Shown here: piece by piece, positions 1-64,000 of the stretch | Position numbering within the stretch: the first letter of the stretch is position 1 | How the letters are laid out: each line of letters opens with the position of its first letter | NCBI GenBank assembly: GCA_013359225.1 | Contig: JABWCG010000001.1 | Span: forward strand, 206,362-270,361 | Direction: 5' to 3' | DNA from: Candidatus Buchananbacteria bacterium | GTDB lineage: Bacteria; Patescibacteriota; Patescibacteriia; Buchananbacterales; UBA6539 | Length of the DNA stretch: 64,000 nucleotides | The notes under the pieces: generated by a model | What the model was told of the DNA's origin: nothing | The model's database searches: none | The model's input: the letters and a program-made list of their open reading frames with translations, nothing else | Translations under genes and position numbers: made by a program

Positions 1-13
1 TCCGCATGGCAGT

Positions 14-1165
14 TTGGTGGAGTCGATTTTAGAAAGCATCCCCAAGGAACGAATTGATGAGGTGATCTATTTTAATCCAGCCGATACCAACCGACCGATT
101 GGTTTGAATATGTTGGAAGCTGAGACTATTGAACAACAGGATTTTGCCATTCAGGAATTAATCGCTATTTTTTATAAATTGGTCACTGATCCGTCAATGA
201 TTGGCCCGATGTTTGAACATAACATGAGAAATGCCATGCTGACTTTAATGGCGGATAAAAAGGACCCTGGTACGATTGTAGAAATCCCTCGAATTTTTAC
301 CGATCGTGAATTTCAGCGCTATAAGCTCGGTAAAGTTACTGATCCGATGGTTCGTTCGTTCTGGGAACAAGAAATGGCGAAAACTTCCGATTTTCATAAG
401 TCGGAAATGCTTGGCTACTTGATTTCAAAGATTGGCCGGTTTATTGAAAACAGCATGGTTCGTAACATTATTGGCCAGCCGAAATCCGGGTTTAATTTCC
501 GGGAAATTATGGATCAGCAAAAAATTCTCCTGGTTAACTTGTCAAAGGGGCGAGTGGGTGAGGTAAATAGCAACTTGCTTGGATTAATTATTGTTGCAAA
601 ATTACAAATGGCGGCGCTGTCGCGCACTGATATTCCGGAAAACACCAGGCAGGATTTTTATTTGTATATTGATGAATTCCAAAATTTCATTACTGACAGC
701 GTGGCAACAATTTTAGCGGAAGCCAGAAAATACAAACTGAATTTGATTTTGGCTCATCAGTATATTGGTCAACTGACTGAAGGTTCGGGGCCGGAAGGCA
801 AGAGCTACGGTGATAAAATTAAAGACGCAATTTTTGGGAATGTCGGCACATTGATGTCATTTCGAATTGGTGTTGAAGATGCGGAAGTTATTGCCAAACA
901 GATGGCGCCGGTTGTTGATGAATATGACTTGATGAATATTGAGAAATTTAATGCTTATATCAGGCTTTTGGTTGATAACCAGCCACGAAAAGCTTTCAAC
1001 ATTCACACGTTTCCGCCCGCTCATGGCGACGTGCGGGGTGTTGAGGATATTATTGAGTTTTCGCGTTTTAAATACGGTCGTGATCGCCAGCAAATTGAAA
1101 CTGAGATTGTTAAACGCAGTCGCTTAGGGATAACTGGTACCCAATCCGTTGAAAGGTCTTTATAA
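14..1165 (+). CDS. Type IV secretion/conjugation coupling-protein-like ATPase (VirD4/TraG/TraD family). C-terminal part only; the 5' end is cut by the window edge.
   Basis: The ORF is open from window position 14. A Walker-B-like 'YLYIDEFQNF' and an 'ILAHQYIGQL' (HQxxxQL) motif are typical of T4SS coupling proteins and TraM-recognition-domain proteins. Confidence 0.5.
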   Translation: MVESILESIPKERIDEVIYFNPADTNRPIGLNMLEAETIEQQDFAIQELIAIFYKLVTDPSMIGPMFEHNMRNAMLTLMADKKDPGTIVEIPRIFTDREFQRYKLGKVTDPMVRSFWEQEMAKTSDFHKSEMLGYLISKIGRFIENSMVRNIIGQPKSGFNFREIMDQQKILLVNLSKGRVGEVNSNLLGLIIVAKLQMAALSRTDIPENTRQDFYLYIDEFQNFITDSVATILAEARKYKLNLILAHQYIGQLTEGSGPEGKSYGDKIKDAIFGNVGTLMSFRIGVEDAEVIAKQMAPVVDEYDLMNIEKFNAYIRLLVDNQPRKAFNIHTFPPAHGDVRGVEDIIEFSRFKYGRDRQQIETEIVKRSRLGITGTQSVERSL

Positions 1166-1697
1166 TATGGCTAGTGCTGCCTTTTTATTTTGGTTATTTT
1201 TCATCCCGTTTATTCTGTTGGGTTTGGGAACGTTTGCTTTGGGTGGTGTGTTAGCCGCACCATGGGTGCCGCTTTGGAAAAAAGATGTTCGTCGAATGTT
1301 GGAATTGGCCGAAGTAAAGCCAGGCGAAACAGTGTACGATTTAGGTGCCGGTGACGGCCGAATTATCATTATTGCTGCTAAAGAATTTGGCGCAACCGCA
1401 ACCGGTTTTGAGGTTGCAGTCTTGCCATTTCTGTGGGGTTATATTAAAATAAAGGTACTTGGCTTAAGTAAGAAAGCTAAGCTTAAGTATAATAATTTTT
1501 TCAATCAGGATTTGAGTCAGGCGGACGTTATTTGTGTATTCCTGACACCGGAAGCAATGAAAAAATTGAAACCAAAATTTCAAAAAGAAAAAAATAAAAA
1601 TTGTCGCATCGTTTCCTACGCCTTCAAAATTCCTGATTGGGAGCCGGAGAAAGTGAGTAAAGGGCCTGGAGAAACGTCCATTTATCTGTATCGGTAG
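1149..1697 (+). CDS. Membrane-anchored class I SAM-dependent methyltransferase.
   Basis: An N-terminal hydrophobic segment is followed by the SAM-binding motif 'VYDLGAGDGRIIIIAA'. The likely true start is the ATG at 1167. Confidence 0.6.
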   Translation: MKGLYNMASAAFLFWLFFIPFILLGLGTFALGGVLAAPWVPLWKKDVRRMLELAEVKPGETVYDLGAGDGRIIIIAAKEFGATATGFEVAVLPFLWGYIKIKVLGLSKKAKLKYNNFFNQDLSQADVICVFLTPEAMKKLKPKFQKEKNKNCRIVSYAFKIPDWEPEKVSKGPGETSIYLYR

Positions 1698-1735
1698 GTC
1701 AAAATAAAAAAAATCAAAAAGGGGCAAAAAATAAA

Positions 1736-2347
1736 ATGACTGGAAAAATTAAAAAAAATACCCAAGACGACATTGACATTGAAGAGCTAAACGAAGAAGA
1801 GGTGCTTCGTCATTTAGATTTGCTTCGCGATATTTTAGAAAATACTCAGGCCAATATTAAAAAAACTTTGAATTTATTAAAAGAACGACATATTGATTCA
1901 GAGAGTCTTTTGCGAACTTTGCAGGATGCTAATGAGGCATCAAAGGGGTTTATCGGTACGGATAACGGCAGCGAACGAATCATTGAAGGGGTGTTTAATG
2001 GTGAAAAAATGGTCGGTGGTGACGGACTTGAATATAACATGCCGGCAAATTATGCTTCAAAGTCTAAGCTGGTTGAAGGCGACATATTAAAATTAACCAT
2101 CACGAAGGATGGTTCTTTTGTTTATAAACAAATTGGTCCGGTGGAACGCAAACAGATGGTTGCTACTTTGGCTCAAGATCAGGCAAATAGTGAATGGTAT
2201 GCTGTTGACGGTAAAAAACGGTGGAAACTTTTAACCGCTTCAGTTACTTACTTTCACGGCATGCCGGGCGATGAGGTGGTAATTTTAGTTCCAAAAGAAG
2301 GGGGTAGCCGCTGGGCGGCGGTTGAAAATATAATCAAGTCTTCTTAG
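1736..2347 (+). CDS. Hypothetical protein, 203 aa.
   Basis: A long ORF with an A-rich leader ('aaaaggggcaaaaaataaaATG'). No motif was recognised. Confidence 0.45.
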   Translation: MTGKIKKNTQDDIDIEELNEEEVLRHLDLLRDILENTQANIKKTLNLLKERHIDSESLLRTLQDANEASKGFIGTDNGSERIIEGVFNGEKMVGGDGLEYNMPANYASKSKLVEGDILKLTITKDGSFVYKQIGPVERKQMVATLAQDQANSEWYAVDGKKRWKLLTASVTYFHGMPGDEVVILVPKEGGSRWAAVENIIKSS

Positions 2348-3183
2348 GCAATCGTGACAATGACAATCCGATCTAGTTTGGCTAGGTCTTTTTTTATGTC
2401 AATTTTTGCTTTGGGAAATTGCCGGCGGATAATCTGAGTAATGAGACGACTTTGGGTCGGATCAATCTCGATGATAATGGTTTTGGGTTTAACATGGTAT
2501 TTCTTAACTTGTTTGAATAATTCTTCGTACTTGGTTAATCCAGAGTTTGTCGTATATAAGGCAATTTTTGGTTCATAGGATAAACCTTTTTGCTGTTGGA
2601 CAGAAAGGTTTTTCCAAATTTTTGTGCTGCCGTACGGCAAATTTGACACGATGATGTCAATTTTTTTGTTTTTTAGCGGCAGGAGCAAATTGCCTTTAAA
2701 AAATTTGATGTCAGTTTGATGGCGGCGGTTATTCTTTTTGGCAATTGTCAGGGCTTTTGCGGAAATGTCCGTGGCGTAGATTTTGGCGTTGGGCAATTGT
2801 TTAGCCAGTACTATACTGATACAGCCCGAACCGGTGCCAATATCGGCAATGGTAACACTTCTTTTTTTTACCAGGTTGATTGCTTCTTCGGCCAGTAATT
2901 CGGTTTCCGGTCGAGGGATAAGGACATCTCGATTAACAAAAAAATCAAGACCAAACCATTCTTTTTCACCGGTTATGTAAGCAATCGGCTCGTGTTTTAT
3001 TCGCCGCTTGATCAGTTGATCAAATTTTTTTTCCTGAGCTTTGGTTAGCAATTTTTCAGGATAAGTGTAGAAGAATTCTTTTGGTTTTTTTAAAACAAAA
3101 GATAATAAAACCTCTGCATCAAGAGAGGCTGATGAACTATTAATTGTGTTCATTGCTCGCGCTAAGGCGCTGGCGATAGTCAT
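2344..3183 (-). CDS. prmC: Release factor glutamine N5-methyltransferase PrmC/HemK.
   Basis: It carries the SAM motif 'IADIGTGSGCISIV' and the NPPY-variant 'VSNLPYG'. It lies immediately downstream of prfA, and the probable start ATG at 3181-3183 is 1 nt from the prfA stop. Confidence 0.8.
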   Translation of the reverse strand: MTIASALARAMNTINSSSASLDAEVLLSFVLKKPKEFFYTYPEKLLTKAQEKKFDQLIKRRIKHEPIAYITGEKEWFGLDFFVNRDVLIPRPETELLAEEAINLVKKRSVTIADIGTGSGCISIVLAKQLPNAKIYATDISAKALTIAKKNNRRHQTDIKFFKGNLLLPLKNKKIDIIVSNLPYGSTKIWKNLSVQQQKGLSYEPKIALYTTNSGLTKYEELFKQVKKYHVKPKTIIIEIDPTQSRLITQIIRRQFPKAKIDIKKDLAKLDRIVIVTIA

Positions 3184-3184
3184 A

Positions 3185-4228
3185 TTATCGATCGGCTTGT
3201 TTGAGAGCCTCGATGATTGGTTCAATTTTACCATCCATAATCAGTTCAATCTGGTTGAAATTTTGTTTAATACGGTGATCGGTAACACGGTCCTGGGGGA
3301 AATTATAGGTTCTAATTTTTTCCGATCGGTCACCTGAACCAATCTGCAGTTTACGTGATTCGCCCCGCTCCTTGGCAATCCTTTCCTGTTCCGATGCTAA
3401 GATTCGTGAGCGTAAAATTTGGAGCGCTTTGGCCTTATTTTGTTGTTGAGATTTTTCGTCCTGGCAAGAAACTACCGTGCCGGTAGGTAAATGGGTGATT
3501 CGTACTGCTGAGTCAGTGGTATTGACGCTTTGACCGCCGTGTCCGCCTGCTCGAAAAACATCAATTCGTAAATCTTCAAGCTTGATTTCAATGTCAACTT
3601 CCTCAGCTTCCGGTAAGACTGCTACGGTGGCGGCGGAAGTGTGGACCCGGCCGCTTTTTTCGGTTTCCGGGACCCGCTGGACGCGGTGAACACCGCTTTC
3701 ATACTTGAGATTTTTATAAACTTGATTGCCGGCAATTTCAAAAATAACTTCTTTAAAACCGCCAATGCCAATTCGATTAGAGCTTAAAATTTTTGTTTTC
3801 CATTTCTGACTTTCCGCATAGCGGGAATACATCCGAAAAAGCTCTGCCGCAAAGAGTGCTGCTTCATCACCGCCGGTACCGGCCCTGATTTCAATGATAA
3901 TATTTTTTTGATCCATCGGGTCTGGCGGGGTGACGATGTCTAGAATATCTGACTCCAGTTTTGCTTTTAATTCATTGAGGCCGGAAATTTCCTCCTGAGC
4001 AATCATAATTAGATCACTATCTTCGTCTTGGTTAATCGTTGCCTCACTTTCCGCAAGCTGCCGTTCAATTTTCTCCAACTCATTAATTTTTTTAATGGCG
4101 CCTTCAAGCCGGCTGAATTCTTGAGACACGTTTTTTAGCTTTTCGGGATTATTAATCACCGCCGTGTCCGCAAGTTCAAGGCTAAGTTGGTTATACCGTT
4201 CTTTGATTTCGAGGAATTTTTTGTCCAT
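3185..4228 (-). CDS. prfA: Peptide chain release factor 1.
   Basis: The GGQ motif 'RAGGHGGQSVNTTDSAVRITHLPTG' and an RF-1 'PxT'-type domain are present. It forms the classic prfA-prmC pair. Confidence 0.95.
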   Translation of the reverse strand: MDKKFLEIKERYNQLSLELADTAVINNPEKLKNVSQEFSRLEGAIKKINELEKIERQLAESEATINQDEDSDLIMIAQEEISGLNELKAKLESDILDIVTPPDPMDQKNIIIEIRAGTGGDEAALFAAELFRMYSRYAESQKWKTKILSSNRIGIGGFKEVIFEIAGNQVYKNLKYESGVHRVQRVPETEKSGRVHTSAATVAVLPEAEEVDIEIKLEDLRIDVFRAGGHGGQSVNTTDSAVRITHLPTGTVVSCQDEKSQQQNKAKALQILRSRILASEQERIAKERGESRKLQIGSGDRSEKIRTYNFPQDRVTDHRIKQNFNQIELIMDGKIEPIIEALKQADR

Positions 4229-4282
4229 TGTTTTATCTATAACAAAACTCCTTTTAAAAAAGGAGTTTCGCAGTTAGAGTAG

Positions 4283-4576
4283 TTACTGTTCTTTTTTGGA
4301 AGTTTTGGTTCCAGTCTTGGCAGTCCGGCTCTGGCGTTTTGTCTTTTTGCCTTTTCGGGTGCTGGCCGCCGTTTCTTTCTTGGCAAGTCGTTCCTGGAAT
4401 TTTTCAACTCGTCGGGCAGTATCAAGCAGTTTTTGCTTGCCGGTATAAAAAGGATGACACATTGAACAGATTTCAACGTTTAGTTCCTTTTGAGTTGAGC
4501 CAACAGTAAAAGTATTACCGCAGGCACAGGTAACTTTCGCGTCAGAATAATACTTTGGGTGAATTTCTTTTTTCAT
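4283..4576 (-). CDS. rpmE: 50S ribosomal protein L31.
   Basis: The sequence '[10 protein letters not shown]...VTCACGNTF...[13 protein letters not shown]' matches L31 with its Zn-ribbon cysteines. The start was taken at the internal Met. Confidence 0.9.
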
Positions 4577-4618
4577 GAATTTAACACTACCACATTGGCT
4601 TAATTTTGACAAGAGCGG

Positions 4619-5059
4619 CTATTTTTTCCGCTCTTTTAAGGCTTTTGAATGCATGGTGATGGCAAAGGTGCCAATAACACTGGTGTAAATAAAGGCAAAT
4701 TCCGCCGGAATTCTGAAACGCCCGTCTGACAGGGGTGCTAAAACGACAAATAGCACCATCATTACTGTCCACACAATGACAAAACCCTCACCCAGGAAGC
4801 GGGAGGCAAAATTATTTTGCCAGCGGCTGTATTCTTTGTCACTGACGTAGATTCCCAAGATGATGAGGTAAATTACCCCTATAGCGCTGACGGAAGTGTC
4901 ATAGCCGTTTCCAGAAATAAAATCGACCATAAACATTGTTATGGTGACGATGGTCCAGAGGTTCAAAATTCCTTTAAGAATCAACCGGTGACGAATGGTC
5001 GCGTTGTGTTTGTTCATAAATCCATTGGTATTGTAGCATTTTTTTGGGCAATTTGCCAC
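4619..5059 (-). CDS. Hypothetical small membrane protein.
   Basis: Three to four hydrophobic helices are visible. The probable start is the internal Met 'MNKHNATIRHR' near 5017. Confidence 0.4.
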   Translation of the reverse strand: MANCPKKCYNTNGFMNKHNATIRHRLILKGILNLWTIVTITMFMVDFISGNGYDTSVSAIGVIYLIILGIYVSDKEYSRWQNNFASRFLGEGFVIVWTVMMVLFVVLAPLSDGRFRIPAEFAFIYTSVIGTFAITMHSKALKERKK

Positions 5060-5096
5060 TCAAAGAAGGCAGGGGGAAGGAAGGCCTCCTTTTGTC

Positions 5097-5125
5097 TTGA
5101 CAAGTTTTTTTTGAATCGCTACTAT
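5097..5125 (+). promoter_or_regulatory. Sigma70-type promoter of the heat-shock operon.
   Basis: TTGACA at 5097-5102, a 17-nt spacer, then TACTAT at 5120-5125. Confidence 0.6.
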
Positions 5126-5129
5126 AGAA

Positions 5130-5156
5130 TTAGCACTCTTAAAGGTAGAGTGCTAA
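5130..5156 (+). promoter_or_regulatory. CIRCE operator, the HrcA binding site.
   Basis: A perfect TTAGCACTC-N9-GAGTGCTAA inverted repeat sits between the -10 box and the hrcA start. Confidence 0.9.
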
Positions 5157-5169
5157 TCATCACACTATT

Positions 5170-5868
5170 ATGAACGAACGACGCCAGGAACTACTAAAAA
5201 ACATTACGGTTCAATACATAAAAACCGCCCAGCCGGTCAGTTCAAAAGCTATTACCGAGTCTGGTGATTTTGATCTAAGTTCAGCAACGATCAGGAATGA
5301 AATGGCAGAGCTTGAGGCGTCGGGGTACATTTACCATCCTCATACTTCAGCCGGCCGGATGCCAACCGAAAAAGGCTATCAGTATTTTGTTGACAATTTT
5401 TTGAAACCCCAGCCGCCGTCAAAACGACAGCAGGAGATATTGGCTAAATATTTTGAACCAAACGACTTTAATAATTATGCGATTAAATCCGGCGCTAAGG
5501 CGCTGGCAGAAATTTCCAATCAGGCGGTATTCGTAGCTTTTGCAGATAATGATTTTTTTTATACAGGTATTTCAAATCTTTTTTCCCAGCCGGAGTTTGC
5601 TCACCAGCAGTTGATGTATGACCTAACCCGAACAATTGACCATCTTGACAAGGTGATTGGCAAAATTTTTTCAACCATCAGCGAAAATGTGGTGGTGAGT
5701 ATCGGCGCCAAAAATCCATTTGCCCGCGATTGCAGTTCGGTTATTGCCAAATATCGCACTGATAAGATAGAGGGGATGATTGGTATTATTGGACCAATGA
5801 GGATGGATTACCAGAATAATTTTAGCCTGATTAGCTTCAGCCAGCAATTAATCAATAATTTAAAATAA
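5170..5868 (+). CDS. hrcA: Heat-inducible transcription repressor HrcA (short form).
   Basis: The N-terminal winged helix 'LSSATIRNEMAELEASGYIYHPHTSAGRMPTEKGY' is present. The gene lies directly behind CIRCE and is followed by grpE. Confidence 0.85.
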   Translation: MNERRQELLKNITVQYIKTAQPVSSKAITESGDFDLSSATIRNEMAELEASGYIYHPHTSAGRMPTEKGYQYFVDNFLKPQPPSKRQQEILAKYFEPNDFNNYAIKSGAKALAEISNQAVFVAFADNDFFYTGISNLFSQPEFAHQQLMYDLTRTIDHLDKVIGKIFSTISENVVVSIGAKNPFARDCSSVIAKYRTDKIEGMIGIIGPMRMDYQNNFSLISFSQQLINNLK

Positions 5869-6363
5869 ATGACTACGCCACATGATATTCCGGACCGTGA
5901 TGAAAAAAGTTTAGAAACGGAAGTTGAAGAGTTAAAACATAAAATGCAAGAGTACCTTGACGGTTGGCGCCGTGCTAAAGCCGATTACTCCAATTTGAAA
6001 AAAGAGTCGGAAAAGCGGGTGCAGGAAATGGCTCAATTTGCTAACGCCGCCCTGCTGGCTGAATTGTTACCAATCTTTGACCATTTTAAATTGGCGTTGC
6101 AACACGTGCCCGATGATCAAAAAACCGCGGATTGGGTGGTGGGACTTGGTCATATTAAAAATCAATTTCAGGAATTTTTTAAGCGACTAGGAATTGAGGA
6201 AATTCAAACAGTTGGCCAGAAATTTGATCCTCAGCTTCATGAAGCGCTAGTGACTGAAAAACGTGACGGTGTGTCAAGCGGCATTATTGTTGAAGAGGTG
6301 AAGTCAGGCTATACATTGCATAATAAAGTAATTAACCCGGCACAAGTCAAAGTTGCCGAATAA
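5869..6363 (+). CDS. grpE: Nucleotide exchange factor GrpE.
   Basis: The GrpE-like 'ADYSNLKKESEKR' and the C-terminal 'QKFDPQLHEALV' are present. Its start abuts the hrcA stop. Confidence 0.85.
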   Translation: MTTPHDIPDRDEKSLETEVEELKHKMQEYLDGWRRAKADYSNLKKESEKRVQEMAQFANAALLAELLPIFDHFKLALQHVPDDQKTADWVVGLGHIKNQFQEFFKRLGIEEIQTVGQKFDPQLHEALVTEKRDGVSSGIIVEEVKSGYTLHNKVINPAQVKVAE

Positions 6364-6395
6364 AATAATTAATAATTAATTTTAAGGAGGTAGAT

Positions 6396-6821
6396 ATGCC
6401 TATCATTAAATGGACGCCATTCCTTGAGCCATTTGAGGAAATGGAAAAATTTATCTCCGACCACGGTGCTTCGGGGTTTGCCCCAGCCATTGATGTCTAT
6501 GAAACAAAAGACAATGTTGTGGTGGAAGCGCCGCTGGCCGGAATTGACCCAAAAGACGTCGAAATTTCAATTGAAAACGATGTCTTAACGATCAAGGGTA
6601 AAGTTAAGCGGGAATCAGAGGTTGACGATAAAAATTATTACCGCAAAGAAATTCGCTCGGGAAGTTTCTTTCGTTCAGTGGCTTTGCCGGCTCATGTTGT
6701 TTCAGCGGACGCGGAGGCCGAGTCGATTGAGGGGTTGTTAAAGATCACCATTCCAAAAGCGCCGGAAGCAAAACCAAAAACGATTAAAGTAAAAGTGGCG
6801 CCGCCAAAAGACAAGAAGTAA
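6396..6821 (+). CDS. Hsp20/alpha-crystallin family small heat-shock protein.
   Basis: The alpha-crystallin domain 'DVYETKDNVVVEAPLAGIDPKDVEISIENDVLTIKGK...YYRKEIRSGSFFRSVALP' is present. An AGGAGG RBS lies upstream. Confidence 0.9.
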   Translation: MPIIKWTPFLEPFEEMEKFISDHGASGFAPAIDVYETKDNVVVEAPLAGIDPKDVEISIENDVLTIKGKVKRESEVDDKNYYRKEIRSGSFFRSVALPAHVVSADAEAESIEGLLKITIPKAPEAKPKTIKVKVAPPKDKK

Positions 6822-6838
6822 TTTTTTCATCCGGCTCA

Positions 6839-6904
6839 CCGCCCAGCCTCTAGCCGCTGGGCGGGTCCGGACCGGGTAATTAAAACATTAGTTAATCGGT
6901 CCGG
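6839..6904 (+). promoter_or_regulatory. GC-rich palindromic hairpin cluster between hsp20 and dnaK. It could be an intra-operon terminator, attenuator or RNA structure.
   Basis: A 9-bp stem pairs 6839-6847 with 6856-6864. A perfect 10-bp palindrome GGTCCGGACC follows. An 8-bp stem pairs 6867-6874 with 6897-6904. All sit in an otherwise AT-rich spacer. Confidence 0.5.
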
Positions 6905-6946
6905 GGTATATTAATCAATAATTAAAATAATTAATCATTAAATACT

Positions 6947-8833
6947 ATGGGAAAAATTCTAGGAATTGATTTAGGAACGACAAACTCAGCGATGGCTGTC
7001 GTTGAAGGTGGCGAACCAAAAATCATCGAAAATGCCGAAGGCAACCGAACCACGCCGTCAATGGTGGCAATCAGCAAATCAAACGAGCGGCTGGCCGGAC
7101 AGCTGGCGAAGCGCCAGGCAGTTACTAATCCGGAAAATACACTTTTTTCGGTTAAGCGTTTGATTGGCCGACGTTGGGAAGACGCCGAGGTACAAAAAGA
7201 CGTTAAGTTAATGCCGTATAAGATTGTTAAAAGCGGCGACGGCGTTAAAGTGAAAATGAAAGATAAGGAGTACACGCCACAGGAAATTTCTGCGATGGTT
7301 TTGCAGAAATTAAAAGCGGACGCGGAAAGTAAGCTTGGTGAAAAAATTACTGAAGCGATTATTACCGTACCGGCCTATTTTAACGATGCGCAGCGTCGCG
7401 CCACTAAAGATGCCGGTGAAATCGCCGGTTTGACTGTCAGGCAGATTATCAACGAACCGACCGCCGCAGCCTTAGCGTACGGCTTTGCCAAAAAGAAAGG
7501 GCAAAAGATTGTTGTGTATGATTTAGGTGGTGGTACTTTTGACGTTTCAGTCTTGGAAGTTTCGGAAGACACGGTTGAGGTTAAATCAACTAATGGGGAC
7601 ACTCACTTGGGTGGTGATGACTTTGACCAGGTAATTATTGAATGGGTAATTAGTGAATTTAAAAAAGAAAATGGCATTGATCTTGGTAAGGATCCGTTGG
7701 CGTTACAGCGCATTAAAGAGTCGGCGGAAAAGGCTAAGATTGAACTTTCTACGGCTCAAGAATCAGAAATCAACCAGCCATTCATTACTACTGACAGTAG
7801 CGGACCAAAGCACTTGGTGATGAAATTGACCCGCGCAAAGCTAGAAGAATTAGTCGGCGGATTGGTTGAGCGAACGCTCGAACCGTGTAAGGCGGCTTTG
7901 AAAGATGCCAAACTTGAAGCTAAAGACATTGAAGAGGTGATTTTGGTCGGCGGTATGACCCGCATGCCATTGGTTCAAAAAACCGTTGAAAAACTTTTTA
8001 ACAAGAAACCAAACATCTCAGTTAACCCGGATGAAGTAGTGGCGCTGGGGGCGGCAGTGCAGGCTGGAGTCTTGCAGGGCGATGTTAAAGACGTACTGTT
8101 GCTTGATGTTACGCCGTTAACTTTGGGACTAGAAACCTTGGGTCGGGTGATGACGCCGTTAATTGAGCGAAACACCACGATTCCAAGTTCAAAATCTCAG
8201 GTGTTTTCAACCGCCGCTGACAATCAGCCAAGCGTTGAAATTCATGTTTTGCAAGGTGAGCGGCCGATGGCTCCGGACAACAAAACGCTCGGACGCTTTA
8301 TTCTTGACGGTATTCCACCGGCACCACGCGGCGTGCCGCAGATCGAAGTTACCTTTGACATTGATGCTAATGGTATTTTAAACGTTAGTGCTAAAGATAA
8401 AGGCACTGGCAAAGAACAAAAGATTACTATCACCGCCAGTTCCGGTTTGTCCAAAGAAGAAATTGAAAAAATGAAACGAGACGCTGAAAGTCATGCTGAG
8501 GAAGATAAGAAAAAGAAAGAGCTGGCTGAAACCAGAAATATTGCCGAGACGTTGATTTTTTCCACGGAGAAAGCCTTAAAAGATGCCGGTGATAAAATTC
8601 CGGCGGACCAGAAAAAACCGATTGAAGAAAAAATTGAGGCACTTAAAAAAGTTAAAGACGGGGATGATTTGGACGCCATTAAAAAAGCGAGCGAGGAATT
8701 AAGTACGGAAGCGCAAAAGATTGGTCAGGCGATGTATGGTTCGGCTCAGCCCAATGCCGATCAGTCTCAGGCCGAACCCGGGGCCGGTACTAAGGGTGAA
8801 GCGGTCGAAGGTGAAGTTGAAGACGCAAAGTAA
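6947..8833 (+). CDS. dnaK: Molecular chaperone DnaK (Hsp70).
   Basis: The Hsp70 signatures 'IDLGTTNS', 'DLGGGTFD' and '[11 protein letters not shown]' are present in a full-length ORF. Confidence 0.97.
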
Positions 8834-8849
8834 GATTTAATCAGTGAAA

Positions 8850-8880
8850 TCAGGCGGGGTGACAAGCAAGCCCCGCCTGA
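8850..8880 (+). promoter_or_regulatory. Strong hairpin after dnaK, a partial terminator or attenuator.
   Basis: A perfect 10-bp stem TCAGGCGGGG/CCCCGCCTGA has an 11-nt loop. No T-tract follows. A TGgTATAct extended -10 and an AAGGAG RBS follow it. Confidence 0.5.
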
Positions 8881-8930
8881 CACTTTGAAACAACTTTGGT
8901 ATACTAAGGAGATAAAATATTAAAAATCAT

Positions 8931-9215
8931 ATGACACAAACTCCAGAGCAAAAAATTCAAATTCGCGATACATTTGCCGGTGCGGAATATGCTAACGCGA
9001 TGCAGGTTGGATACAGTAAGGAAGAATTTATGCTGACGTTTTTGAATATCGCCGGCCCAACCGGACGGGTAGTGGGAAAAATCATGACTAATCCTGGACA
9101 CCTTAAACGTTTGATTAAAGCACTGGAAGAAAGTTTGAAGAAGTATGAAGGCAGTTTTGGCAAAGTTCAGGAAGCGGAAAGCCCTAAGCAAGAAATTGGT
9201 TTTCGAACGGAGTAA
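8931..9215 (+). CDS. DUF3467-like small protein inserted between dnaK and dnaJ.
   Basis: A 94-aa ORF with a good RBS. The assignment rests on memory of the 'QIRDTFAGAEYANAMQVGYSKEEFMLTF' motif. Confidence 0.55.
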   Translation: MTQTPEQKIQIRDTFAGAEYANAMQVGYSKEEFMLTFLNIAGPTGRVVGKIMTNPGHLKRLIKALEESLKKYEGSFGKVQEAESPKQEIGFRTE

Positions 9216-9224
9216 CGGCGCGTT

Positions 9225-10325
9225 ATGGCCAAAAATTATTATGACATTTTAGGAGTCAGTAAAAGCTCAACACAGGAGGAAATTAAAAAGGCGTATTATA
9301 AGCTGGCTCATAAACACCATCCGCACAAGGGCGGCGACGAGCAGAAGATGAAAGAAATCAACGAGGCGTATGGTGTTTTAGGTAACGCCGAGAAGCGTTC
9401 GCAGTACGACAAGTTTGGTTCGACTTTTCAACAGGGTTCTGGTGCCGGCGGGTTTGGCGGTTTTCAGGATTTTTCGGATTTTGCCCAGGCTTTTCGAGGT
9501 AGCGCCGGCAATAACGCCGGTGCGAATTTTTCTTTTGATTTTGGCGACTTAGGTGATATTTTTGGTGATTTTTTCGGCGGCGGTCGGGGACAAGGCCGCT
9601 CACAAAGCCGTAATCGGGGCAGTGATATTGAAGCTCAAATTACTATTGAGTTCACTGAAGCAGTTTTTGGAACGGAAAAGAATATCAGCTTAACTAAAGA
9701 TGCAACTTGCCAGGCATGCACCGGTACTGGCGCACAGGCCGGCTCAAAGGTGTTGACCTGTTCAACTTGTCATGGTACCGGCCAGGTAGTGCGAAATGTT
9801 GGTTTTGGCATTGGCATGCCTAGTGTCTGTCCCGATTGTCGGGGGGAAGGAAAAAAAGTTGAACAAGAGTGTCAGGTGTGTCGTGGCGCTGGAGTGGTGA
9901 AAAAATCAGAAAATATTAAAGTAAAAATTCCGGCCGGCATTGATGATGGTCAGGCCATCAGATTGGCCGGGTATGGCGCTGCCGGAAGGCGTGGCGCACA
10001 GGCCGGGGACTTATATTTGAAGGTTAAGGTAACTCCAAATAAAAGTTTACAGCGAGATGGATATGATATTAAAACGGTTGCTGAAATTTCTTTTAAGCAA
10101 GCTGCATTAGGAGATAAAATTGACGTTATAACTGTTGACGGCGTGGTAAAGTTAAAAATTCCCGAAGGAACTCAAAGCGGTAAGGTATTTATTATTAAGG
10201 GCAGGGGGGTGCCGCACTTGCAGGGCCGTAACCGAGGGGATCATTTGGTTGAGGTAATTGTTAAAACGCCGACTAAGCTAAGCCGGCAACAACGAAAACA
10301 GATTGAAGCATTGGACTTGGATTAA
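9225..10325 (+). CDS. dnaJ: Molecular chaperone DnaJ.
   Basis: The J-domain 'YYDILGVSKSSTQEEIKKAYYKLAHKHHPHK' contains the HPD motif. A G/F-rich region and four CxxCxGxG zinc-finger repeats follow. Confidence 0.95.
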   Translation: MAKNYYDILGVSKSSTQEEIKKAYYKLAHKHHPHKGGDEQKMKEINEAYGVLGNAEKRSQYDKFGSTFQQGSGAGGFGGFQDFSDFAQAFRGSAGNNAGANFSFDFGDLGDIFGDFFGGGRGQGRSQSRNRGSDIEAQITIEFTEAVFGTEKNISLTKDATCQACTGTGAQAGSKVLTCSTCHGTGQVVRNVGFGIGMPSVCPDCRGEGKKVEQECQVCRGAGVVKKSENIKVKIPAGIDDGQAIRLAGYGAAGRRGAQAGDLYLKVKVTPNKSLQRDGYDIKTVAEISFKQAALGDKIDVITVDGVVKLKIPEGTQSGKVFIIKGRGVPHLQGRNRGDHLVEVIVKTPTKLSRQQRKQIEALDLD

Positions 10326-10410
10326 AAAATGGGGTTAAGGCTAGCCCCGTTTTTTAATTATCAATCCATTTATTCTTGTTTTAAAAAGATGCTATACTTA
10401 ATAGGTAAGT

Positions 10411-11034
10411 ATGATTTCAGAAATCGCAACAACTACCATTAATGAGGTGATGGATTTTGCTTCAGCACCTCAAACTCAAGAGGCAGTGGCACAAGCAAAA
10501 GTCGGCAGTCATGATTTATGGTTGGCATTTTTAAATATTGATTGGTCGGCGCCGAGCTGGGATATTATTATCCTGCTATTTTTTTTGGTGAGTGTTTTGA
10601 TTTATGGCTTTGCTCTGGGACGTAACCGCGTAGTGGCAATTTTAATCAGTACGTATCTATCGTTAGCGGTAACAACTAATTTGCCGTTTATGGATAAGCT
10701 GACTGAAATCATCAACCGCTATGTAACGTTTACGTTTCAGGTTTCTTCATTTTTGATTGTTTTTATTTTATTATTTTTTCTCTTGACCAGGGGAAGTCTG
10801 CTGCAAAAATACGCCAGTCTCGGCGGCAGCTGGTGGCAGGTTATTATTTTTTCGTTATTGCAGGTTGGCTTATTAACCAGCATTATTCTTTCTTTTTTGC
10901 CGTCAGAAGCATATAGTAATTTATCTGAATTTACTAAGACTGTTTTTATTTCAGACGTCGGAAAATTTTGTTGGATTATCCTGCCGATTTCCGGATTAAT
11001 TTTCTTTAAGGGTGATTTAGATCAATTAGCTTAA
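10411..11034 (+). CDS. Hypothetical polytopic membrane protein.
   Basis: Multiple hydrophobic helices are visible. A terminator hairpin AACAAGCC/GGCTTGTT plus T-run follows at about 11050-11087. Confidence 0.5.
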   Translation: MISEIATTTINEVMDFASAPQTQEAVAQAKVGSHDLWLAFLNIDWSAPSWDIIILLFFLVSVLIYGFALGRNRVVAILISTYLSLAVTTNLPFMDKLTEIINRYVTFTFQVSSFLIVFILLFFLLTRGSLLQKYASLGGSWWQVIIFSLLQVGLLTSIILSFLPSEAYSNLSEFTKTVFISDVGKFCWIILPISGLIFFKGDLDQLA

Positions 11035-11088
11035 GTTTTTTACTAAAACAAGCCATTTTTAACGCAGGCTTGTTTATTTTTTTTGCAC

Positions 11089-11117
11089 TTGACAAATTTG
11101 AGCAATTAGGTTAAAAT
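11089..11117 (+). promoter_or_regulatory. Consensus sigma70 promoter driving the GC-rich lipoprotein gene.
   Basis: TTGACA at 11089-11094, a 17-nt spacer, then TAAAAT at 11112-11117. An approximately 240-nt GC-rich leader follows. Confidence 0.55.
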
Positions 11118-11355
11118 GTGGGACTGGCTCACCATGGGTCCAGTTTGTGTTTGCACCTTATAATTTGGGTTATTGATAACAACGAAAAACGACACCAAAG
11201 GAGTGTCACAACAAGAGGAGATGTGCCTATAAGGAGAGCAGGGAAGCTTTGGCAGGACAAGTGCGTAAGGAACATTTCTTGAGCCGCGCGGCTTGAGAGA
11301 TGAGTGTCGAACAACGTGAAACCGAAACGGAAACGAATGAAGAGGAGTGAAACGA

Positions 11356-14300
11356 ATGAACACGATGGTTCGCAACATGATGGTGTGCGTCATGGCGGCG
11401 CTGGTGGTGCTGTTGACCTCCGGCTGCCCGATGACGCCCGATCCGCCCAACCAGCCGACGCAACCGACGTTCGACGTTCGGACCCGGCTGATTGAAGGCA
11501 AAGCCGAAGTAGTGGTCCGCAACACGGACACGCGACAGGTCAGCATTCAGATTCTGGTCCAGGATGACCGTACCGGCGACTACTTTCCCGCGTACGACGA
11601 AACCGGCGACCAGCTCCTGCGCAGCATCATGCAGCCGGGAGTCCAAACCACCGTAACTGGACAGCTTGTTAACCGCACGTATGAAGGTCACCCCGTGATC
11701 GACATCGGCGGCGGCGGAGTTCACAGTTACTGGTGGTGGGATCCGTATGCGCCGCTGTATCTCTACCCGGTTCCGCCCAGCATAAGCGTGGACTGGGAGA
11801 CATACGTGACTGACGAGGAGATCACCATCACCGAAACGACGTTTGTTGACGGTGAAGGGGCGTACTTGGGCGCACAATTCGTGTTGCCCGAAGCCGGACG
11901 CTACATGGTTCGGGTCACTGGTTTTAACGAGCAGAACGTTGAGTTCAAGCCGTTTGAAACCGTGTTGCCTGACTACGATGGAACAACGCCGGACCCGGAT
12001 CCCGAAGACACCGCCGACCTGGAAGTCCTGTACTTCAGCAATTACGGAGACGTCAACGGGTACGTCTATGGCATCGTCCATGGCGTGAATCCGTCGACCC
12101 ACTCCGTCGCGTGCTACATCAACGTCGACTCAATGTGGTGGCCCAAGCCGGATTTCGGCAACGGCGCCTTGACCCCGTTGGAAAATGGCGGTTACTTTGA
12201 GACCGACATTACCACGGGCGGCGACGATCAGCGCGCAACGTTGATCTACTTGGCTGTGGTGCCAAACGGTACGCAAGTGCCGCAGGCGCCCAGCCTTGAC
12301 CAGCCCTACATTCCGGAAGCGCTCACCAGCAAGCTATTGGTGCGTAATCCCGGACCGGTTGAAGGCGGACCTGGCGTGATTGATTTCACTGAAGTGCCCT
12401 ACTACAAGGATCCTGACGGGGTGCTTCGCGGTACGGTTTCAGGAGTCAATTTCGCTGACTATCAAGTCGCTGTCTACATCCTTGTCGAGGGAGTCTGGTG
12501 GCAAAAGCCGGACTGCACCCTCGTCGACATCATGAGCAATGGTTCCTGGTCGGCTGACGTGACCGTGGTGCCAAGCGACGCGAACGCAACGCAGTTCGCC
12601 GCGTTTCTCGTCCCGCGGGGTACTTCAGTACCCTGCACGGTGTATCCGACCAAGAGCAAATCCTTGGTGGCTGGTATTGATATCCCGGGCGCGGTTGATT
12701 ACGTCATCGTGAACCGGGTACCGCATATCGGCCTGACCAAAATTCCGGCCTACGAAGACACGGTCGGTGACCTGCGCGGTATCGTGGAAGCGCTCGACCC
12801 GACGCAGTACGATATCCATACCTTTATCCGGGTTCCCGGTGAAGGCTGGATTGCGAAGCCGGGCTTTGCGCCTGACGACGCGACGGTTGTTGCCGCTGAC
12901 GGTACGTGGTCGTGTGACATCGTTACCGGATTGCCGGGGCAGACCAACGATCATCGGGCAACTGAGATCTGGGTTTTGCTGTTTGGCAAGGGTGTTGAAG
13001 TAACGCCGTGCGGAGACGCTGTTTGTAGCGACCTGAATATCGACACGGTGGTGAACAACGCCAGTGCTGGGATCTGGGTGAATCGTCGTCCGGGAGCGGA
13101 AGATGAAGAACCTATTATCACCATCATCGGCGCAAACCCGGTCACTTTGGCAGTTGGCAGCGGGCCGTATACCGATTTGGGCGCTACGGCGTTTGATACG
13201 GAAGACGGCGACCTGTCGGCAGAAATCGTTACCACCAATGACGTCAACACGTCGGCGGTGGGAACGTATCACGTGAATTACAGCGTGACGGACAGTGCGA
13301 GCCACACGGTGAACGCTTCCCGAACGGTTCACGTGGTGGATACCGTCGGTCCGGTAATTACCGTTTTGGGCGCAAACCCGCTGCACGTGCAGCAGGGAAG
13401 CGGCCCGTATGTTGATCCAGGCGCCACGGCGTTTGACAACTACAACGGTGACATCACCGGCAGCATTGTGAAGACCGGTTCGGTCGACACGAACACTCCC
13501 GGTACCTACACCATTAACTACAGCGTGCAAGACAGCTCCGGCAACTCTGCCAGCGCTTCGCGCACGGTAGTGGTGGATGAGGTGGTCGAGGATCAACCCC
13601 CGGTCATTACGATCTTGGGGTCAAATCCTCATACCGTCCAAGTCTTGAGCGGCCCGTATCCGGAATCCGGTGCGACCGCCCTTGACCCGGAAGATGGGGA
13701 CATCTCGAACCTGATCGGAACCGTGTCCACGGTGGACATGACGACGATCGGTACGTACAACGTGACCTATTCGGTCACAGACAGCGGCGGCCACCCGGTC
13801 CAAGCGGTGAAAGTCGTTTACGTTGTCGACACGGTGGCGCCGGTTGTTGATCCGATTCCGGACCAGTTCCGTTTGGCGCTGGCATCGGGCGACCTTGATC
13901 TCGGTAACTATGGCTACGACGCGTACGACGAGAACGCGACGTGGTCCATCGTACCCGGATACGACACCAACCTGATTTCGGTGAGCTTGTCGGGAACGAT
14001 CCTGACGATCACCGGGAAAAACGTCGGTGGTACAACCGTACTCACCGTGAAACTGACCGATGGCAGTGGAAATTTCACCACGGCCGACATCAACGTCACG
14101 GTTAGCCCCTGCCAAACGGCATTTATCCAGATTACCGCCGAACCCGGCAGTATTGATGGATTTCCGAATGCGGTGGCCGGCGAAGTGTGCGGCGTCGATC
14201 CGTCAACGCATAAAGTAGTTCTGTACGTTCGCGTGCACGATGCGGTGAGCGGTAACGATTACGCTTGGGTAAAGCCGAACTTCGGGGCCGAGAAATACAC

Positions 14301-14505
14301 GGCCATCAATCCGGACGGCACCTGGGAGTCGTCGGTCGCTCCTGACGCCAATACCTGGAAAGAGGTGCGGGCGTACTTGGTTGAAGATGGTACTTCGATG
14401 CCCGACGCTGGGTCAAGTGGTCCAATGCTGTGGAGCGATTTCCTTGGGTTAAACCTGGAAAACACTTCCGGTGTGCTCGGCCTCGCCTTTGTCACCAACG
14501 GGTGA
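11356..14505 (+). CDS. Large surface lipoprotein with tandem DUF5011-like Ig-fold repeats. The gene is compositionally foreign (GC-rich).
   Basis: The start is ATG 11356, with a GAGGAG RBS 8 nt upstream. The ORF track's GTG at 11347 is too close to the RBS to be the start. The signal peptide has a lipobox 'LLTSGC'. Three tandem ~80-aa repeats of the form 'PVITxxGANPxxxxxGSGPYxDxGATAxDxxDGDxxxxIVxTxxVDTxxxGTYxxNYSVxDSxGN...RTVxVVD' are present. Upstream there are four or more repeats of a ~100-aa module with a conserved 'WW.KPD' motif. Sampled lines are 58-70% GC. Confidence 0.8.
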   Translation: MNTMVRNMMVCVMAALVVLLTSGCPMTPDPPNQPTQPTFDVRTRLIEGKAEVVVRNTDTRQVSIQILVQDDRTGDYFPAYDETGDQLLRSIMQPGVQTTVTGQLVNRTYEGHPVIDIGGGGVHSYWWWDPYAPLYLYPVPPSISVDWETYVTDEEITITETTFVDGEGAYLGAQFVLPEAGRYMVRVTGFNEQNVEFKPFETVLPDYDGTTPDPDPEDTADLEVLYFSNYGDVNGYVYGIVHGVNPSTHSVACYINVDSMWWPKPDFGNGALTPLENGGYFETDITTGGDDQRATLIYLAVVPNGTQVPQAPSLDQPYIPEALTSKLLVRNPGPVEGGPGVIDFTEVPYYKDPDGVLRGTVSGVNFADYQVAVYILVEGVWWQKPDCTLVDIMSNGSWSADVTVVPSDANATQFAAFLVPRGTSVPCTVYPTKSKSLVAGIDIPGAVDYVIVNRVPHIGLTKIPAYEDTVGDLRGIVEALDPTQYDIHTFIRVPGEGWIAKPGFAPDDATVVAADGTWSCDIVTGLPGQTNDHRATEIWVLLFGKGVEVTPCGDAVCSDLNIDTVVNNASAGIWVNRRPGAEDEEPIITIIGANPVTLAVGSGPYTDLGATAFDTEDGDLSAEIVTTNDVNTSAVGTYHVNYSVTDSASHTVNASRTVHVVDTVGPVITVLGANPLHVQQGSGPYVDPGATAFDNYNGDITGSIVKTGSVDTNTPGTYTINYSVQDSSGNSASASRTVVVDEVVEDQPPVITILGSNPHTVQVLSGPYPESGATALDPEDGDISNLIGTVSTVDMTTIGTYNVTYSVTDSGGHPVQAVKVVYVVDTVAPVVDPIPDQFRLALASGDLDLGNYGYDAYDENATWSIVPGYDTNLISVSLSGTILTITGKNVGGTTVLTVKLTDGSGNFTTADINVTVSPCQTAFIQITAEPGSIDGFPNAVAGEVCGVDPSTHKVVLYVRVHDAVSGNDYAWVKPNFGAEKYTAINPDGTWESSVAPDANTWKEVRAYLVEDGTSMPDAGSSGPMLWSDFLGLNLENTSGVLGLAFVTNG

Positions 14506-14550
14506 CAATCAATAACCAAACCAACACTCGACTTTAGGGGAGAGTGACAA

Positions 14551-14601
14551 CGCCCTCGCAAGTACTGTTCAACAAGAACGGGAAAGCGAGGGCTCTTTTT
14601 T
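14551..14601 (+). terminator. Rho-independent terminator of the GC-rich lipoprotein gene.
   Basis: The stem GCCCTCGC (14551-14558) pairs with GCGAGGGC (14585-14592). A T-tract TCTTTTTTT follows. Confidence 0.55.
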
Positions 14602-14647
14602 TAAGTTAATTTTTTAAATCATCTACAACTATTTAAGTCTTTGGGGT

Positions 14648-14741
14648 GTGGGGCGGTATTAAGCCCTAGAACAAATAGTCAAAGTTAGATTGGCGTTAAA
14701 GGCGCATTACCGTCCCACGCTTTTTGGATACTTTTTCTAAA
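14648..14741 (+). other. Structured element of unknown role: a long-range stem plus T-run, followed by a perfect 10-bp palindrome.
   Basis: GTGGGGCGG (14648-14656) pairs with CCGTCCCAC (14710-14718), including one G-U pair. 'GCTTTTTGG' follows. Then comes GATACTTTTT-cta-AAAAAGTATC at 14716-14741. Confidence 0.35.
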
Positions 14742-14833
14742 AAAGTATCGTAAAAAATAGCATAGCTCTAGTTATTTAATCTCGCAGTATTGACAAAAAC
14801 TCTAAAATATGATTTAATTTAAGTGGTAATTAA

Positions 14834-16747
14834 ATGTCTAAAAACATGAAGAAATTACTAAAAAAAATTAAGGATTTATCTATTAACCGTCACCAAATTG
14901 ACACGGATCGTGACGGTCTTTCTGATTATGATGAAATCAATATCTATCATACCAATCCATATAATCCGGATACGGATAAAGACGGGATTCCGGACGGTGA
15001 AGAAATTCGTCGCGGCCGCAATCCGCTCGGACCCGGTACGTTGAAAGATTTATTTATTCCTTATGCTGGTAACAATTATCAGCCGCATATTTTATTGCCG
15101 CGTCGGGTGTTGTTTTATGCTGTTGCTGCCACGGTTACTAAAGTGATTATTGCCGGGTTAGTTGTGTTGTTTCCGGCCGGCGCTTGGTTAACGCCCGATT
15201 TGATGATTCAAGAAAGTAAGCGGGTGATTGAGTTAACTAACCAAATCAGACAGCGCCAATCAGTCCCGGCTTTAAAGGAAAGTTCGTTATTAACCCAGGC
15301 GGCGTTTGATAAATCTCAGGATATGCTTATCCAACAGTATTTCGCTCACGTCGGTCCTGATGGCTTGGATTTAAGCGATTGGATTAAGGGAACCGGGTAT
15401 CGTTATTTGGTGGCTGGTGAAAATTTAGCGATGGGGTTTGCCAGCGCTGATGAAGTTGTTACTGCTTGGACAAAAAGCCGGACTCACTACGCCAATTTGA
15501 TTGACACAGACTATGAGGAAATTGGTGTTGGAATGGCTTCTGGTATGTATAGCGGTGTTGATACGACGATGGTTGCTCAGTATTTTGCTTTAGCTTCCGG
15601 TCCGGCGGTTGCCGTTGAAGAGCCGAAATCCCAAGTTGTTGAGGCAGTGGTTCCAACCCCGAGCCCAGAACCGGTTGTGGCAGCAGTAAATCAGCCGCAG
15701 GAAGTTTTACCGGAAAAAGTTGAAGAACCGGCTCCTGTACCAACCCCAGCTCCAACTCCTGAACCCACGCCAGTGGTGACTAAACCAACCCCGGCTCCTG
15801 CACCGACACCAGTGGTAGTTGAAAAACCTAAACCAATCCCAGCTCCAACTCCAGTAGTAACCAAGCCAGTACCAACCGCCATTCCAACTCCGAGCCCAGA
15901 ACCGGTTGTTACACCTGAGCCACAGGTAGTTGTTAAGCCGGTTTTAGCTAATCCTAAATTTGTTATGTATCCGACGCAGGACGTCTCCGAACAAAATCAG
16001 GTTCTCGTTGTGGCGTATGCGCCAACAGCTGAACGCTTGATGATTTTAGATAACGGCAATAAGATTGCGGAAAAAACAAGTTTACAGAGTGAATTTTTTG
16101 ACTTTGCGTTGCAACTTGAGCCTGGATCTCATACATTAGTCGCTAAGTCCTTTAAAGGTGATTTAGAGGCAGTTTCGCAAACACTGACGTTAACGGTTAA
16201 CGACAGCGTTCCGGGCGCTGATTTGGAAAACAGCGAGATGGTGATTTCTCAACCTTCAAGTGGTAACGATAAAATTATAATGGCACGAATGTACTTGAGC
16301 ACCGACGCCAAAGAAGCCCAGATTACTTTTGATAATTATCGTATTGAATTGACGAAGGAAGACGAAATTAAAGATGGCTTTAATCTTTGGACTGGAGAGT
16401 TGATTGTATTCGGATCAGACGGCAAAGATATATTTAATACAGTGACGTTGCCGGTGTTATCAATCACTGATGTAAGCGGCAACGAATCAGTGCAGGATAT
16501 TAGTTGGGAGCATATCGTACCGTCAAGCCCCTCACTGACCAGACAATATTTATTTATGAAGTCCTACCCCTTGAAACAAGTTGATTTATTGTTTGATATT
16601 TCCGGTTGGTATTACCGCATCATTCTAGTAATTGCCGTTGTTGCCCTATTGTTGAATATCTTTATTGAAATTAAGAAACAGTATCCTCATGTTATTGCCT
16701 CGACTCTTGGATTGATCTCATTGATGGTAATCTTTATCGTAGTGTAA
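14834..16747 (+). CDS. Membrane-anchored surface protein with calcium-binding DxDxDG repeats, a CAP/SCP (PR-1-like) domain, a Pro/Thr/Ala-rich linker and a C-terminal transmembrane segment.
   Basis: The N-terminus has 'DTDRDGLSDYDE' and 'DTDKDGIPDGEE'. The CAP-like block is 'AWTKSRTHYANLIDTDYEEIGVGMASG'. A long 'PTPAPTPEPTP' linker follows. The C-terminus is hydrophobic. Confidence 0.7.
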   Translation: MSKNMKKLLKKIKDLSINRHQIDTDRDGLSDYDEINIYHTNPYNPDTDKDGIPDGEEIRRGRNPLGPGTLKDLFIPYAGNNYQPHILLPRRVLFYAVAATVTKVIIAGLVVLFPAGAWLTPDLMIQESKRVIELTNQIRQRQSVPALKESSLLTQAAFDKSQDMLIQQYFAHVGPDGLDLSDWIKGTGYRYLVAGENLAMGFASADEVVTAWTKSRTHYANLIDTDYEEIGVGMASGMYSGVDTTMVAQYFALASGPAVAVEEPKSQVVEAVVPTPSPEPVVAAVNQPQEVLPEKVEEPAPVPTPAPTPEPTPVVTKPTPAPAPTPVVVEKPKPIPAPTPVVTKPVPTAIPTPSPEPVVTPEPQVVVKPVLANPKFVMYPTQDVSEQNQVLVVAYAPTAERLMILDNGNKIAEKTSLQSEFFDFALQLEPGSHTLVAKSFKGDLEAVSQTLTLTVNDSVPGADLENSEMVISQPSSGNDKIIMARMYLSTDAKEAQITFDNYRIELTKEDEIKDGFNLWTGELIVFGSDGKDIFNTVTLPVLSITDVSGNESVQDISWEHIVPSSPSLTRQYLFMKSYPLKQVDLLFDISGWYYRIILVIAVVALLLNIFIEIKKQYPHVIASTLGLISLMVIFIVV

Positions 16748-16854
16748 AACCTAGCCGAGCAAGGAGGGGGAGACATACGGTGTTTATACAATATTAATTT
16801 ATCTAAAACAAAAATCCCCACTGCTGACCTTGGCAAGGGGTTTTTGTGTAGGTA

Positions 16855-16883
16855 TTGACATTTTTTTAATTTATATGTATAAT
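16855..16883 (+). promoter_or_regulatory. Consensus sigma70 promoter of the glycosyltransferase cluster.
   Basis: TTGACA at 16855-16860, a 17-nt spacer, then TATAAT at 16878-16883. Confidence 0.55.
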
Positions 16884-16940
16884 AATTGGTTAAAAATAAG
16901 TTATATTTAATGACTAAATATTGCTTAAATAAGCATAAAT

Positions 16941-17897
16941 ATGGCTAAACTAATTTCTGTCATTATTCCGGTTAATAACGAAGAGGCTAACATCCCTTTG
17001 ATTTATCAGGCGGTAAAAGACCAGCTGATCAAATTGGGTAGTGATTTTGATTATGAAATAATTTTTGTGGATGATGGCAGTACTGATAAAAGCAATTTTG
17101 CAGTTACCCGACTATGCGATGCTGATCCAAAAGTTAAATTAATTGAATTTTCCCGTAACTTCGGTAAAGAGGTTGCGACCACTGCTGGGTTGCATGAAGC
17201 ATCCGGAGATGCAGCAATTATTATTGATGCTGATCTGCAACATCCGGCGTCGTTAATTCCGGATTTCGTAGCTCGCTGGACTCAGGGATTTGATATGGTT
17301 GTTGGCGTTCGAAATAATAATGAATCAGAAAGTGTCATTAAACGTTTAGGTTCGGTGGCCTTTTACAAGGCAATGAAGCTGATTGGCGAAACCAAATTGG
17401 CAAGCCGGACCACCGATTACCGAATTATTGATCGTAAGGTGATTGATGAATTCAAACGTTTTACTGAGCATAACCGAATTACCCGGGGTTTACTTGATTG
17501 GCTTGGCTTTAAGAAAGAGTATATTTACTTTACGGCCCTCACTCGCCAACACGGTAAGCCGTCATATTCAAAAATCAAATTAGTAAAATTGGCACTTTCA
17601 ACATTTGTCTCACATAGTTTATTCCCGTTAAAATTTGCGGGCTATCTTGGTATTATTATTGTTTCATTTTCTGGGCCGCTTGGTTTATTTATTTTTATTG
17701 ATAAATATATTTTGGATGACGCGACCGGCTTTAATTTTTCCGGCCCGGCCATTTTGGCGCTAATTAATATGTTTTTTACCGGTATTATTTTAAGTTCGCT
17801 TGGTTTAATCGCTTTGTATATCGCCGACATTCAAAGCGAAGTGACAAACCGGCCGATGTATGTAGTGCGGTCTCGTAAAAATTTGAAACAGCAATAA
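16941..17897 (+). CDS. Family 2 glycosyltransferase of the polyprenyl-phosphate sugar transferase type, with a C-terminal membrane anchor.
   Basis: The N-terminus 'LISVIIPVNNEEANI...IIFVDDGSTDKS' is a GT2 signature, including a DAD motif. Two C-terminal transmembrane helices are present. Confidence 0.8.
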   Translation: MAKLISVIIPVNNEEANIPLIYQAVKDQLIKLGSDFDYEIIFVDDGSTDKSNFAVTRLCDADPKVKLIEFSRNFGKEVATTAGLHEASGDAAIIIDADLQHPASLIPDFVARWTQGFDMVVGVRNNNESESVIKRLGSVAFYKAMKLIGETKLASRTTDYRIIDRKVIDEFKRFTEHNRITRGLLDWLGFKKEYIYFTALTRQHGKPSYSKIKLVKLALSTFVSHSLFPLKFAGYLGIIIVSFSGPLGLFIFIDKYILDDATGFNFSGPAILALINMFFTGIILSSLGLIALYIADIQSEVTNRPMYVVRSRKNLKQQ

Positions 17898-17901
17898 ACC
17901 T

Positions 17902-18714
17902 ATGCCAAAAGTTTCTGTTTTAATGCCGGCTCACAATGCATCGACTTACCTCGGTGAGTCGATTCAAAGTATTCTTAATCAAAATTTTAAAGATTTTGAG
18001 TTTGTTATTGTTGACGACGCTTCGACCGACGGTACGTGGTCGATACTTGAGCAGTATGCCGCTACTGATGATCGGATTAAAATTGTTCGTAATCAAGAAA
18101 ATTTAGGCATTGCCGCCACCAGAAACCGTTTGTTAGGTTTGGCAACCGGTGAATATATTGCCTGGCAGGACGCTGATGATATTTCGCAGCCATGGCGGTT
18201 GAATAAGCAGGTTAGTGTACTTGATCAAAACCCTCATATTGGCATCTGCGGCGGGTATCTGGAATTTTTTAATAAAAACAAAGTTTTAGGGGTTCGCCGT
18301 TATGCGGCAACTGACAAGATGCTGCGACAGAATATTTTTCGTTTTTCGCCGGTTGCTCAACCGGTTGCCATGATTCGCCGTGAAGCGATCAACCGCGCCG
18401 GTCATTTTGAATCCGGAATTGACGTTGCCGAAGATTTATTGATGTCTTTTAAAATTGGTCAGTGGTATCAATTTGCCAATGTTCCTGAGGTATTATTGCG
18501 ATATCGCCAACAGTCTAATTCCATTACGTTTAAAAAATTAAAAACGTTGGAATTAAATACCTTAAAAATCAGAAATGAATTTCGCACCAATCCGGCCTAT
18601 CAATTCAGGTTTGCTGATGCTGCCTATAACTTGTTGCAGTTAGTGACATTGTATCTTTCGCCGGTTAGTTTAAGAATTTGGCTATTTAATACTTTGCGCA
18701 ATTCAAAACGATGA
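17902..18714 (+). CDS. Family 2 glycosyltransferase.
   Basis: The GT-A fold N-terminus 'VSVLMPAHNASTYLGESIQSILNQNFKDFEFVIVDDASTDGT' is present. Confidence 0.8.
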   Translation: MPKVSVLMPAHNASTYLGESIQSILNQNFKDFEFVIVDDASTDGTWSILEQYAATDDRIKIVRNQENLGIAATRNRLLGLATGEYIAWQDADDISQPWRLNKQVSVLDQNPHIGICGGYLEFFNKNKVLGVRRYAATDKMLRQNIFRFSPVAQPVAMIRREAINRAGHFESGIDVAEDLLMSFKIGQWYQFANVPEVLLRYRQQSNSITFKKLKTLELNTLKIRNEFRTNPAYQFRFADAAYNLLQLVTLYLSPVSLRIWLFNTLRNSKR

Positions 18715-19544
18715 GTTCTCAAACGCCAAAGATTTCAGTTATTATGCCATTTTATAACGCGGCGGCGTTTTTAGCCCCGGCGTTAGAAAGTATTTTAAAT
18801 CAAACCTTTCGTGACTTTGAATTAATTTTAATTAATGATGCTTCAACTGATAATTCCGACCAGATTGTTCAGCGCTATTTAACCGACCAGCGTATCATTT
18901 ATATTAAAAATAAGGTTAATCAGGGGATTGTTTTTAATCTTAATCTGGCTTTACAGCGGGCTCAATCTGAAATTATCGCCCGCATGGATGGCGATGACGT
19001 TTGCGAACCGGATCGTTTTGCTAAACAGTATGAATTTTTGCAGCAGCATCCCGAGGTTGCGGCGGTTGGCAGCTTTATTAAAATTATTGATGAAAATGGA
19101 AAAATAATTGATCAACGGACTAAACCGGTTGATTTTGAACAGATGAAAAAGAAACTTCTGGTTTATTCGCCTGTCGTCCACGCCAGCTTATTGTACCGAA
19201 AATCAGCAGTTTTAGCCCTTGGCGGTTATCGTGATAAATATCTTTATTGCGAAGATATTGATTTGTTTTATCGCTTGGTCTATTCAGGACATATCTTAGC
19301 GAATATACCAGAATTTTTATATTATTATCGTTATCATCATGATTCGGTAGCTCATCGGTCAAAATTATTGGCCAAAAAAATGTTGTTACTTAGGCATGAA
19401 ACGATTACGAGTTTTAGTTTAAAGGTACCTAGAAAGCAGTGGTTGATGATCTATTTGCAATATTTTATCGGTATCGGGCTGTCTGGCCGTCAGCGGCAGA
19501 TGTTTGAAGGCTGGTATAAGAAAATTTTTTATCATGGTAAATAA
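18711..19544 (+). CDS. Family 2 glycosyltransferase.
   Basis: The GT-A fold N-terminus 'ISVIMPFYNAAAFLAPALESILNQTFRDFELILINDASTDNS' is present. The start overlaps the upstream stop. Confidence 0.8.
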   Translation: MSSQTPKISVIMPFYNAAAFLAPALESILNQTFRDFELILINDASTDNSDQIVQRYLTDQRIIYIKNKVNQGIVFNLNLALQRAQSEIIARMDGDDVCEPDRFAKQYEFLQQHPEVAAVGSFIKIIDENGKIIDQRTKPVDFEQMKKKLLVYSPVVHASLLYRKSAVLALGGYRDKYLYCEDIDLFYRLVYSGHILANIPEFLYYYRYHHDSVAHRSKLLAKKMLLLRHETITSFSLKVPRKQWLMIYLQYFIGIGLSGRQRQMFEGWYKKIFYHGK

Positions 19545-21930
19545 TATTAAACAATTCATTTTTAAACATTGGGATTGGCTTGTCTTTGGCGTTCTAGCTT
19601 TGATGGCACTGGGGTATCTGATTGTTCAGCGCGGCGTCTGGGCATTTGCCGACAGCGGTTTTTATTATCCCACTCTCAGGCAGGCGCTGGAAGTTGCTTT
19701 GTCAAAGTTTGGCTTTTTCTCCAATACTGACGGTTTCTATTTTGGTTTTGACAGCAGTTCAATTAGCTTTTCTCATTTATTAGCTGCATTTTATCAGGTG
19801 ATTTTAACATTCTTGTTTGGCGCTGATCTTGGTCAGATTATGTATTATTTTTTGTATTATTTTTTGGCTTTTTATTTTGGCGCCAAGTTGTTAGAAACGC
19901 TGTTTCCTCATTTTGGTAAAACGGAAACCAAAATTGGTGCGTTATTTTTGGCGTTTAATCCGATTTCAATTTTGCTAGTAACGTTGTATGTCATCTCATA
20001 CGTTTATGTTGCTTTTATTATCTTTTTGTATGCATTTTTAAACTATCTCAAAGACGGGAAGATTAGGATGCTTGCTTTGTCGGCATGTTCCGGGATTTAT
20101 CTGCTGTCATATTTTCGGCTGATCCCGATTGTTATCGTTACCTGTTTGATGATTGGTTTTATTTTTTTTGATAAAAAATATTTTAAGCCCGAACGATTTT
20201 TTTTGGCGCTGGCGATTTTTATTTTGGTCGGTAGCCCATTCATTGTTGGCAACGTTTTATCATTCACCAGTTCGGAAAACGTGGTTGGGTATTACCAGGA
20301 GGCTTTTGATAAATATACTAAGGCCAATTATGAATTCAAGAGCTCGTTTATCAACGCATTTGCTAATCCCGGAGGTTTTACTCCCTCAACGTTGAGTTTT
20401 TTCTATAATAACCGGGGTTTGCCGGGGTTTGCCGACAATTTCGCGGTCAAGGATTCTTTTGAGTTTTATAAAGCTATCCAAATTATTTTTAACATTGGCT
20501 TATTAATTTTAGCGTTGGTATTGTTTAAAAACAAAACCAATCTGAAGATTATTGCTTTGATTTTAGTGGTATTTTTAATAAATACTTTGGGATTTTTTTC
20601 CGATGAACATTTTTTCAACCTAGCCAATAACAGTTTTTTGGTTTTTTTGTACAACGATTACGGTTTTATGCAATTTACCCAGAGTTTTTTGTATGCTTTT
20701 TTGATTGCTATTGTGCTGTTTGAAACCGGACGGCACCACCATCAGTTTAAAAAGACGTTATTCGCCGGAATGATTGTTTTGTATTTATTGGTTAATTTAT
20801 TGCCGCTACTGTCGGGGCATTATGGGCTCAAGAAAGTGGGTGATATTCCCGAAAGTTACCAAAAAACATTTTTTACACCCAAATCCTATGGGTTTAAGGA
20901 AGCGTCGCTTTTCACGCCGTACCACTGGCTTAATTTTGAGTGGTCGCCTTATTTTTTGGATTTTAATGTTTTCCCTTATTCTAAATACAAGAGTTTAGTG
21001 ATCCCGAATTTACGGTTATTGGATAATAATTTTGTGGAATTTTATAACCGCATTTATGAAGATTTCAAACGGCCGGGTCTGTCTAATTTGTTTATATTTA
21101 ACATTAAAAATATTTTTGCTTTTCATGATGTTGTTGATGCTAATAAAAATATTGACACATATAAAGTCGTCAATTTGGAAAATAACAGCCAAAAAATCAA
21201 CAATGAACTAATTCATCGTTCGGATTTGAATGTTGTCGAGAGCAACTATCACTTTACTCATTATCGGTTTGCCAGTGCTGATGATTTTGATTATTTTATC
21301 TATTCGCCAAAATCTATTTTGGATGTCGGTTTTGAAAATTTTTACCTTAAAAATTTTGATTTAAGCAGCAAGCCGGTGTTATTAAATAAAGATGAATATA
21401 ATCTGGTTAATACGATTAAAGACATTAATTTTGAACTTAATTCACCGTATATTTTTGTTAAAGCCTCGCCGAATAATTCAAACAAGTATTACCTTAAATT
21501 GAAAGTTAATAAAAATTATCCGTTTTTAATTCAGCTTAATCAGACTTTTTCTCCGTTTTGGAGGCTGTATTTTGTTGATCAAAAAACTTGGGATCAGATA
21601 TCATGTCAGTCGCAGTGGCAGGAATATTGGCTGACTCAGAATAGCAAGTGTGCCGTTGGCGGTACAGCGCTTGATTTTAGGGATTTTGGTCTGCTTGATA
21701 ATAAATTTTTGAAGCGCGAAAACCATTTACGGGGAAACTTAGCTGGCAACGCTTTTTTAATCACGCCGCAGGATATTCCAGACGAATTTCAGGACGGTGA
21801 AGATTTATATTTAGTGTTATACTTCAATAAGCAGCTTTATTATATTATTACTTTGTTGATTTCCGCATCTGTTCTGTTAGTGCTGATAGTGTTTACCATT
21901 GTTCAAAAGAAATATGAAAATCATCGTTAG
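19534..21930 (+). CDS. Large polytopic membrane protein with a C-terminal extracytoplasmic domain, possibly GT-C-like or an envelope biogenesis protein.
   Basis: More than ten predicted transmembrane helices occupy the N-terminal half. The ATG at 19534 was chosen over the TTG at 19504. Confidence 0.6.
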   Translation: MVNNIKQFIFKHWDWLVFGVLALMALGYLIVQRGVWAFADSGFYYPTLRQALEVALSKFGFFSNTDGFYFGFDSSSISFSHLLAAFYQVILTFLFGADLGQIMYYFLYYFLAFYFGAKLLETLFPHFGKTETKIGALFLAFNPISILLVTLYVISYVYVAFIIFLYAFLNYLKDGKIRMLALSACSGIYLLSYFRLIPIVIVTCLMIGFIFFDKKYFKPERFFLALAIFILVGSPFIVGNVLSFTSSENVVGYYQEAFDKYTKANYEFKSSFINAFANPGGFTPSTLSFFYNNRGLPGFADNFAVKDSFEFYKAIQIIFNIGLLILALVLFKNKTNLKIIALILVVFLINTLGFFSDEHFFNLANNSFLVFLYNDYGFMQFTQSFLYAFLIAIVLFETGRHHHQFKKTLFAGMIVLYLLVNLLPLLSGHYGLKKVGDIPESYQKTFFTPKSYGFKEASLFTPYHWLNFEWSPYFLDFNVFPYSKYKSLVIPNLRLLDNNFVEFYNRIYEDFKRPGLSNLFIFNIKNIFAFHDVVDANKNIDTYKVVNLENNSQKINNELIHRSDLNVVESNYHFTHYRFASADDFDYFIYSPKSILDVGFENFYLKNFDLSSKPVLLNKDEYNLVNTIKDINFELNSPYIFVKASPNNSNKYYLKLKVNKNYPFLIQLNQTFSPFWRLYFVDQKTWDQISCQSQWQEYWLTQNSKCAVGGTALDFRDFGLLDNKFLKRENHLRGNLAGNAFLITPQDIPDEFQDGEDLYLVLYFNKQLYYIITLLISASVLLVLIVFTIVQKKYENHR

Positions 21931-24055
21931 AAAAATTATCCTAGTATTATCAGTATTAACCTTGATCGGTTATGTCAGTTTTGGTGTGGTTAGTAAAAAG
22001 ATTAATTTTATTTATCAGCCATTCCGTGCTGACCATTTGTCGTTGGCGTTTACGGCAACTGATAGTCGAGCCGAACAGGTGCCGTATTTATTGGCAGATA
22101 TTAAAGAGTTAAAGAATGGCAATAATTCCACGGGTGTAATTTTATATAATGATATTAATAAGCAAAAGAATTTAAGTGTTATTGCCTCAATGGCAGACGA
22201 CATTTATATTAGCTTATTTAACCAGTCGCAATTAACCGACGACTTGTCATCAAAATTCAATAATAATATTAATATTGCTTTTCCGTTTGATTTGAGATTT
22301 CATCTGGCGCACGACAGTAACGTGACTTTGAAATATGATAAAGTAAATCAGTCGCTGAATTTAGTTTACAAGGGTCAAACGCTGCAGATCAACGATGATT
22401 TAAAGAGTTTTGACGATTTTGTTATTTATCGCTTGCCAGGCATTAGTCCTGACAGTTTAATTAAAGTCGGTGAGCTGGTTGTTAATTTGGCAACATATCC
22501 TAACGATTTAAGCGTGCCGTTGGACCAATTAACTTCGCAGTCTTTTGAAATCTATCGATCGGCCGACCAAAATTTATTGGTTTCACAAAACTATTCTTTC
22601 GAGCAGGGTCGCTGGACTCCGCAAGTCGGGGATTGCAGCGCGTATTTGCCTGGAGATGCGGCAATAAAAATGGACTTAATTGGCAATCCAAGCGGTGGCC
22701 AGGCGCTAAAAATCTCTTCAACTAATCACTATGCCTGTACCTTTAAGCCGTTTAGTGTCAGCCTTAATACAAACCTGTTGTATGTTTTTTCTTTTGACTA
22801 TCAAAATCTGACAGGTGATGAAATTCGATACTACCTTTATTTAAAAAACCAAATTGATCAAACACAGGAGAAATTTGATTCATTTAATGCCCAGGATCGT
22901 AATTGGCATAAATATCAAACCGTTATCAAGCCAACCATTGACCAGGCGGATGAAATGACTGTTTATGTTTACGCACCGTCGGAAGGTGATCGCGAGATAA
23001 CAAACGTCTATGACAATTTTCAACTTGGTTCATACGTGCTTGATCGAACAGTTACTCTTGAAGGTTTAAAAACTGATACCAACTACGGTACCAATAATGT
23101 GGTTACTCTAAAAGTCGGTGAAAATAATTTTAGATTTCCTCGAACTACCACAAATCTGTTGAAAGATTTCAACCCCTCATTTGAACAGGGCTTGTGGGAT
23201 CAGGAGGCCGGGGACTGCAGCAACTACCTTGACGGCAAACCTCAGTTTTTGATGATGTCTGACATACGTGCTACTGACGGGGAAAAATCATTGCGCTTAT
23301 CATCGGCCAATCATTTTGCCTGCACGATTCGTTCATTTCCCATTGTTTTGACTTCGGATATGTTGTATAAATTAAGCTTTGATTATAAATCAATTGAAGG
23401 CGACAAGGTTCAGTATTACTACACCATCAAAAATGATTTTGGTCAGGTGCAGGAAAAATTTGATTCGTTTGAGGGTTTAGACCCGGCCTGGCAGCGGTTT
23501 GAAGAAATTATTGACCCAAAGATTGTTGATGCTAACAATTTTGATTTTTATTTTTATGCTCCTTCGGACGGTTCGGTAAAAATTACAAATCTTTATGATA
23601 ATCTGCGGCTTGAGGAATTTGCGCCAAAAGAAATATTTTCTTACTTTTTATATTTTAATCAGCCTGAGAAAAACAGCAACAACAATTCATCTACTATCAT
23701 TATAAGTTCCGACAGCATTTGGCGCCACGCGGTTGACTTAAAAAATATCAACAGTTCTTTTCTGCTTGTGTACCCGGAACAGTATGATGATTCCTGGAAA
23801 TTACATACTGCTCAAAATACATTTACCATTGCTGACAACCTTCATTTTGAAATTGACGGCCATGGCAACGGCTGGTGGATTTCAGTTTTTGACCTTTGTA
23901 TTGATAAAAAGATATGCGAGCAGAACGCTGACGGTAGTTATAATATGTCGTTAGTGATTGAAAATACTAAATTTAAAAAACTACAATTGGTATTTTTTGC
24001 TTTGTTGTTTATCGAGTTTATTATCTTGTTATTTAGTTATGGCAAAAGAAAGTAA
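21914..24055 (+). CDS. Secreted or membrane-anchored protein with an internal tandem duplication of a ~150-aa module, plus a C-terminal transmembrane segment.
   Basis: The signal anchor is 'MKIIVRKIILVLSVLTLIGYV'. The two repeats are 'FEQGRWTPQVGDCSAYL...ITNVYDNFQL' and 'FEQGLWDQEAGDCSNYL...ITNLYDNLRL'. Confidence 0.6.
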   Translation: MKIIVRKIILVLSVLTLIGYVSFGVVSKKINFIYQPFRADHLSLAFTATDSRAEQVPYLLADIKELKNGNNSTGVILYNDINKQKNLSVIASMADDIYISLFNQSQLTDDLSSKFNNNINIAFPFDLRFHLAHDSNVTLKYDKVNQSLNLVYKGQTLQINDDLKSFDDFVIYRLPGISPDSLIKVGELVVNLATYPNDLSVPLDQLTSQSFEIYRSADQNLLVSQNYSFEQGRWTPQVGDCSAYLPGDAAIKMDLIGNPSGGQALKISSTNHYACTFKPFSVSLNTNLLYVFSFDYQNLTGDEIRYYLYLKNQIDQTQEKFDSFNAQDRNWHKYQTVIKPTIDQADEMTVYVYAPSEGDREITNVYDNFQLGSYVLDRTVTLEGLKTDTNYGTNNVVTLKVGENNFRFPRTTTNLLKDFNPSFEQGLWDQEAGDCSNYLDGKPQFLMMSDIRATDGEKSLRLSSANHFACTIRSFPIVLTSDMLYKLSFDYKSIEGDKVQYYYTIKNDFGQVQEKFDSFEGLDPAWQRFEEIIDPKIVDANNFDFYFYAPSDGSVKITNLYDNLRLEEFAPKEIFSYFLYFNQPEKNSNNNSSTIIISSDSIWRHAVDLKNINSSFLLVYPEQYDDSWKLHTAQNTFTIADNLHFEIDGHGNGWWISVFDLCIDKKICEQNADGSYNMSLVIENTKFKKLQLVFFALLFIEFIILLFSYGKRK

Positions 24056-24767
24056 ACAATTGAAGATAAATTTTCGGCGTAACTACCGGGTTTTAACCTT
24101 CGCCACTTTAGGATTATTGGCTTTTTGTTTTCTATTTTTAGTGATGGCCGATAATGATCTTGCCAATATTGTTGCGGCTTTCATCTATCTTTTTTTGTCA
24201 TTGTTAGTGGTATTGCAAATTTTTGAATACCTGTGGCAGCCGGAAATTTTTGATCGTGCGCCGTCCGATAAGAAGTCAGTTCTGGTTGAACGAATCAGTC
24301 TTTTAAAATCGCGCGAATACCGCAGCACATATCAAAAACGCTACTGGCGTTGGCAGCGGGTTATTAATTTAGCGGTTATGGTGGTTTTCTTTGTGGTTTT
24401 TGGTGTTACTGCTTCAATTTTTAAAAATTTCTGGAGCTTGGTTTCGTTAGTGCTTGTTTTAACTGTTGTAAACTTTTTGTTGTTTTACTATGATTTTGCA
24501 GATCCAAATAATTTTGTTACCAAGCGCGTGGGTAATTATTTAAAATCAACTAGCCGCGAGAACTATGAAATATTCAGGCAGTACTTTTCCAAACGAAACA
24601 ACGTCTTGATTTTAATTGTTAATTTTTGCGTCTTAATGATGTTTTTGATGTTATTTGGCTTTAGTCTGGTTAATTACGGAAAGTTACTCTCATTTGGATT
24701 TATTTTATTTATCATTAACAGTGTTTTAATTCTTGATGCTAAAAATGATGAAGAATATTACCGATAA
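23958..24767 (+). CDS. Hypothetical membrane protein.
   Basis: Several transmembrane helices are visible. The likely start is the internal Met at about 24039. Confidence 0.45.
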   Translation: MKILNLKNYNWYFLLCCLSSLLSCYLVMAKESKQLKINFRRNYRVLTFATLGLLAFCFLFLVMADNDLANIVAAFIYLFLSLLVVLQIFEYLWQPEIFDRAPSDKKSVLVERISLLKSREYRSTYQKRYWRWQRVINLAVMVVFFVVFGVTASIFKNFWSLVSLVLVLTVVNFLLFYYDFADPNNFVTKRVGNYLKSTSRENYEIFRQYFSKRNNVLILIVNFCVLMMFLMLFGFSLVNYGKLLSFGFILFIINSVLILDAKNDEEYYR

Positions 24768-26430
24768 TATTAAGGCCGACGGATTGGCAATTAGCTTTTT
24801 TCTGGTTGTTACCGTAATCATTTTGTGGCAGTTGCTATTGCCTGGCTACATTTTGACGCTTGATATGGTTTTTACGCCCCAACTACGAGCATATCTTGAG
24901 CCGGGAAGTTTTAGTAACCTTATGCCAATTAAATTTATTTTAGTCGTTATCAATGCGTTATTGCCATCGTGGGTAATTCAAAAAATTATTTTGCTTTCAA
25001 TTTTCTTTTGTTCTGGGTATTTGGCTTACAAATTTTTGCCGGTGCCAAAAACATACGGGGCTTCACTGTGGGCGGGGTTGATGTATATGGCAAACCCGTT
25101 TGTGTATCAAAGGCTATTAGCCGGCCAGTGGCTTGTTTTGCTGGCATATATATTTTTACCGTTGTTGCTTCATCTTATTTTTTGCTATGGAATCAAACCA
25201 AATTTTCAGAATGCTCTAAAATTGGCAACCATTCTATTTGTTATTAGTTTATGTTCGCTGCATTTTTTGGTTATTGGTTTGATCGCCGGATCAATTATTT
25301 TAATAATTCATTTGTCACGTGAAATTTATTCTGGAAACCGATCATACCTCAAAAACTTTTTTATCAATACAGCGGTTTTGGGTGCTGCATTGCTGATTGC
25401 TAGTAGTTTTTGGCTAGTGCCCTTTTTATTGAACCAATCTCAATCAATTATTACAACGATTGATCAGCGTGATTTTTCAGCGTTTGCCACTGCTGGTGAT
25501 CCAAGGCTTGGAACGCTGTTTAATGTTTTTTCACTTTACGGTTTTTGGGCAGAAGCTTTGGCCTGGTCTGGCTACTTTTTGTGGCCTAAGACGAACTTCA
25601 TTTTTTGGTTGCTGGTATTAGCGGCATTGGCTATTGTCATTCTAATCGGCATCGTAAAAACATTGCGCGGCCAAAATAAAATTCAGGGAATTAGTTTTTT
25701 GGCGCTAACAATTGTTGCAGCTATTTTATCTGTTGGAATGGGGGAGAGTATTTTTAAAAATATCAACCAGTGGATTTTTAATCATTTTTGGTTTTGGTCG
25801 GGGTTACGCGATACACAAAAGTTTAGCGCTTTATTAGTGGCAGGCTACGCTTATTTTGGCGGGGTTGGATTTTTTGTCTTAGTCGAAAAGGCAAAAAAGT
25901 TTTTTGCTAAAACAGACGTGGTGATTTTTGCGTTGATGATTTTGCCGGTGCTGTATACTTATACGTTATTTGGCGGTCTTGCTCGGCAGTTGCAACCAGT
26001 GTGGTATCCGGCTAGTTGGCAGGAGACCGTTAAGATTTTAGAAGCTGATCCGTCAGAATATAGAGTGCTATTTTTACCTTGGCACCAGTATTTGTCTTTT
26101 GATTTTAACCGAAAACTGCTGATTCAAAATCCGGCAAAAGATTATTTTGGGCCGAAAATCATTCAGGGTGAAAATATGGAGCTTGAATCAATTTATAGCA
26201 AGAATATCAACCAAGAGGTTGAGGGAGTGCAGCAGGTTTTGGCCATGTCAGGCGTTGATTCAACCGATCAAATTATTGAAAATTTGGCTAAATTTAGCAT
26301 AAAATATATTATTTTTAGCCATGATTTAGATGAAGTCAGCCAGCCGATAGATTTTGATCCGGCAACGTCCAGTAAGGTGCGCTTGGTTAAGGATTTTGGT
26401 GACTTGACAATATACGAAATTATGTTATAA
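24733..26430 (+). CDS. Large polytopic membrane protein, possibly GT-C or oligosaccharyl-transferase-like.
   Basis: Roughly twelve hydrophobic helices are followed by a soluble C-terminal domain. It lies inside the glycosylation cluster. Confidence 0.55.
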   Translation: MMLKMMKNITDNIKADGLAISFFLVVTVIILWQLLLPGYILTLDMVFTPQLRAYLEPGSFSNLMPIKFILVVINALLPSWVIQKIILLSIFFCSGYLAYKFLPVPKTYGASLWAGLMYMANPFVYQRLLAGQWLVLLAYIFLPLLLHLIFCYGIKPNFQNALKLATILFVISLCSLHFLVIGLIAGSIILIIHLSREIYSGNRSYLKNFFINTAVLGAALLIASSFWLVPFLLNQSQSIITTIDQRDFSAFATAGDPRLGTLFNVFSLYGFWAEALAWSGYFLWPKTNFIFWLLVLAALAIVILIGIVKTLRGQNKIQGISFLALTIVAAILSVGMGESIFKNINQWIFNHFWFWSGLRDTQKFSALLVAGYAYFGGVGFFVLVEKAKKFFAKTDVVIFALMILPVLYTYTLFGGLARQLQPVWYPASWQETVKILEADPSEYRVLFLPWHQYLSFDFNRKLLIQNPAKDYFGPKIIQGENMELESIYSKNINQEVEGVQQVLAMSGVDSTDQIIENLAKFSIKYIIFSHDLDEVSQPIDFDPATSSKVRLVKDFGDLTIYEIML

Positions 26431-26480
26431 GATGATAAACTATTTTAAGAAAGTAGTTATTTAATATAAGGAAAAATATC

Positions 26481-28355
26481 ATGAAAGAATTAATCAACAT
26501 CGCGCGTAAGCATATCGTTTTAACCTTGCTGTCGGCTGCTGCCATCGTAGCGGTTACCGGTCAGCTTGGCATTGGTGAATTTTTGAATAACCGTTCAGCC
26601 TATGGGTATGGCGGCGGCTTGGGTTATTTAATTAGACCGATTATTTCAATTAACCGGCCATTATTAATTCCCGAAGCTGGTCGTGAAGGACAGTTATTTA
26701 AACACTTTACGGATGCTACTGTTAAAGTTGAAGTTCCGCCGCGAGCTGTTGCTGGTTATGCCTTGTTTGATGTTGATCAGCTTATTATTGGTGCTGGTGA
26801 TAATGTTTGTAGCGGTAGTGGCGAAATTATTGGTAACAAGGCTTTTACCGTCAAGGCCACAAATCAAAATGGCAGTTCAATCAATACCTTTGAAGACAAT
26901 CTTATTGTTTCAATCACTATGCCGGGTTTGCCGGTTAATTCCTCAAATCTTGGGGTATATTATTTCAACACTAACCATCAGTGGGTGTACGGCGCTCCGG
27001 CAGTATTTAATGTTGAAAACAGTGAAGTCACTTTCCAAATTCGGGACCTGGGAACTTTTGCCATTATCAACGCTTCAGGTTTGCCGCGCTTGATTGAGTC
27101 AGAAACCCGCTGTCAGGGCGTGGTGCTTGGTGTTAAAGATTTTGAAGAGGGTGCAATTTTAAGAACTTGTGATGCTCAGATGTATGAAATTCAGAATAAT
27201 CAAGCGGTCAGTATCGGCCGATTGGATTTAATCAACCGAACTTATGAAAGTAAACCGGTTAATGACGTTGACTACGATGTAATCGTTCGTTATACCAAAC
27301 CAGGAACTGAACCAGTTAGTCGTCAAAAGAATTTTTCTGATGGAGAATTATTGCGAACTTGTGACTGGAAAATTTATCGTATTGAGGGTGATGGATTCCG
27401 TCACATTAAAACCTACACGGAACTTCAGAAATATTGGGAAGGACAAACTATCAATAACGTTGATTATTGGCAGATTGCCAAATACCGCAACTTGGATTAC
27501 AGCCCAGACAGCTTAACGCCAGGACAGCAGTCTCAGGTGCTGGGCGCTAAAACATATGCTAAAGGCACGTTTGTAAGAACTCCAGATAGCAAGGTTTATG
27601 TTGTTGAAGATTCAACGGTCCGGTTTGTTGTTGAATTGCCAAAGTCAACAAATCTATATACTGGAGCTCGAGTGATTGATATTGAGTTTGATGATTTAGT
27701 TGAACTTCGAACCGAATTGGCTGGTTCTGAAGCTCGGGTGCTCGGTGTTAAAAGTTATGGCGACGGTGCTCTGCTACGAACCCGTGATTGGAATGTATAC
27801 CGCGTTGAAGGTACCAAGATTCGCAAAGTTGGTGTTGTCGTCGGACCAAATGCCGACACTTTAAACGGCCAAAAAGTTATTGATGTTGACTATGCGACTT
27901 TGGCGTACTACACGAAAGTTGAAGATACGACCGTTGCCGCCCCGGCTGTAACCGGCGGCCAGGTGTTGGGCGTTAAGCAGTATGCCGACGGCACTTTATT
28001 GCGAGTCCCAGACGGCCGGGTTTTTGTGGTCCGAAACGGCAAACCGCAGCATATTGCCACTCTTGATGAATTAAACAAAAATTATCCCGGTGTCAAAATT
28101 ATCAGTATTACCACCGCTGAGCTAGACAATTTGATTAATGGTGCCTCTCAGGTAACCACCGGCGGGCGGGTATTAGGAGTCAAAAAGTATGGTGACGGTA
28201 GCTTGCTGAAGACGCCAGATTGGAAGCTTTATGAAGTAAAAGATGGGCGAGTTCATCATATTGCAACTATTCCGGGATCTCAGGATTTCTATCAGGGTAA
28301 AAAAATTAATCAGGTAACCTACGAGGAACTGGCCCAGTACGAACAGGCCCAGTAA
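26481..28355 (+). CDS. Secreted protein built from about six tandem ~70-aa repeats.
   Basis: An N-terminal signal peptide is present. The repeats include 'GQVLGVKQYADGTLLRVPDGRVFVV', 'GRVLGVKKYGDGSLLKTPDWKLYEV' and 'ARVLGVKSYGDGALLRTRDWNVYRV'. Confidence 0.65.
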   Translation: MKELINIARKHIVLTLLSAAAIVAVTGQLGIGEFLNNRSAYGYGGGLGYLIRPIISINRPLLIPEAGREGQLFKHFTDATVKVEVPPRAVAGYALFDVDQLIIGAGDNVCSGSGEIIGNKAFTVKATNQNGSSINTFEDNLIVSITMPGLPVNSSNLGVYYFNTNHQWVYGAPAVFNVENSEVTFQIRDLGTFAIINASGLPRLIESETRCQGVVLGVKDFEEGAILRTCDAQMYEIQNNQAVSIGRLDLINRTYESKPVNDVDYDVIVRYTKPGTEPVSRQKNFSDGELLRTCDWKIYRIEGDGFRHIKTYTELQKYWEGQTINNVDYWQIAKYRNLDYSPDSLTPGQQSQVLGAKTYAKGTFVRTPDSKVYVVEDSTVRFVVELPKSTNLYTGARVIDIEFDDLVELRTELAGSEARVLGVKSYGDGALLRTRDWNVYRVEGTKIRKVGVVVGPNADTLNGQKVIDVDYATLAYYTKVEDTTVAAPAVTGGQVLGVKQYADGTLLRVPDGRVFVVRNGKPQHIATLDELNKNYPGVKIISITTAELDNLINGASQVTTGGRVLGVKKYGDGSLLKTPDWKLYEVKDGRVHHIATIPGSQDFYQGKKINQVTYEELAQYEQAQ

Positions 28356-28370
28356 TAATGTATATTTTCA

Positions 28371-28402
28371 AATAGCCCCGAACGTTCGGGGCTATTTTTT
28401 TT
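28371..28402. terminator. Bidirectional Rho-independent terminator.
   Basis: A perfect 20-bp palindrome AGCCCCGAACGTTCGGGGCT (28374-28393) is followed by T8. Confidence 0.8.
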
Positions 28403-28438
28403 GGAATTTTTTATTTCAATGCTATACTATACGGTAGC

Positions 28439-29758
28439 ATGAACCACCTCAAAAATTATAAAAAATTGATTACAGTTCTAATCCTGGTTAGCACCACGCC
28501 ATTTTTGTTTTTGTTTTCTAAAGTGAATTTTTCTTTATTCTTTTCAAATCAATCCACCTTTTGGAACAGTTTCGTGCTGGTGTTTGCTAATGTTGCAGGA
28601 TTTATTGGTGCGGTGTTGTTATTTTGGCAAATGATTTTAGGCTCACGGTTTGTGACTTCAAAGTTAACCGATGACACCGTAGGCATGAATTTGCTCCATC
28701 GCTGGCTAGGAACCTACGGTACGATTTTTATTCTGATCCATCCATTGCTTGAAGCGTATAACTATACTGTCAGTTGGTGGTGGTTGTTTACGTTTAATAT
28801 TTCAAACGAACTGGAAGAACATGTTACCTATGGTCGGATTGCTTTGCTTTTGTTTTTGTTAATTTGGGTGACAAGCGCTATTTTAAGAAGCAAAATGAAA
28901 TATCGGCCGTGGCTTTACATTCACTATCTGGCATATCCGCTAATGGGTTTTGTTTTTATTCACGCCTTGGATTTGGGCAGCTATCTGGCCGAGTACCTAT
29001 ATTTGAAAGTGATTTGGTTTTCGATGATCACGCTGTTTGTTTGGGTAGTAATAAATCGGTTGGCAATTTTTGCCGGGTTTGGCTCGGTAAAATATCAGCT
29101 GATTGATAAAAAAATGGTTGGCGAAAATATTGTGCTATTAACCCTGCAGCCGCTTCGTAAAAAGTTAAGCTCAACAATTGGTCAACATTTTTATATTAAA
29201 TTAAAACGTTTGGGAGTTGCCCATCCGTTTACGATTATGGAGTACGATGGCGTTACCGGCCATTTAACTTTCGGTATCCGAATGACGGGCAAATTTACCA
29301 AGCAGCTTAAGGATTTGCCAGTCGGCCATCTTTTTTATCTGGAAGGTCCTTATGGAGTTTTTACCCGTGAAGCCCAAAATAACGATCCGAAAGTGATTAT
29401 CGCTGGCGGGATTGGCATTACGCCGTTTGTTCAGTTGGTTAAGAAATTCGGCGATAACACAGTCTTTTTTTATTGTAATCGGTCGTTGGAGGATGCTGTC
29501 AGTCGCGATGAATTAATTCGGGCAGTTGGTAAAAATTATTACGACGTTATCAATCAGCATAATCGTGAATTATCAGCTAACATTATTAACGGTAAAATGA
29601 GTGCGAAACATATTATTCAAGTTGTTGGTGAACAAAATGTTGCCAATCGAAACTATTTTATTTGTGGCAGCGCAAAATTCGTTAAGTCAGTTGAAAAAAT
29701 CCTTCAATCAATCGGCGTCGCTAAATCAAAAATTTATTACGAAGAACTTGGCTTTTAA
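28439..29758 (+). CDS. NOX/ferric-reductase-like flavocytochrome with a ferric reductase transmembrane domain plus FAD and NAD(P)-binding domains.
   Basis: A six-helix N-terminal region carries paired His residues ('LLHRWLG...ILIHPLL' and 'IHYLAYP...FIHAL'). The FAD motif 'HPFTIM' and the NAD motif 'AGGIGITPF' are present. Confidence 0.75.
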   Translation: MNHLKNYKKLITVLILVSTTPFLFLFSKVNFSLFFSNQSTFWNSFVLVFANVAGFIGAVLLFWQMILGSRFVTSKLTDDTVGMNLLHRWLGTYGTIFILIHPLLEAYNYTVSWWWLFTFNISNELEEHVTYGRIALLLFLLIWVTSAILRSKMKYRPWLYIHYLAYPLMGFVFIHALDLGSYLAEYLYLKVIWFSMITLFVWVVINRLAIFAGFGSVKYQLIDKKMVGENIVLLTLQPLRKKLSSTIGQHFYIKLKRLGVAHPFTIMEYDGVTGHLTFGIRMTGKFTKQLKDLPVGHLFYLEGPYGVFTREAQNNDPKVIIAGGIGITPFVQLVKKFGDNTVFFYCNRSLEDAVSRDELIRAVGKNYYDVINQHNRELSANIINGKMSAKHIIQVVGEQNVANRNYFICGSAKFVKSVEKILQSIGVAKSKIYYEELGF

Positions 29759-29978
29759 ATTAGCTTTGTCACAAATAGGCAAATAATTTTTTGTTTTAGA
29801 TTTAGTAATTGACATTGCCATGTTTTTATGTTATATTAGATTTTTCACTGTATAACTACCTTGAAAATCGATAAATACTTAACATATCGGCAAGAAATTA
29901 TTTTATTGCCGTCAATTGCCTCGATTGCTATTTTTGTCATGTTGATTGACCTGAATTTGAATTCGAGACCAAAAATCT

Positions 29979-31274
29979 ATGACAAAAATAGACTCACATT
30001 CATTTAATTTTAACAACTTGGGAATTAGTCCCAGGATTCTTGATATTCTGCAAGAGTTGCATTTTCATGAACCGACTCCGATTCAGGCAAAGTCAATTCC
30101 AGAAGCTATTAACGGCAAAGACCTTGTTGGCATCGCTCAGACTGGTACTGGTAAAACGTTGGCGTTTGGCATTCCGATGATTCAACGATTGGGCCAAACT
30201 GGTGGTCGCGGACTGGTGCTGTTGCCGACTCGCGAATTGGCAAGTCAAGTGAATGCCACTTTAAAGACGGTTGGTGCCAAGCTTGGGTTGCGAACAGCGG
30301 TACTGATCGGCGGCGAATCAAAAAATATCCAGCTAAAAACGTTACGGCAAAAACCGCATATTATTGTGGCCACGCCGGGACGTTTGATTGATCATATTAA
30401 GAGCGGTTCAATCCATTTGAACGATATTAAAATTTTAGTGTTAGACGAGGCGGACATGATGTTTGACATTGGTTTTGCTCCTCAGATTGCCGAAATTTTA
30501 AAATCAGTGCCGGCCCAACGGCAGACAATGTTGTTTTCGGCAACAATGCCTCAGGCTATTATGGTATTAGTGGCAAAGCATATGAGGTTGCCGGTTAACA
30601 TTGAAGTCGCACCATCGGGCACGCCGGCAGAAAAAGTTAATCAGGAAATGGTAGTGATCACAAAAGAAGCTCGAGTTGGCCAGTTGGAAAAAATCTTGAA
30701 TTCGTATCACGGTTCTGTGTTGGTTTTTTGCCGCACTAAACACGCCGTCAAAAAGTTGACTGTTCGAGTCAGACAAATGGGGCATCAGGCCGCTGAAATT
30801 CATTCCAGCCGTTCTCTAAATCAGCGCAGTGCCGCTTTGCAGGCGTTTAAAACCGGCAAGGTGCGAGTATTGGTCGCTACTGATATTGCCGCTCGCGGAA
30901 TTGATGTAAAAGGTATTGAATTGGTCTTGAATTTTGATCTGCCGGAAAACGCCGAAGATTATGTCCACCGCATTGGCCGAACCGGCCGCGCCGGCAGTAC
31001 CGGCCAGGCGATTAGTTTTGTTTCACCAACTGAGATGCGTGAAGTTCAAAAAATTGAACAGATTATTAAAAAAACAATTCCATTAACTAAGTTGGCTGAG
31101 CCGGAATACGGCGTTTACAATTCGCCTCGTCGGGTGCAAACTAAGCATTCGTTTAGTTCGCGTAAACAGATTTCAAATTTGGGCCGAAGTCCCCGGCGTC
31201 GTGAGTGGCAGCGAAATTCAAAATTTAGTCGGAATAAAAAATTTAACAAACCCAGCAACCGAAAACGGTATTAA
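29979..31274 (+). CDS. DEAD-box ATP-dependent RNA helicase with a basic C-terminal tail.
   Basis: The motifs 'AQTGTGKT', 'PTRELA', 'DEAD', 'SAT' and 'HRIGRTGR' are present. A TTGACA(29810-29815)-17-TATATT promoter sits about 150 nt upstream. Confidence 0.9.
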   Translation: MTKIDSHSFNFNNLGISPRILDILQELHFHEPTPIQAKSIPEAINGKDLVGIAQTGTGKTLAFGIPMIQRLGQTGGRGLVLLPTRELASQVNATLKTVGAKLGLRTAVLIGGESKNIQLKTLRQKPHIIVATPGRLIDHIKSGSIHLNDIKILVLDEADMMFDIGFAPQIAEILKSVPAQRQTMLFSATMPQAIMVLVAKHMRLPVNIEVAPSGTPAEKVNQEMVVITKEARVGQLEKILNSYHGSVLVFCRTKHAVKKLTVRVRQMGHQAAEIHSSRSLNQRSAALQAFKTGKVRVLVATDIAARGIDVKGIELVLNFDLPENAEDYVHRIGRTGRAGSTGQAISFVSPTEMREVQKIEQIIKKTIPLTKLAEPEYGVYNSPRRVQTKHSFSSRKQISNLGRSPRRREWQRNSKFSRNKKFNKPSNRKRY

Positions 31275-31283
31275 TATACAATC

Positions 31284-33077
31284 ATGGAATATAAAGAAAT
31301 CAGAAATATCGCCATCATCGCTCACGTTGACCACGGCAAAACAACCCTGGTTGACGGTTTAATGCGTCAAACGGGGATGGTTGAAGAGGGTGTTAGCATG
31401 GATTCAAATGATCTGGAGAAAGAACGCGGCATTACGATTTACGCTAAAAACGCCTCGTTGATCTACCATGGCACTAAAATTAATATTGTTGACACTCCCG
31501 GTCACGCTGATTTTAGTTCGGAAGTCGAGCGGGTACTACGGTCAATTGATTCGGTAATTTTAGTGGTTGATGCTCAGGAAGGCCCGATGCCGCAGACCCG
31601 ATTTGTTTTAAAAAAATCTTTAGAGCTTGGCTTAAAGCCGATTGTGGTTTTGAATAAAATTGACAAGCCGGCCGCCAACCCGCACCGGGCTCATGATGAA
31701 GTTTTGGAGCTTTTTATGGATTTGGGCGCTAACGATGAGCAACTTGATTTTGTGACGGTTTACGCAATCGGCGTGAAAGGTATTGCTAAACGAAACTTAA
31801 CTGATGAGTCCGACAGCCTTAACCCGTTGCTTGATGTGATTTTAGAAAAGGTTCATCCGGCTCCAAGTGATCGGACTTTGCCGTTGCGGATGCAGCCGTT
31901 TAATCTGGGGTATGACGATTATCTCGGACGGCTGGCAATCGGCCGGATTTATGAAGGAAAAATTTCTAAGGGTCAAAAAGTGGTTATTAAGAATACAACC
32001 GGCCAATCACGGACGGCGACCATTACTAAAATTTACACCTTTCATGGTTTTGAACGCCAGGATATCCAAACCGCCGGCGCGGGTGACCTGGTGATGATTG
32101 CCGGCATTCCCGATATTGATATTGGTGAAACTATTTGTGAAAATGCCGATCAGGAAGCATTGCCGGCAATTTCCATTGACCAGCCAACCATCTCGCTTGA
32201 TTTATTGGTTAACAACTCTCCATTTGCCGGACGTGACGGGCAGTTTGTTACTAATAGTCAGCTTAACGAGCGATTAAAAAAAGAGCTGGAGGTTAATATT
32301 GGTTTAAAAATTGATTTTTCGGCAAAGGATCGTTATCATGTTTCCGGACGTGGCGAAATGCATATTGCGATTTTGTTGGAAAACATGCGGCGCGAGGGAT
32401 ATGAAATGCAGGTATCTCAGCCGCGCGTGATTACTAAGCAAATCGACGGCGTTCTGATGGAGCCATTTGAAGAGGTGACAATTGATGTGCCGTCGAGTTT
32501 TTCCGGCTCCGTCATTGAAAAACTTTCTAAGCGCGGCGGTAAAATGGTTAATATGCATCAGCATGAAGACCAGGTGAGAATTTTATTTGAAATCCCGACT
32601 CGTGGGTTGCTTGGTTATCGCGGCGATTTTGTGGTTGACACTAAGGGAGAGGGCATTTTGGCTTCCCGCGTCATCGGTTTTAAACCATACGCCGGAGAGA
32701 TTAAAAAACGTTCAACCGGTTCAATGATTTCAATGATCACCGGCAAAACCTCTGGCTACTCATTAGCTAATTTACAGACTCGGGGGCAAATGTATGTTGG
32801 ACCAAATGTTGAAGTGTATGAAGGCATGGTTGTCGGTAATGTTGCTAAGGGTGATGATATGGCCGTTAACCCGATTAAAGGAAAACAATTGACCAACATG
32901 CGTTCGTCTGGTGCTGATGAGGCAATTCATCTGACGCCGCCATTGCCATTGTCAATTGAACGCGGTTTGGAAATTATGCATGATGATGAATATCTTGAAA
33001 TCACTCCGAATAACATCAGACTGCGAAAACAGATTTTAACCGAAATTGATCGCGTGAGAGCGAGTCGAAAAAAATAA
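31284..33077 (+). CDS. typA: Translational GTPase TypA/BipA.
   Basis: The G-domain 'AIIAHVDHGKTTL' and 'DTPGHADF' motifs and the overall length match TypA. Confidence 0.9.
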   Translation: MEYKEIRNIAIIAHVDHGKTTLVDGLMRQTGMVEEGVSMDSNDLEKERGITIYAKNASLIYHGTKINIVDTPGHADFSSEVERVLRSIDSVILVVDAQEGPMPQTRFVLKKSLELGLKPIVVLNKIDKPAANPHRAHDEVLELFMDLGANDEQLDFVTVYAIGVKGIAKRNLTDESDSLNPLLDVILEKVHPAPSDRTLPLRMQPFNLGYDDYLGRLAIGRIYEGKISKGQKVVIKNTTGQSRTATITKIYTFHGFERQDIQTAGAGDLVMIAGIPDIDIGETICENADQEALPAISIDQPTISLDLLVNNSPFAGRDGQFVTNSQLNERLKKELEVNIGLKIDFSAKDRYHVSGRGEMHIAILLENMRREGYEMQVSQPRVITKQIDGVLMEPFEEVTIDVPSSFSGSVIEKLSKRGGKMVNMHQHEDQVRILFEIPTRGLLGYRGDFVVDTKGEGILASRVIGFKPYAGEIKKRSTGSMISMITGKTSGYSLANLQTRGQMYVGPNVEVYEGMVVGNVAKGDDMAVNPIKGKQLTNMRSSGADEAIHLTPPLPLSIERGLEIMHDDEYLEITPNNIRLRKQILTEIDRVRASRKK

Positions 33078-33128
33078 ACTAAATAAAAAACAGGGGATGT
33101 AAACCCTCTGTTTTTTATTTAGTTTATT

Positions 33129-33611
33129 TTAATTTAATTCAGCCAAGAGATCGTCTAAATCCAGTGGTTTAGTAACCATTTCAATCTCACCGCCAGTGTT
33201 ACGTGGCCATTGCTCTTTGGGGCGATCAGCATATATTTCAATGCCGTTACCATCAGGGTCGGACAGATAAACCGCTTCAGAAACACCGTGGTCGGATGCG
33301 CCCTCAATCGGATATCTTGCCGTGATTAATTGCTGTACCGCTCTGGCTAATTCCTTTCGGTTGGGATAAAGAATGGCAAAGTGGTATAGTCCGGTGGTGC
33401 CCTTTGGTGGACGCGGTGCATCAACACCAGACCAGGTATTTAAGCCAATGTGGTGGTGATATCCGCCCGCGGATAAAAAAACCGCCGAGTCGCCGTATTT
33501 GGTAGTAATTTCAAATCCTAAAATATCTTGGTAAAAGGCAAGCGATTTTTTAAGATCGGAAACAGTTAGGTGGATGTGACCAATAGTAACATGAGGGTGA
33601 ATTTTTTCCAT
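33129..33611 (-). CDS. VOC/glyoxalase-family protein.
   Basis: The sequence 'HIHLTVSDLKKSLAFYQDILGFEI' is a glyoxalase-like beta-alpha-beta-beta-beta module. Confidence 0.7.
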   Translation of the reverse strand: MEKIHPHVTIGHIHLTVSDLKKSLAFYQDILGFEITTKYGDSAVFLSAGGYHHHIGLNTWSGVDAPRPPKGTTGLYHFAILYPNRKELARAVQQLITARYPIEGASDHGVSEAVYLSDPDGNGIEIYADRPKEQWPRNTGGEIEMVTKPLDLDDLLAELN

Positions 33612-33613
33612 GA

Positions 33614-34099
33614 TTACTTTTTATTAAATTCCATTTCAGCTTGTTTGGCTAATTCCATGAATTTTGCAGTTTCTTGAACAGAAAAAATTCTTGGTTTGAA
33701 ATCTTTGACGCAGAAAACAGCCATCGGAAGTCGGCTTTCTTTATCATAAAGGGCAATCCCAGCATAGAAGCGGATTCCTTCTTTGGTAACATGCGGGTTG
33801 TCTTTAAAACGCTCGTCACGTTGAGTATCTTCAACTACTAAAATACCTTTGTTGAAAAGAGCGTGGCCGCAAAATGATGTTTCCCGTTTGTCTTCTGAAA
33901 CATTTAAACCTTGGCACGACTTGAACCATTCCCGGTTTTCATCAATAATGGAAATGGTGGAAATTGGTACCTTAAGTTCTTTGACGGCTGTTTGAGTAAT
34001 TCGGTCAAACTGTTCTTCTGGGGCAGTATTAAGGATGCCCATTTTTTTTAGGACTTCCAGGCGCTGGTTTTCTTTCGGTGACGTTGGCGCTTTTTTCAT
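33614..34099 (-). CDS. GAF-domain protein.
   Basis: Sized at about 160 aa like a single GAF domain. The 'ISIIDENREWFKSCQG...FCGHAL' region is GAF-like. Confidence 0.55.
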   Translation of the reverse strand: MKKAPTSPKENQRLEVLKKMGILNTAPEEQFDRITQTAVKELKVPISTISIIDENREWFKSCQGLNVSEDKRETSFCGHALFNKGILVVEDTQRDERFKDNPHVTKEGIRFYAGIALYDKESRLPMAVFCVKDFKPRIFSVQETAKFMELAKQAEMEFNKK

Positions 34100-34122
34100 A
34101 AATTCCTCCTTTGATGTAGTTG

Positions 34123-34620
34123 TTAACCTATGTTAACAATCGTACAAGTAATTAATTTGTCCTTAGCTTTAATGGTAACAGTATCACCAACTCGGTGGCC
34201 CATAATTGCCGAGCCGATCGGGGAATTATGGGAAATAACGCCCTGTGCAGGGTTTGTTTCGGCAGAACCCAAAATCAAGTAGGTTACTTGTTCACCGTTT
34301 ATTTTGACGGTGACTGTATGGCCAATTTGCACGCTCGTTGAATCGTTCCCGGGCTGGATAATGATTGCCAAGTGCAAATGATTTTCCAAATCAATAATTT
34401 TTTGGTTAACACTACGAAGCTTGCCTTTTGCGATTTGGTAGGCGGCATTTTCCGATAGGTCACCCAATTCAGCCAGTCGTCGGACCTCATCAGCAAGCTT
34501 CGGCCGAGCCTTTTTAAGGGAATCAAGTTTGTTTTTGAGTTCAGCAAATTTATCCGCCGTAAGATGGGGGTCTGGCTTTTGATGGGTAAATTTCCCCGGT
34601 TTTCTGATAGGAACTCGCAT
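34123..34620 (-). CDS. greA: Transcription elongation factor GreA.
   Basis: An N-terminal coiled coil and a C-terminal FKBP-like 'GEQVTYLILGSAETNPAQGVISHNSPIGSAIMGHRVGDTVTIK' match GreA. Confidence 0.85.
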   Translation of the reverse strand: MRVPIRKPGKFTHQKPDPHLTADKFAELKNKLDSLKKARPKLADEVRRLAELGDLSENAAYQIAKGKLRSVNQKIIDLENHLHLAIIIQPGNDSTSVQIGHTVTVKINGEQVTYLILGSAETNPAQGVISHNSPIGSAIMGHRVGDTVTIKAKDKLITCTIVNIG

Positions 34621-34703
34621 AGTGGGTGTTTATAGGGTAGAATTATTTTACCAAAAAATCGCTTAGAAAGCGATTTTTTAGCGTTAAGTGTGGCGATGGA
34701 AAT

Positions 34704-34871
34704 TTAGCCAACGCATTTTTTGCAATATTGTAATTTATTTTTTACTTTTCCTTCCTGCACAACTTCAAACAATTCATATGATTCTTTGCCACAGTTTTGA
34801 CAATACCGAGACTCTCCGGTAACAAATTTTCTTACGCCAGTTCGTCGCTTCGTCACCTTGTTTTTTCCCAT
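34704..34871 (-). CDS. Small 55-aa Zn-ribbon protein, not in the ORF track.
   Basis: The ATG at 34869-34871 opens 'MGKNKVTKRRTGVRKFVTGESRYCQNCGKESYELFEVVQEGKVKNKLQYCKKCVG*' with a CxxC...CxxC pattern. The bidirectional terminator AAAAAATCGCTT-aga-AAGCGATTTTTT at 34654-34681 follows. Confidence 0.35.
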   Translation of the reverse strand: MGKNKVTKRRTGVRKFVTGESRYCQNCGKESYELFEVVQEGKVKNKLQYCKKCVG

Positions 34872-34947
34872 ATGTTTTAGATTACCTTAACGCTCCTATT
34901 CTACCAAATTTTATCTGAAAAATCAAGTGTGACGCCCATTCGAATAT

Positions 34948-35874
34948 CTACTGATTGGCAAAAAATTCAACAATGATGAATATCAGCCAAAACACAAAAA
35001 GAGTATACGCTTCTTTTTTGGAAATCGTTCTTCCAGACCTCATGAACCGAAACAGCGCAAACGACGAAATAACCATAAATATGCCGGTGATGTAGATGAT
35101 TTTTACTGGAAATGAAAACGGATTGATCAGTGCTAGAATGCCCACGACGATCGTGGCGTCAGCCAGTACGGTGCCCAGGATGTCACCGATTGCTAAAGAG
35201 TCGTCGCGTTTGCGGACTGATTTGAGAGAAAAAAACAGTTCTGGCATTGTTGTGCCGATTCCAACAACCAACATGCCGACCAGGATCGGACTGACACCTA
35301 AGTAGCGCGCCAGTTGGCTAGCGGAGTCTACGGTAAAGTGAGAACCAACTAGCAGTATTATCATACTAAACACCAGCATGATAATACTTTTTTTGTTGGC
35401 CTGGCTATTAGAGGCTGCTTTGCTTTCAGCGCCTCTTTTAAATGAAATGTAATAAAATATGCCACCGGCAATAACTAGTGCTAGACCTTCTAGCCGGGAA
35501 AAGTGTCCGTCAAAACCAAGAATTAACGGCAAAAGCAACAAGAACGGATAGGTTGAATGATTTTTTAAGATTTTACTTTCAACCTTAAGGCCGCGGCCGG
35601 CGACCCAAATAATAATGGCAAAGATTAAAGTCAGGTCGGCAATATTTGAACCAAACAACATGCCGAGTCCGAAAGAGGGTATACCCGCCAGCGCGGCATT
35701 GATTGAAATAAAGGTTTCCGGAAGAATTGAAATAATCGCCACGACAATAAAACCAACTGTATATTTTGAAAGATGAAAATTACTTGCCACCATTGCCGCA
35801 TATTTTGTGGCTAAGGTTGAGCCCCGGATAACTAAGAACAGAGAAACGATAAAAATAAATAGGGTGTTAATCAT
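34948..35874 (-). CDS. Ca2+/cation antiporter (CaCA/YrbG family) membrane protein.
   Basis: Two alpha-repeat regions ('GSNIADL' and 'AIGDILGTVLADAT') sit in a polytopic membrane protein. Confidence 0.75.
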   Translation of the reverse strand: MINTLFIFIVSLFLVIRGSTLATKYAAMVASNFHLSKYTVGFIVVAIISILPETFISINAALAGIPSFGLGMLFGSNIADLTLIFAIIIWVAGRGLKVESKILKNHSTYPFLLLLPLILGFDGHFSRLEGLALVIAGGIFYYISFKRGAESKAASNSQANKKSIIMLVFSMIILLVGSHFTVDSASQLARYLGVSPILVGMLVVGIGTTMPELFFSLKSVRKRDDSLAIGDILGTVLADATIVVGILALINPFSFPVKIIYITGIFMVISSFALFRFMRSGRTISKKEAYTLFVFWLIFIIVEFFANQ

Positions 35875-35990
35875 ATTAATCTAGTATAGCAAAAAAATAT
35901 TCATCCGGCGATTTTGGACGTGAAACGACCCCGAAGTCTTAAGCAGACATCCGGGGTCGTGGGGGTTGAGACGCTAGGGAGTCTTACTCT

Positions 35991-36344
35991 CTAGCACTCG
36001 TGGGGAGCCGGCAAGAACTTGCCGTGTCTCCACTGTTGGCACCAGGCGATGATAATCGTCGGCGCCGCAAACGCGAAGTGAAGGAACGTAAGGGCAACGA
36101 GGTTGCCCAGGTTGTGGCTGTTACCCGCGAGCCAACCGCGGCGGTGGGTGATGGCACCAGCGATGATGCCCCAGCCAACCTGCGAAACGAGGATGATGAG
36201 CATACCCAGGCCCATCATTTCCGGGGCGAAGATTTCCTTCCCCCAGAACTGCTCGCTCGTGAGCCCGACGCCGACGGCGACGAATGCCGTGAGGTAGGCG
36301 AGCATGAACACGTCGAACAGCGCTGCCGCGATAAGCTTTCTCAT
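35991..36344 (-). CDS. GC-rich (foreign-composition) small membrane protein of 117 aa.
   Basis: An AGGAG RBS lies about 8 nt upstream of the ATG at 36342-36344. Three to four hydrophobic helices are predicted. The sampled line 36121-36180 is about 68% GC. Confidence 0.6.
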   Translation of the reverse strand: MRKLIAAALFDVFMLAYLTAFVAVGVGLTSEQFWGKEIFAPEMMGLGMLIILVSQVGWGIIAGAITHRRGWLAGNSHNLGNLVALTFLHFAFAAPTIIIAWCQQWRHGKFLPAPHEC

Positions 36345-36443
36345 CTGATTTTGCTCCTGATTTCGCCGGATTGCTCAAACTTGAGATTTCCCAAGTTGGA
36401 AGGACCACCCTTCCAATAATCCAGCATTTTCAAAGATAAATAT

Positions 36444-36472
36444 ATTATAACATATAATATAAAAAATGTCAA
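36444..36472 (-). promoter_or_regulatory. Perfect consensus sigma70 promoter on the minus strand, embedded in a 12-bp inverted repeat, driving the GC-rich membrane-protein gene.
   Basis: The minus strand reads TTGACA (36467-36472), a 17-nt spacer, then TATAAT (36444-36449). The surrounding sequence is AAAAAATGTCAA-N6-TTGACATTTTTT. Confidence 0.55.
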
Positions 36473-36502
36473 TACATTTTGACATTTTTTCGCTTATTTT
36501 AT

Positions 36503-36537
36503 TAAAAAACCGCCACGAAAGGCGGTTTTTATTTTTT
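36503..36537. terminator. Bidirectional Rho-independent terminator.
   Basis: The sequence is AAAAAACCGCC-acgaaa-GGCGGTTTTTATTTTTT. Confidence 0.8.
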
Positions 36538-36558
36538 AAATCAAAAACTAATTAAGTA

Positions 36559-36957
36559 TTATTCAGTGGTTTTACCGTCAAAATGTTCCTGTTCGTCGGC
36601 TTGGGCATCTTGCTTAGTTTTGTGGATAACGCCATCACGATGGTTGGGCGGCGAATATAGGGTGTAAAGTTTGAGCGGTTGGTTTGAAGAGGTGTTGATA
36701 ATGTTATGTTTGGCGCCGGATGGGACCACAATAATAAATCCATCGCTAAGCTCATGTTCAACTCCGTCTAAAACGGCTTTACCCTGGCCGGACTCACAGC
36801 GAATGAACTGGTCTAGCTGGTGAATTTCTTCGCCGATATCTTCATTGGGATTTAAGCTCATCACAACCAGCTGGCTGTTTTTGCTGGTGTACAGCACTTG
36901 TCTGAAATTTTTATTTTCCAGGCTCAGTTTTTCAATATTAGTGACGTAGCCTTTCAT
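36559..36957 (-). CDS. Cupin-domain protein.
   Basis: The two-His cupin motifs 'EDIGEEIHQLDQFIRCESGQG' and 'GAKHNIINTS' are present. Confidence 0.7.
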   Translation of the reverse strand: MKGYVTNIEKLSLENKNFRQVLYTSKNSQLVVMSLNPNEDIGEEIHQLDQFIRCESGQGKAVLDGVEHELSDGFIIVVPSGAKHNIINTSSNQPLKLYTLYSPPNHRDGVIHKTKQDAQADEQEHFDGKTTE

Positions 36958-36972
36958 ATGTTTAGTTTGTTA

Positions 36973-37224
36973 TTATTTAATGCTTTTGGAAATTAATTTT
37001 ATTTTTTCTGCTCGCGGCAATTTTTTAAGCTTTGCTTCCGCCCGACTGGCGCTTGAACGAGTACGATATCTTTTAGTATAAACCAATTTAACCGGCCGGC
37101 GGCTTTGAGTGTATTTAGCACCAAGCTTTGAGGTATTATGTTCAGTGATCCGACGAATGATGTTGACAGTGATACCGCTATATAAGGTGCCATCGGCACA
37201 TCTTACTATATATAAGTAATACAT
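36973..37224 (-). CDS. GIY-YIG nuclease-family small protein.
   Basis: The N-terminus 'MYYLYIVRCADGTLYSGITVNIIRRITEHN' is a GIY-YIG motif. Confidence 0.7.
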   Translation of the reverse strand: MYYLYIVRCADGTLYSGITVNIIRRITEHNTSKLGAKYTQSRRPVKLVYTKRYRTRSSASRAEAKLKKLPRAEKIKLISKSIK

Positions 37225-37354
37225 TGTCTGGCTGAATTAATGGTTTCAAGCGGTTACGAATGCTTTGCTATATTTAATTATAACAAGAAAACGTTTTTAA
37301 AGCGATAATGAAACATTATTTTGTTTTGAGATTAATCTGTGCTAAAATTTTACC

Positions 37355-38245
37355 ATGCGAAATATTTCTTCAAAACTTATAATTTTTTCTCGACGAATGT
37401 ATCTGAGTTTATTTTTGTTGTCAGTGGTGATTTCCCCGCAAACGGTTTTTGCCGCTGCAAGTTCAACAATACCGTTGGAGCTTACGGTTGGTATGCTGGT
37501 AAAGGGTAGTAATCCGGAAATATTTGTTTATCAAGCTGACGGATATTTGCATTGGATTCCGGATGAAGCAACGTTTGTTGCTAATAAATTTTTGTGGGAA
37601 GCAGTTATAACTTTAGACGACGAAGAATTGCTTAAACATTCTATTGGTGAGTCGCTTCCGGCGATTGCTCCAACTCCGACCGTTTGGACGGTGGCCGAAA
37701 CCGAAAAAAAAGTCCGTGAATTTTTTGCTGATATTCCATCAATGATTTCAATTGCTGAATGTGAATCGGGATTTCGTCAATTTAATGATGACGGCACCGT
37801 TTTAAAGGGTAGTAATTTATATGTTGGAATTTTTCAGATTGACGAAAAAATTCATGCCGATTGGGCAAAACAATTGGGGCTAGACATTTATACCGTTGAA
37901 GGTAATCTCGGGTATGCCAAACATTTGTATGATCAATCCGGCACCAGGCCGTGGGCTGGGTGTGTTAAAGCTCCGGTTTCCAGCTATTCATTGACGGGAA
38001 ATTTGAAAATGGGGGATGAAAATAAAGAGGTAAAAACACTGCAACAAATTTTGAATAAAATCGGTTATACTGTTGCTAAATCCGGCGTCGGTTCACCTGG
38101 CAATGAAACGCAATATTTTGGTTTGTTGACTCGTGAAGCAGTAAAGCGCTTCCAGTGTGCTAAGGGTATTGTTTGCAGTGGAACCCAAGAAACAACTGGC
38201 TATGGAATGGTTGGCCCCAAAACTCGCGCCGCACTTTTGAAATAA
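37355..38245 (+). CDS. Secreted lysozyme-like transglycosylase (Rpf/SLT-type) with a C-terminal peptidoglycan-binding domain.
   Basis: A signal peptide is present. 'IAECESGFRQFN...YVGIFQIDEKIHADW' resembles the transglycosylase catalytic motif. The C-terminal 'LQQILNKIGYTVAKSGVGSPGNETQYFGLLTREAVKRFQ' resembles a PG_binding_1 domain. Confidence 0.6.
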   Translation: MRNISSKLIIFSRRMYLSLFLLSVVISPQTVFAAASSTIPLELTVGMLVKGSNPEIFVYQADGYLHWIPDEATFVANKFLWEAVITLDDEELLKHSIGESLPAIAPTPTVWTVAETEKKVREFFADIPSMISIAECESGFRQFNDDGTVLKGSNLYVGIFQIDEKIHADWAKQLGLDIYTVEGNLGYAKHLYDQSGTRPWAGCVKAPVSSYSLTGNLKMGDENKEVKTLQQILNKIGYTVAKSGVGSPGNETQYFGLLTREAVKRFQCAKGIVCSGTQETTGYGMVGPKTRAALLK

Positions 38246-38304
38246 AGATTTTTTAGTTTCATATTAAAACCGCTTCAAGGAAGCGGTTTTAATATGGGGA
38301 AAAA

Positions 38305-38499
38305 TTATTTCTTAAAAGTAAACAAGTCATCAATTGTTGTTTTTAGCGCGACGGCGACATCATGAGCAAGTTTTAACGATGGATTATATTTGCCCTGCTC
38401 CAAAAAAACAATCGTTTCGCGCCGGACGCCGGCTTTTTTTGCCAGCTCTTCTTGGGTAATATTCAAAGCGGTTCGTAATTCTTTGATTCGGTTTTGCAT
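38305..38499 (-). CDS. XRE-family helix-turn-helix transcriptional regulator, 64 aa.
   Basis: '[41 protein letters not shown]' is a canonical HTH_XRE. Confidence 0.8.
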
Positions 38500-38508
38500 A
38501 TGTTTAGA

Positions 38509-39054
38509 TTATCGGCACTCAACATCCGGCGCCGGAAATGAGGGGTTGCCGTGCTGGACCCACTGGCCATTCTGGCAAATCCAGTCATCTTCGCCGGAAA
38601 GCAGTCTGACGCCAAACATAACTGCGGCGGCAAATACTAAACAAGCGATAATAGCGTAGAGGATTTTTTTATTTGAGAATTTAATCTTGTCATGATAGCG
38701 AAAAAGCAGGGCGTAAAGCAGCATTAAAATACAAGTGGAAAACGCTAAAGTCATAGCAATCGGTTCATAGGCCGGGTTTAAATCGCGTTTGGCATAGGCC
38801 ACAAACATTACTATCACCGCCAACCAAGAATACACCTGGATTGCCAGCAGTGCTGCCTTGCCACCGGCGAGGTAGTCACGTTCGTCAGCAATAACTCCAT
38901 CGACTTTACGGCGCAGATAAAACAGCACCACGGCCGAAAGCGTTAAAACGATGATGGGGATAATAAAACTTTTTAGGATAATGGCTTGGGAAAAAACCAT
39001 GGCGATCATAACCGTCGTGATGATTCTGACGGTGCGGTATTGTTTGATTGTCAT
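38509..39054 (-). CDS. Membrane protein cotranscribed with the XRE regulator.
   Basis: Four to five transmembrane helices are predicted. Its stop is 10 nt from the XRE start. Confidence 0.5.
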   Translation of the reverse strand: MTIKQYRTVRIITTVMIAMVFSQAIILKSFIIPIIVLTLSAVVLFYLRRKVDGVIADERDYLAGGKAALLAIQVYSWLAVIVMFVAYAKRDLNPAYEPIAMTLAFSTCILMLLYALLFRYHDKIKFSNKKILYAIIACLVFAAAVMFGVRLLSGEDDWICQNGQWVQHGNPSFPAPDVECR

Positions 39055-39157
39055 AAATCGTTAAAGTTAGAATTAATTAACATATTTTTATGTTACATTA
39101 TTCTAACATTGCTGTCAAGCCTTCTGTCCGAATCGGTCTTGACTCTAACGTTACGGT

Positions 39158-39940
39158 ATGGTTTATACTGATTACAGTATGGCATACACTATTGGTCAGT
39201 TGGCAAAATTGTCAGGGGTAACAATTAGGACGCTTCATCATTATGATGAAATCGGCCTGCTTTCTCCTGGTAAAAATAGTAAAAATAATTATCGTTTATA
39301 CGAAGAAAAGGACTTGCTTCGTTTGCAGCAAATACTTTTTTTCCGCGAGTTGGATTTTGCCTTGGCCGATATTAAAAAAATAATTGACCGACCGGATTTT
39401 GCAGTGAGCCAAGCCCTGCGTGATCATAAGCGTTTGATTAAACTAAAACAAAAAAGATTGGATAATCTTATTAAGACAATTGATAAAACAATTAATCATA
39501 TGACTAAACAATCAATCATTAAAGACGAAGAACTTTACGATGTTTTTAAAGATAACGACGTTAAGCAATATCAGCAAGAAGTTAAGCGGCGCTGGGGCGA
39601 TACGTCTGCTTATCAACAGAGTATGGCAGAAGTTAGCAAGATGACTAAGGGGGAAATGGAAAAATTAAAACAGGACGCAAAAATTTTTACTCAGAAGTTG
39701 GCCGACGCAATGGATAAAAAAATTGAAAGTCCCGAAGTACAAAATCTAATCAAAGAGCATTATCAAGGAATCAATTTTTTCTATGACTGTTCAATTCCAA
39801 TGTATCGTCATTTGGCTCAGATGTATGTTGATGATAGCCGCTTTACTGCTTATTACGAAAAGTTTCGTCCGGGGCTGGCAAAGTTTGTCCGCGATGCCAT
39901 ATGTTACTTTTGCGACCAAAAAGAAAAAACCTCTGATTAA
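39158..39940 (+). CDS. MerR-family regulator with a TipAS-like C-terminal effector domain.
   Basis: The N-terminal MerR HTH is 'YTIGQLAKLSGVTIRTLHHYDEIGLL'. The C-terminal ~150 aa resemble the TipAS/Mta domain. Confidence 0.75.
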   Translation: MVYTDYSMAYTIGQLAKLSGVTIRTLHHYDEIGLLSPGKNSKNNYRLYEEKDLLRLQQILFFRELDFALADIKKIIDRPDFAVSQALRDHKRLIKLKQKRLDNLIKTIDKTINHMTKQSIIKDEELYDVFKDNDVKQYQQEVKRRWGDTSAYQQSMAEVSKMTKGEMEKLKQDAKIFTQKLADAMDKKIESPEVQNLIKEHYQGINFFYDCSIPMYRHLAQMYVDDSRFTAYYEKFRPGLAKFVRDAICYFCDQKEKTSD

Positions 39941-39955
39941 GCCAGAGGTTTTTTG

Positions 39956-40834
39956 TTATGAAGTTTGGTCGGGGTTGTTTTGGGCGGCGCGAATTGCGGT
40001 CGCGCTAATTGCTTCAATGTGCGAATCAAGTCTGATTTCGCGGATGCCCCAGCCGACTTCGCGGCCATAGCAAATATCCTCAATGTCGGGGATGACAATA
40101 ATTTTAACGGTATCACCAAAGATTTTTCTAAACATTTCTTTTCGTTCAGTTACCGAGTATGGATTTTTTTCGTCAATCGGGGTGTGCCGCAAAGCGACGC
40201 ACACCTGTTTGCCTTCGTCCAGCACTTTGCGGATTAAACTAATATGACCATCGTGCAGCGGCTGGAACCGCCCGATAAACATTGAATATTTTTTGGGAGC
40301 AAAATAGTTATCTAAAATCAACTGGACTGATTCAGCAACATTCAAAGTGTCAGAATGAATTTCCAGTGCGTCAGTTGGCGGTTCGTAGGGGTCGGAAATT
40401 CCCGTGAAGTTGGTAATGGCACCAGCTAAAGCTTTTTTGTATAACCCTTTGACGTCACGGCGAATGCATTCTTTAAGGTTGCAATTAACAAAAACTTCAA
40501 CGACGTTTGGGTATTGCTTTTTTATTTCATCGCGGACTGATTTGATCGGGCTGACCAGCGCCACAATCACCGGGGTGTAGCGACTAAACCGTTCGGCCAT
40601 TTCAGCCACCATTAACATGTGTTTGCGCCGACCCTCAGTTGAAAAATCCTGGTTATCAATAATCAAGCGAATTTCGTCGCCGTCAAGAATTTCTGCATTG
40701 ATGTGCTTGGCCAATTCCCGGGCAATGGTGGTTTTGCCGCTACACGGCAGGCCAGTGAGCCAAATAATCTGATTCATTTTAGTTAATTTTCTAGTGTTGG
40801 TCAGCTGCGTGCTTAAATAACAAACCCGAAACAA
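39956..40834 (-). CDS. Fusion protein: an N-terminal P-loop kinase (APS-kinase/AAA_33-like) and a C-terminal cytidylyltransferase-like nucleotidyltransferase (HxGH motif).
   Basis: The P-loop is 'IIWLTGLPCSGKTTIAREL'. The nucleotidyltransferase motif is 'FIGRFQPLHDGHISLI'. Confidence 0.55.
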   Translation of the reverse strand: MFRVCYLSTQLTNTRKLTKMNQIIWLTGLPCSGKTTIARELAKHINAEILDGDEIRLIIDNQDFSTEGRRKHMLMVAEMAERFSRYTPVIVALVSPIKSVRDEIKKQYPNVVEVFVNCNLKECIRRDVKGLYKKALAGAITNFTGISDPYEPPTDALEIHSDTLNVAESVQLILDNYFAPKKYSMFIGRFQPLHDGHISLIRKVLDEGKQVCVALRHTPIDEKNPYSVTERKEMFRKIFGDTVKIIVIPDIEDICYGREVGWGIREIRLDSHIEAISATAIRAAQNNPDQTS

Positions 40835-41399
40835 TAAACAGCAAAACGAAAAATGCGTTTAATACAAAGACGGCAATAACACCGGGACTAAACGCCGGTT
40901 GCCAAATCGTTAATGCAATCACGGGAACTAAGGCCTGGGTTAGCGCGGTTGCGAATAAGACGAACGACATTTTGCGAGGTTTGAGGCGGGCGATAATGGT
41001 GCCGATAAAGCCGACAGCAAGGACGCCAAAGTATAATAAATTAGCGGGGTTGTTTTCGCTGCCGATAATCCCGACTGCACCATTGATCCAGACAAGCAGA
41101 AAAGCAGTTGCTAGGGCGATTGCCACAGCGGTTTTGAATGTGGGAGTGTTGGCTTGTTTAGTAATTAACTCATATGCCAAAGCGGCGCCAAACATCAGAC
41201 CGCCCATAAGTATAAAATCAAACAAACTCCAGTTTACTTCTTTGGTAAATTGCATCGCTACCAAGGGGATTAGCAGTACGAGTATGACGATCACGACCCA
41301 GATGCTTAGTCTTTTGGTGATGTTTGACATAGTAGTAAAAGTTATTTTAATTTTAGCGATGAGGACAGCCAGCCCAACAGCAAGGTCGTCGCATACCAC
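40791..41399 (-). CDS. Hypothetical membrane protein.
   Basis: Six hydrophobic helices are predicted. Confidence 0.45.
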   Translation of the reverse strand: MVCDDLAVGLAVLIAKIKITFTTMSNITKRLSIWVVIVILVLLIPLVAMQFTKEVNWSLFDFILMGGLMFGAALAYELITKQANTPTFKTAVAIALATAFLLVWINGAVGIIGSENNPANLLYFGVLAVGFIGTIIARLKPRKMSFVLFATALTQALVPVIALTIWQPAFSPGVIAVFVLNAFFVLLFIVSGLLFKHAADQH

Positions 41400-41604
41400 C
41401 CCGCATCTTGGAAAGGGCCTTGTCTATTCGAATGTTTCTGGTTTCCGCTTTTTTGCCGGAAGTAACCCAACAAATCCATTCGTTGCGTGCGAGTGGTGTG
41501 ATGTCTTGCCAGATTAAAAACACTTTTGGGTCGGAAGTAATCGCTTTTTTAAAATCAGTTGGCAGTTTATGAATTGTGCCCGAAGAGATTTCTTGCTTAG
41601 TCAT
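41353..41604 (-). CDS. YdeI/OmpD-associated-like small protein.
   Basis: An 83-aa ORF whose family assignment rests on memory. Confidence 0.4.
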   Translation of the reverse strand: MTKQEISSGTIHKLPTDFKKAITSDPKVFLIWQDITPLARNEWICWVTSGKKAETRNIRIDKALSKMRGGMRRPCCWAGCPHR

Positions 41605-41607
41605 AGA

Positions 41608-41775
41608 TTACTTGTGAGTCTTTTTTCGGTTTTTTATTGCGACAGCAATAACGGTGATAATTACTATCAGTCCAATTAATTGTGCGCCCGGACTATCGTC
41701 AAAGCCGCCGAAGATAATCATAAAAACCCCGAAGGCGATGGCGAGTAGGTAATATAGTATTTTGATTTTGTTCAT
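41608..41775 (-). CDS. Small 55-aa membrane protein, not in the ORF track.
   Basis: The ATG at 41773-41775 opens 'MNKIKILYYLLAIAFGVFMIIFGGFDDSPGAQLIGLIVIITVIAVAIKNRKKTHK*'. It ends 4 nt before the downstream gene's start. Confidence 0.3.
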   Translation of the reverse strand: MNKIKILYYLLAIAFGVFMIIFGGFDDSPGAQLIGLIVIITVIAVAIKNRKKTHK

Positions 41776-41862
41776 AATAAATATAGTATACCATAAAACC
41801 GGCCTGTTCGGCCGGCCTCATTATGTTGGTGCATATTAGATTATTTATGATATAATCAAATT

Positions 41863-42318
41863 ATGAAAAAACTTCAATTTACAATTGAAATAAAAGCTTC
41901 TAAAGAAAAAGTGTGGAGCACTATGCTTGAGGATAAAACCTATCGGCAGTGGGCAGCCACATTTAGTCCAGGCTCCTACTATAAAGGAGATTGGAGTAAG
42001 GGGTCTAAGATGCATTTCCTTGGGCCAAACCCACAAACAGGGGAAGAGGGTGGCATGGTGAGTGAAGTTTTAGAAAATAGGCCACATGAATTTATTTCTC
42101 TTGGGCACATTGGTTTTGTGCAAAACGGAAAAGAAGACACCGTTAGTGAAGAAGCCAAAAAATGGACCTCGGCGTTTGAAAATTATACTTTTAATGAAAA
42201 GAATGGTGCAACCGAACTTGTGGTAGACTTGAATGTTACGGATGAATTAGCGGAAGAGTTTGAGAAAATGTGGCCTGATGCTTTACAAAAGTTAAAGGAG
42301 CTTTCGGAAATCAAATAA
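41863..42318 (+). CDS. SRPBCC/AHSA1-family protein.
   Basis: The N-terminus 'IEIKASKEKVWSTMLEDKTYRQWAA' is typical. Confidence 0.65.
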   Translation: MKKLQFTIEIKASKEKVWSTMLEDKTYRQWAATFSPGSYYKGDWSKGSKMHFLGPNPQTGEEGGMVSEVLENRPHEFISLGHIGFVQNGKEDTVSEEAKKWTSAFENYTFNEKNGATELVVDLNVTDELAEEFEKMWPDALQKLKELSEIK

Positions 42319-42344
42319 AACTCTAAAGATAAAACTTTAAACAA

Positions 42345-42378
42345 AAAACTCCTCTTTTGGTAGAGGAGTTTTTTGTGG
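42345..42378. terminator. Bidirectional Rho-independent terminator.
   Basis: The sequence is AAAAAACTCCTCT-tttggt-AGAGGAGTTTTTTG. Confidence 0.8.
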
Positions 42379-42447
42379 TAGCCCTTATCGGGACGCGACT
42401 CGAACTTTTTTGAAGCAGTTAAGCAAAATTCTTACACGCGACTTTAC

Positions 42448-44241
42448 TTACGGTTCAATGCTTGATTGAATTATTAAATCAATAGATTGCAAAAATGTCG
42501 CCGGCAAAATTTTTTTACTCGCTAACATATCATAAAGTCGCTCCAATATAAAAGTCTTTTTTATATCACTTCTTTTTACAAACCCTTTCATTTTTTCCAC
42601 TTTTGTTATTCTGTCAAGAAGTTTAAAATTGTTTAAATCTTGTTTATTTTTCTGATCAAGATTGAAAAATTTTACTCCTTCCTGCAAAAACCATTTTATT
42701 ATTTCATCAACATTTTCCTGAGAAACTAGGGCTTGTTCGATAGAATCTTTAAATATTAAAAAACCGTTGGTCTTGAAATGTTTTTTGGAATATTTGAATA
42801 TTTTTGATGAATCACCTTGAGACTTAAAATTTTTTTTATAGTATTTAATAAATTTATTAAACCCCACCTTGTTTAACTGTTTCATTTGTATTAACTGATT
42901 TTCCAGGGATTCACAAGAATCTTTCCGTGACATAACATCTCCATCAAAACTGATAATGAGTGGGATGTTAAATTGGCTTATGACTTTGTAATAATCAAAA
43001 ATCCTTGAGTAGCCACCATAGGGAATGATAACCGTAGAAAAGTGTTTTCTCCCTCTCAGGGTTTTTTTAATAATTCTATAGTCCGTAAGCCCCTCAACTA
43101 AAATTGCCTTATCTGAAAAAAACAACTCTGACCCAACTACGTCAGTTTTATCATAAATATCGTACAATAGGCGTGATGTAACAGATATTTGAGTGCTTTT
43201 ACAATCACTTCCTTCTTTCCACATCTTTACTACATTCTTATAGTCTTCAGGTCCAAGCTCGTTCACCACTACCGATGAATGTGTGCTGATTATTGATTGG
43301 GTTTCGTCATTTTTAATGTAGTTAAAAATTGCGCGTTGAGCACCGGGGTGCAAAAATATTTCCGGCTCCTCAATCCCCAATATAACAATTGGCTTAGTGC
43401 CAAGCTGATTGGCAACAAATTTGATCAGCGTTATTAAAATAATACTTTGTAGTCCGGTTCCTTGATATTTAAAATTAGTTTTTATATCATCTTTGTTTAT
43501 AAGATGAAGATTAATGGTTTGGCCCATGAGTTCAATAAAATGCTCTTGGTTAAAAATAAATTCAACTTTTTCATTGTTATCAAAATTAAATTCATGCAAG
43601 ACAGACCCTATTAAATCTTCTGAGTCTTTAAATTTTTTATGAAGTATTGACCAAAAATTATTGTATGCTTTGATATATTTCCGAGCTCCTTGAAGGCTTA
43701 GTTTCAAAAATTCTAAAAGAATGGTTTTTTCAATTTCAGTATCTTTAAGTCTTATTGCTGATATCTTTGCAAATTTAACGTTATTTCTAACGGCCTCAAA
43801 TAATTCATTGGCTTTTGACTTTTCCCCGACAAAGGACGTCAGCTTTCCGCGTTTAGATGTTATGCAAATTTTTCTTTTTTGAATTTCATTAAAATTTCTA
43901 GGATATTCAATCTCAACATCCAATACCAAATTGTCGTGCCCTCGTACTTTCCGAAAATGATAGCCTAATTTTCTAGTGAGTAATTTTTTTGTTTTATCTT
44001 TTTCGAATCTGAGCTTAATCTTAGTGGAAGCCCTGTAGCCACGCCCGCCTTTCTGTAACTGTTGAGGATAATCTAAATCAGAATCGTATGGCGCATCATT
44101 AAAAAATAGATCAAGTGCATTTAGTACGGTAGATTTGCCAGAATTATTTGGCCCTACGAGAAGAAGAAAATCTCCTATATTGAAAGCAGCTGAACCGCAT
44201 ATACTTCTATAATTTTTTATCTCTATGGAAATAAGTCTCAT
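42448..44241 (-). CDS. OLD-family nuclease: an N-terminal ABC-type ATPase plus a C-terminal Toprim domain.
   Basis: Walker A is 'LLLVGPNNSGKST'. The signature-like motif is 'YQGTGLQS'. Walker B / D-loop is 'IVILGIEEPEIFLHP'. The H-loop is 'ISTHS'. The Toprim is 'AILVEGLTDYRII...ISFDGD'. The locus is very AT-rich compared with its neighbours. Confidence 0.8.
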   Translation of the reverse strand: MRLISIEIKNYRSICGSAAFNIGDFLLLVGPNNSGKSTVLNALDLFFNDAPYDSDLDYPQQLQKGGRGYRASTKIKLRFEKDKTKKLLTRKLGYHFRKVRGHDNLVLDVEIEYPRNFNEIQKRKICITSKRGKLTSFVGEKSKANELFEAVRNNVKFAKISAIRLKDTEIEKTILLEFLKLSLQGARKYIKAYNNFWSILHKKFKDSEDLIGSVLHEFNFDNNEKVEFIFNQEHFIELMGQTINLHLINKDDIKTNFKYQGTGLQSIILITLIKFVANQLGTKPIVILGIEEPEIFLHPGAQRAIFNYIKNDETQSIISTHSSVVVNELGPEDYKNVVKMWKEGSDCKSTQISVTSRLLYDIYDKTDVVGSELFFSDKAILVEGLTDYRIIKKTLRGRKHFSTVIIPYGGYSRIFDYYKVISQFNIPLIISFDGDVMSRKDSCESLENQLIQMKQLNKVGFNKFIKYYKKNFKSQGDSSKIFKYSKKHFKTNGFLIFKDSIEQALVSQENVDEIIKWFLQEGVKFFNLDQKNKQDLNNFKLLDRITKVEKMKGFVKRSDIKKTFILERLYDMLASKKILPATFLQSIDLIIQSSIEP

Positions 44242-44340
44242 AGCCTATGGTATTAATATATAGTAAGAATACCAAAAAATCGCCTACAGGGCGATTTTTT
44301 GACTTTTAACCTTTCAGGGTCTTCCGATAAAATTTTTCTT

Positions 44341-44415
44341 TGGTAGCGCCACGGGGAATCGAACCCCGGTTACATGGATGAGAACCATGCGTCCTAGCCG
44401 CTAGACGATGGCGCC
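44341..44415 (-). tRNA. tRNA-Glu(CUC).
   Basis: The reverse complement folds as a cloverleaf with anticodon loop TTCTCAT, T-loop GGTTCGATTCC and an encoded CCA. A minus-strand TTGACT-17-TATTAT promoter lies upstream. Confidence 0.85.
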
Positions 44416-44529
44416 ATAAAACGAATTCTATAATAACTAATTTTTGGCTTTTAGTCAATAAGTATCATTGACAATCAATGCTCTTTCGTGTAGAATCTAT
44501 TATTGTTATTAATCAATTTTTTAATCAAA

Positions 44530-45984
44530 ATGGCTCAGGAAGTAATTGTCCGATTTGAAGACGTCACGTTTGAATATGAACACAAAAAGCCTCTGCTTGA
44601 CGAGGCTAGTTTTAGCGTGCGCACCGGATCAAAAATTACCCTGATGGGTCAAAACGGTGCCGGCAAGTCAACAATTTTTAATTTGATCAAGGGCAACCTT
44701 AAACCAAAAAGCGGCAAAGTTTCAATCGCAGGCGGCGCGACAATCGGTTCGGCGTTGCAAGTTGTTGCCAGAGAAGATCTGGATTTAACGGTTGAACAAT
44801 ATTTTGCCAAAGGTTTTGAGATTGTGCCGCCTGGCCTGAAAAGCAATATCAGTAAGGTTTTGGAAGTTGTCAATCTGCAGATTCCAACTGATCGCAAAGT
44901 CGGAGATTTGTCTGGCGGTCAGCAGGCCCGGCTGTTATTGGCATCGGCCTTGATTCAAAACCCAGATATCTTGTTGCTTGATGAGCCGACCAATAATTTG
45001 GACCAGGCGGGGATTGATCACTTGATTCAATTTTTGATTATGTATCCTAAAACCGTGATTGTAATTTCCCACGACGCGGACTTTTTGAACTGTTTTACCG
45101 ATGGTGTTATTTATTTAGACGTTTTTACCAGAAAACTTGAAACCTACGTTGGTGACTACTATTCGGTGGTAGAAGAAATCAAAAACCGAATTGAGCGCGA
45201 ACAAAAGAAAAATGCGCAACTGGAAAAACAAATTCAAGACCGCAAAGACAAGGCTAACTTTTTTTCTCATAAGGGTGGCAAAATGCGAAAACTTGCCAAA
45301 AAGATGCGCGATGAAACTGAAGAAATGGAAGAAGAAAAAGTTGACGTTCGCCGAGACGATAAAACCATTCGCGAATTTGAAATTCCGGCGCAGGATATTT
45401 TTGGCGACCTTGTGACTATTTCTTCAGTCAAAATTATTAAAAATCATGAGCCGGTTACACGGGAAGTAACAAGAGTCTTGGGCAAGCGTTCGCGGTTGTT
45501 GATTTCTGGTCCAAACGGCATTGGTAAAAGTACCTTGTTGCGGTCGTTAATTTCCAATCAGCACGAGGGTGTAAAAATTTTAGACGGCGTGCGCGTTGGC
45601 TACTATAGCCAAGACTTTGCGACGCTGGATTTTAACCAGACGGTATTTGATTGTTTGTGGCAAGCCCGAGGCCGCGACGATATTGATGAACAAAAAATGC
45701 GATCAATTGCCGCCGGGTTTTTGATTACCGGTGAACTGATGCCGCGTAAAATCGGCCAACTGTCTGAAGGCCAAAAAGGCTTATTATCGTTTGCCAAGTT
45801 GGTATTGATGCAACCAGGGCTTTTGGTTTTAGACGAGCCGACCAACCATATCAACTTCCGCCATATTCCGGTGATCGCCAAAGCGATTAATGAATACGAG
45901 GGCGCATTGATTTTGATTTCGCACATGGCCGAATTTGTTAAAGATGTCCATGTTGACGATTATTTGGATTTAGGCAAGCTTTAA
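44530..45984 (+). CDS. ABC-F family ATPase with two ABC domains and no transmembrane region.
   Basis: Two Walker A motifs ('GQNGAGKST' and 'GPNGIGKST') and two signature motifs ('LSGGQQ' and 'LSEGQK') are separated by a charged linker. Confidence 0.85.
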   Translation: MAQEVIVRFEDVTFEYEHKKPLLDEASFSVRTGSKITLMGQNGAGKSTIFNLIKGNLKPKSGKVSIAGGATIGSALQVVAREDLDLTVEQYFAKGFEIVPPGLKSNISKVLEVVNLQIPTDRKVGDLSGGQQARLLLASALIQNPDILLLDEPTNNLDQAGIDHLIQFLIMYPKTVIVISHDADFLNCFTDGVIYLDVFTRKLETYVGDYYSVVEEIKNRIEREQKKNAQLEKQIQDRKDKANFFSHKGGKMRKLAKKMRDETEEMEEEKVDVRRDDKTIREFEIPAQDIFGDLVTISSVKIIKNHEPVTREVTRVLGKRSRLLISGPNGIGKSTLLRSLISNQHEGVKILDGVRVGYYSQDFATLDFNQTVFDCLWQARGRDDIDEQKMRSIAAGFLITGELMPRKIGQLSEGQKGLLSFAKLVLMQPGLLVLDEPTNHINFRHIPVIAKAINEYEGALILISHMAEFVKDVHVDDYLDLGKL

Positions 45985-45999
45985 TGTGATAATGAGGAT

Positions 46000-47031
46000 A
46001 TGTTTGAAACCATCCTCAAAAAATACGATTATCAAATCCCTAAAGATTTGATTGCTCAAAAACCTGTTACGCCACGCGATGCCGCGCGGCTTTTGGTGTA
46101 TGAAAAATTAACCAAAAAGATTGTTGACTCAACTTTTAAAAATTTAGCTGATTTTATTCCCACCAATGCAGTGCTTGTTTTTAATGAAACTAAAGTAATT
46201 CCAGCGCGAGTTGAAACTGTGAAAGCTAACGGCGTAAAGGTTATTGTTTCGTATGTTGAACGCAAGGGAAAATTAATTAAAGTGATGTTGAATAAAAATG
46301 TTAAGGTTGGCGACAAGCTTTTTTTGACTAGGAAAACTTATTTTACTGTTAAAAAAGTTGATGATAAATTTTTCTGGCTCAGTTGTTCGTTTGTGCTGTC
46401 TGGGCTGAATGATATTTTTGAAAAATATGGCCGAGCGCCGTTGCCGCCGTATATTGACGCGTCACCACTGAGCGTCAAACAGGCACGGGCAGAATACCAA
46501 ACGGTTTTTGCCAAAACACCCGGTTCCATTGCGGCGCCGACAGCGTCGCTTCATTTTACTAAATCCCTTCTGCGGAAGTTGAAAGCAAAAGGCGTTACGT
46601 TGCAGTATGTCACATTGCATGTCGGTTTGGGAACTTTTGCCTTGTTAACGGACGAAAATTTCAAGCGAAACAAACTCCACGAGGAGTGGTATTCAATCGA
46701 TCATCAGACTGCTAACATTTTAGCAAAAGCCAAAGCTCAAAATCGGCCGATTATCGCGGTTGGAACCACCGTGGTTCGCACCCTTGAATCAGCTTTTAAT
46801 CAACGTGGTAAAATTACTAAACCTAAGGGTTCTACGGCCCTGTTTATCCGCGAGGGCTACAAATTTAAGGTCGTTAATGCTTTGATTACCAATTTTCATG
46901 TGCCTAAGTCTAGCTTGTTAATGTTGGTCTGTGCCTTTGGTAAAAGATCAGAAATCTTAAAGCTATATCAGCACGCTATTAAGAAACGCTATCGGCTGTT
47001 TTCTTTTGGTGACGGTATGCTGATCAAATAA
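46000..47031 (+). CDS. queA: S-adenosylmethionine:tRNA ribosyltransferase-isomerase.
   Basis: 'YDYQIPKDLIAQKP' and 'PLPPYI' are QueA hallmarks. Confidence 0.9.
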   Translation: MFETILKKYDYQIPKDLIAQKPVTPRDAARLLVYEKLTKKIVDSTFKNLADFIPTNAVLVFNETKVIPARVETVKANGVKVIVSYVERKGKLIKVMLNKNVKVGDKLFLTRKTYFTVKKVDDKFFWLSCSFVLSGLNDIFEKYGRAPLPPYIDASPLSVKQARAEYQTVFAKTPGSIAAPTASLHFTKSLLRKLKAKGVTLQYVTLHVGLGTFALLTDENFKRNKLHEEWYSIDHQTANILAKAKAQNRPIIAVGTTVVRTLESAFNQRGKITKPKGSTALFIREGYKFKVVNALITNFHVPKSSLLMLVCAFGKRSEILKLYQHAIKKRYRLFSFGDGMLIK

Positions 47032-47035
47032 ATTT

Positions 47036-47671
47036 ATGAACGAAATTGAAAAATTAGCCAAAATTATTTGGGATTATCATCACCTGCACCAGCCGTTGGC
47101 AAAAGCCGACGCCATTTTGGCTTTGGGCAGCCATGACATCCGTGTTGCTGAATATGCGGCTGATTTATTTTTGAAAAATTATGCGCCAACTATGATTTTT
47201 AGCGGTGGGTTGGGAAAGTTGACAAAAGATTGGACCAAAACCGAAGCGGAAATTTTTTCTGACGTTGCCATTCAAAAAGGGGTACCAGCTAAAGAGGTGT
47301 TATTGGAAACAAAATCAAGCAACACCGGCGAAAATATTCTATTTACTAAACAGTTGTTGGAAAATAAAAATTTAAAATTTAAAAAAATCATTGTCGTTCA
47401 TAAACCGTATATGGAGCGCCGGACATATGCCACTTTCAAAAAGGTCTGGCCCGACCAAGAAATCATCGTGTCATCACCAGATATTAGCTTTGAAAACTAC
47501 TTAGATCACGCCCGAAGCCGGCAGGAAACTATCAGCGTAATGGTCCGTGATTTGGAAAAAATCAAAACCTATGCCGAACTTGGCTTTCAGATTGAACAAG
47601 AAATTCCCAAAGAGGTTTGGGCGGCGTATGTTGCCCTAGTCGAAAGCGGCTGGATCATCAATCTTGGCTAA
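47036..47671 (+). CDS. DUF218/YdcF-family protein.
   Basis: 'AILALGSHDIRVAEYAADL...SGG' matches the family. Confidence 0.6.
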   Translation: MNEIEKLAKIIWDYHHLHQPLAKADAILALGSHDIRVAEYAADLFLKNYAPTMIFSGGLGKLTKDWTKTEAEIFSDVAIQKGVPAKEVLLETKSSNTGENILFTKQLLENKNLKFKKIIVVHKPYMERRTYATFKKVWPDQEIIVSSPDISFENYLDHARSRQETISVMVRDLEKIKTYAELGFQIEQEIPKEVWAAYVALVESGWIINLG

Positions 47672-47997
47672 AAATGTGCAAATACCTGGTTTTGTGGTAT
47701 AATCAAAATATGAAGCAGGGAGGTTTAAAACAAGATCAGGTTTTCACCAACACCATTGTTCTTGGCGTTGCTATTTTTTTCATGGTTGCCGGTTTTTTCA
47801 CCGCTGATTTCACCTCTGAAGCTTTTTATATTACTGCCATCCTTATTCTCTTTATTTTTTTCCTCAGTAAAGCCAAAACGGAGACTGTTTTAGACAAAAA
47901 AGGCGATATTCCGCTCAGGCTGATGAAGATAACGTTGCTGTTACTAGGCTTGGTTTTCATCGCCGCCGTCGTGTTTTTGGCAATTGTTATCAAATAA
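47617..47997 (+). CDS. Small membrane protein. The 5' end is uncertain.
   Basis: Two to three transmembrane helices are predicted. It overlaps the upstream gene and likely starts at an internal Met. Confidence 0.35.
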   Translation: MGGVCCPSRKRLDHQSWLKMCKYLVLWYNQNMKQGGLKQDQVFTNTIVLGVAIFFMVAGFFTADFTSEAFYITAILILFIFFLSKAKTETVLDKKGDIPLRLMKITLLLLGLVFIAAVVFLAIVIK

Positions 47998-48056
47998 TAT
48001 CAATTGAATAAAAAACTCTTGAATTCATTAATGACCGCACCGATTGGTGTAGGTTT

Positions 48057-49835
48057 TTGCTTCTTTTATTTTTTATGATTAAAACAAACACGAAAAAAAC
48101 TTTTAGATACTATTTTAAAGCCGCCCGAAACCATGTCGCGCTCGGGCTGGTTATGTTTGGTTCAATTATCGCTGCCCGGGTGATTGATCTGATTACGCCG
48201 CTTTATTTGCGGGACTTTTTTAACGTCTTGTCGGGCAGTAGTCCGACTGAGGCCGTGGTTAAAACTCTGATTGATATTTTGATTATTATTTCGGTTTTGA
48301 AGTTTGTGGAATGGCTGATTTGGCGTGTTGCCAATCATGCCGACAGTACCTTTACTTCACGGGTAGCGTTTGATTTAGGTAACATGTGTTTTGCCTATTT
48401 GCATAAGCACTCTTTTGCGTATTTCAATAATAATTTTGTCGGCTCAATGGTGAAGCGCGTCAAGTGGTTTGTCAAAGCTTTTGAAACAATTACCGACCGG
48501 TTCGCCTGGAGCCTATTCCCGCTGTTTGTTGATATTGCAGTGATTTCCGGCGTGTTGTTTTATACCAATTTTTGGCTTGGTTTCGGGGTTTTTGCCTGGA
48601 CGGTGCTTTTTTTGGCCATCAACTGGGCGTTTACTAAATATAAATTGAAATACGACATTGCCCGAAGCGAGGCGGAAACAGTAACAACCAGGGTGTTAGC
48701 CGATACGATTACTAATAGCGCCAACGTGAAACTGTTTAATGGTTACCAGCGCGAGGTCAAGCTTTTCTCGCAGGTGCTTAAGGATTTCACCGATAAACGC
48801 CTCTGGGCGTGGACGCTGGGTAATATTATTGAGGCGGTGCAGGGCTTTTTGATGACCATATTGGAAGTTGGCATTATGTTTTTGGCGGTGTGGTTGTGGC
48901 AGCAGGGCAAGATTACGATTGGCGACTTTATCTTAATCCAGACCTATTTGATTTCAATTTTCATGCGAACCTGGGAGTTTGGCCGGGTAGTGCGAACGAT
49001 CTATGAAAACTTGGCAGACGCCGAAGAAATGACGGTGGTGCTAGAAACGCCGCACGAAATTATAGACGTGCCCGGCGCTAAAAAAATCAAGATTAATCGC
49101 GGTGAAATTAAGTTTCAGAATGTCAGTTTCAATTACCACGAAACCCGAAAATTGCTGGTGAAATTAAACCTTACTGTTGCACCCGGCGAGCGTCTGGCGT
49201 TAGTTGGGCCGTCTGGTGCGGGCAAAACAACTATCACCAAATTATTGTTGCGGATGCATGACTTAACCGGCGGTGTTATCACGATTGATGGCCAGGACAT
49301 TTCCAAGGTTACCCAGGAAAGTTTATGGGCAAATGTTAGTTTGGTGCCGCAAGAACCCGTGTTATTTCATCGGACGTTAATGGAAAATATCCGATATGGC
49401 AAACCAAACGCCACGGATAAAGAAGTTATGGCTTCAGCCAAAGCGGCCAACTGTCATGATTTTATCACCCGGTTTCCGGATGGTTACAATACGTATGTTG
49501 GCGAGCGGGGAGTAAAGCTTTCCGGCGGCGAACGCCAGCGCGTAGCAATCGCCCGGGCGATTTTGCGTAATGCGCCAATTTTAGTCTTAGATGAGGCAAC
49601 TTCAAGTCTGGATTCAGCATCAGAACGCTTGATTCAAGAAGCACTTGATAAGCTGATGAAAGACAAGACGGTCATTGTAATTGCACACCGGCTTTCAACG
49701 ATTCGCAAAATGGATCGCGTGATTGTTATGGACCGTAAAGGTATTGTGGAAGAGGGAACTCACGATGAATTAACCGCCAAAAAAGACGGGCTTTATCAAA
49801 AATTGTGGCAACTTCAGGCCGGGGGGTTTATCTAA
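48057..49835 (+). CDS. ABC exporter with a fused transmembrane domain and ATPase (MsbA-like).
   Basis: A six-helix transmembrane domain is followed by 'GPSGAGKTT', 'LSGGERQR' and 'LVLDEATS'. A terminator at 49863-49910 follows. Confidence 0.85.
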   Translation: MLLLFFMIKTNTKKTFRYYFKAARNHVALGLVMFGSIIAARVIDLITPLYLRDFFNVLSGSSPTEAVVKTLIDILIIISVLKFVEWLIWRVANHADSTFTSRVAFDLGNMCFAYLHKHSFAYFNNNFVGSMVKRVKWFVKAFETITDRFAWSLFPLFVDIAVISGVLFYTNFWLGFGVFAWTVLFLAINWAFTKYKLKYDIARSEAETVTTRVLADTITNSANVKLFNGYQREVKLFSQVLKDFTDKRLWAWTLGNIIEAVQGFLMTILEVGIMFLAVWLWQQGKITIGDFILIQTYLISIFMRTWEFGRVVRTIYENLADAEEMTVVLETPHEIIDVPGAKKIKINRGEIKFQNVSFNYHETRKLLVKLNLTVAPGERLALVGPSGAGKTTITKLLLRMHDLTGGVITIDGQDISKVTQESLWANVSLVPQEPVLFHRTLMENIRYGKPNATDKEVMASAKAANCHDFITRFPDGYNTYVGERGVKLSGGERQRVAIARAILRNAPILVLDEATSSLDSASERLIQEALDKLMKDKTVIVIAHRLSTIRKMDRVIVMDRKGIVEEGTHDELTAKKDGLYQKLWQLQAGGFI

Positions 49836-50063
49836 CTTAAAAATTTTGTTATAATTTAGTTAATGAGAAAACGCCTTCTCAATTGTTTGCGTTTTCTTTT
49901 TATTTTATCTAATTTGAGCCAAATTTTGCTTCACGTGAAACAAAAGATTTTGTGTGATATTTTTAATTAACTATTTTTCTCATAAATCTAGTCTTGAATA
50001 AATTTCTGCCAGTAACTTTTGGTGAAATCTCAAAAAACATCATTTTTTATCTAAATTAAGCTA

Positions 50064-50109
50064 AAATATAGTCATTAAAATTGACTATATTTTATTTTTA
50101 TGGTATAAT
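50064..50109 (+). promoter_or_regulatory. Promoter with a palindromic operator for the GC-rich 156-aa gene.
   Basis: A perfect 11-bp inverted repeat AAATATAGTCA-N7-TGACTATATTT (50064-50092) overlaps the -35 TTGACT (50081-50086). After a 17-nt spacer comes the extended -10 TGgTATAAT (50101-50109). Confidence 0.5.
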
Positions 50110-50212
50110 AATAGTTATGAAGTCTGCAGAAGGGAAAAATCCCTTTTGGCCCTGATATTTCGGGGTAATTTCACAGACTTTACGCTCGTGTTCCAACTTA
50201 TGGAGGCAGGAC

Positions 50213-50683
50213 ATGTTTTTCAGGGTCAATCTGGCAACGTTGGAGGTGGAACGGTTGAATGTTCGTAACCTCTCGGAAGTTCCGGGGGTTAAGAGCAACG
50301 GCCAGCACTACCAGCTCGAAGGTTTCGCCCTCGTTGAGGTGCGAACCCCAAGCTGCGAGATGCTGCTGTTTCATCCGGAAACCCAGTCCAGCAGCGGTCA
50401 CATCGACGTGACCTATCGGCCGCAGCGGCACGACGGTGCCTACGGGGTGGACATGCAGATGTACACTCATGGCTGCGAATTGGACTTCGCCAACGACCAC
50501 TCCTTCCAGTATCACTGGCCGTCGGGTCAGTGGCATCTCTTGATGGCGATCGACGCCATCGAGCAGTTCCTGAAGCAGGAAATCGGCTACACGCCGCACC
50601 TGCGCGAGTACATCGGCCACACCTTCCGGCCCACCCCGCCCAAGCTCGCGAACCTTGAGCCTGGTGAATCGGCCGCCGCCTAA
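50213..50683 (+). CDS. GC-rich (foreign-composition) hypothetical protein of 156 aa.
   Basis: A GGAGG RBS sits 6 nt upstream of the ATG. A strong terminator follows. The sampled line 50401-50460 is about 65% GC. No motif was recognised. Confidence 0.6.
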   Translation: MFFRVNLATLEVERLNVRNLSEVPGVKSNGQHYQLEGFALVEVRTPSCEMLLFHPETQSSSGHIDVTYRPQRHDGAYGVDMQMYTHGCELDFANDHSFQYHWPSGQWHLLMAIDAIEQFLKQEIGYTPHLREYIGHTFRPTPPKLANLEPGESAAA

Positions 50684-50707
50684 TCTAGGCACGGCGGCAA
50701 GCCCCAC

Positions 50708-50752
50708 GAAGCGCTCGTCTCACTCCCAGAGATCGAGCGCTTCTTTCTTTTG
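50708..50752 (+). terminator. Rho-independent terminator.
   Basis: A perfect 10-bp stem GAAGCGCTCG/CGAGCGCTTC has a 16-nt loop and is followed by TTTCTTTT. Confidence 0.85.
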
Positions 50753-50816
50753 GTTTTATTTACAAATTAGAAAAAAAGTGCCATACTTAAACTAGAAAAA
50801 TTAACCTAATTATCAG

Positions 50817-52505
50817 ATGAAAATACTCAAATCAAAGCTATTTTGGTTAGCTCTTGTTGTCGTTATCGCCGTCGGCGGTTTTGTTTTTGTAAAACTTGGC
50901 AGTCAAAAGCCAACTGTGGAATACCAGACTGAAGAAGTTAAACAGGGTCTTTTGGTACAGACCGTTTCTGCGACCGGACAGGTTAAGTCGGCACAAGATA
51001 TTGAACTTAACTTTAAAAATACCGGCCGGCTGAGTGTTTTAAATGTTAAAACCGGAGATAAAGTCACCAAAGATCAGGTCTTGGCTCAGCTGCGTTCAAC
51101 GGATTTGGCGATTAATGTCAGCAAGGCGCGTGCCAGTCTTGACGAGGCGGTCGCAAACTTAAATCGCGTTAAAGCCGGCGCTACTACTGAAGACATTGCC
51201 GTTTATGAAGCGGCGGTAAAAAAAGCGGAAACTGATTATTATAATGCCCAGACTGAGCTTGAGAGTACTAAGGAAACCTATAGTCAGGCTTCAGAAAATG
51301 AACGTCAGAGCGCTTTAGTGGATATTAGTGGTGCGCTGACCAAGGCTAATATTTCGCTGCAAAAGGTTTATGACACCTTGAACTACAAAGGTAACGCGAA
51401 CAATTTTAACACTTCAAATTTCACGTTCCATCAGCAGGTCCAAAACGAATACACCAATTCAGTTTCGGCGGTTGATGAGGCGGAACTAGCATATGGAACC
51501 GCAAAACTTGATGCTACACCCGAAAAAGTGAACGAAGCTGTTCAGAAAGTATTGGCGGCGCTAACCGACACATTGGCCACTGTTAGCGATTTATCAAGTT
51601 TGCTTGATGATGTAATTACCAACAGTAATTTGACTCAAACAGAACTTGATGCCTTAAAAACAACCATTAATACCGAGCGGACAACTACCAACGCCAGCCT
51701 GAGCACTATTCAAAGCGCCAATCAGGATTTGATTGATGCCAGCCTTAATTACCAGACTAAGGTTCAGACGGCGGAAAATAACGTCAGCACCACTCAAAAA
51801 ACATTAGCGAAGGCTGAGGCTGACTTAGCTTTGCGCAAAGCGCCGGCCCGTCCGGAAGACGTGGCGCTGTATCAGGCACAGGTTAACCGCGCCCGAGCCG
51901 ATCTCCAATTGGCTCAGGAGCGATATGATGAAACAATTATCAAGGCTCCGATTGACGGCGTAGTTACCGATGTGAACTATAGTATCGGTGAGCAGACCAG
52001 CCTGAGTGAACCGGTGATCATGATGTTAGCGGCGGAGAATTATCAGATTGAAGTTGATATTCCTGAATCAGATATCGTGAAGATTAATGTCGGCGACGAT
52101 GCTAATATTACGTTAGATGCTTTTAGTTTTGAAGAAATTTTTAACGGCACGGTCACTACAATCAACCCAGCCCAAACAGAAATCCAGGATGTAATTTATT
52201 ACCGGGTAACTGTAACATTTACCGATAGCCAGCCAGAAAACGTTGCTGCTTTAATGGAAAAGATTAAGCCTGGTATGACCGCTAACATTGATATTAACAC
52301 CGACCGACGACAAGATGTTGTTATTGCACCGCAGCGTGCTATTAAGGATGACGCCGGCGTTAAATATGCTGAAATTTTAGAGGCCGGCGTGCCAAAGCGT
52401 GTTGAGGTAACACTCGGCGTTCGCGGCGATGACGGCCTGATCGAAGTTATTAGCGGGTTGATGCCTGGTCAACAGGTTATCACGTTTGTTCGCAACGGCA
52501 AGTAA
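50817..52505 (+). CDS. HlyD/MacA-like efflux periplasmic adaptor with a long coiled coil.
   Basis: An N-terminal transmembrane anchor, a biotinyl/lipoyl-like 'VKTGDKVTKDQVLAQL' and a very long central coiled coil are present. Confidence 0.7.
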   Translation: MKILKSKLFWLALVVVIAVGGFVFVKLGSQKPTVEYQTEEVKQGLLVQTVSATGQVKSAQDIELNFKNTGRLSVLNVKTGDKVTKDQVLAQLRSTDLAINVSKARASLDEAVANLNRVKAGATTEDIAVYEAAVKKAETDYYNAQTELESTKETYSQASENERQSALVDISGALTKANISLQKVYDTLNYKGNANNFNTSNFTFHQQVQNEYTNSVSAVDEAELAYGTAKLDATPEKVNEAVQKVLAALTDTLATVSDLSSLLDDVITNSNLTQTELDALKTTINTERTTTNASLSTIQSANQDLIDASLNYQTKVQTAENNVSTTQKTLAKAEADLALRKAPARPEDVALYQAQVNRARADLQLAQERYDETIIKAPIDGVVTDVNYSIGEQTSLSEPVIMMLAAENYQIEVDIPESDIVKINVGDDANITLDAFSFEEIFNGTVTTINPAQTEIQDVIYYRVTVTFTDSQPENVAALMEKIKPGMTANIDINTDRRQDVVIAPQRAIKDDAGVKYAEILEAGVPKRVEVTLGVRGDDGLIEVISGLMPGQQVITFVRNGK

Positions 52506-52518
52506 CAAATAAGCCGGT

Positions 52519-53628
52519 ATGGTCTTAAAAAGATTCTCAGGAATTTTAAAGAATTTCGATTGGGTATTGTTTGGTGCTTGCGTGTTGCTGATTTGTTTCG
52601 GCTTGGCGGCTATTTACAGTATCGCGATCAGTTCGGACGAACCAAACTGGGTTAATTTTCAAAAACAAATTGTGTTCGCTGTTATTGGCATTTCACTGAT
52701 TTTTGTAATCAGTTTTTTTGATTATCGTCTTTGGCGCGATTTTAGTTATTTTTTATACGCTGGCGTGATTATTCTGTTGCTGCTGGTGTTATTTTTTGGT
52801 GTCACGGTCAGCGGTACCACGGGGTGGTTTTCGGTGCTGGGTGTTAATTTCCAGCCGGTTGAGTTGGCTAAAGTCGTATTAATCATTTTTTTGGCCTGGT
52901 TTTTTTCCACGCGCGGTTCGGATGTCCGGCAGTTTAAAAATTTTTTGATCAGCGCCGGAGCGACTGGATTATTTTTTATGCTGGTGATGTTGCAGCCGGA
53001 TTTTGGATCTGGAATAATTTTGATTTTTATCTGGATGTTTATGCTGTTTTTTTCAAAAGTGAATAAAAAGCATCTGATTACAACCGGAGTATTATTTGGC
53101 GTGATGGCAGTGGTCGCTTGGTTTTTTGTTTTCCAGCCTTATCAGAAAGATCGTATTCTTTCGTTTTTTGATCCTCAGGCTGATCCATATGGCCGAGGGT
53201 ACCACGTGCGCCAGGCCGTCACCGCCGTTGGCGCCGGGCAGTTTTTTGGCCGGGGTTTGGGGTTTGGTTCACAAAGCCAGTTAAAGTTTATTCCGGCCAG
53301 CGAAACAGACTTTATTTTTGCGGTGATCGCCGAAGAGCTTGGATTTTTAGGAGTGGGGTTAATTTTATTTTTTTGGTCAATTATTTTTTATCGGTTGATT
53401 CGGGCTGCGAAATTAATTTCCGCTAAAGATGACTTTGGTGCCTTTTTTATTCTGGGGGTTTCCGCGCTATTTTTTGTCCAAATCATGATTAACATCGGCA
53501 TGAATATCGGTCTGGTTCCGGTAACTGGTATTTCGCTGCCGTTTTTAAGCTACGGCGGCAGTTTTCTAGTTATCAGTCTAGTGTTGATTGGCATGGTTGA
53601 AAGTATGATTGTTAGAAACGAAATCTAA
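52519..53628 (+). CDS. SEDS-family peptidoglycan polymerase (FtsW/RodA).
   Basis: A ten-helix protein carries the SEDS motif 'PASETDFIFAVIAEELGFLG'. Confidence 0.85.
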   Translation: MVLKRFSGILKNFDWVLFGACVLLICFGLAAIYSIAISSDEPNWVNFQKQIVFAVIGISLIFVISFFDYRLWRDFSYFLYAGVIILLLLVLFFGVTVSGTTGWFSVLGVNFQPVELAKVVLIIFLAWFFSTRGSDVRQFKNFLISAGATGLFFMLVMLQPDFGSGIILIFIWMFMLFFSKVNKKHLITTGVLFGVMAVVAWFFVFQPYQKDRILSFFDPQADPYGRGYHVRQAVTAVGAGQFFGRGLGFGSQSQLKFIPASETDFIFAVIAEELGFLGVGLILFFWSIIFYRLIRAAKLISAKDDFGAFFILGVSALFFVQIMINIGMNIGLVPVTGISLPFLSYGGSFLVISLVLIGMVESMIVRNEI

Positions 53629-54134
53629 TGAAGCTATTGGCAACATTAAATCTTGACCAGGTTTCGGAAAAAGTTTTTGCTAATTACCAAACGCGCCGAG
53701 CTGTCCGCGCCATCGTTTTTGACGAGCAGGGAAATTTAGCATTATTAGACGTAACGAAACTGCACTATCACAAACTGCCTGGCGGTGGCGTTGAAAAAGA
53801 TGAAACTGATCTGGAGGCTTTGGCCCGAGAATGCCGGGAAGAAATTGGCTGTGATATTAAGGTGATTTCGGACGTCGGCCGCATTGTTGAAATCCGTAAA
53901 AAGTTTAAATTAAAGCAGGAATCAATCTGCTATTTGGCTAAGGTGGATGGACCAAAGCGCCAGCCCGCATTTACCGCTAAGGAACGCCGTGACGGTTTTG
54001 CCGTTTTGTGGTGCAGTCCGACCTCGGCGTTAAGCATATTGGCGGCCGACCGAATAATGGATTACCACGGACAAAACGTTAATAAGCGGGATTCACTGTT
54101 TCTTAAAACGGCATTAGACTTGACTAAACCATAA
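53628..54134 (+). CDS. NUDIX hydrolase.
   Basis: The Nudix box 'GGGVEKDETDLEALARECREEIG' is present. Confidence 0.75.
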   Translation: MKLLATLNLDQVSEKVFANYQTRRAVRAIVFDEQGNLALLDVTKLHYHKLPGGGVEKDETDLEALARECREEIGCDIKVISDVGRIVEIRKKFKLKQESICYLAKVDGPKRQPAFTAKERRDGFAVLWCSPTSALSILAADRIMDYHGQNVNKRDSLFLKTALDLTKP

Positions 54135-54140
54135 TTTTAG
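54117..54140 (+). repeat. Direct repeat, copy 1 (24 nt exact; 27 of 28 nt with flank).
   Basis: GACTTGACTAAACCATAATTTTAG overlaps the NUDIX stop codon. It is identical to 55412-55435. Confidence 0.85.
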
Positions 54141-54329
54141 ATTATTATAGAACAGCGCTACAGTAAGAGTATGCAGATAATAAATAAAGTTTTATTTAAC
54201 CACGCAATCATCTTAGAACTAACTGGCTTGTCCGAGCCAGGATTCTTAGTTTAGTAGTTAAATCGTTTTAAACAAGAACTGGCTCGCTGATAAAGCGGCC
54301 AGTTTTAATTTATATTAATTTATAATTAT

Positions 54330-54713
54330 ATGAATCGAAAAATTTATATCACCCGCCAAGATTACGAAAAATTAAATAAAATGCTTGACGAAAAGCTTAA
54401 GCTTGGTAATGAAAAATATATTTCAGCCTTAGCGGCTGAGTTAGCCAAGTGTGAAATAGTAGAACCGTCAGATATCTCTAGGGATGTGGTAATAATGAAT
54501 TCCCGGGTTTCTTTTAGAATATTGGATGATAATTCGGAGATGACTTATTCGTTGGTGTTTCCTGACGAGGCCGATATCAACAGCGGAAAAATATCAATCC
54601 TTTCGCCGATTGGTACTGCTTTAATTGGGTATGGCGTGGGGGATATTGTTGAATGGGAAGTGCCCTCAGGTATCGCGCGGATAAAAATTGAAGCAGTGGA
54701 ACATCAAAACTGA
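54330..54713 (+). CDS. GreA/GreB-family C-terminal-domain protein (Rnk-like regulator).
   Basis: 'ISILSPIGTALIGYGVGDIVEWEVPSGIARIKI' matches the Gre FKBP-like domain. Confidence 0.65.
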   Translation: MNRKIYITRQDYEKLNKMLDEKLKLGNEKYISALAAELAKCEIVEPSDISRDVVIMNSRVSFRILDDNSEMTYSLVFPDEADINSGKISILSPIGTALIGYGVGDIVEWEVPSGIARIKIEAVEHQN

Positions 54714-54739
54714 TATTTTAGAGAAATAATTAATCGTAT

Positions 54740-55390
54740 ATGTTCGACAAAAAAACAGTTGGTAAGATTATTCGTACTTTGATTATCTCCGATTTCTTTT
54801 TATTTTTTGCAGTTGGTTTATTGGCTCCCATATTCGCGGTGTATATTCTTGAGAATATTGAAAACAGATTAGAAGTTATCGGGTACGCCGTATCATGCTA
54901 CTGGATTACCAGGGTAATCATGGTGATTCCGTTAAGTCGGGTGATGGACAACATTAAGGGAGAATTTGATGAATATTTTTTTATGATTATCGGTACGTTT
55001 TTGATTTCAGCAATTCCGCTGTTTTATATTATTGCTTCCGCGCCCTGGCATATTTATGTGTTGCAAATTATAAATGGGTTTGCCCATTCAATGGCAGTAC
55101 CGGCTTGGCGCATAGTTTTTACCAATAATGTTGATAAAAGCATTGTTGGTTTTGAGTGGTCATTAGAGGATGTCGGGGTTGGGATTGCCACGGCATCAAG
55201 CGCCGCCATTGGCGCTATTGTGGCTGATCGTTTTGGTTTTAACGTGTTGTTTGGCTTAATATTTTTATTTGGAACGATTAGCTCTTTAATTCTTCTAACT
55301 CTTAATAAAAGCAAGCAATCAATTTTGCGAAGTTTCCTTGGCGGCCAGACTCATGATAAAGGACCTTTGAAAATTGACACTTTTAAATAA
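54740..55390 (+). CDS. Hypothetical membrane protein.
   Basis: Six transmembrane helices are predicted. Confidence 0.5.
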   Translation: MFDKKTVGKIIRTLIISDFFLFFAVGLLAPIFAVYILENIENRLEVIGYAVSCYWITRVIMVIPLSRVMDNIKGEFDEYFFMIIGTFLISAIPLFYIIASAPWHIYVLQIINGFAHSMAVPAWRIVFTNNVDKSIVGFEWSLEDVGVGIATASSAAIGAIVADRFGFNVLFGLIFLFGTISSLILLTLNKSKQSILRSFLGGQTHDKGPLKIDTFK

Positions 55391-55411
55391 TAGTAAAGAT
55401 ATTTTTAGTTG

Positions 55412-55435
55412 GACTTGACTAAACCATAATTTTAG
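55412..55435 (+). repeat. Direct repeat, copy 2.
   Basis: An intergenic copy identical to 54117-54140. Confidence 0.85.
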
Positions 55436-55454
55436 GTTATTTTATAGAGACCTT

Positions 55455-55787
55455 ATGGAGGATAAATATTTCAATTTATTCAACGACAATAACACGCCGA
55501 TAACGCATTGCCCGGTTTGTCAGATGCGCTATGATCCGCTTGAGGCGCGGATTTTGGATGAAGCTGAAAACAGCCATTTGGTCCATGTTAAATGCCACCA
55601 CTGTCAGTCGGCAGTATTGGCGGTATTATTGACCAATCAGCTGGGAATCAGTTCAATCGGTTTGGTGACTGATTTAAGCAGTGACGATGTCATGAAGTTT
55701 AAATCGGTGCTACCGGTAAGTGTTGATGATGTGATTGAAGCCCATGAGTTTTTACACAGTCAAAAAGTTTTGATTGATAAAATTTAA
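55455..55787 (+). CDS. Hypothetical Cys4 zinc-finger protein.
   Basis: 'HCPVCQ...CHHCQS' is present. Confidence 0.4.
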   Translation: MEDKYFNLFNDNNTPITHCPVCQMRYDPLEARILDEAENSHLVHVKCHHCQSAVLAVLLTNQLGISSIGLVTDLSSDDVMKFKSVLPVSVDDVIEAHEFLHSQKVLIDKI

Positions 55788-55814
55788 TTATTAATAAGAA
55801 AGCGCGAGGAAGTA

Positions 55815-56453
55815 ATGACTAATGCTAATTTAAACCTCAAGACTAAAACTCGTACCGCCGTCGGCAAAGCCGTCGCCGCGTTGAGAAAGTCGGGTAAAAT
55901 TCCAGCAGTGTTATATGGCCACGGCGTTGATCCAGTTAACTTGGAAGTAGACTATAGTCAATTTGAAAAAGTCTACCGCCAAGCCGGCGATAGTACCTTG
56001 GTTGATTTGGCGGTTGACGAAAAGTCACCAGTCAAAGTTCTAGTCCAAGACTATCAGCTTGATCCGACGACTAGCCGGTATACCCACGTTGATTTTTACC
56101 AAGTTCGAATGGATGAAAAACTCCATACCGATATCGTGTTGAAGTTTGTCGGTGAAGCACCGGCCATTAAAGAACATTCCGGCATTTTGGTAACTGCTTT
56201 GTCGGAAGTGGAAGTTGAATGTTTGCCTGCTGACCTGGTCCACGAAATTGAAGTTGATCTGTCAGTGCTTAAAGAGATTGACGTTCCAATCCATATTTCT
56301 GACATCAAGGCTCCGGCTGGCATCAAAATTCTCAATCATCCAACAGACGTGGTGGCGCTAGTTCAGCCACAACGAGTGGAAGAAGAGAAGCCGGCGGTTG
56401 TTGAAGAAACAGCTGCACCAGCTCAGACCACTGAACCTGCTGAGGAAAAATAA
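55815..56453 (+). CDS. rplY: 50S ribosomal protein L25 / general stress protein Ctc.
   Basis: The N-terminus 'RTAVGKAVAALRKSGKIPAVLYGHG' matches L25. An acidic C-terminal tail is present. Confidence 0.85.
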   Translation: MTNANLNLKTKTRTAVGKAVAALRKSGKIPAVLYGHGVDPVNLEVDYSQFEKVYRQAGDSTLVDLAVDEKSPVKVLVQDYQLDPTTSRYTHVDFYQVRMDEKLHTDIVLKFVGEAPAIKEHSGILVTALSEVEVECLPADLVHEIEVDLSVLKEIDVPIHISDIKAPAGIKILNHPTDVVALVQPQRVEEEKPAVVEETAAPAQTTEPAEEK

Positions 56454-56462
56454 TTTTTAAGG

Positions 56463-56493
56463 TCCCCCCGATAAATCTTCGGGGGGATTTTAT
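56463..56493 (+). terminator. Rho-independent terminator.
   Basis: The stem TCCCCCCGA/TCGGGGGGA is followed by TTTTAT. Confidence 0.8.
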
Positions 56494-57532
56494 GGTTAAA
56501 GCAATGAACCAAGAAATCAAAAAGTTTATTCAACAGTGGCAATACCTTGGTATTGTTATTTTTTTAGCCGTCTTGGCGGCTGGTTTTTTATTTTATTATT
56601 CAATCACGACTGAAAATTGGCTTGATTGGGATTCAACGATTAATCATCAAATTAGTCCGCAAACCGCTCGCTGGCTTGATGGAGTGATTGTTGACAGCAC
56701 CAAGGCCCGCCTTAAACCGTTTGCGGTGATGCTGGAAAATCATGTTGAAAGCCGTCCGGTGGCCGGATTAGAGCAGGCGAGTATTGTTTATGAAAGTATT
56801 GTTGAAGGAGACATCACGAGATTTTTAGCGGTCTTCGATCAGAATGTTGAGGTCAAAAAAATCGGTCCGGTTCGTTCTGCCCGGCCATTTTTTGTGGAAC
56901 TCGCTCAAGAATGGAATCCGGTTTATTTCCATGCTGGCGGCAGTGCTGAAGCGTTAGCAATGTTAAAAAAAAGCGAAATGTATAACATCAATGAAATTTC
57001 TGCCGATGGCATCTATTTTTGGCGTGACACTTCGCGCGCAGCACCACATAATCTGTTTACGTCGGCAGATCAAATCAGGCGGGCGATCCAAGCTAAAGAG
57101 ATTGATCCGGCCGCCGAGTTTAGTCCTTGGCAATTTAAAAATGATGATGTGCCAAACACTTCGGCTACCGGTGTGACCGATATCGAAGTTAATTTCAGCA
57201 GTAATGGGTTTTATCAGGTCCGTTATGAGTACGATCCGGATAACAACAATTACACCAGATATCTGGGGGGTAAGCTTCACAAGACGGAGAGTGGGATTAT
57301 TCTGAAAGCTAAAAATGTCATTGTTCAGCACGTTGACTATGATATCGTTGATGACTATGGCCGCTTGGCGGTTGATTTGGATGGCTCTGGTCCGGCAGAA
57401 ATGTATTTTGACGGCAATGTTGTTCAGGGTTCCTGGCAAAGAATTAACGGCCGAACCTACTTTTATGATAAATTTGAAAACCAGGTAAGCTTAAACCGCG
57501 GCACCACCTGGGTTGAGATTGTTTTCAACTAG
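56492..57532 (+). CDS. DUF3048-like (YerB-type) secreted or lipoprotein.
   Basis: A signal anchor is present. The family call is from memory. Confidence 0.5.
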   Translation: MVKAMNQEIKKFIQQWQYLGIVIFLAVLAAGFLFYYSITTENWLDWDSTINHQISPQTARWLDGVIVDSTKARLKPFAVMLENHVESRPVAGLEQASIVYESIVEGDITRFLAVFDQNVEVKKIGPVRSARPFFVELAQEWNPVYFHAGGSAEALAMLKKSEMYNINEISADGIYFWRDTSRAAPHNLFTSADQIRRAIQAKEIDPAAEFSPWQFKNDDVPNTSATGVTDIEVNFSSNGFYQVRYEYDPDNNNYTRYLGGKLHKTESGIILKAKNVIVQHVDYDIVDDYGRLAVDLDGSGPAEMYFDGNVVQGSWQRINGRTYFYDKFENQVSLNRGTTWVEIVFN

Positions 57533-57574
57533 GGATTTTTAGACAATTTGCCGGTATCGTATTTTTTACAAAAA

Positions 57575-57606
57575 CCCCCAAAAAAGTAGGGGGTTTTTTG
57601 CTTGAT
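57575..57606. terminator. Bidirectional terminator.
   Basis: The sequence is AAAAACCCCC-aaaaaagta-GGGGGTTTTTT. Confidence 0.8.
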
Positions 57607-57663
57607 AAGATTGACTAAATGGGGTACAATTTTAGGTGCTACTCGTAACCTTATGTATCCAGT

Positions 57664-59250
57664 ATGGCACTTGCCTTGTATCGAAAATATCGGCCGCAAT
57701 CTTTCAAAGATTTAGTTGGTCAAAACCATATCAAAACCACAATTCAAAATGAGCTGGAAACCGGCAAGGTCGCTCATGCGTATTTGTTTTCCGGTCCGCG
57801 TGGGCTGGGAAAAACTACCATGGCTCGACTTTTGGCAAAAGCGGTTAATTGTTTGAATCGTAAAGATTCTCAAAGTGAACCCTGTAACACATGTGCCGCT
57901 TGTTTAGAATTAATGGAGAATAAGAGTTTGGATGTCATTGAAATTGATGCCGCCTCCCATACTGGTGTTGATAATGTCCGTGAAAATATCATCGGTAGCG
58001 CTAGATTCACGCCAACGAGTCGAAAGTTTAAGGTGTTTATTATTGATGAAGTTCACATGCTGTCGATTTCGGCGTTTAACGCGTTGTTAAAAACCTTGGA
58101 AGAACCGCCAGCTCATGCAATTTTTGTTTTAGCCACTACTGAAATTCACAAGGTTCCACAAACCATCATTTCTCGTTGCCAACATTTTGAGTTTCGCAAG
58201 GTTGCCGATAGCGAAGTGCTGGAACGGTTAAACCATATTGCCCGCCAGGAAGGCATTGCCGTTGAGGCGTCAGTTTTGGAAAGCGTGGCATATTACGCCG
58301 GTGGCTGTTTGCGGGATGCGGAAAGTTTGCTGGGTCAAATTCTTTCACTCGGCGGTAAAAAAATAACGGCTGAACAGGCGGAATTGGTATTGCCTAGATC
58401 ACGTTTTGACTTGGCGCTTGAATTTATCAGTTTGTTAAACAAATCAGACGCTGCCGGAGCCATTACCTTGGTTAATGAATTGGTTCAGGAAGGGTTGGAC
58501 TTGGAAAAATTTACCGAAGAAACAATTGAACTGCTGCGAAAAATTTTGTTGCTTAAAATCAATAGCCAGCTGACCAAATTCAGTGGCAGTTTTAACAAGG
58601 ACCTGGAAAAGAAAATTAATGAATTAAGCCAGCAAACCAGCCTTAACTTTTTAATGAAAGCAATTGATGTATTGCTTGCAAAAAAGCTTGAATTACGCTA
58701 TGCTGAAATCCTACAGCTACCCCTTGAGTTAGCTGTTTTAGAAATCATTCAAGCAAACCCGACTGACACGCATGACGATAGCGCTGGCTTGGCGCCTGAC
58801 AGTAAGACTAAAACTACTGAAACGAAAAAAACGGTAGCAAAGCCAAAAACCGCGCCAATGCTGGCAAAAGTGGCTGAAGCGCCGTTAACTCAACCGACAA
58901 AGGTTGGGATTACACTCAATCAGATTAAAAGCCGATGGCAAGATGTTTTAAATCATATTAAAGATTTAAATTATAGCCTGGCTTCAACCCTGAAAATTGC
59001 AAACCCGTCAGCATTGTCAGACGACGGTACGCTGGAAGTGTGCTTTGAGCATAAGTTTCACCAGCAGCGCGTGAATGATTTGAAAAACAAAAAAACAGTT
59101 GAAGACGTATTGCATCAGATATTCGGTACGCCGTTGATCTTAAAAACTGTTGTGGTAAACGCAATGGTGCAGGAAGAAATCAACCAGCCTAAAAATGACG
59201 AAGCTGTCAATGTGGTGCTGCAGTCGTTTGGTGGACGATTAATTGAATAA
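57664..59250 (+). CDS. dnaX: DNA polymerase III subunits gamma/tau.
   Basis: 'HAYLFSGPRGLGKTT', 'IIDEVHML' and the sensor motifs are present. Confidence 0.9.
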   Translation: MALALYRKYRPQSFKDLVGQNHIKTTIQNELETGKVAHAYLFSGPRGLGKTTMARLLAKAVNCLNRKDSQSEPCNTCAACLELMENKSLDVIEIDAASHTGVDNVRENIIGSARFTPTSRKFKVFIIDEVHMLSISAFNALLKTLEEPPAHAIFVLATTEIHKVPQTIISRCQHFEFRKVADSEVLERLNHIARQEGIAVEASVLESVAYYAGGCLRDAESLLGQILSLGGKKITAEQAELVLPRSRFDLALEFISLLNKSDAAGAITLVNELVQEGLDLEKFTEETIELLRKILLLKINSQLTKFSGSFNKDLEKKINELSQQTSLNFLMKAIDVLLAKKLELRYAEILQLPLELAVLEIIQANPTDTHDDSAGLAPDSKTKTTETKKTVAKPKTAPMLAKVAEAPLTQPTKVGITLNQIKSRWQDVLNHIKDLNYSLASTLKIANPSALSDDGTLEVCFEHKFHQQRVNDLKNKKTVEDVLHQIFGTPLILKTVVVNAMVQEEINQPKNDEAVNVVLQSFGGRLIE

Positions 59251-59317
59251 TGGTTAGACTGTTTGTTCAACTTAATCTTCGTTAAATAATTTGGTATTTA
59301 AAAATCGTTTATAAACC

Positions 59318-59388
59318 TCGGGGGTCGTCTAATGGTAGGACGCCAGATTCTGGCTCTGGTAATTGGGGTTCGAGTCCCTGCCCCCGAG
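59318..59388 (+). tRNA. tRNA-Gln(CUG).
   Basis: The cloverleaf has a U1-A72 pair, anticodon loop TTCTGGC, T-loop TTCGAGT and discriminator G. No CCA is encoded. Confidence 0.85.
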
Positions 59389-59503
59389 GTTTGTAAATGA
59401 ATCCATAATTATTTAACTTCCAGTGAAGTGGGACGAGTGAGGGGGTTTGCACTAATAGTGATTGAAATTTGAATTCCTGCCGCCACAGGGTAAAACAAAT
59501 TTT

Positions 59504-60412
59504 ATGCAAAAAATTACGCCACATTTATGGTTTGATAAACAGGCAGTTGAGGCTGCTGAATTTTATACTAAAGTATTTTTTGATTCTAAGATAATTTCTC
59601 AATCAAAAATTAAAGACACGCCTTCCGGCGACTGCGATATTGTTGATTTTGAGATAATGGGCTACCGCTTGATGGCTATAAGCGCTGGGCCATTTTTTAA
59701 ATTTAACCCGTCAATTTCAATGATGGTTAATTTTGACCCGGCCCAAGACCAGAATGCCCGAAAGCGAATTGATGAAGTTTGGGAAAAGCTTTTGGAAGGT
59801 GGGCAGGCCTTAATGCCTTTAGATAAATATCCGTTTAGTGAACGCTATGGCTGGGTTCAGGACAAATACGGTTTTTCCTGGCAGTTGATTTTAACAAATC
59901 CCAAAGGAGAAAAGCGGCCACAAATTATTCCGGCAATGCTTTTTGTCACGCCTACTTGTGAGGCGGCCGAAGCGGCCACTGATTTTTATCTATCTATTTT
60001 TAAAAACGCCAAGCGCGGTATGATTGCTCGCTATCCGGCAGGCATGCAGCCGAATAAAGAAGGCGCAATCATGTTTACCGATTTCATGTTGGAAGGTCAA
60101 TGGTTTGCGGCTATGGATGCAAGTAGTCAGGTGCATAAATTTAATTTTAATGAAGCACTTTCGTTGGTAGTCAATTGCGAAGACCAGGCTGAGATTGATT
60201 ATTACTGGGAAAAACTTTCAGCGGTTCCTGAATCAGAGCAGTGCGGCTGGCTTAAAGATAAATACGGAGTGTCCTGGCAGATTGTTCCTAGTGTGATGAA
60301 CCAAATGATGAAAAGCGGCAGCCCAGAGCAAGTTGCTAACTTAACCAAAGCTTTTTTACAAATGAAAAAATTTGATATTGCTAAATTAGAAAAAGCTTTT
60401 AATCAAAAATAA
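59504..60412 (+). CDS. Tandem VOC/PhnB-like (3-demethylubiquinone-9 methyltransferase-like) domain protein.
   Basis: Two repeats ('ITPHLWFDKQAVEAAEFY' and 'IIPAMLFVTPTCEAAEAATDFY') are present. The ATG at 59504 is preferred to the ATG at 59462. Confidence 0.6.
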   Translation: MQKITPHLWFDKQAVEAAEFYTKVFFDSKIISQSKIKDTPSGDCDIVDFEIMGYRLMAISAGPFFKFNPSISMMVNFDPAQDQNARKRIDEVWEKLLEGGQALMPLDKYPFSERYGWVQDKYGFSWQLILTNPKGEKRPQIIPAMLFVTPTCEAAEAATDFYLSIFKNAKRGMIARYPAGMQPNKEGAIMFTDFMLEGQWFAAMDASSQVHKFNFNEALSLVVNCEDQAEIDYYWEKLSAVPESEQCGWLKDKYGVSWQIVPSVMNQMMKSGSPEQVANLTKAFLQMKKFDIAKLEKAFNQK

Positions 60413-61363
60413 ATGGATCGTAACTTAGCTTTAGAATTTGTCAGGGTAACTGAAGCCGCGGCAATCGCCGCGGCGAAATGGGTTGGTCGTGGCGATAAAA
60501 TAGCAGCCGATCAGGCCGCCGTTGACGAAATGCGTGATCGGTTTAACCAAATTAATTTTTCCGGAACGGTTGTCATTGGTGAAGGCGAAAAAGATGAAGC
60601 GCCAAAACTATATACCGGCGAAAAAGTTGGCAAAGGAGATAAACCAGAAATGGATTTAGCAATTGATCCTTTGGAATGTACTAACAGTGTGGCTTGGGGG
60701 CGCTATAATGCTATCACGGTCATTGCCTCCGGTCCTAGGGGCAGCCTACTTCATGCCCCTGACACTTACATGGATAAAATTGCCTCCGGTCCTAAGGCGG
60801 CAGCAGTTATTGACCTTGACGCTTCGGTTAAAGATAACTTAACTAAAGTGGCAAAAATTTTAAAAAAAGATATTAACGAGGTTACGGTCGTCGTCTTAGA
60901 TCGTCCTCGAAATGAAAATTTAATTAAAGAAATTAGAAACGTTGGCTCAAGGGTAAGATTAATTACGGATGGCGATGTCGCTGGAGCAGTAGCAACTTGT
61001 TTGCCTAAAAGTGGTATTGATTTATTAATGGGTAGTGGCGGCAGCACGGAAGCGGTTTTGGCGGCAGTAGCAGTCAAAATATTTGGTGGGGGAATTGTTT
61101 GTCGATTTAGACCAGATCTCAGAAACGACGAGGACGAAGTAAAAAAATATTTAAGTAAAATTAATATTAAAAATATTAATCATATTTTTCACGCCAAAGA
61201 TTTGGCTCAAGGCGATCAACTGACTTTTACCGCAACGGGAGTTATTGACGGCCCAATTCTCAATGGCGTTTTATTTGAAGAGGATAAAATTATCACTAAT
61301 TCAATTGTCATCAGGGGAGTTTCGGGAACGGTTAGATATATTACTACTCATCATCGAACTTAA
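60413..61363 (+). CDS. glpX: Fructose-1,6-bisphosphatase class II.
   Basis: 'ALEFVRVTEAAAIAAAKWVGRGDK' is the GlpX N-terminus. Confidence 0.9.
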   Translation: MDRNLALEFVRVTEAAAIAAAKWVGRGDKIAADQAAVDEMRDRFNQINFSGTVVIGEGEKDEAPKLYTGEKVGKGDKPEMDLAIDPLECTNSVAWGRYNAITVIASGPRGSLLHAPDTYMDKIASGPKAAAVIDLDASVKDNLTKVAKILKKDINEVTVVVLDRPRNENLIKEIRNVGSRVRLITDGDVAGAVATCLPKSGIDLLMGSGGSTEAVLAAVAVKIFGGGIVCRFRPDLRNDEDEVKKYLSKINIKNINHIFHAKDLAQGDQLTFTATGVIDGPILNGVLFEEDKIITNSIVIRGVSGTVRYITTHHRT

Positions 61364-61366
61364 AAT

Positions 61367-62413
61367 TTGTTCATAATAAAAACTAAAATGATTGATCAAG
61401 TAAAAATTAACGGACTTAATCAAATTGCCAAAACTTTACTGACGCCAGGTAAAGGCATTTTAGCGGCCGATGAGAGTTTTGGCACAATCGGTAAACGTTT
61501 TGATAAAATTGGTTTAGCTTCAACCGAAGAAAATCGTCGCGCCTATCGGGAAATGTTACTAACCGCGCCTGAACTTAACAAATATATTTCAGGCGTTATT
61601 ATGTTTGATGAAACGATTCGTCAGTCAACGGCTGATGGTGTTTTGTTTGTTGAGGTTTTAACTAAAGCCGGTATCTTGCCTGGTATTAAGGTTGATCAGA
61701 GTACAACCGAGATGCCTGAATCACCGACCGAAAAATTAACGAAAGGTTTAATTGGGCTACCCGAACGTCTAAAGGAATATGCTGCCTTGGGCGCCAAATT
61801 CGCTAAATGGCGGGCGGTTATTACCATTAGTGACACAACACCAACGGAAAATAATTTAAGACAAAATGCTTTGGACTTAGCACAATATGCCAAGGATTGT
61901 CAGGATGCCGGGTTGGTTCCGATCGTTGAGCCGGAAGTTTTAATGGACGGCTCTCATACGATGGAAAGATGTGCTGAAGTTTCAAAACAAATTTTAACAA
62001 TGTTGTTTGAAGAATTAAATAATTTGGAAGTTGCGATTGAGGGTGTTTTACTTAAAACTAATATGGTTGTTCCCGGTAAAAATTCTGGGCAAAAAGCAAG
62101 CTCAAACCAAATCGCCGAAGCCACCATTAAACTTTTTAAGGATGTCTTGCCGGCCAATCTTCCGGGCCAAGTCTTTTTGTCTGGCGGTCAAACCGAGGTT
62201 GAAGCAACGGTTAATCTTAACGCCATCAACAGTCACGGGCCTTTTCCCTGGCCGTTAAGTTTTTCTTATGGCCGGGCGCTTCAGGATAGTGCTTTAGCAA
62301 CTTGGAATGGTGAGGCTAAAAATGTGGTTGCCGCCCAAACCAAATTGATTCATCGGGCAAAAATGAACAGCTTGGCGGCTTTGGGCCAATATAACCAAGA
62401 GTTGGAGCGTTAA
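61367..62413 (+). CDS. Fructose-bisphosphate aldolase class I.
   Basis: 'GKGILAADESFGTIGKRF' and the Schiff-base lysine region 'VLLKTNMV' are present. Confidence 0.85.
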   Translation: MFIIKTKMIDQVKINGLNQIAKTLLTPGKGILAADESFGTIGKRFDKIGLASTEENRRAYREMLLTAPELNKYISGVIMFDETIRQSTADGVLFVEVLTKAGILPGIKVDQSTTEMPESPTEKLTKGLIGLPERLKEYAALGAKFAKWRAVITISDTTPTENNLRQNALDLAQYAKDCQDAGLVPIVEPEVLMDGSHTMERCAEVSKQILTMLFEELNNLEVAIEGVLLKTNMVVPGKNSGQKASSNQIAEATIKLFKDVLPANLPGQVFLSGGQTEVEATVNLNAINSHGPFPWPLSFSYGRALQDSALATWNGEAKNVVAAQTKLIHRAKMNSLAALGQYNQELER

Positions 62414-62417
62414 TTTT

Positions 62418-62999
62418 ATGTCCAAGCGAGCAGTTATTGTTCACTGTTGGGACGGCTCTCCGGATTATTGTTGGTATCCGGCCACTAAAACCCAGCTGGA
62501 ACAAAATCAATTTTCAGTCACGGTGCCGGCATTTCCCGAAACCGAAGCGCCAAATTTGGCAAAGTGGCTACCTATGCTACAAACCGTTGTTGGCACGCCA
62601 GATGAAAATTTATTTTTAATCGGTCACAGCGTTGGATGTATTACCATTCTACGGTATTTAGAATCGTTAGCTCCTGGACAAAAGATTGGCGGCGTGGTAT
62701 TGGTAGCTGGCTTTACAGATGACTTAGGCTATGATGAACTAAAGAATTTTTTTCAAACCAATATTGATTTCCAAAAAATTAAAAGCCATTGTCCAAAATT
62801 TGTGGCCATTCATTCCGATAACGACCCCTATGTTGATTTAAAGCACGCCGATGTTTTTAAGGCGGAGTTGAATGCTGAAATAATTGTTAAGCACCAGGCC
62901 GGGCATTTTTCAGGCGAGGTTGACAATGAAACTAGCTGCCGTAATTTGCCGGAAGTAAGTGATACCGTTTTAAAAATGATTAACCATAAGCAATCATAA
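62418..62999 (+). CDS. Alpha/beta serine hydrolase of the RBBP9/YdeN family.
   Basis: The nucleophile elbow 'LIGHSVGC' and 'VIVHCWDGSP' are present. Confidence 0.7.
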   Translation: MSKRAVIVHCWDGSPDYCWYPATKTQLEQNQFSVTVPAFPETEAPNLAKWLPMLQTVVGTPDENLFLIGHSVGCITILRYLESLAPGQKIGGVVLVAGFTDDLGYDELKNFFQTNIDFQKIKSHCPKFVAIHSDNDPYVDLKHADVFKAELNAEIIVKHQAGHFSGEVDNETSCRNLPEVSDTVLKMINHKQS

Positions 63000-63901
63000 T
63001 GAATATTCCAGTTAAAACTTTAGCTTCCGGTTTTAGTATGCCGGTATTTGGGATTGGCACCTACGGCATGGGCGGCCTTAGCACGATTGACCCGGCTAAC
63101 GATGACAATGCTGACATCGCGGCAATTAAAGCGGCGATCCAGCGCGGCGTGACCCATATTGACACCGCCGAGCTTTATGCCCAGGGCAAAGCTGAACAGC
63201 TCCTTGGCGAGGCGATTAAGGGTTACGACCGCCAAAGACTGTTTATTGTTTCAAAGGTGTACCAGGATAATTTGGCGTATGATAATGTTTTAAAGTCGTG
63301 CGAAGAAAGCCTGAAACGTCTTGGTACTGATTACCTTGATCTATATTTAATTCATAAATTCAACCCGGCCATTCCATTATCAGACACGCTCAAAGCCTTT
63401 GATGAATTAGTTAGGCGGGGATTAATAAAGCATATCGGAGTTTCTAATTTCTGTGCTGACCATCTGAAAGAAGCTCAGAGGTATACGGAAAATAAAATTG
63501 TTTTTAATCAGGTTCATTATAATTTGGTTTTTCGGGAGCCACAACGTAAGGGCTTGCTTGATTACTGCCAGCAAAATGATGTCATTCTGGGTGCTTGGCG
63601 GCCGATTGAACGGGGGATGCTTACTACGGATTTACCGCCCATTATGAAAGAAATGATGCAAAAGTACCAAAAATCGGCGGCGCAGATTGCCATTAATTGG
63701 CTGGTTAGCCAGCCTAATGTTGTCACGCTTTCCAAAAGTACCAACATCAGCCATTTGGAAGATAATCTTGGTGCCCTTACTTGGGAGATGTCGGAAACTG
63801 ATATTCGCAAATTAACTAATGAGTTTCCCGGCCAGCAAGATGTTTCCAACCGCCAACCATTAAGTGATGAGATTCTTAAAGAATATAATAACCAACAATA
63901 A
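62999..63901 (+). CDS. Aldo/keto reductase.
   Basis: The AKR signature 'GIGTYGMG' and the 'IDTAELY' catalytic region are present. Confidence 0.85.
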   Translation: MNIPVKTLASGFSMPVFGIGTYGMGGLSTIDPANDDNADIAAIKAAIQRGVTHIDTAELYAQGKAEQLLGEAIKGYDRQRLFIVSKVYQDNLAYDNVLKSCEESLKRLGTDYLDLYLIHKFNPAIPLSDTLKAFDELVRRGLIKHIGVSNFCADHLKEAQRYTENKIVFNQVHYNLVFREPQRKGLLDYCQQNDVILGAWRPIERGMLTTDLPPIMKEMMQKYQKSAAQIAINWLVSQPNVVTLSKSTNISHLEDNLGALTWEMSETDIRKLTNEFPGQQDVSNRQPLSDEILKEYNNQQ

Positions 63902-63906
63902 ATAAT

Positions 63907-64000
63907 ATGCTAGACAAGTTAAAACAGCTTAAACAGTTAAAATCACTGCACGACGCCGCGAAGTCAGAACGATTTGAAGCTTCAAAAGACGGCGTTAAGA
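63907..64000 (+). CDS. Partial ORF (N-terminus only), possibly a YbaB/EbfC-like protein.
   Basis: The ORF opens 'MLDKLKQLKQLKSLHDAAK' and runs off the window edge. Confidence 0.25.
   Translation, partial: MLDKLKQLKQLKSLHDAAKSERFEASKDGVK

Follow-up and report, generated by a model that had tools for sequence, protein, structure and literature searches.

Three GC-rich single-gene transcription units of common design in an AT-rich Candidatus Buchananbacteria genome

GC islands and the units within them

The window (the entire 64-kb stretch of DNA analysed here) comes from a Candidatus Buchananbacteria MAG, a CPR bacterium with a tiny, AT-rich genome of ~41% GC, in keeping with the guess of a reduced-genome symbiont made in the initial annotation. 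A 150-nt scan of the window revealed exactly three long islands of ~58% GC against a background of ~0.41, and beyond these no segment longer than 375 nt reaches a GC of 0.54. The islands, of 0.5-3.2 kb each, are part of a contig of 601 kb:

11276-14500: GC island 1, GC 0.579
35901-36400: GC island 2, GC 0.582
50201-50775: GC island 3, GC 0.577

Each island corresponds to a single monocistronic unit, in which a TTGACW-17-TAWAAT promoter is followed by a structured leader with a strong SD and, beyond the gene, by a terminator hairpin. Locus 1 encodes a large lipoprotein:

11089..11117, + strand: promoter, TTGACA-17-TAAAAT, an exact pattern match with -35 and -10 boxes conserved in the related loci L002 and L003
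11124..11355, + strand: leader of ~232 nt, 47% GC, opening with the stem-loop CUGGCUCACCAUGGGUCCAG and sharing conserved blocks with L002
11356..14505, + strand: lipoprotein gene, 1049 aa, GC 0.58, GC3 0.70
14552..14602, + strand: intrinsic terminator, GCCCUCGC...GCGAGGGC then UCUUUUUUU, z -4.7

The transcription start was placed by means of the -10 box, and the leader that follows gave no Rfam match. The SD, GAGGAG, lies 8 nt 5' of the ATG; an alternative GTG start at 11347 would yield a lipoprotein of 1052 aa. The protein displays an LLTSGC lipobox, three DUF5011/Bact_surface_Ig-like domains and four copies of a WWxKP module without assignment to a known domain. Its terminator is nearly the same in L002, loop included.

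Locus 2 encodes a protein of 117 aa on the opposite strand:

36444..36472, - strand: promoter, TTGACA-17-TATAAT with TGT 5' of the -10 box, identical in L005
36461..36490, unstranded: perfect 12-nt inverted repeat, AAAAAATGTCAA-N6-TTGACATTTTTT, one arm of which is the -35 box
36345..36437, - strand: leader of ~93 nt, an outer stem around two hairpins, then an AGGAG SD
35991..36344, - strand: 117-aa protein gene, GC 0.61, GC3 0.82, with three hydrophobic segments in the product
35925..35960, - strand: terminator-like hairpin with a weak U-tract, z -3.5, conserved in L005

Eleven of the 12 positions of the inverted repeat are conserved in L005, as is a near-identical leader (z -2.8; L005 z -3.0). 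An ORF antisense to the 117-aa gene (36000-36419) was rejected as a composition artefact.

Locus 3 encodes a soluble protein of 156 aa:

50062..50094, unstranded: perfect 13-nt inverted repeat, TAAAATATAGTCA-N7-TGACTATATTTTA, overlapping the -35 box and conserved in L001
50081..50109, + strand: promoter, TTGACT-17-TATAAT with TGG 5' of the -10 box, conserved in L001
50116..50212, + strand: leader of ~97 nt, a 5'-terminal outer stem around two hairpins, then a GGAGG SD
50213..50683, + strand: 156-aa soluble protein gene, GC 0.59, GC3 0.80, without a signal peptide
50708..50751, + strand: intrinsic terminator, GAAGCGCUCG...CGAGCGCUUC then UUUCUUUU, z -3.1, conserved in L001

Pairing in the second hairpin of this leader (z -5.0; L001 z -4.6) is kept despite two-sided changes (CCCUGA/UCGGGG versus CCUCGA/UCGAGG). 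The leader structure is thus significant at loci 2 and 3, and no significant structure was found in that of locus 1 (z -1.3).

The pattern TTGACW-N17-TAWAAT has four exact matches in the 64 kb, against 0.14 expected; three are the promoters of the units, as the initial annotation had described them, and the remaining one lies at 16855. The -10 box is extended at loci 2 and 3. These same two promoters are the only ones among 83 TTGACW sites with a perfect inverted repeat of at least 7 nt anchored on the hexamer, which bears out the earlier claim of a palindrome over the -35 box in two of three cases; the scan found none at the promoter of locus 1. The arms (12 nt and 13 nt) contain similar half-sites (AAAWAWWGTCAW) whose spacing differs by 1 nt between the loci, and the palindromes could be bound as operators by a dimeric regulator. 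The suggestion that each locus has its own terminator holds for the hairpins, which are strong 3' of all three stop codons, and less so for the U-tracts, which are good at loci 1 and 3 and poor at locus 2 (UUUCAC). All three GC-rich genes carry an SD, as against 3 of 52 host genes (hypergeometric probability ~7e-4).

Composition and codon usage of the three genes

The GC-rich stretch runs from roughly the predicted 5' end of the transcript to the terminator, such that at all three loci the steps in composition coincide with the predicted transcript boundaries: GC is 0.15-0.31 in the promoter, 0.43-0.47 in the leader, 0.58-0.61 in the CDS, 0.50-0.65 in the 3'UTR and 0.21-0.33 downstream. The range of 58-70% GC originally given for the cassettes therefore needs correction, since the CDSs are indeed GC-rich at 58-61%, whereas 70-80% is attained only at third codon positions. 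By GC3 the three genes are outliers, at 0.70-0.82 where host genes have a median of 0.42 (sd 0.07), and they are so in all synonymous classes (4-fold, NNY and NNR). Together, the GC scan, GC3 and promoter pattern establish the three GC-rich single-gene cassettes of common design as real and non-random.

Third positions of the GC-rich genes are occupied by C (0.39), G (0.31), T (0.20) and A (0.10), and the codon-position pattern confirms the annotated reading frames. RSCU values correlate among the three genes (r ~0.76) and with their orthologues (0.83-0.90), as against -0.06 to 0.29 with the host; the three genes speak one common codon dialect, apart from that of the host. Folding energy per nt of the CDS is -0.34 to -0.43 kcal/mol, compared with -0.21 to -0.28 in host genes. 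It lies somewhat below that of synonymous shuffles (z -0.2 to -3.0), and RNA structure in the CDS thus exceeds what composition gives by only a modest amount. High expression alone does not explain the GC-rich composition, because presumably well-expressed host genes such as those for DnaK (GC3 0.45), L31 (0.37) and the SD-bearing HSP20 (0.46) are not GC-rich.

GC-richness is a maintained, stationary property of the units in several lineages

Orthologues of the lipoprotein are found beside the same neighbours in L002 (78% aa identity; flanking proteins mostly 72-92%) and in L003/L004 (36%; flanks 41-65%). For loci 2 and 3, where the comparison involves one close relative each, the orthologues lie beside the same cupin gene in L005 and the same HlyD-like gene in L001, respectively. 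Promoters, leaders and terminators are conserved in these syntenic orthologues, and every one of them shows the GC excess (GC3 0.64-0.81 versus 0.28-0.56 in neighbours).

At 4-fold sites, the lipoprotein gene of the window differs from that of L002 in 54% and from that of L003 in 65-68% of cases, and GC4 nevertheless stands at 0.70-0.73 in window and L002 and at 0.65 in L003. Between the window and L003, NNY sites show no statistical dependence, differing in 45% of cases where 48% is expected, with C fractions of 0.67 and 0.56 versus 0.14-0.28 in host genes. At 4-fold sites the L003 gene exceeds its background by little (0.67 versus 0.55-0.65), whereas at NNY and NNR sites the excess is clear. 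Polarised 4-fold changes comprise 22 GC-to-AT and 17 AT-to-GC, i.e., there is no net decay. GC-to-GC synonymous changes are frequent and the overall synonymous rate at loci 1 and 3 is like that of neighbours, which points to a bias on composition rather than on a specific sequence; at locus 2 synonymous divergence is four-fold lower than that of its neighbour.

The 156-aa proteins belong to an uncharacterised family of at least 52 clusters with conserved residues N29, Q31, H32, H54, H63, W102, P103 and E117. All six other genomic contexts inspected are CPR-like, and the gene has 51-60% GC in genomes of 38-51% GC. Its GC3 compares with that of the surrounding genes as follows: 0.75 versus 0.27-0.55 in L008 (Vogelbacteria), 0.73 versus 0.25-0.36 in L012, 0.69 versus 0.42-0.64 in L013, 0.62 versus 0.54-0.65 in L009 and 0.47 versus 0.21-0.47 in L011. 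In these five it is monocistronic with a promoter, leader hairpin and terminator. SDs are equally rare in other CPR loci, and the family gene usually has one (L008, L009, L012 and L013; absent in L011). The gene neighbourhood differs in every genome inspected, and in Vogelbacteria the gene has as its neighbours a tRNA-Glu gene and another that faintly matches a resolvase.

Origin of the units and their relation to known systems

We consider the chances about even that all three units have long been resident in the Buchananbacteria/CPR lineage, passed on vertically and transcribed autonomously as single genes, with a composition under selection. Each would be driven by a near-consensus sigma-70 promoter, aided at loci 2 and 3 by the extended -10 box; a stable stem-loop would open the leader, a strong SD would serve translation in a genome almost never using one, and the GC-rich body and own terminator hairpin would complete the unit. 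What keeps the GC high would be selection acting on nucleotide composition, either in the transcript or in the unit's DNA, rather than the history of that DNA. Judging from the sequence signals, the most likely purpose would be an unusually stable mRNA that is strongly and independently expressed, the principle on which S-layer-type expression units and 5' stem-loop stabilisers operate. It is possible that the genes entered the CPR lineages from outside at their root.

The initial annotation instead entertained repeated capture of foreign genes furnished with host signals, which is contradicted by syntenic orthologues with the same signals and GC excess, by saturated synonymous sites that retain GC3 with nil net GC-to-AT flux, and by homologues of the three proteins being found, among the contexts examined, only in CPR genomes, with no donor outside CPR. 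A further reading is an ancient acquisition of moron-like cassettes from GC-richer, SD-using donors, either incompletely ameliorated or repeatedly re-acquired or replaced at the same loci. This we regard as unlikely, even though the units are unlike the host in composition, codon usage, SD use and leader, the 156-aa family changes neighbourhood between genomes, its Vogelbacteria copy has the tRNA-Glu and resolvase-like neighbours, and the low synonymous divergence at locus 2 could mean recent exchange between relatives. The design also fits the definition of a moron, an independent transcription unit in phage or prophage genomes, in that one gene carries a promoter and terminator of its own and departs from its neighbours in GC (PMC3594210). 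However, the units lie outside any prophage, among DnaK/DnaJ, glycosyltransferase, GreA, cupin and ABC/HlyD transporter genes, and have no PHROG or phage matches; relatives have them at the same loci, their promoters and leaders conserved, and their composition is stationary and no transfer relic. Likewise, they resemble acquired genomic islets (GC3/codon-usage outliers) in their strong deviation from the host, but differ in having no patchy presence among relatives, no donor or amelioration trend, and in the window neither repeats at their flanks nor mobility genes. Moreover, SD use is likewise atypical of GC-moderate CPR genomes, which would be the obvious donors.

Surface-protein genes recombine often, and a locus-specific mutational or repair bias (gBGC at recombination hot spots or transcription-coupled repair), without selection on product or transcript, would accord with the frequent GC-to-GC changes and neighbour-like rates at loci 1 and 3. 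We nevertheless find it improbable, since in several lineages, and for three genes without relation to one another, the edges fall at the terminator and the predicted start of the transcript, and we know of no conversion tracts with such transcript-matched limits; the excess of 15-18 GC points is also far above the bacterial gBGC effects on record. Third positions lack the strand asymmetry typical of transcription-coupled processes, and other well-expressed genes are unaffected. As an alternative to selection, gBGC is recognised and is discussed in PMC4478552. The idea of co-regulated modules of one system, e.g., a surface/attachment module under one repressor, draws on the common design and codon dialect and on the similar half-sites at loci 2 and 3, unique among the TTGACW sites, by which shared regulation of these two is possible. 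Such a system is nonetheless improbable as well: the three families never occur together in other loci examined, a more distant Buchananbacteria genome has the lipoprotein while homologue searches gave neither small protein there, the 156-aa family is widespread in CPR without the other two, and the palindromes differ in spacing and are missing from locus 1. As for GC-rich reads of another organism stitched into a CPR contig, a concern raised by the sharp composition steps, its probability is negligible: the islands sit inside the contig, and their junctions, bordered by host-like sequence to either side, are found again in assemblies made independently from different samples (Logan SRR6488469 and SRR13959604; JGI 3300014208 and 3300037810; GCA_021414225).

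Under the favoured reading of vertically inherited units under compositional selection, close parallels are the expression units of S-layer or other major surface proteins and mRNA stabilisers of the 5' stem-loop kind (ompA, aprE and cryIIIA-type leaders). Those systems, too, are monocistronic and combine a promoter of great strength with a leader that is long or structured and opens in a stem-loop, with a strong SD and with efficient termination; the largest unit here encodes a big surface lipoprotein. To our knowledge, however, such systems do not stand 15-18 GC points above their genome as these units do, and of the three products here, two are small and do not belong to a surface layer.

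Genes for rRNA and tRNA keep a constant GC in AT-rich genomes, and the 156-aa family gene is similarly steady while the GC of its genomes varies. The GC constancy of structural RNA genes is a theme treated in PMC8827189. The units, however, show this constancy in protein-coding genes, and the free turnover of their synonymous sites gives no indication of one particular RNA fold being conserved. In experiments, genic G+C proved to be a possible target of selection in its own right, apart from codon adaptation (Kelkar, Phillips and Ochman 2015, PMC4478552), and here too G or C is favoured at the synonymous sites of all amino acids, not in particular tRNA-matched codons. That effect is described as genome-wide in GC-rich species, whereas here it would concern a few units in AT-rich genomes.

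Composition and expression signals of the three GC-rich units

A 150-nt scan of the window, whose mean GC is ~41%, revealed three long GC islands (0.58 as against a background of 0.41), with nothing comparable elsewhere in the window. Each of the three islands holds a single gene:

11276-14500: GC island of locus 1, GC 0.579
11356-14505, + strand: lipoprotein gene, 1049 aa, with lipobox LLTSGC and three Bact_surface_Ig-like/DUF5011 domains
35901-36400: GC island of locus 2, GC 0.582
35991-36344, - strand: gene for a 117-aa protein that contains three hydrophobic segments
50201-50775: GC island of locus 3, GC 0.577
50213-50683, + strand: gene for a 156-aa protein that lacks a signal peptide

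GC3 reaches 0.70 in the lipoprotein gene, 0.82 in the 117-aa gene and 0.80 in the 156-aa gene, the host median being 0.42, and all three are outliers at four-fold, NNY and NNR sites alike. The three genes share one common codon dialect: codons ending in G or C are used more often across nearly the whole set of amino acids, and RSCU correlates at r ~0.76 among the three and at 0.83-0.90 with their orthologues, compared with -0.06 to 0.29 with host genes. Along the units GC runs from 0.15-0.31 in the promoter through 0.43-0.47 in the leader, 0.58-0.61 in the CDS and 0.50-0.65 in the 3'UTR to 0.21-0.33 downstream, the step up falling at the predicted transcript start and the step down just past the terminator. 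Composition and codon usage are both atypical in the way that is used to recognize recently transferred islands.

The pattern TTGACW-N17-TAWAAT has four exact matches in the 64 kb (0.14 expected), three of which are the predicted promoters of these genes; they agree with the sigma-70 consensus at 11-12 of the 12 hexamer positions with a spacing of 17, and in loci 2 and 3 take the extended form with TG two bases upstream of the -10 box. The remaining match, TTGACA-17-TATAAT at 16855-16883, lies upstream of an ordinary AT-rich glycosyltransferase operon, which shows that the GC-rich units are not alone in having a consensus promoter. A hexamer-anchored perfect inverted repeat is found at 2 of 83 TTGACW sites, namely the promoters of locus 2 (12-nt arms, 36461-36490) and locus 3 (13-nt arms, 50062-50094), in agreement with the palindrome over the -35 box that the initial annotation had described for two of the three loci. 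A strong hairpin lies 3' of each gene; with their proper U-tracts, loci 1 and 3 have both elements of an intrinsic terminator, and locus 2 has the hairpin with a weak U-tract. The motif CCCCACGA, common to loci 2 and 3 before their terminators, is at chance level, as 14 of 100 shuffles match its count. Since islands, GC3 outliers, promoters, terminator hairpins and composition steps at the transcript edges were all recovered, the cassette design noted earlier as common to the three loci is a real pattern.

In all three leaders a predicted stable stem starts on or close to the predicted first transcribed base (~11124, ~36437 and ~50116 for loci 1, 2 and 3), a placement that would suit a 5'-terminal stem-loop stabilizer, which lies within a few nt of the 5' end and prolongs mRNA half-life. 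Those of loci 2 and 3 follow one architecture, with an outer stem from the predicted 5' end, two enclosed hairpins and an accessible Shine-Dalgarno (SD) sequence. The folding z-scores are -5.0 for locus 3 and -4.6 for its relative on contig L001, and -2.8 for locus 2 and -3.0 for its relative on contig L005; in one locus 3 hairpin pairing is kept despite changes on both sides. The 232-nt leader of locus 1 begins with a stem-loop, and its overall structure is not significant (z -1.3). Searches with Rfam covariance models gave only E >= 0.5 for the leaders and no known RNA family in leaders or islands, the gathering score being reached in the window by two tRNAs only. Per nucleotide, the coding sequences of the GC-rich genes form structures ~1.5-2x more stable than those of host genes, and modestly more stable than those of their synonymous shuffles (z -0.2 to -3.0).

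When counted upstream of any candidate start within the first 30 codons, a 5-nt SD core is present in only 3/52 host genes of the window (HSP20, ORF 26481 and a GAF-domain gene) and in 3/3 GC-rich genes (AGGAG, AGGAG and GGAGG; hypergeometric probability ~7e-4). A -10-like TAnnWT box lies only 4-10 nt upstream of the start codon in nine host genes; together with the scarcity of SDs, this suggests that translation in this CPR genome commonly begins on leaderless mRNAs or independently of an SD. SDs are just as scarce at the other CPR loci, where the 156-aa family gene nevertheless usually has one; because this scarcity extends to GC-moderate CPR loci, SD and leader are not relics of a GC-rich donor. 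They are instead a conserved part of the expression of these genes.

Conservation of the units and of their composition

Each of the three window proteins has an identical entry in the same Candidatus Buchananbacteria MAG, on a contig of 601,517 bp. Buchananbacteria belongs to the Candidate Phyla Radiation, and the initial guess of a reduced-genome symbiont was thus correct. Comparison with related contigs showed that the three are vertically conserved, autonomous single-gene units, with promoters, leaders and terminators conserved together with the orthologous genes. The orthologues are as GC-rich as the window copies (GC3 0.64-0.81, neighbors 0.28-0.56).

The sequence MNTMVRNMMVCVMAALVVLLTSGC, a signal peptide with a lipobox cysteine in which G23-C24-P25 are invariant in the three orthologues, marks the locus 1 product as a bacterial lipoprotein with predicted lipidation. 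It matches Pfam PF16403 in three stretches (E 3.4e-52) and further contains four copies of a ~110-aa module with a conserved V-W-W-x-K-P-D/G-F motif that has no Pfam match (window 12000-13000 and 14150-14400, residues ~215-545 and ~935-1015); the DNA repeat D2 coincides with two of these copies. On the independent Logan contig L002 the orthologue is 78% identical, with flanking proteins mostly at 72-92%, the same upstream genes (HrcA, GrpE, HSP20, DnaK, DnaJ and a 207-aa ORF) and the same CAP-domain gene downstream. In another Buchananbacteria genome (L003/L004) it is 36% identical, and the downstream CAP and glycosyltransferase genes are shared at 41-65% identity. Given its Ig-like domains, its WWxKP modules and its conserved position near genes for a secreted CAP/TSP3 protein and for glycosyltransferases, this lipoprotein is probably a surface protein. 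Scans of genome and metagenome contigs for further relatives gave only the known contig. The only named non-CPR match of the lipoprotein is the Aquimarina protein P0006 (43% identity across 31% of the lipoprotein).

GC is retained at the synonymous sites of this gene. Between the window and L002, 54% of four-fold sites differ (54-65% in flanking genes), and against L003 65-68% differ, near saturation; GC at these sites is still 0.70-0.73, and 0.65 in L003. At conserved NNY codons the window copy and the L003 copy behave as statistically independent, 45% of codons differing where 48% would be expected, and still C is preferred at 0.67 and 0.56, respectively, as against 0.14-0.28 in host genes. 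Polarization of four-fold changes on the window and L002 branches with L003 as outgroup gave 22 GC-to-AT and 17 AT-to-GC changes, small counts that are noisy under parsimony with a saturated outgroup; as GC sites are ~2x as common, the per-site rate is higher towards GC, as a high-GC equilibrium predicts and opposite to amelioration. Over the 3'UTR and terminator, the 26-nt loop included, window 14520-14602 and L002 13160-13235 hardly differ, although 54% of four-fold coding sites do, which points to a conserved 3' element. Leader positions 11165-11177 are complementary (12/13 nt) to 14508-14520, the first bases past the stop codon; pairing between the two UTRs is not established, and with only ~7 nt retained in L002 the complementarity may be due to chance.

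The 117-aa membrane protein has one known relative only, a syntenic orthologue on L005 (85% aa) beside the same cupin gene. Four-fold divergence between the two (L005 664-1020) is 11%, compared with 40% in the adjacent cupin gene, i.e. ~four-fold lower, and the differences fall evenly on the three codon positions but lie mainly in the N-terminal half. With two sequences compared, this low divergence could reflect either recent exchange between relatives or nucleotide-level constraint.

The 156-aa protein has a syntenic orthologue on L001 (58% aa), followed by the same HlyD-like gene. An exhaustive HMMER search recovered a family of 52 clusters, mostly of 120-180 aa, seen in Candidatus Vogelbacteria (the annotation of one cluster) and other CPR-like contigs. 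The family has conserved His/Glu residues, among them H32, H54, H63 and E117, and a confidently predicted structure (pLDDT 93) for which no counterpart could be detected in the PDB. We fetched six genomic contexts, five of them distinct (L009 and L010 are near-duplicates); in all of them the gene is a stand-alone unit in a different neighborhood each time, with a near-consensus promoter (often TGn-TAtaAT), a short one-hairpin leader, a terminator and, except in L011, a strong SD. Across these contexts it holds 51-60% GC regardless of genome GC.

Composition of the 156-aa family gene in five genomic contexts
Context; genome GC; gene GC; gene GC3; neighbors' GC3
L008 (Vogelbacteria); 42%; 0.59; 0.75; 0.27-0.55
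L012; 41%; 0.55; 0.73; 0.25-0.36
L011; 38%; 0.51; 0.47; 0.21-0.47
L009; 51%; 0.55; 0.62; 0.54-0.65
L013; 51%; 0.60; 0.69; 0.42-0.64

In L011, three small genes near the family gene (4854-5204, 5334-5834 and 10096-10572) are also GC-elevated at 0.45-0.46 as against 0.32-0.40, and one of them is lipoprotein-like and has an SD, which hints at further members of the GC-rich class. Six separate stretches of P0045 also match the family; this protein of 1527 aa, whose MAG bears the label of the lichen fungus Vezdaea acicularis, is either a repeat protein of the 156-aa domain or derived from a contaminant contig.

Origin of the units and maintenance of their composition

The initial annotation had considered, among other possibilities, that the units are captured alien genes re-wired with host signals, an interpretation that finds no support in the comparisons. 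Their distribution is not patchy, with syntenic orthologues on L002, L003/L004, L001 and L005; close matches are confined to Buchananbacteria or metagenome contigs, the only named non-CPR ones being P0006 and P0045; and synonymous sites, saturated with GC retained, show no ongoing amelioration towards host composition. No flanking direct repeats, integrase or adjacent tRNA were found at the three window loci, and the sole mobility hint for the 156-aa family is in L008, where its gene is directly beside tRNA-Glu(CUC) (5789-5863) and a 569-aa gene (4120-5829) with a faint resolvase (serine recombinase) match. Morons are defined by their own promoter and terminator and a GC unlike that of their neighbors (PMC3594210). 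The three units share these features but are not within a phage or prophage, their neighbors being housekeeping genes, and searches with PHROG, PADLOC and phage tblastn returned no match indicative of a phage or defense origin. They also differ from integron cassettes, which are promoterless with an attC end and an integrase, in that each has its own promoter; a repeat scan found no repeat common to the cassette ends, and Pfam searches of 19 neighboring ORFs detected no integrase-like domain. An ancient transfer of moron-like cassettes would account for the "foreign" look of the units and for the variable neighborhoods of the 156-aa family; however, it is at odds with the conserved synteny, the saturation with GC retained, the lack of donors and the rarity of SDs even in GC-moderate CPR, and we consider it unlikely. 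Mis-assembly into a chimera is excluded, as identical junctions recur in independent assemblies.

The GC-rich composition is maintained in several lineages and is co-extensive with the predicted transcript. Biased gene conversion or repair bias would fit the free turnover among G and C, but islands that end at the transcript edges, an effect of this magnitude and the absence of strand asymmetry all speak against such a process, which seems improbable as the cause. That the units are co-regulated modules of one dispersed system, as also proposed initially, derives its only support from the palindromes at two promoters; the three families do not co-occur in the other loci examined, and we give this proposal little credence. 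The composition could instead be maintained by selection acting on the base content of the unit itself, an explanation of which we are about half convinced. Judged from the sequence signals, its most plausible purpose would be a stable, strongly and independently expressed mRNA, given the consensus promoter, the 5' stem-loop, the strong SD in an SD-poor genome and the efficient terminator. Selection on genic G+C that acts independently of codon adaptation has experimental precedent (PMC4478552). Counting against this explanation, high GC is lacking in other host genes that are presumably well expressed.

Other explanations were also considered. Translational selection on tRNA-matched codons as the main cause is contradicted by the joint rise of C- and G-ending codons and by the lack of the bias in DnaK, L31 and HSP20. 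Avoidance of endoribonuclease or toxin motifs gained no support when k-mers were assessed against synonymous shuffles of the three lipoprotein orthologues, the only strong consistent depletions being of CCC/GGG runs. Dual coding by the long antisense ORFs at 36000-36419 (+) and 50198-50707 (-) was dismissed since equally long ORFs arise in synonymous-codon shuffles (p ~1) and those observed are lost in distant homologues.

A possible separate expression regime in CPR bacteria

The units are best described as combining known kinds, compositional outliers and moron-like autonomous units, with the unusual twist that the outlier composition is conserved and maintained; a literature search on GC-rich genes of CPR or of Buchananbacteria gave nothing relevant. 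Horizontal transfer is the routine interpretation of outliers in GC3 and codon usage. Here the signature is a conserved and maintained property of units in several CPR lineages, so that transfers called from outliers can be false in genomes of this kind. If selection on the transcript holds the composition, these loci provide a natural test case for the long-running question of within-gene G+C selection, and they may be a sign that ultra-small symbionts have a special regime of expression.

We tentatively, and with considerable doubt, extend this to the idea that in CPR bacteria a small class of genes is expressed in a dialect of its own, marked by high GC, a leader, dependence on an SD, a monocistronic layout and a consensus promoter, which selection has preserved through deep time and in genomes differing in GC content. 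If so, the dialect would be the sign of a separate post-transcriptional regime within genomes that are otherwise AT-rich and SD-poor and often leaderless, for example mRNAs that outlast bulk RNA decay or are translatable in a dormant or attached state, and the 156-aa His/Glu family would be a conserved member of the class. In any case, the analysis flags this family as an uncharacterized group of small proteins, so far found in CPR-like genomes.

The window also contains an outlier of opposite sign, an AT-rich gene at 42448-44241 (-) with GC ~0.32 and GC3 0.29. Its product is an OLD-family nuclease with AAA_15 and TOPRIM domains; it adjoins a tRNA-Glu (44341-44415) and may represent a small defense islet beside the tRNA.

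Follow-up and report, generated by a model that had tools for sequence, protein, structure and literature searches.

How did a small GC-rich gene with a promoter of its own come to stand in an AT-rich genome, and is it a lone insert or one copy of something that recurs? We analyzed a stretch of 64,000 nt from Candidatus Buchananbacteria bacterium (GCA_013359225.1, contig JABWCG010000001.1, positions 206,362–270,361 of the forward strand), henceforth referred to as the window. The minus-strand open reading frame of 117 amino acids that the preliminary description of this DNA had claimed, here named ORF117, is present. Its GC content is 0.61 (61%) against a window mean of 0.419 (~42%), and the top 200-nt stretch of the window reaches 0.635. 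The preliminary description gave 68% for the GC-rich block. The enrichment is confirmed, but that figure is true of single 30-nt lines only (maximum 0.73). The GC3 calculation proposed there gave 0.82 for ORF117 (0.58, 0.43, and 0.82 for codon positions 1, 2, and 3), compared with 0.29–0.53 for the surrounding genes. Of the ~60 ORFs in the window only 3, ORF117 among them, stand out by their GC3. The coding sequence is thus foreign to its surroundings in composition, as had been described. A GC3 of 0.82 together with a GC2 of 0.43 amounts to strong three-base periodicity, which indicates a real gene with GC-biased codon usage.

We delimited the expression unit of ORF117 and the elements that border it (Table 1). 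The consensus promoter, the gene’s own ribosome-binding site, and the closing hairpin are all in place, and the unit appears to be a stand-alone transcription unit, in line with the preliminary description. The upstream hairpin that had been called a bidirectional terminator (36,503–36,537) is real, but it belongs to the upstream cupin gene and marks the 5′ border of the unit. Its folding energy is −14.9 kcal/mol (z = −4.1) and it is conserved in the closest related locus, L001 (related loci on other contigs are given L numbers). The gene’s own 3′ hairpin, previously placed at 35,928–35,961, is part of a 91-nt 3′ region with a folding energy of −36.3 kcal/mol (z = −4.7). The hairpin lacks a T-run and was not called as an intrinsic terminator, whereas the hairpins of homologous cassettes do have T-runs. 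Homology with L001 stops a few bases past this hairpin.

Table 1. Features of the ORF117 unit and of the second cassette (window coordinates)
Feature	Position	Strand	Basis or detail
Cupin gene, upstream	36559-36957	-	terminator at 36505-36530
Terminator of the upstream cupin gene; 5′ border of the cassette	36505..36530	-	10-bp stem between A and T runs
Inverted repeat, candidate operator	36454..36497	.	perfect 12-bp core (36461-36472 / 36479-36490)
Predicted sigma-70-type promoter, TTGACA-17-TATAAT with extended -10 TG	36444..36472	-	12/12 consensus matches plus TG; -35 at 36467-36472, -10 at 36444-36449, 17-nt spacer; predicted start near 36437
Three-way-junction 5′ leader	36365..36425	-	MFE fold, z = -2.8
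Leader stem P1	36418-36425 / 36365-36372	-	encloses P2 and P3
Leader stem P2	36409-36415 / 36397-36403	-	SD-like / anti-SD-like pair
Leader stem P3	36390-36396 / 36379-36385	-	MFE fold
Shine-Dalgarno (SD) AGGAG	36354..36358	-	9 nt before ATG; unpaired in MFE fold
ORF117, GC-rich, 117 aa	35991..36344	-	three-TM membrane protein, uncharacterized family
Small hairpin over stop codon	35973..35995	-	kept in L001 despite 4-nt indel
GC-rich 3′ hairpin; 3′ border of the unit	35925..35960	-	fold; 15-bp stem, tail GGGGTCGTTTCACGTC
Second cassette, same design	50040..50745	+	palindrome, promoter, junction leader, GC-rich ORF, hairpin
TTAAGCTAAAATA box, second cassette	50056	+	sequence match
Palindrome, second cassette	50055-50101	+	perfect 12-bp repeat
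Predicted promoter TTGACT-17-TATAAT with TG, second cassette; predicted start near 50116	50081-50109	+	
Three-way-junction leader, second cassette	50118-50182	+	fold z = -5.0
GC-rich ORF, 156 aa, unrelated to ORF117	50213-50683	+	GC 0.61/0.38/0.79 by codon position
Terminator hairpin, second cassette	50708-50743	+	

NCBI contains the exact ORF117 protein, annotated as hypothetical, from a Candidatus Buchananbacteria MAG. We carried out the homology search that the preliminary description had suggested by scanning a full set of 1.84 billion cluster representatives with HMMER. This resulted in 19 relatives with E < 1e-3, a rare and unannotated family. Eighteen out of 19 are 72–142 aa long and one is a short stretch within a 1056-aa protein. 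The relatives align over essentially the entire query, and the full-length homologues have 109–142 aa. Conserved motifs are Q..WG..AG in TM2, RRGW in the cytoplasmic loop, and a C-terminal GKF(F/L)PxPxEC. The AF2 model is a confident three-helix bundle (pLDDT 94.4). Hydropathy and AF2 agree on three TM helices, so that of the three to four previously estimated the lower number stands and the fourth helix does not, and the predicted topology is N-in/C-out, which would place a C-terminal Cys pair on the outside. Full-length homologues, conserved motifs, and a confident model together establish that ORF117 is a real gene of a rare uncharacterized family.

We compared this family to the available profile, structure, and genome collections. 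Pfam, NCBIfam, PHROG, and PADLOC gave nothing consistent for the 19 family members, and no profile of CrcB, SMR, holins, or Pfam DUFs matched the family. A Foldseek comparison of the AF2 model with PDB and BFVD returned nothing below E = 0.4. We detected no ORF117 relatives in a protein-motif scan of IMG/VR and 185,579 GTDB species genomes, and no family homologues by tblastn against phages (INPHARED among the collections searched) and plasmids. No homologue came from any GC-rich organism, phage, or plasmid among the collections searched.

The genomic setting could be recovered for twelve ORF117 homologues. Homologue genes that lie in flanks of 30–46% GC have 48–59% GC and a GC3 of 0.57–0.79. 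The exception is L008, where flanks of 53% GC surround a gene of 46% GC without enrichment. Across all family genes, including ORF117, GC ranges over 0.46–0.61 and GC3 over 0.57–0.82, in flanks of 0.30–0.53 GC. Homologues as distant as 28–42% identity are GC-rich in AT-rich contigs. GC-richness is therefore a trait of the family that travels with the cargo wherever it is located. The closest case is L001, where the cupin gene (86.5% nucleotide identity with that of the window) is again accompanied by this GC-rich gene with its promoter, leader, and hairpin. The preliminary description had presented the gene as a recent insert and had named the same high-GC gene at this locus in all relatives as the finding that would speak against it. 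L001 is such a relative, and by that standard a recent one-off insertion is refuted.

A second cassette of the same design lies elsewhere in the window (Table 1), so that two out of the three GC3-outlier ORFs of the window sit in a frame of promoter, leader, and hairpin. Its cargo is unrelated to ORF117 and is 57% identical to the protein at its relative L045. The related loci share the layout of an upstream terminator, in most cases a promoter, a leader, a lone gene, and a GC-rich hairpin. Replacement of the cargo can be seen directly at L010 and L042, which are syntenic (RecJ, cassette, NUDIX) and ~80–90% identical in the flanks, promoter, leader, and 3′ hairpin. The cargo at L010 is a 123-aa family member and that at L042 is an unrelated 183-aa signal-peptide protein (GC 0.55, GC3 0.73), for which a PDB sequence search gave noise only. 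The other cargo proteins likewise had no consistent match in Pfam, NCBIfam, PHROGs, or PADLOC. One frame thus carries unrelated GC-rich cargo. We screened all fetched DNA for the combination of promoter and three-way junction. This retrieved 11 cassette leaders from ~7–8 independent loci, followed by sequence of 0.49–0.61 GC, and one unrelated gut-metagenome locus (two contigs), followed by sequence of 0.31 GC. A separate scan for the pattern of promoter plus P2 returned mostly an unrelated hairpin family of gut metagenomes. We also considered a TTWAGCTAAAATA box as an element of the frame. We rejected it: several cassettes are preceded by such a box, yet the window shows no enrichment, and the sole exact copy there is that of the second cassette.

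The predicted promoter of ORF117 is the perfect TTGACA-17-TATAAT that had been described, with an upstream TG in addition. The pattern TTGACA-N14-TGN-TATNNT has two exact matches in the window, one of which is the ORF117 promoter, and five sites within one mismatch compared with 0.57 expected. This excess indicates that the organism uses this type of promoter, of which the ORF117 copy is the best. Most of the related loci have the same architecture; the exceptions are one locus with an 18-nt spacer, L013 with TTGACT, and L012 with no promoter. The inverted repeat reported over the promoter is also as described: the palindrome AAAAAATGTCAA-N6-TTGACATTTTTT is perfect over 12 bp, and its arms extend to 19 nt at 84% complementarity. 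The -35 hexamer sits in the promoter-side arm and the center of the palindrome is ~39 nt upstream of the predicted start. In both window cassettes a perfect 12-bp repeat extends to 19–20 nt at 84–85% complementarity, at the same distance from the promoter, and the sequences of the arms differ (AAAAAATGTCAA versus AAAATATAGTCA). L001 (with one mismatch) and L045 keep the palindromes of their respective window counterparts. We did not see a palindrome over the -35 in the more distant cassette loci, and the feature was seen only in the lineage of the window. It had been suggested that the palindrome mediated an insertion. Its position inside a conserved unit, with an equivalent of different sequence at the same position of the second cassette, argues instead for an operator-like element and against an insertion scar. 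It looks like the operator of a dimeric regulator acting on a consensus promoter.

We assessed whether the leader has a conserved structure. The leader hairpin GGAAGG/CCTTCC seen previously exists (36,397–36,415), but its loop is N5 rather than N6 and it is stem P2 of a larger three-way junction. The AGGAG ribosome-binding site, also noted before, follows at the position given in Table 1. Leaders at the cassette loci are ~50–125 nt long, and MFE folds of eight leaders independently give a P1 that encloses P2 and P3. A CM built from only the window, L001, and L027 leaders matched those of L012, L007, L010, L002, and L042 with E = 1e-6 to 1e-3, and a second-round CM matched L011 and L004, both outside its training set. 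The leader of the second cassette scored only 13.4 bits, which corresponds to E = 2.6 over the whole window and to E = 0.012 when a target of 301 nt was searched. L045 keeps this leader, with a compensatory change from C-G to U-A in P3 (CM E = 0.024). In the CM-derived alignment of 10 sequences, 93.6% of the cells are paired and 15 out of 21 pairs are altered on both sides. Controls in which the partners were slid by 1–3 columns gave 32–52% paired cells and 2–5 pairs altered on both sides, and none of 500 shuffles reached the observed pairing values. We note that the 10 sequences represent ~7 independent lineages, were mostly gathered via the protein family, and were fitted to the structure model. 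The structure of the leader is conserved with compensatory changes.

The pattern of conservation bears on what the leader may do. P1 and P3 covary freely, the sequence of P2 is conserved (GRAGG, loop (N)UGKU, CCUYC), and the junction strands J12, J23, and J31 are short and variable in length and sequence among the 10 sequences. A conserved P2 with variable junction strands argues against a classical metabolite pocket and favors a protein- or ribosome-related role or a role in mRNA stability. The SD is free in the MFE fold of the ORF117 cassette and partly paired in that of the second cassette. The anti-SD-like strand of P2 could pair with the SD, and we found no specific covariation for such a pairing. 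An upstream AUG in the leader was considered as the start of a leader peptide and rejected, as neither its frame nor its sequence is conserved and several leaders have no AUG. Four family members (L008, L013, L014, and L015) have short leaders without the junction. The leader of a 1052-aa GC-rich gene has no comparable structure (z = −0.8). Searching the block and both leaders against Rfam 15 at permissive thresholds gave terminator look-alikes and noise, with no family at the gathering threshold, and we found no description of this motif in the literature. The three-way-junction leader is a candidate new cis-regulatory element, and we infer a regulatory role for it.

We compared rates of evolution between the window and its relatives by the Nei-Gojobori method. 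Between the window and L001, the cupin gene has dS 1.06 and omega 0.02, and ORF117 has dS 0.22 and omega 0.37, with replacements concentrated in TM1 and the first outside loop. For the cargo of the second cassette compared with L045, dS is 1.24 (saturated) and omega 0.30, and both copies have a GC3 of 0.69–0.79 despite this saturated divergence. An omega of 0.30–0.37 in the cargo against 0.02 in the cupin gene marks the cargo proteins as fast-evolving. These values suggest that the cargo was either exchanged between lineages after their divergence or constrained at synonymous sites. A DGR or internal repeat was considered as the source of variability and dropped, because neither cassette has a repeat elsewhere in the window.

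The neighbors of ORF117 are cupin, GIY-YIG, Na/Ca exchanger, GreA, GAF, and BipA genes, and there is no integrase, transposase, recombinase, or phage gene within ~8 kb. The family gene lies in a different neighborhood on almost every contig. Four or five cassettes adjoin genes of ABC/HlyD-type exporters. The second cassette is flanked by an ABC-transporter gene (48,057–49,835) and a HlyD-type membrane-fusion gene (50,817–52,505), and L045 is also exporter-adjacent. In L012 and L002 the family gene immediately precedes a homologue of this membrane-fusion gene, and in L004 it is beside an ABC transporter. In the window, ORF117 is ~12 kb from exporter genes. Judged by this adjacency, the cassette proteins could be substrates, partners, or immunity factors of the exporter.

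The reading that we prefer, with a probability of about 55%, is that the ORF117 unit is a copy of a self-contained, tightly controlled cassette for accessory genes, moron-like in kind, that recurs in this genome and on other AT-rich metagenome contigs. Such a cassette would begin with an insulating upstream terminator, followed by a near-consensus promoter whose -35 is overlapped by an operator-like palindrome, a three-way-junction leader of ~60 nt, the SD, a GC-rich fast-evolving ORF, and one or two strong 3′ hairpins. A dimeric DNA-binding protein that occupies the palindrome would keep the strong promoter silent; regulators of the XRE (38,305–38,499) and MerR/TipAS (39,158–39,940) types, both encoded nearby, are first candidates for this protein. 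The leader would act after transcription, on mRNA stability or translation, and probably with the help of a trans-acting factor that recognizes the P2 hairpin; a classical metabolite riboswitch is less likely. By analogy with phage morons, horizontal transfer, together with recombination inside the conserved frame, may spread the cassettes and replace their cargo. We found no vector, recombinase, or empty frame, so mobility is read from the distribution alone.

The most serious alternative is an immobile native regulon, inherited vertically under one regulator and one leader. Selection (for example on mRNA stability, structure, or decoding) or biased gene conversion would then maintain the high GC3, and differences in cargo would be ordinary gene turnover. 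A regulon would account for the common promoter, palindrome, and leader, the locus is the same in the window and L001, and no homologue occurs in a GC-rich organism, phage, or plasmid of the collections searched. The high GC3 that the second-cassette cargo and its L045 copy retain at dS 1.24 also speaks for it. The changing neighborhoods of the family gene do not fit, nor does the clean replacement of cargo in the otherwise 80–90% identical locus of L010 and L042. The dS of ORF117, five-fold below that of its neighbor, suggests later exchange. To our knowledge there is no precedent for selection that holds GC3 ~0.4 above the level of the host in unrelated proteins, which also counts against this explanation. 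We consider it unlikely, if still worth weighing.

A bolder version of exchange would be an undescribed system of such AT-rich uncultured bacteria, in which a conserved expression frame of operator, consensus promoter, junction leader, and 3′ hairpin, dispersed in the chromosome, hosts interchangeable ORFan genes drawn from a separate pool of 50–60% GC with an unsampled carrier. The junction and the hairpin would then serve as borders of exchange as well as, or instead of, regulators at the RNA level. We regard this as doubtful.

Integron-like capture would explain the same exchange by single-strand recombination, with the leader as an attI-like and the 3′ hairpin as an attC-like site between which a remotely encoded recombinase inserts promoterless GC-rich ORFs. 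The breakpoints of the L010/L042 swap lie within a few bases of where P1 ends and ~10 nt short of the hairpin, and the cargo consists of diverse ORFans. The 3′ tail GGGTCGTTTC is conserved across cassettes; the form GGGGTCGTTTCACGTC of ORF117 is common to L012, and L010 and L042 have GGGTCGTTTCRCG. Integron cassettes, and solitary attC sites without an integrase, are comparable in that short single-ORF units with a 3′ hairpin and exchangeable ORFan cargo lie downstream of a fixed promoter. However, each ORF117-type unit owns its promoter, the cassettes are always single and never in arrays, and no integrase or transposase gene lies within ~8 kb. The core sites RYYYAAC ... GTTRRRY of attC are missing from the hairpin region, where neither the tail GTTTCAC nor the upstream box TCTCAAC fits. 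The two hairpins in this genome are unrelated to each other, and the 5′ element is a transcribed three-way junction whose G-U pairs and 5′ UTR position fit an RNA element. Capture of this kind is very unlikely.

The view taken in the preliminary description, that a single foreign gene was recently acquired via the palindrome and later given, or selected for, a strong host promoter, fares worse still. The sharp contrast in composition and the break of synteny with L001 right past the 3′ hairpin would agree with it. The gene, promoter, and leader are nonetheless the same in L001, GC-richness and promoter architecture are common to homologues at 28–42% identity, the palindrome is internal to the conserved unit and is matched by one of different sequence at the second cassette, and we could detect no donor lineage. 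We hold it to be highly improbable. Finally, GC-rich islands in AT-rich genomes are often RNAs and long ORFs occur in several frames of the block, but a structured non-coding RNA with the ORF as a by-product can practically be dismissed given the three-base periodicity, the full-length protein homologues with conserved motifs, the confident AF2 model, and the absence of Rfam families across the block.

Returning to the moron-like cassette, we compared it to the systems that it most resembles. A phage moron is by definition transcribed independently, from a promoter of its own to a terminator of its own, and has a GC content unlike that of neighboring genes (PMC3594210). The ORF117 unit resembles morons such as the HK97 gene 15 moron, which encodes a small inner-membrane protein, in that a single small accessory gene, here also encoding a membrane protein, has what appears to be its own 12/12 promoter and a GC content of 0.61 compared with 0.42 overall. 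At the point where a moron would have its terminator, the unit has a strong 15-bp hairpin without a T-run. In contrast to morons, it lies among housekeeping genes outside any phage or prophage, has no IMG/VR or INPHARED match, and belongs to a family in which the GC offset is a stable trait. It also has a structured 5′ leader and an operator-like palindrome, neither of which is part of the moron definition. As it is not in a phage, the cassette is moron-like but no member of the moron class.

Small membrane exporters under the control of leaders or riboswitches include the fluoride/CrcB and guanidine/SugE systems. The cassette has in common with them a structured 5′ UTR with covarying stems ahead of a gene for a membrane protein of ~110–120 aa. 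It differs in having no Rfam class, in conserving the stem and loop of P2 with no conserved unpaired pocket nucleotides among the 10 sequences, and in that the three-way-junction leader also precedes cargo that is not a membrane protein.

Bacteriocin immunity proteins occur in loci of ABC transporters and HlyD accessory proteins. Like them, the cassette proteins include small, polytopic, fast-evolving membrane proteins that adjoin ABC/HlyD genes (L002, L004, L012, and the second cassette between such genes). ORF117 itself is distant from the exporter genes of the window, however, no bacteriocin gene was identified, and ORF117 has no similarity in sequence or fold to known immunity proteins. 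We suggest with considerable reserve, as a proposal more likely wrong than right, that ORF117 has a protective or immunity-type role at the envelope, in partnership with an exporter of the ABC/HlyD type.

What is new here is the conserved three-way-junction leader, the operator-like palindrome, and the apparently exchangeable GC-rich cargo, and the unit may represent a type of exchangeable gene cassette that has not been described before. The stable excess of ~0.4 in GC3 in unrelated cargo, without a detectable GC-rich donor, challenges the usual view, in which a gene of atypical GC was transferred recently and then ameliorates. The adjacency to exporters provides a concrete functional hypothesis and is the sole functional lead for the cassette proteins beyond their topology. 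For the candidate phyla radiation, in which hardly any regulation is known from experiment, the cassette would bring a new cis-regulatory RNA motif and a new family of small membrane proteins. As a searchable unit of promoter, three-way junction, GC-rich ORF, and hairpin, it could be used to catalog accessory or interaction genes of these episymbiotic bacteria.

Two related metagenome contigs, L010 and L042, share a locus in which the cassette (promoter, three-way-junction 5′ leader, GC-rich ORF and 3′ hairpin) lies between RecJ and NUDIX. Promoter, leader and 3′ hairpin are identical in design at the two loci, and the GC-rich cargo differs: a 123-aa homologue of the window's 117-aa membrane protein (ORF117) in L010, and a 183-aa signal-peptide ORFan in L042. 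The record of L042 is labeled 'uncultured Gammaproteobacteria', which looks doubtful at the 39% GC measured on 8 kb of the contig.

The window itself carries a second cassette of the ORF117 design, flanked on one side by the gene for an ABC transporter and on the other by one for a HlyD-type membrane-fusion protein. Its sole relative, on contig L045, has 57% protein identity versus ~90% leader identity. On contig L012, a gene of the ORF117 family has the leader without the promoter; a 52% GC ORF stops one base upstream of this leader, and the gene 3′ of the cassette is homologous to the HlyD-type gene of the window. Cassettes whose proteins share only ~30% identity have a conserved 3′ arm and tail in their closing hairpin, reading GGGGTCGTTTCACGTC or GGGTCGTTTCRCG.

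Coordinates of the features discussed
Feature	Sequence	Position (strand)	Description
ORF117	window	35991-36344 (-)
Cupin gene	window	36559-36957 (-)	adjoins ORF117
Closing-hairpin 3′ arm/tail	window	35915-35931
Closing-hairpin 3′ arm/tail	L012	735-760
Closing-hairpin 3′ arm/tail	L010	3520-3540
Second cassette	window	50040-50745	palindrome, promoter, three-way-junction leader, GC-rich 156-aa ORFan, terminator
ABC transporter gene	window	48057-49835
HlyD-type gene	window	50817-52505
RecJ/cassette/NUDIX locus	L010	2889-3560
RecJ/cassette/NUDIX locus	L042	3960-4800
L012 locus	L012	1-305, 889-1371
Third GC-rich outlier, locus	window	11090-14560
Third GC-rich outlier, gene	window	11347-14505	1052-aa secreted or surface protein; GC 0.58, GC3 0.70; three Bact_surface_Ig-like domains
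OLD-family nuclease gene	window	42448-44241 (-)	AAA_15/AAA_21 and OLD-like TOPRIM
MerR/TipAS regulator	window	39158-39940
XRE/DUF2178 pair	window	38305-39054

The third GC-rich outlier of the window has its own promoter (TTGACA-17-TAAAAT), and the three-way junction is absent from its ~240-nt GC-rich leader (fold z = -0.8). Elsewhere in the window, an unusually AT-rich (32% GC) defence-type gene encodes an OLD-family nuclease, with a MerR/TipAS regulator and an XRE/DUF2178 pair nearby. The DNA pattern scan for the promoter followed by a P2-like hairpin also surfaced a large, unrelated locus family on gut metagenome contigs (L017-L024, L029-L039), in which a conserved promoter (TTGACAAAAC...TGCTATAAT) precedes a GCATAAAGGTGTTCCTTT hairpin, with a second element (...CGTTCCTTT) after it.

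Contig L001, of a close relative, carries the ORF117 gene beside the same cupin gene. The 145-aa gene call for its protein (583-1020) is an artefact: a 1-nt indel brings a non-conserved leader AUG in frame with the true start; the actual product is 117 aa. Between the window and L001, dS is 0.22 in ORF117, five-fold below that of the cupin gene (1.06), and identity is 94.6% in the leader versus 81% in the intergenic and promoter stretch.

What the first reader, a model, noticed from the sequence alone, without database searches (positions are those of the whole stretch)
42345..44415. A low-GC OLD-family (ATPase plus Toprim) nuclease gene inserted beside tRNA-Glu, a candidate single-gene anti-phage defence locus
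The 597-aa minus-strand protein has Walker A GPNNSGKST, an ABC-signature-like GTGLQS, Walker B/D-loop EEPEIFLHP and H-loop STHS. Its C-terminal Toprim has EG...D and DGD motifs. That is the OLD / GajA / PARIS-type architecture.

It is markedly more AT-rich than its neighbours. It is isolated between two bidirectional terminators (42345-42378 and about 44270-44300) and abuts tRNA-Glu, a classic island hotspot.

No UvrD-like helicase (GajB) partner is adjacent. So this is a class-1 standalone OLD or a fused AriAB-like protein rather than canonical Gabija.

A tRNA-3'-end-like fragment ('...GTTCGAGTCGCGTCCCGATAAGGGCTACCA' on the minus strand, 42379-42410) lies at the far side. It might be a degenerate att remnant.
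Basis: partly seen in the sequence, partly recalled or inferred. Interest (0 to 1): 0.65.

Follow-up and report, generated by a model that had tools for sequence, protein, structure and literature searches.

The report
Standalone OLD-family defence nuclease beside tRNA-Glu
A small-genome groundwater-type bacterium (Candidatus Buchananbacteria) carries a single, foreign-looking gene for an OLD-family ATP-powered nuclease next to a tRNA gene; it is most likely an anti-phage defence gene and a divergent member of a known family, not a new kind of system.

Summary
Window 42448-44241 (-) encodes an intact 597-aa protein with an ABC ATPase followed by an OLD-type Toprim. The best HMM hits are AAA_15, OLD-like_TOPRIM and PADLOC 'Old'. 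The best solved relatives are TsOLD, GajA and the retron-Eco8 OLD.

The gene has the lowest GC (0.319) and GC3 (0.286) of 59 ORFs in the window. Perfect hairpin terminators bracket it. It lies 3' of tRNA-Glu(CTC).

No helicase, reverse transcriptase, AriB or recombinase gene is adjacent, so by genomic context it is a Class 1 (standalone) OLD.

New findings:
- The clade is tiny, with about five full-length proteins at 34-37% identity.
- In three of its four homologue loci the gene sits in restriction-modification islands with a large serine recombinase. In one of these it follows a tRNA-Gln gene.
- None of 31 relatives' ABC-F neighbourhoods holds an OLD gene.

The 'tRNA-like att remnant' is not statistically supported. 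Anti-phage function is inferred, not shown. Verdict: a new member of a known kind, of modest interest.

The parts
42448..44241 (-). OLD-family nuclease gene, 597 aa (NCBI protein NUM25260.1, annotated only as 'AAA family ATPase')
   Evidence: ORF. HMM hits. 100% identical to P0001. AF2 model has pLDDT 88 and pTM 0.88.
43147..44241 (-). N-terminal ABC ATPase region (aa 1-365). Walker A is at 44128-44154, signature-like GTGLQS at 43444-43461, Walker B/D-loop at 43345-43383, and H-loop STHS at 43276-43287.
   Evidence: G30, N32, K36, G261, G263, E292, P293, E294, P299 and H321 are invariant in 73 homologues.
43591..43740 (-). Helical insertion in the ATPase (aa 168-217, two long helices). This is the position of the dimerisation domain of TsOLD.
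   Evidence: Secondary structure of the AF2 model. TsOLD domain description in PMC7049728. The dimerisation role is inferred.
42727..43134 (-). OLD-type Toprim domain (aa 370-505). It contains E383/D387 (43081-43095), D433/D435 (42937-42945) and S500/E502 (42736-42744). A helical insert of about 55 aa lies between strands 3 and 4.
   Evidence: PF20469 hit. Alignment to TsOLD E377/D381/D431/D433. E383, G384 and D433 are invariant and D435 is present in 63 of 73 homologues. Secondary structure.
42451..42711 (-). C-terminal five-helix domain (aa 511-597). It is conserved within the clade and has invariant K540, K561 and K562.
44341..44415 (-). tRNA-Glu(CTC) with an encoded CCA. Its 3' end faces the OLD gene 100 nt away.
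   Evidence: ARAGORN. Rfam tRNA hit of 59.6 bits.
44273..44301 (.). Perfect 12-bp hairpin flanked by A-runs and T-runs. It is a terminator of tRNA-Glu and lies only about 30 nt upstream of the OLD start codon.
   Evidence: I22.
42341..42376 (.). Perfect 15-bp hairpin flanked by A-runs and T-runs. It is a bidirectional terminator shared by OLD and the convergent AHSA1/SRPBCC gene.
   Evidence: I8. Fold z-score -4.4 for 42330-42450.
42376..42405 (-). tRNA-3'-end-like fragment GTTCGAGTCGCGTCCCGATAAGGGCTACCA. It is a possible but unsupported att relic.
   Evidence: pattern rare but defined post hoc; no tRNA model hit; alignment not significant.
44430..44458 (-). Sigma-70-like promoter (TTGACT-17-TATTAT) upstream of tRNA-Glu. 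It is the only good consensus promoter from which read-through into OLD could come.
   Evidence: 10 of 12 matches. Any role for OLD expression is inferred.

Best explanation
The gene encodes an intact OLD-family enzyme: an ABC-type ATPase fused to a Toprim nuclease. It was acquired horizontally as a single-gene cassette on the 3' side of tRNA-Glu in a Candidatus Buchananbacteria genome. It most likely serves as a standalone (Class 1 by context) anti-phage defence.

Proposed mechanism, inferred from characterised relatives:
- The protein dimerises through the helical insertion in its ATPase.
- ATP binding or hydrolysis in the ABC head gates the Toprim active site.
- That site cuts double-stranded nucleic acid by two-metal catalysis. 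Metal A is held by E383, D433 and D435. Metal B is held by D387, S500 and E502.
- A lysine from the C-terminal helical domain (candidates K540, K547, K561, K562) would stabilise the transition state, as K562 does in Class 2 BpOLD.

The most likely target is phage DNA, nicked or degraded during replication as shown for Vc OLD and TsOLD. Cleavage of tRNA anticodon stems, as shown for P2 OLD, is the main alternative. Either outcome would block phage multiplication.

Shown here: domain architecture, catalytic residues, fold, atypical composition, isolation between terminators, absence from relatives, and the defence-island context of the clade. Inferred: oligomeric state, substrate, trigger and the defence phenotype.
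For: Family membership:
- Pfam AAA_15 1.6e-27, AAA_21 1.7e-16, OLD-like_TOPRIM 4.8e-10.
- PADLOC 'Old' is the best hit for all five clade members.
- phrog_4747 scores 4e-50.
- TsOLD 6p74 is the best PDB sequence match, 1.8e-26 with the clade profile.
- Foldseek top hits are GajA, TsOLD and Eco8-OLD at 1e-16 to 1e-19.

Catalytic residues align to those shown by mutagenesis in TsOLD.

Foreign origin:
- The gene has the lowest GC and GC3 of 59 ORFs.
- In all five clade loci the OLD gene has lower GC than its locus.

Variable occupancy:
- 0 of 31 relatives' ABC-F neighbourhoods hold an OLD gene.
- The 3' side of tRNA-Glu(CTC) is empty in L009, L026 and L040, holds an M23 peptidase in L002 and L038, and holds OLD in the window.

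Defence and mobile context of the clade:
- P0002, P0003 and P0004 lie beside large serine recombinases and type II or type III restriction-modification genes.
- In L013 the layout is tRNA-Gln, hairpin, OLD, as in the window.

Standalone OLD proteins have been shown to defend against phage: Vc OLD (PMC12392090), P2 OLD (PMC12445682) and YbjD (PMC13261556).
Against: - There is no functional data. No phage or host is known for this organism.
- The window holds no recombinase or integrase, no convincing att repeat, and no other defence gene within 64 kb among the ORFs scanned.
- No good consensus promoter lies between the upstream terminator and the start codon, so expression is uncertain.
- The closest relatives available have ABC-F only 68-85% identical (table). 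Absence of OLD there shows genus-level rather than strain-level variability, and the whole neighbourhood is rearranged.
- OLD proteins with non-defence or unclear roles exist: Cran1 (PMC12796447), and YbjD, whose Toprim is dispensable (PMC13261556).
Confidence: 0.7

Rival explanations
1. It is an orphan Class 2 (GajA-type) OLD that has lost, or works without, its GajB helicase. In that case its behaviour would follow Gabija, with sequence-specific nicking that is inhibited by nucleotides.
Against: None of the five clade loci has a UvrD/PcrA/Rep-like gene next to OLD. 'Old' outscores every GajA model (121 vs 97 bits or less). The clade profile hits TsOLD at 1.8e-26 but the Class 2 C-terminal regions only at 8e-5 and 0.04, and it does not hit B. 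cereus GajA at E<=1. Published trees place Class 2 nested inside Class 1, so a helical domain alone does not define Class 2 (PMC12796447).
Confidence: 0.1
2. It is a selfish stabilisation (addiction or abortive) module of a mobile element that has since decayed. It would be retained here as a relic with little benefit to the cell, or it may be silent.
For: In L013, L014 and L016 the homologue's 3' end overlaps a convergent large serine recombinase gene. P2 OLD kills recBC cells (PMC7049728, PMC12445682). The window has no recombinase and no clear promoter.
Against: The reading frame and every catalytic motif are intact, which argues for ongoing selection. The restriction-modification neighbours in the homologue loci point to defence islands. 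Addiction and defence are not mutually exclusive.
Confidence: 0.1
3. It is a housekeeping OLD-family ATPase/nickase acting in chromosome or cell-cycle processes, as Cran1 does in Sulfolobales.
For: Cran1 shows that OLD proteins can have essential non-defence roles (PMC12796447). CPR genomes have reduced repair gene sets (general knowledge).
Against: Cran1-type genes are vertically inherited and conserved. This gene is absent from 31 relatives' loci and is a singleton at 50% identity among 1.84 billion cluster representatives. It has the most atypical composition in the window. Its homologues sit among restriction-modification and recombinase genes.
Confidence: 0.05
4. It is a fused PARIS-type AriA-AriB protein (Class 4) that senses anti-restriction proteins and cleaves tRNA.
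For: The AriA model PDLC02979 matches the ATPase half (5.5e-28, aa 1-326). Fused AriAB forms are known (PMC12392090).
Confidence: 0.03

Closest known systems
Class 1 OLD nucleases (Thermus scotoductus OLD, PDB 6P74; P2 Old; Vibrio cholerae Vc OLD; E. coli YbjD/OldB)
   Same: It is a single gene with no partner. It has an N-terminal ABC ATPase with a helical insertion and a C-terminal Toprim. The metal A and metal B residues align to Ts E377, D431, D433 and D381, S478, E480. TsOLD is the best PDB sequence match.
   Different: Identity to TsOLD is only about 14-20% in the structural alignments. The protein is about 70 aa longer. It has a helical insert within the Toprim and a five-helix C-terminal domain that TsOLD lacks. 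No residue equivalent to Ts R487 could be identified. Contrary to the usual description of Class 1, its close homologues lie among other defence genes.
Class 2 OLD / GajA of Gabija (B. pseudomallei OLD C-terminal region 6NK8; B. cereus GajA 8SM3, 8U7I)
   Different: No adjacent GajB (UvrD-like) gene is present here or in any clade member. GajA HMMs score below 'Old'. The sequence profile barely detects Class 2 C-terminal regions.
Class 3 OLD (retron Eco8 effector, PDB 9P4J/9LP9)
   Different: There is no reverse transcriptase or ncRNA nearby. NCBIfam retron_eff_Eco8 scores 60 bits against a cut-off of 250. Eco8 OLD is about 140 aa longer.
tRNA-linked genomic (defence) islands
   Same: The gene lies directly 3' of a tRNA gene. 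It has atypical composition. The site is occupied differently in relatives. One homologue (L013) has the layout tRNA-Gln, OLD, serine recombinase, type III restriction-modification.
   Different: The window has no integrase or recombinase and no verifiable direct repeat. The 'island' is a single gene of about 2 kb.

Membership tests
OLD family (ABC ATPase + Toprim nucleases) | N-terminal ABC-type ATPase with Walker A, signature-like motif, Walker B/D-loop and H-loop | tested here: met
   AAA_15 97.5 bits (cut-off 32.1) and AAA_21 61.6 bits (cut-off 27). Motifs verified by translation. They are invariant in 73 homologues.
OLD family (ABC ATPase + Toprim nucleases) | C-terminal OLD-type Toprim with a conserved Glu and a DxD | tested here: met
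   PF20469 40.3 bits (cut-off 23.2) at aa 374-435. E383 and D433 are invariant and D435 is present in 63 of 73 homologues. They align to Ts E377, D431 and D433.
OLD family (ABC ATPase + Toprim nucleases) | Fold similar to solved OLD proteins | tested here: met
Class 1 OLD | Single gene with no adjacent UvrD-like helicase, reverse transcriptase/ncRNA or separate Toprim gene | tested here: met
   The neighbours are tRNA-Glu and ABC-F on one side and AHSA1/SRPBCC, OmdA, a membrane protein and APS-kinase on the other. The four homologue loci also show no conserved partner gene.
Class 1 OLD | Toprim without the Class 2 helical insert or C-terminal helical domain, as described for TsOLD | tested here: not met
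Class 1 OLD | Conserved Arg/Lys at the Ts R487 position | tested here: inconclusive
   There is no basic residue 7 aa after E502; the invariant residue there is N510. The invariant K540, K561 and K562 lie in the helical domain.
Class 2 OLD (GajA, Gabija) | Adjacent gajB gene (UvrD/PcrA/Rep-like helicase) | tested here: not met
   No helicase lies beside the gene in the window or in L013-L018. The ResIII protein in L013 is a type III restriction subunit 3 kb away.
Class 3 OLD (retron effector) | Adjacent reverse transcriptase and msr/msd ncRNA, with an equivalog HMM score above cut-off | tested here: not met
   NF038234 scores 60.3 bits against a cut-off of 250. There is no RT among the neighbours and no Rfam retron hit.
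Class 4 OLD (PARIS AriA/AriB or fused AriAB) | AriB-type (DUF4435) Toprim, either split or fused | tested here: not met
tRNA-associated genomic island | Atypical composition and variable occupancy next to a tRNA gene | tested here: met
   The gene has the lowest GC and GC3 of 59 ORFs. OLD is absent from 31 relatives' loci. The 3' side of tRNA-Glu exists in three different states.
tRNA-associated genomic island | Integrase or recombinase gene within the island | tested here: not met
   tblastn of the homologue-linked serine recombinases against the window finds nothing better than E = 1.3.
tRNA-associated genomic island | Direct repeat of the tRNA 3' end at the distal border | tested here: inconclusive
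   Only the blocks GTTCGA and GCTACCA are shared. The two-block pattern is rare but was defined post hoc. There is no tRNA model hit. The alignment gives p = 0.24. No other flanking repeat was found.
Anti-phage defence system | Protection against phage on expression | not testable with these tools
   Only inferred, from family membership and from the restriction-modification and recombinase context of the homologues.

The most novel reading that the evidence does not exclude
The gene represents a previously undescribed, very rare OLD clade that may be confined to CPR/Patescibacteria-like genomes. This clade would combine the Class 1 lifestyle (no partner gene) with a Class 2-type catalytic C-terminal region: a Toprim with a helical insert, plus a helical domain that supplies the catalytic lysine. 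It would travel as cargo of large-serine-recombinase defence islands that settle 3' of tRNA genes. If so, it would show that the GajA-type nuclease module can work without GajB. It would also offer a minimal OLD for studying how the ATPase gates a Class 2-like active site.
Probability: 0.2. Interest if true: 0.5.

Novelty: new member of a known kind. Interest (0 to 1): 0.3.

Why it matters
Standalone (Class 1) OLD nucleases are rare, reported in about 0.45% of genomes (PMC12392090). Only a few have been characterised, and those differ in target: DNA nicking in Vc OLD and tRNA anticodon-stem cleavage in P2 OLD.

This example adds a divergent lineage from an ultra-small CPR genome. It has a Class 2-like C-terminal architecture but no helicase partner, and its relatives sit in restriction-modification and recombinase islands. 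That is useful for mapping how OLD classes relate to one another, and for annotation, since NCBI names the protein only 'AAA family ATPase'. It does not change what is known about how such systems work.

Tried and rejected
- **Exact look-up of the protein's contig** found nothing on record. The source was identified through P0001 instead.
- **tRNA-relic test.** MAFFT, an Rfam E-value scan, a repeat search and shuffled Smith-Waterman alignment gave no support beyond two short blocks.
- **Recombinase remnant.** No remnant is detectable in the window.
- **DNA alignment of tRNA-Glu flanks with L002 and L009,** intended to find insertion boundaries. The flanks are too diverged.
- **Shared cargo or flanks between the window and the homologue loci.** Only OLD itself is shared.
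- **Viral collections.** IMG/VR and GenBank phages hold only distant OLD relatives at 22-30% identity.
- **Class labels from the Cran1 supplementary dataset.** The accession is not present, and motif look-ups hit only 'Class 1' rows. This is not a rigorous placement.
- **Metagenome scan for strain-level relatives.** The closest ABC-F is 85% identical, so no same-species comparison was possible.
- **Consensus promoter between the upstream terminator and the start codon.** None reached 9 of 12 matches.
Full report
**Observation**

The window holds a 597-aa ORF at 42448-44241 on the minus strand. Its N-terminus is colinear with all its homologues, so the start codon is right.

- Walker A GPNNSGKST (aa 30-38)
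- signature-like GTGLQS (aa 261-266)
- Walker B/D-loop ILGIEEPEIFLHP (aa 287-299)
- H-loop STHS (aa 319-322)
- Toprim EGLTD (aa 383-387)
- Toprim DGD (aa 433-435)

tRNA-Glu(CTC) is at 44341-44415 (-), with its 3' end pointing at the OLD gene 100 nt away.

Two perfect hairpins bracket the gene. One is 44273-44284/44290-44301. The other is 42341-42355/42362-42376. Both carry flanking A-runs and T-runs.

The gene has GC 0.319 and GC3 0.286, the lowest of 59 ORFs of at least 100 aa in the window (z about -2.1 and -2.0). The GC dip is limited to the gene.

**Family**

HMM hits:
- Pfam gives AAA_15 (1.6e-27), AAA_21 (1.7e-16) and OLD-like_TOPRIM (4.8e-10, aa 374-435), all above their curated cut-offs.
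- PADLOC's best model is 'Old' (1.2e-35). GajA and AriA models follow. 'Old' is the best model for all five members of the clade.
- NCBIfam's retron-Eco8 effector model scores 60 bits against a cut-off of 250.
- PHROGs gives phrog_4747 (4e-50, function unknown).

Structure:
- The only significant PDB sequence relative is the Class 1 Thermus scotoductus OLD, 6P74. It scores 9.7e-13 with the single sequence and 1.8e-26 with the clade profile.
- A confident AlphaFold2 model (pLDDT 88, pTM 0.88) finds GajA, TsOLD and retron-Eco8 OLD as its top PDB matches, at 1e-16 to 1e-19.

Catalytic residues:
- TsOLD residues shown by mutagenesis are E377, D431 and D433 (metal A) and D381, S478 and E480 (metal B) (PMC7049728).
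- They align to E383, D433 and D435, and to D387, S500 and E502.
- E383, G384 and D433 are invariant in 73 homologues.

**Class**

By genomic context the gene is Class 1. The upstream neighbours are tRNA-Glu and an ABC-F ATPase. The downstream neighbours are an AHSA1/SRPBCC protein, OmdA/YdeI, a membrane protein, an APS-kinase fusion and a MerR/TipAS regulator.

No UvrD-like helicase, reverse transcriptase or AriB is adjacent. None was seen among the other large ORFs scanned.

The architecture departs from the solved Class 1 protein:
- The model has a helical insert of about 55 residues between Toprim strands 3 and 4.
- It also has a five-helix C-terminal domain at aa 511-592.

The residue equivalent to Ts R487 is not apparent. 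Invariant lysines K540, K561 and K562 lie in the helical domain. This fits a Class 2-style lysine donor, but I could not measure distances.

Published trees place Class 2 inside the diversity of Class 1 and list eleven uncharacterised clades (PMC12796447). A standalone OLD with a Class 2-like C-terminal region is therefore unusual but not outside the known family.

**Rarity and relatives**

The protein is NCBI NUM25260.1, annotated 'AAA family ATPase', from a 601,517-bp contig of a Candidatus Buchananbacteria MAG.

Only four full-length proteins are closer than about 30% identity. These are P0002-P0005, at 34-37%.

A clade-profile search of 1.84 billion cluster representatives gave these results:
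- two full-length representatives and three fragments scored above 200 bits;
- scores then dropped into the general OLD continuum;
- 28,108 hits had E<=1e-3.

**Context of the homologues**

P0002, P0003 and P0004 lie beside a large serine recombinase gene.
- In L013, L014 and L016 that gene is convergent with OLD and overlaps its 3' end.
- In L017 it is on the opposite strand, about 2.6 kb downstream.

These three also lie among restriction-modification genes:
- type III Mod/Res in L013;
- a type II endonuclease, a Dcm-type methylase and Vsr in L016;
- a type II methylase and endonuclease in L017.

In L013 the layout is tRNA-Gln(CTG), terminator-like hairpin, OLD, recombinase, restriction-modification. 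This mirrors the tRNA-hairpin-OLD layout of the window.

L016 carries an RpoD 72% identical to that of L005, a contig whose ABC-F is 73% identical to the window's. It is therefore probably also a Patescibacteria genome (inference).

In all five loci the OLD gene has lower GC than its surroundings.

The window has no recombinase and shares nothing but OLD with those loci.

**Occupancy in relatives**

I fetched 31 neighbourhoods of the adjacent ABC-F gene from genomes and metagenomes, with 68-85% protein identity. None encodes an OLD homologue.

Where tRNA-Glu(CTC) is next to ABC-F, its 3' side takes three forms:
- directly followed by ABC-F (L009, L026, L040);
- holding an M23 peptidase (L002, L038);
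- in the window, followed by OLD.

The tRNA is inverted in the window relative to those loci, and the surrounding 33 kb is rearranged. The comparison therefore shows a variable, rearrangement-prone site at genus level. It does not show strain-level presence/absence.

**The att-remnant idea**

The fragment at 42376-42405 (-) shares only GTTCGA and GCTACCA with tRNA-Glu.
- That two-block pattern occurs only at these two places in the window (0.03 expected), but I defined it after seeing the data.
- The tRNA covariance model does not detect the fragment.
- No contiguous flanking repeat exists.
- A local alignment scores no better than shuffles (p = 0.24).

I treat it as unproven.

**Mechanism**

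By analogy with characterised OLD proteins, I propose the following.
- The protein forms a dimer through the helical insertion in its ATPase.
- ATP binding or hydrolysis licenses a two-metal Toprim nuclease that cuts double-stranded nucleic acid.
- Phage DNA nicking or degradation is the most likely activity (Vc OLD, TsOLD; PMC12392090, PMC7049728).
- tRNA anticodon-stem cleavage is the main alternative (P2 OLD; PMC12445682).

The trigger is unknown. Expression may depend on read-through from the tRNA-Glu promoter, because a terminator lies about 30 nt upstream of the start codon and no good consensus promoter follows it. All of this is inference.

**Rivals**

- An orphan GajA is possible on structural grounds but lacks contextual and HMM support.
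- A selfish-element relic fits the recombinase linkage of the homologues. The intact motifs argue for ongoing selection.
- A Cran1-like housekeeping role conflicts with the patchy distribution and foreign composition.

**Verdict**

The gene is a divergent standalone OLD-family nuclease, almost certainly acquired horizontally, and is a plausible single-gene defence locus.

It is a new member of a known kind, with a Class 2-like C-terminal region as its one unusual feature. CPR genomes are already known to be dense in defence systems (PMC12259885). Interest is modest.

Noticed in passing
window 11347-14505 (+): A 1052-aa ORF has very high GC (0.58; GC3 0.70; z +3.1 and +3.9). It encodes a protein with Bact_surface_Ig-like repeats. 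It sits exactly where synteny with relatives (DnaK, DnaJ, membrane protein, tRNA-Glu, ABC-F) breaks. It is probably a foreign surface-protein gene.
   Followed up: partly
window 36000-36419 and 50198-50707: Two short high-GC patches (0.59 and 0.60) carry ORFs of 139 and 169 aa. They have no Pfam hit and no Rfam family. Their predicted folds are more stable than shuffles (z -4.2 and -3.4). Their nature is unexplained.
   Followed up: partly
L013 4553-12000: A homologue locus has the order tRNA-Gln(CTG), terminator-like hairpin, OLD (P0002), convergent large serine recombinase overlapping the OLD 3' end, then type III restriction-modification genes. It looks like a complete tRNA-linked defence island of the kind the window may have once had.
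   Followed up: partly
window 44242-44303; L013 4700-4749; L017 about 90-186: A terminator-like hairpin lies 20-55 nt upstream of the OLD start codon in several clade members. It is followed by an AT-rich stretch resembling a -10 box, with no clear Shine-Dalgarno sequence. This may mean a short-leader or leaderless, insulated, low-level expression design.
   Followed up: no
L001-L010 and L022-L042, upstream of the ABC-F gene: The region upstream of ABC-F differs in almost every relative. It can hold tRNA-Glu, tRNA-Asn or tRNA-Leu in either orientation, or GreA, or BipA plus a secreted protein. It appears to be a rearrangement hotspot in this lineage. In the window, tRNA-Glu is inverted relative to L002, L009 and L026.
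   Followed up: partly
window 39158-42318: Beside OLD lies a run of accessory-type genes: a MerR/TipAS regulator, an APS-kinase plus cytidylyltransferase-like fusion, a membrane protein, OmdA/YdeI and AHSA1/SRPBCC. None has a counterpart in the fetched relatives' loci. This may be a larger variable region.
   Followed up: no
L003, L005, L008, L010 (record titles): Several public MAG contigs titled 'uncultured Gammaproteobacteria bacterium' carry ABC-F proteins 71-74% identical to this Buchananbacteria gene, and L005 carries an RpoD 72% identical to that of L016. Their taxonomic labels look wrong; they are probably Patescibacteria.
   Followed up: no
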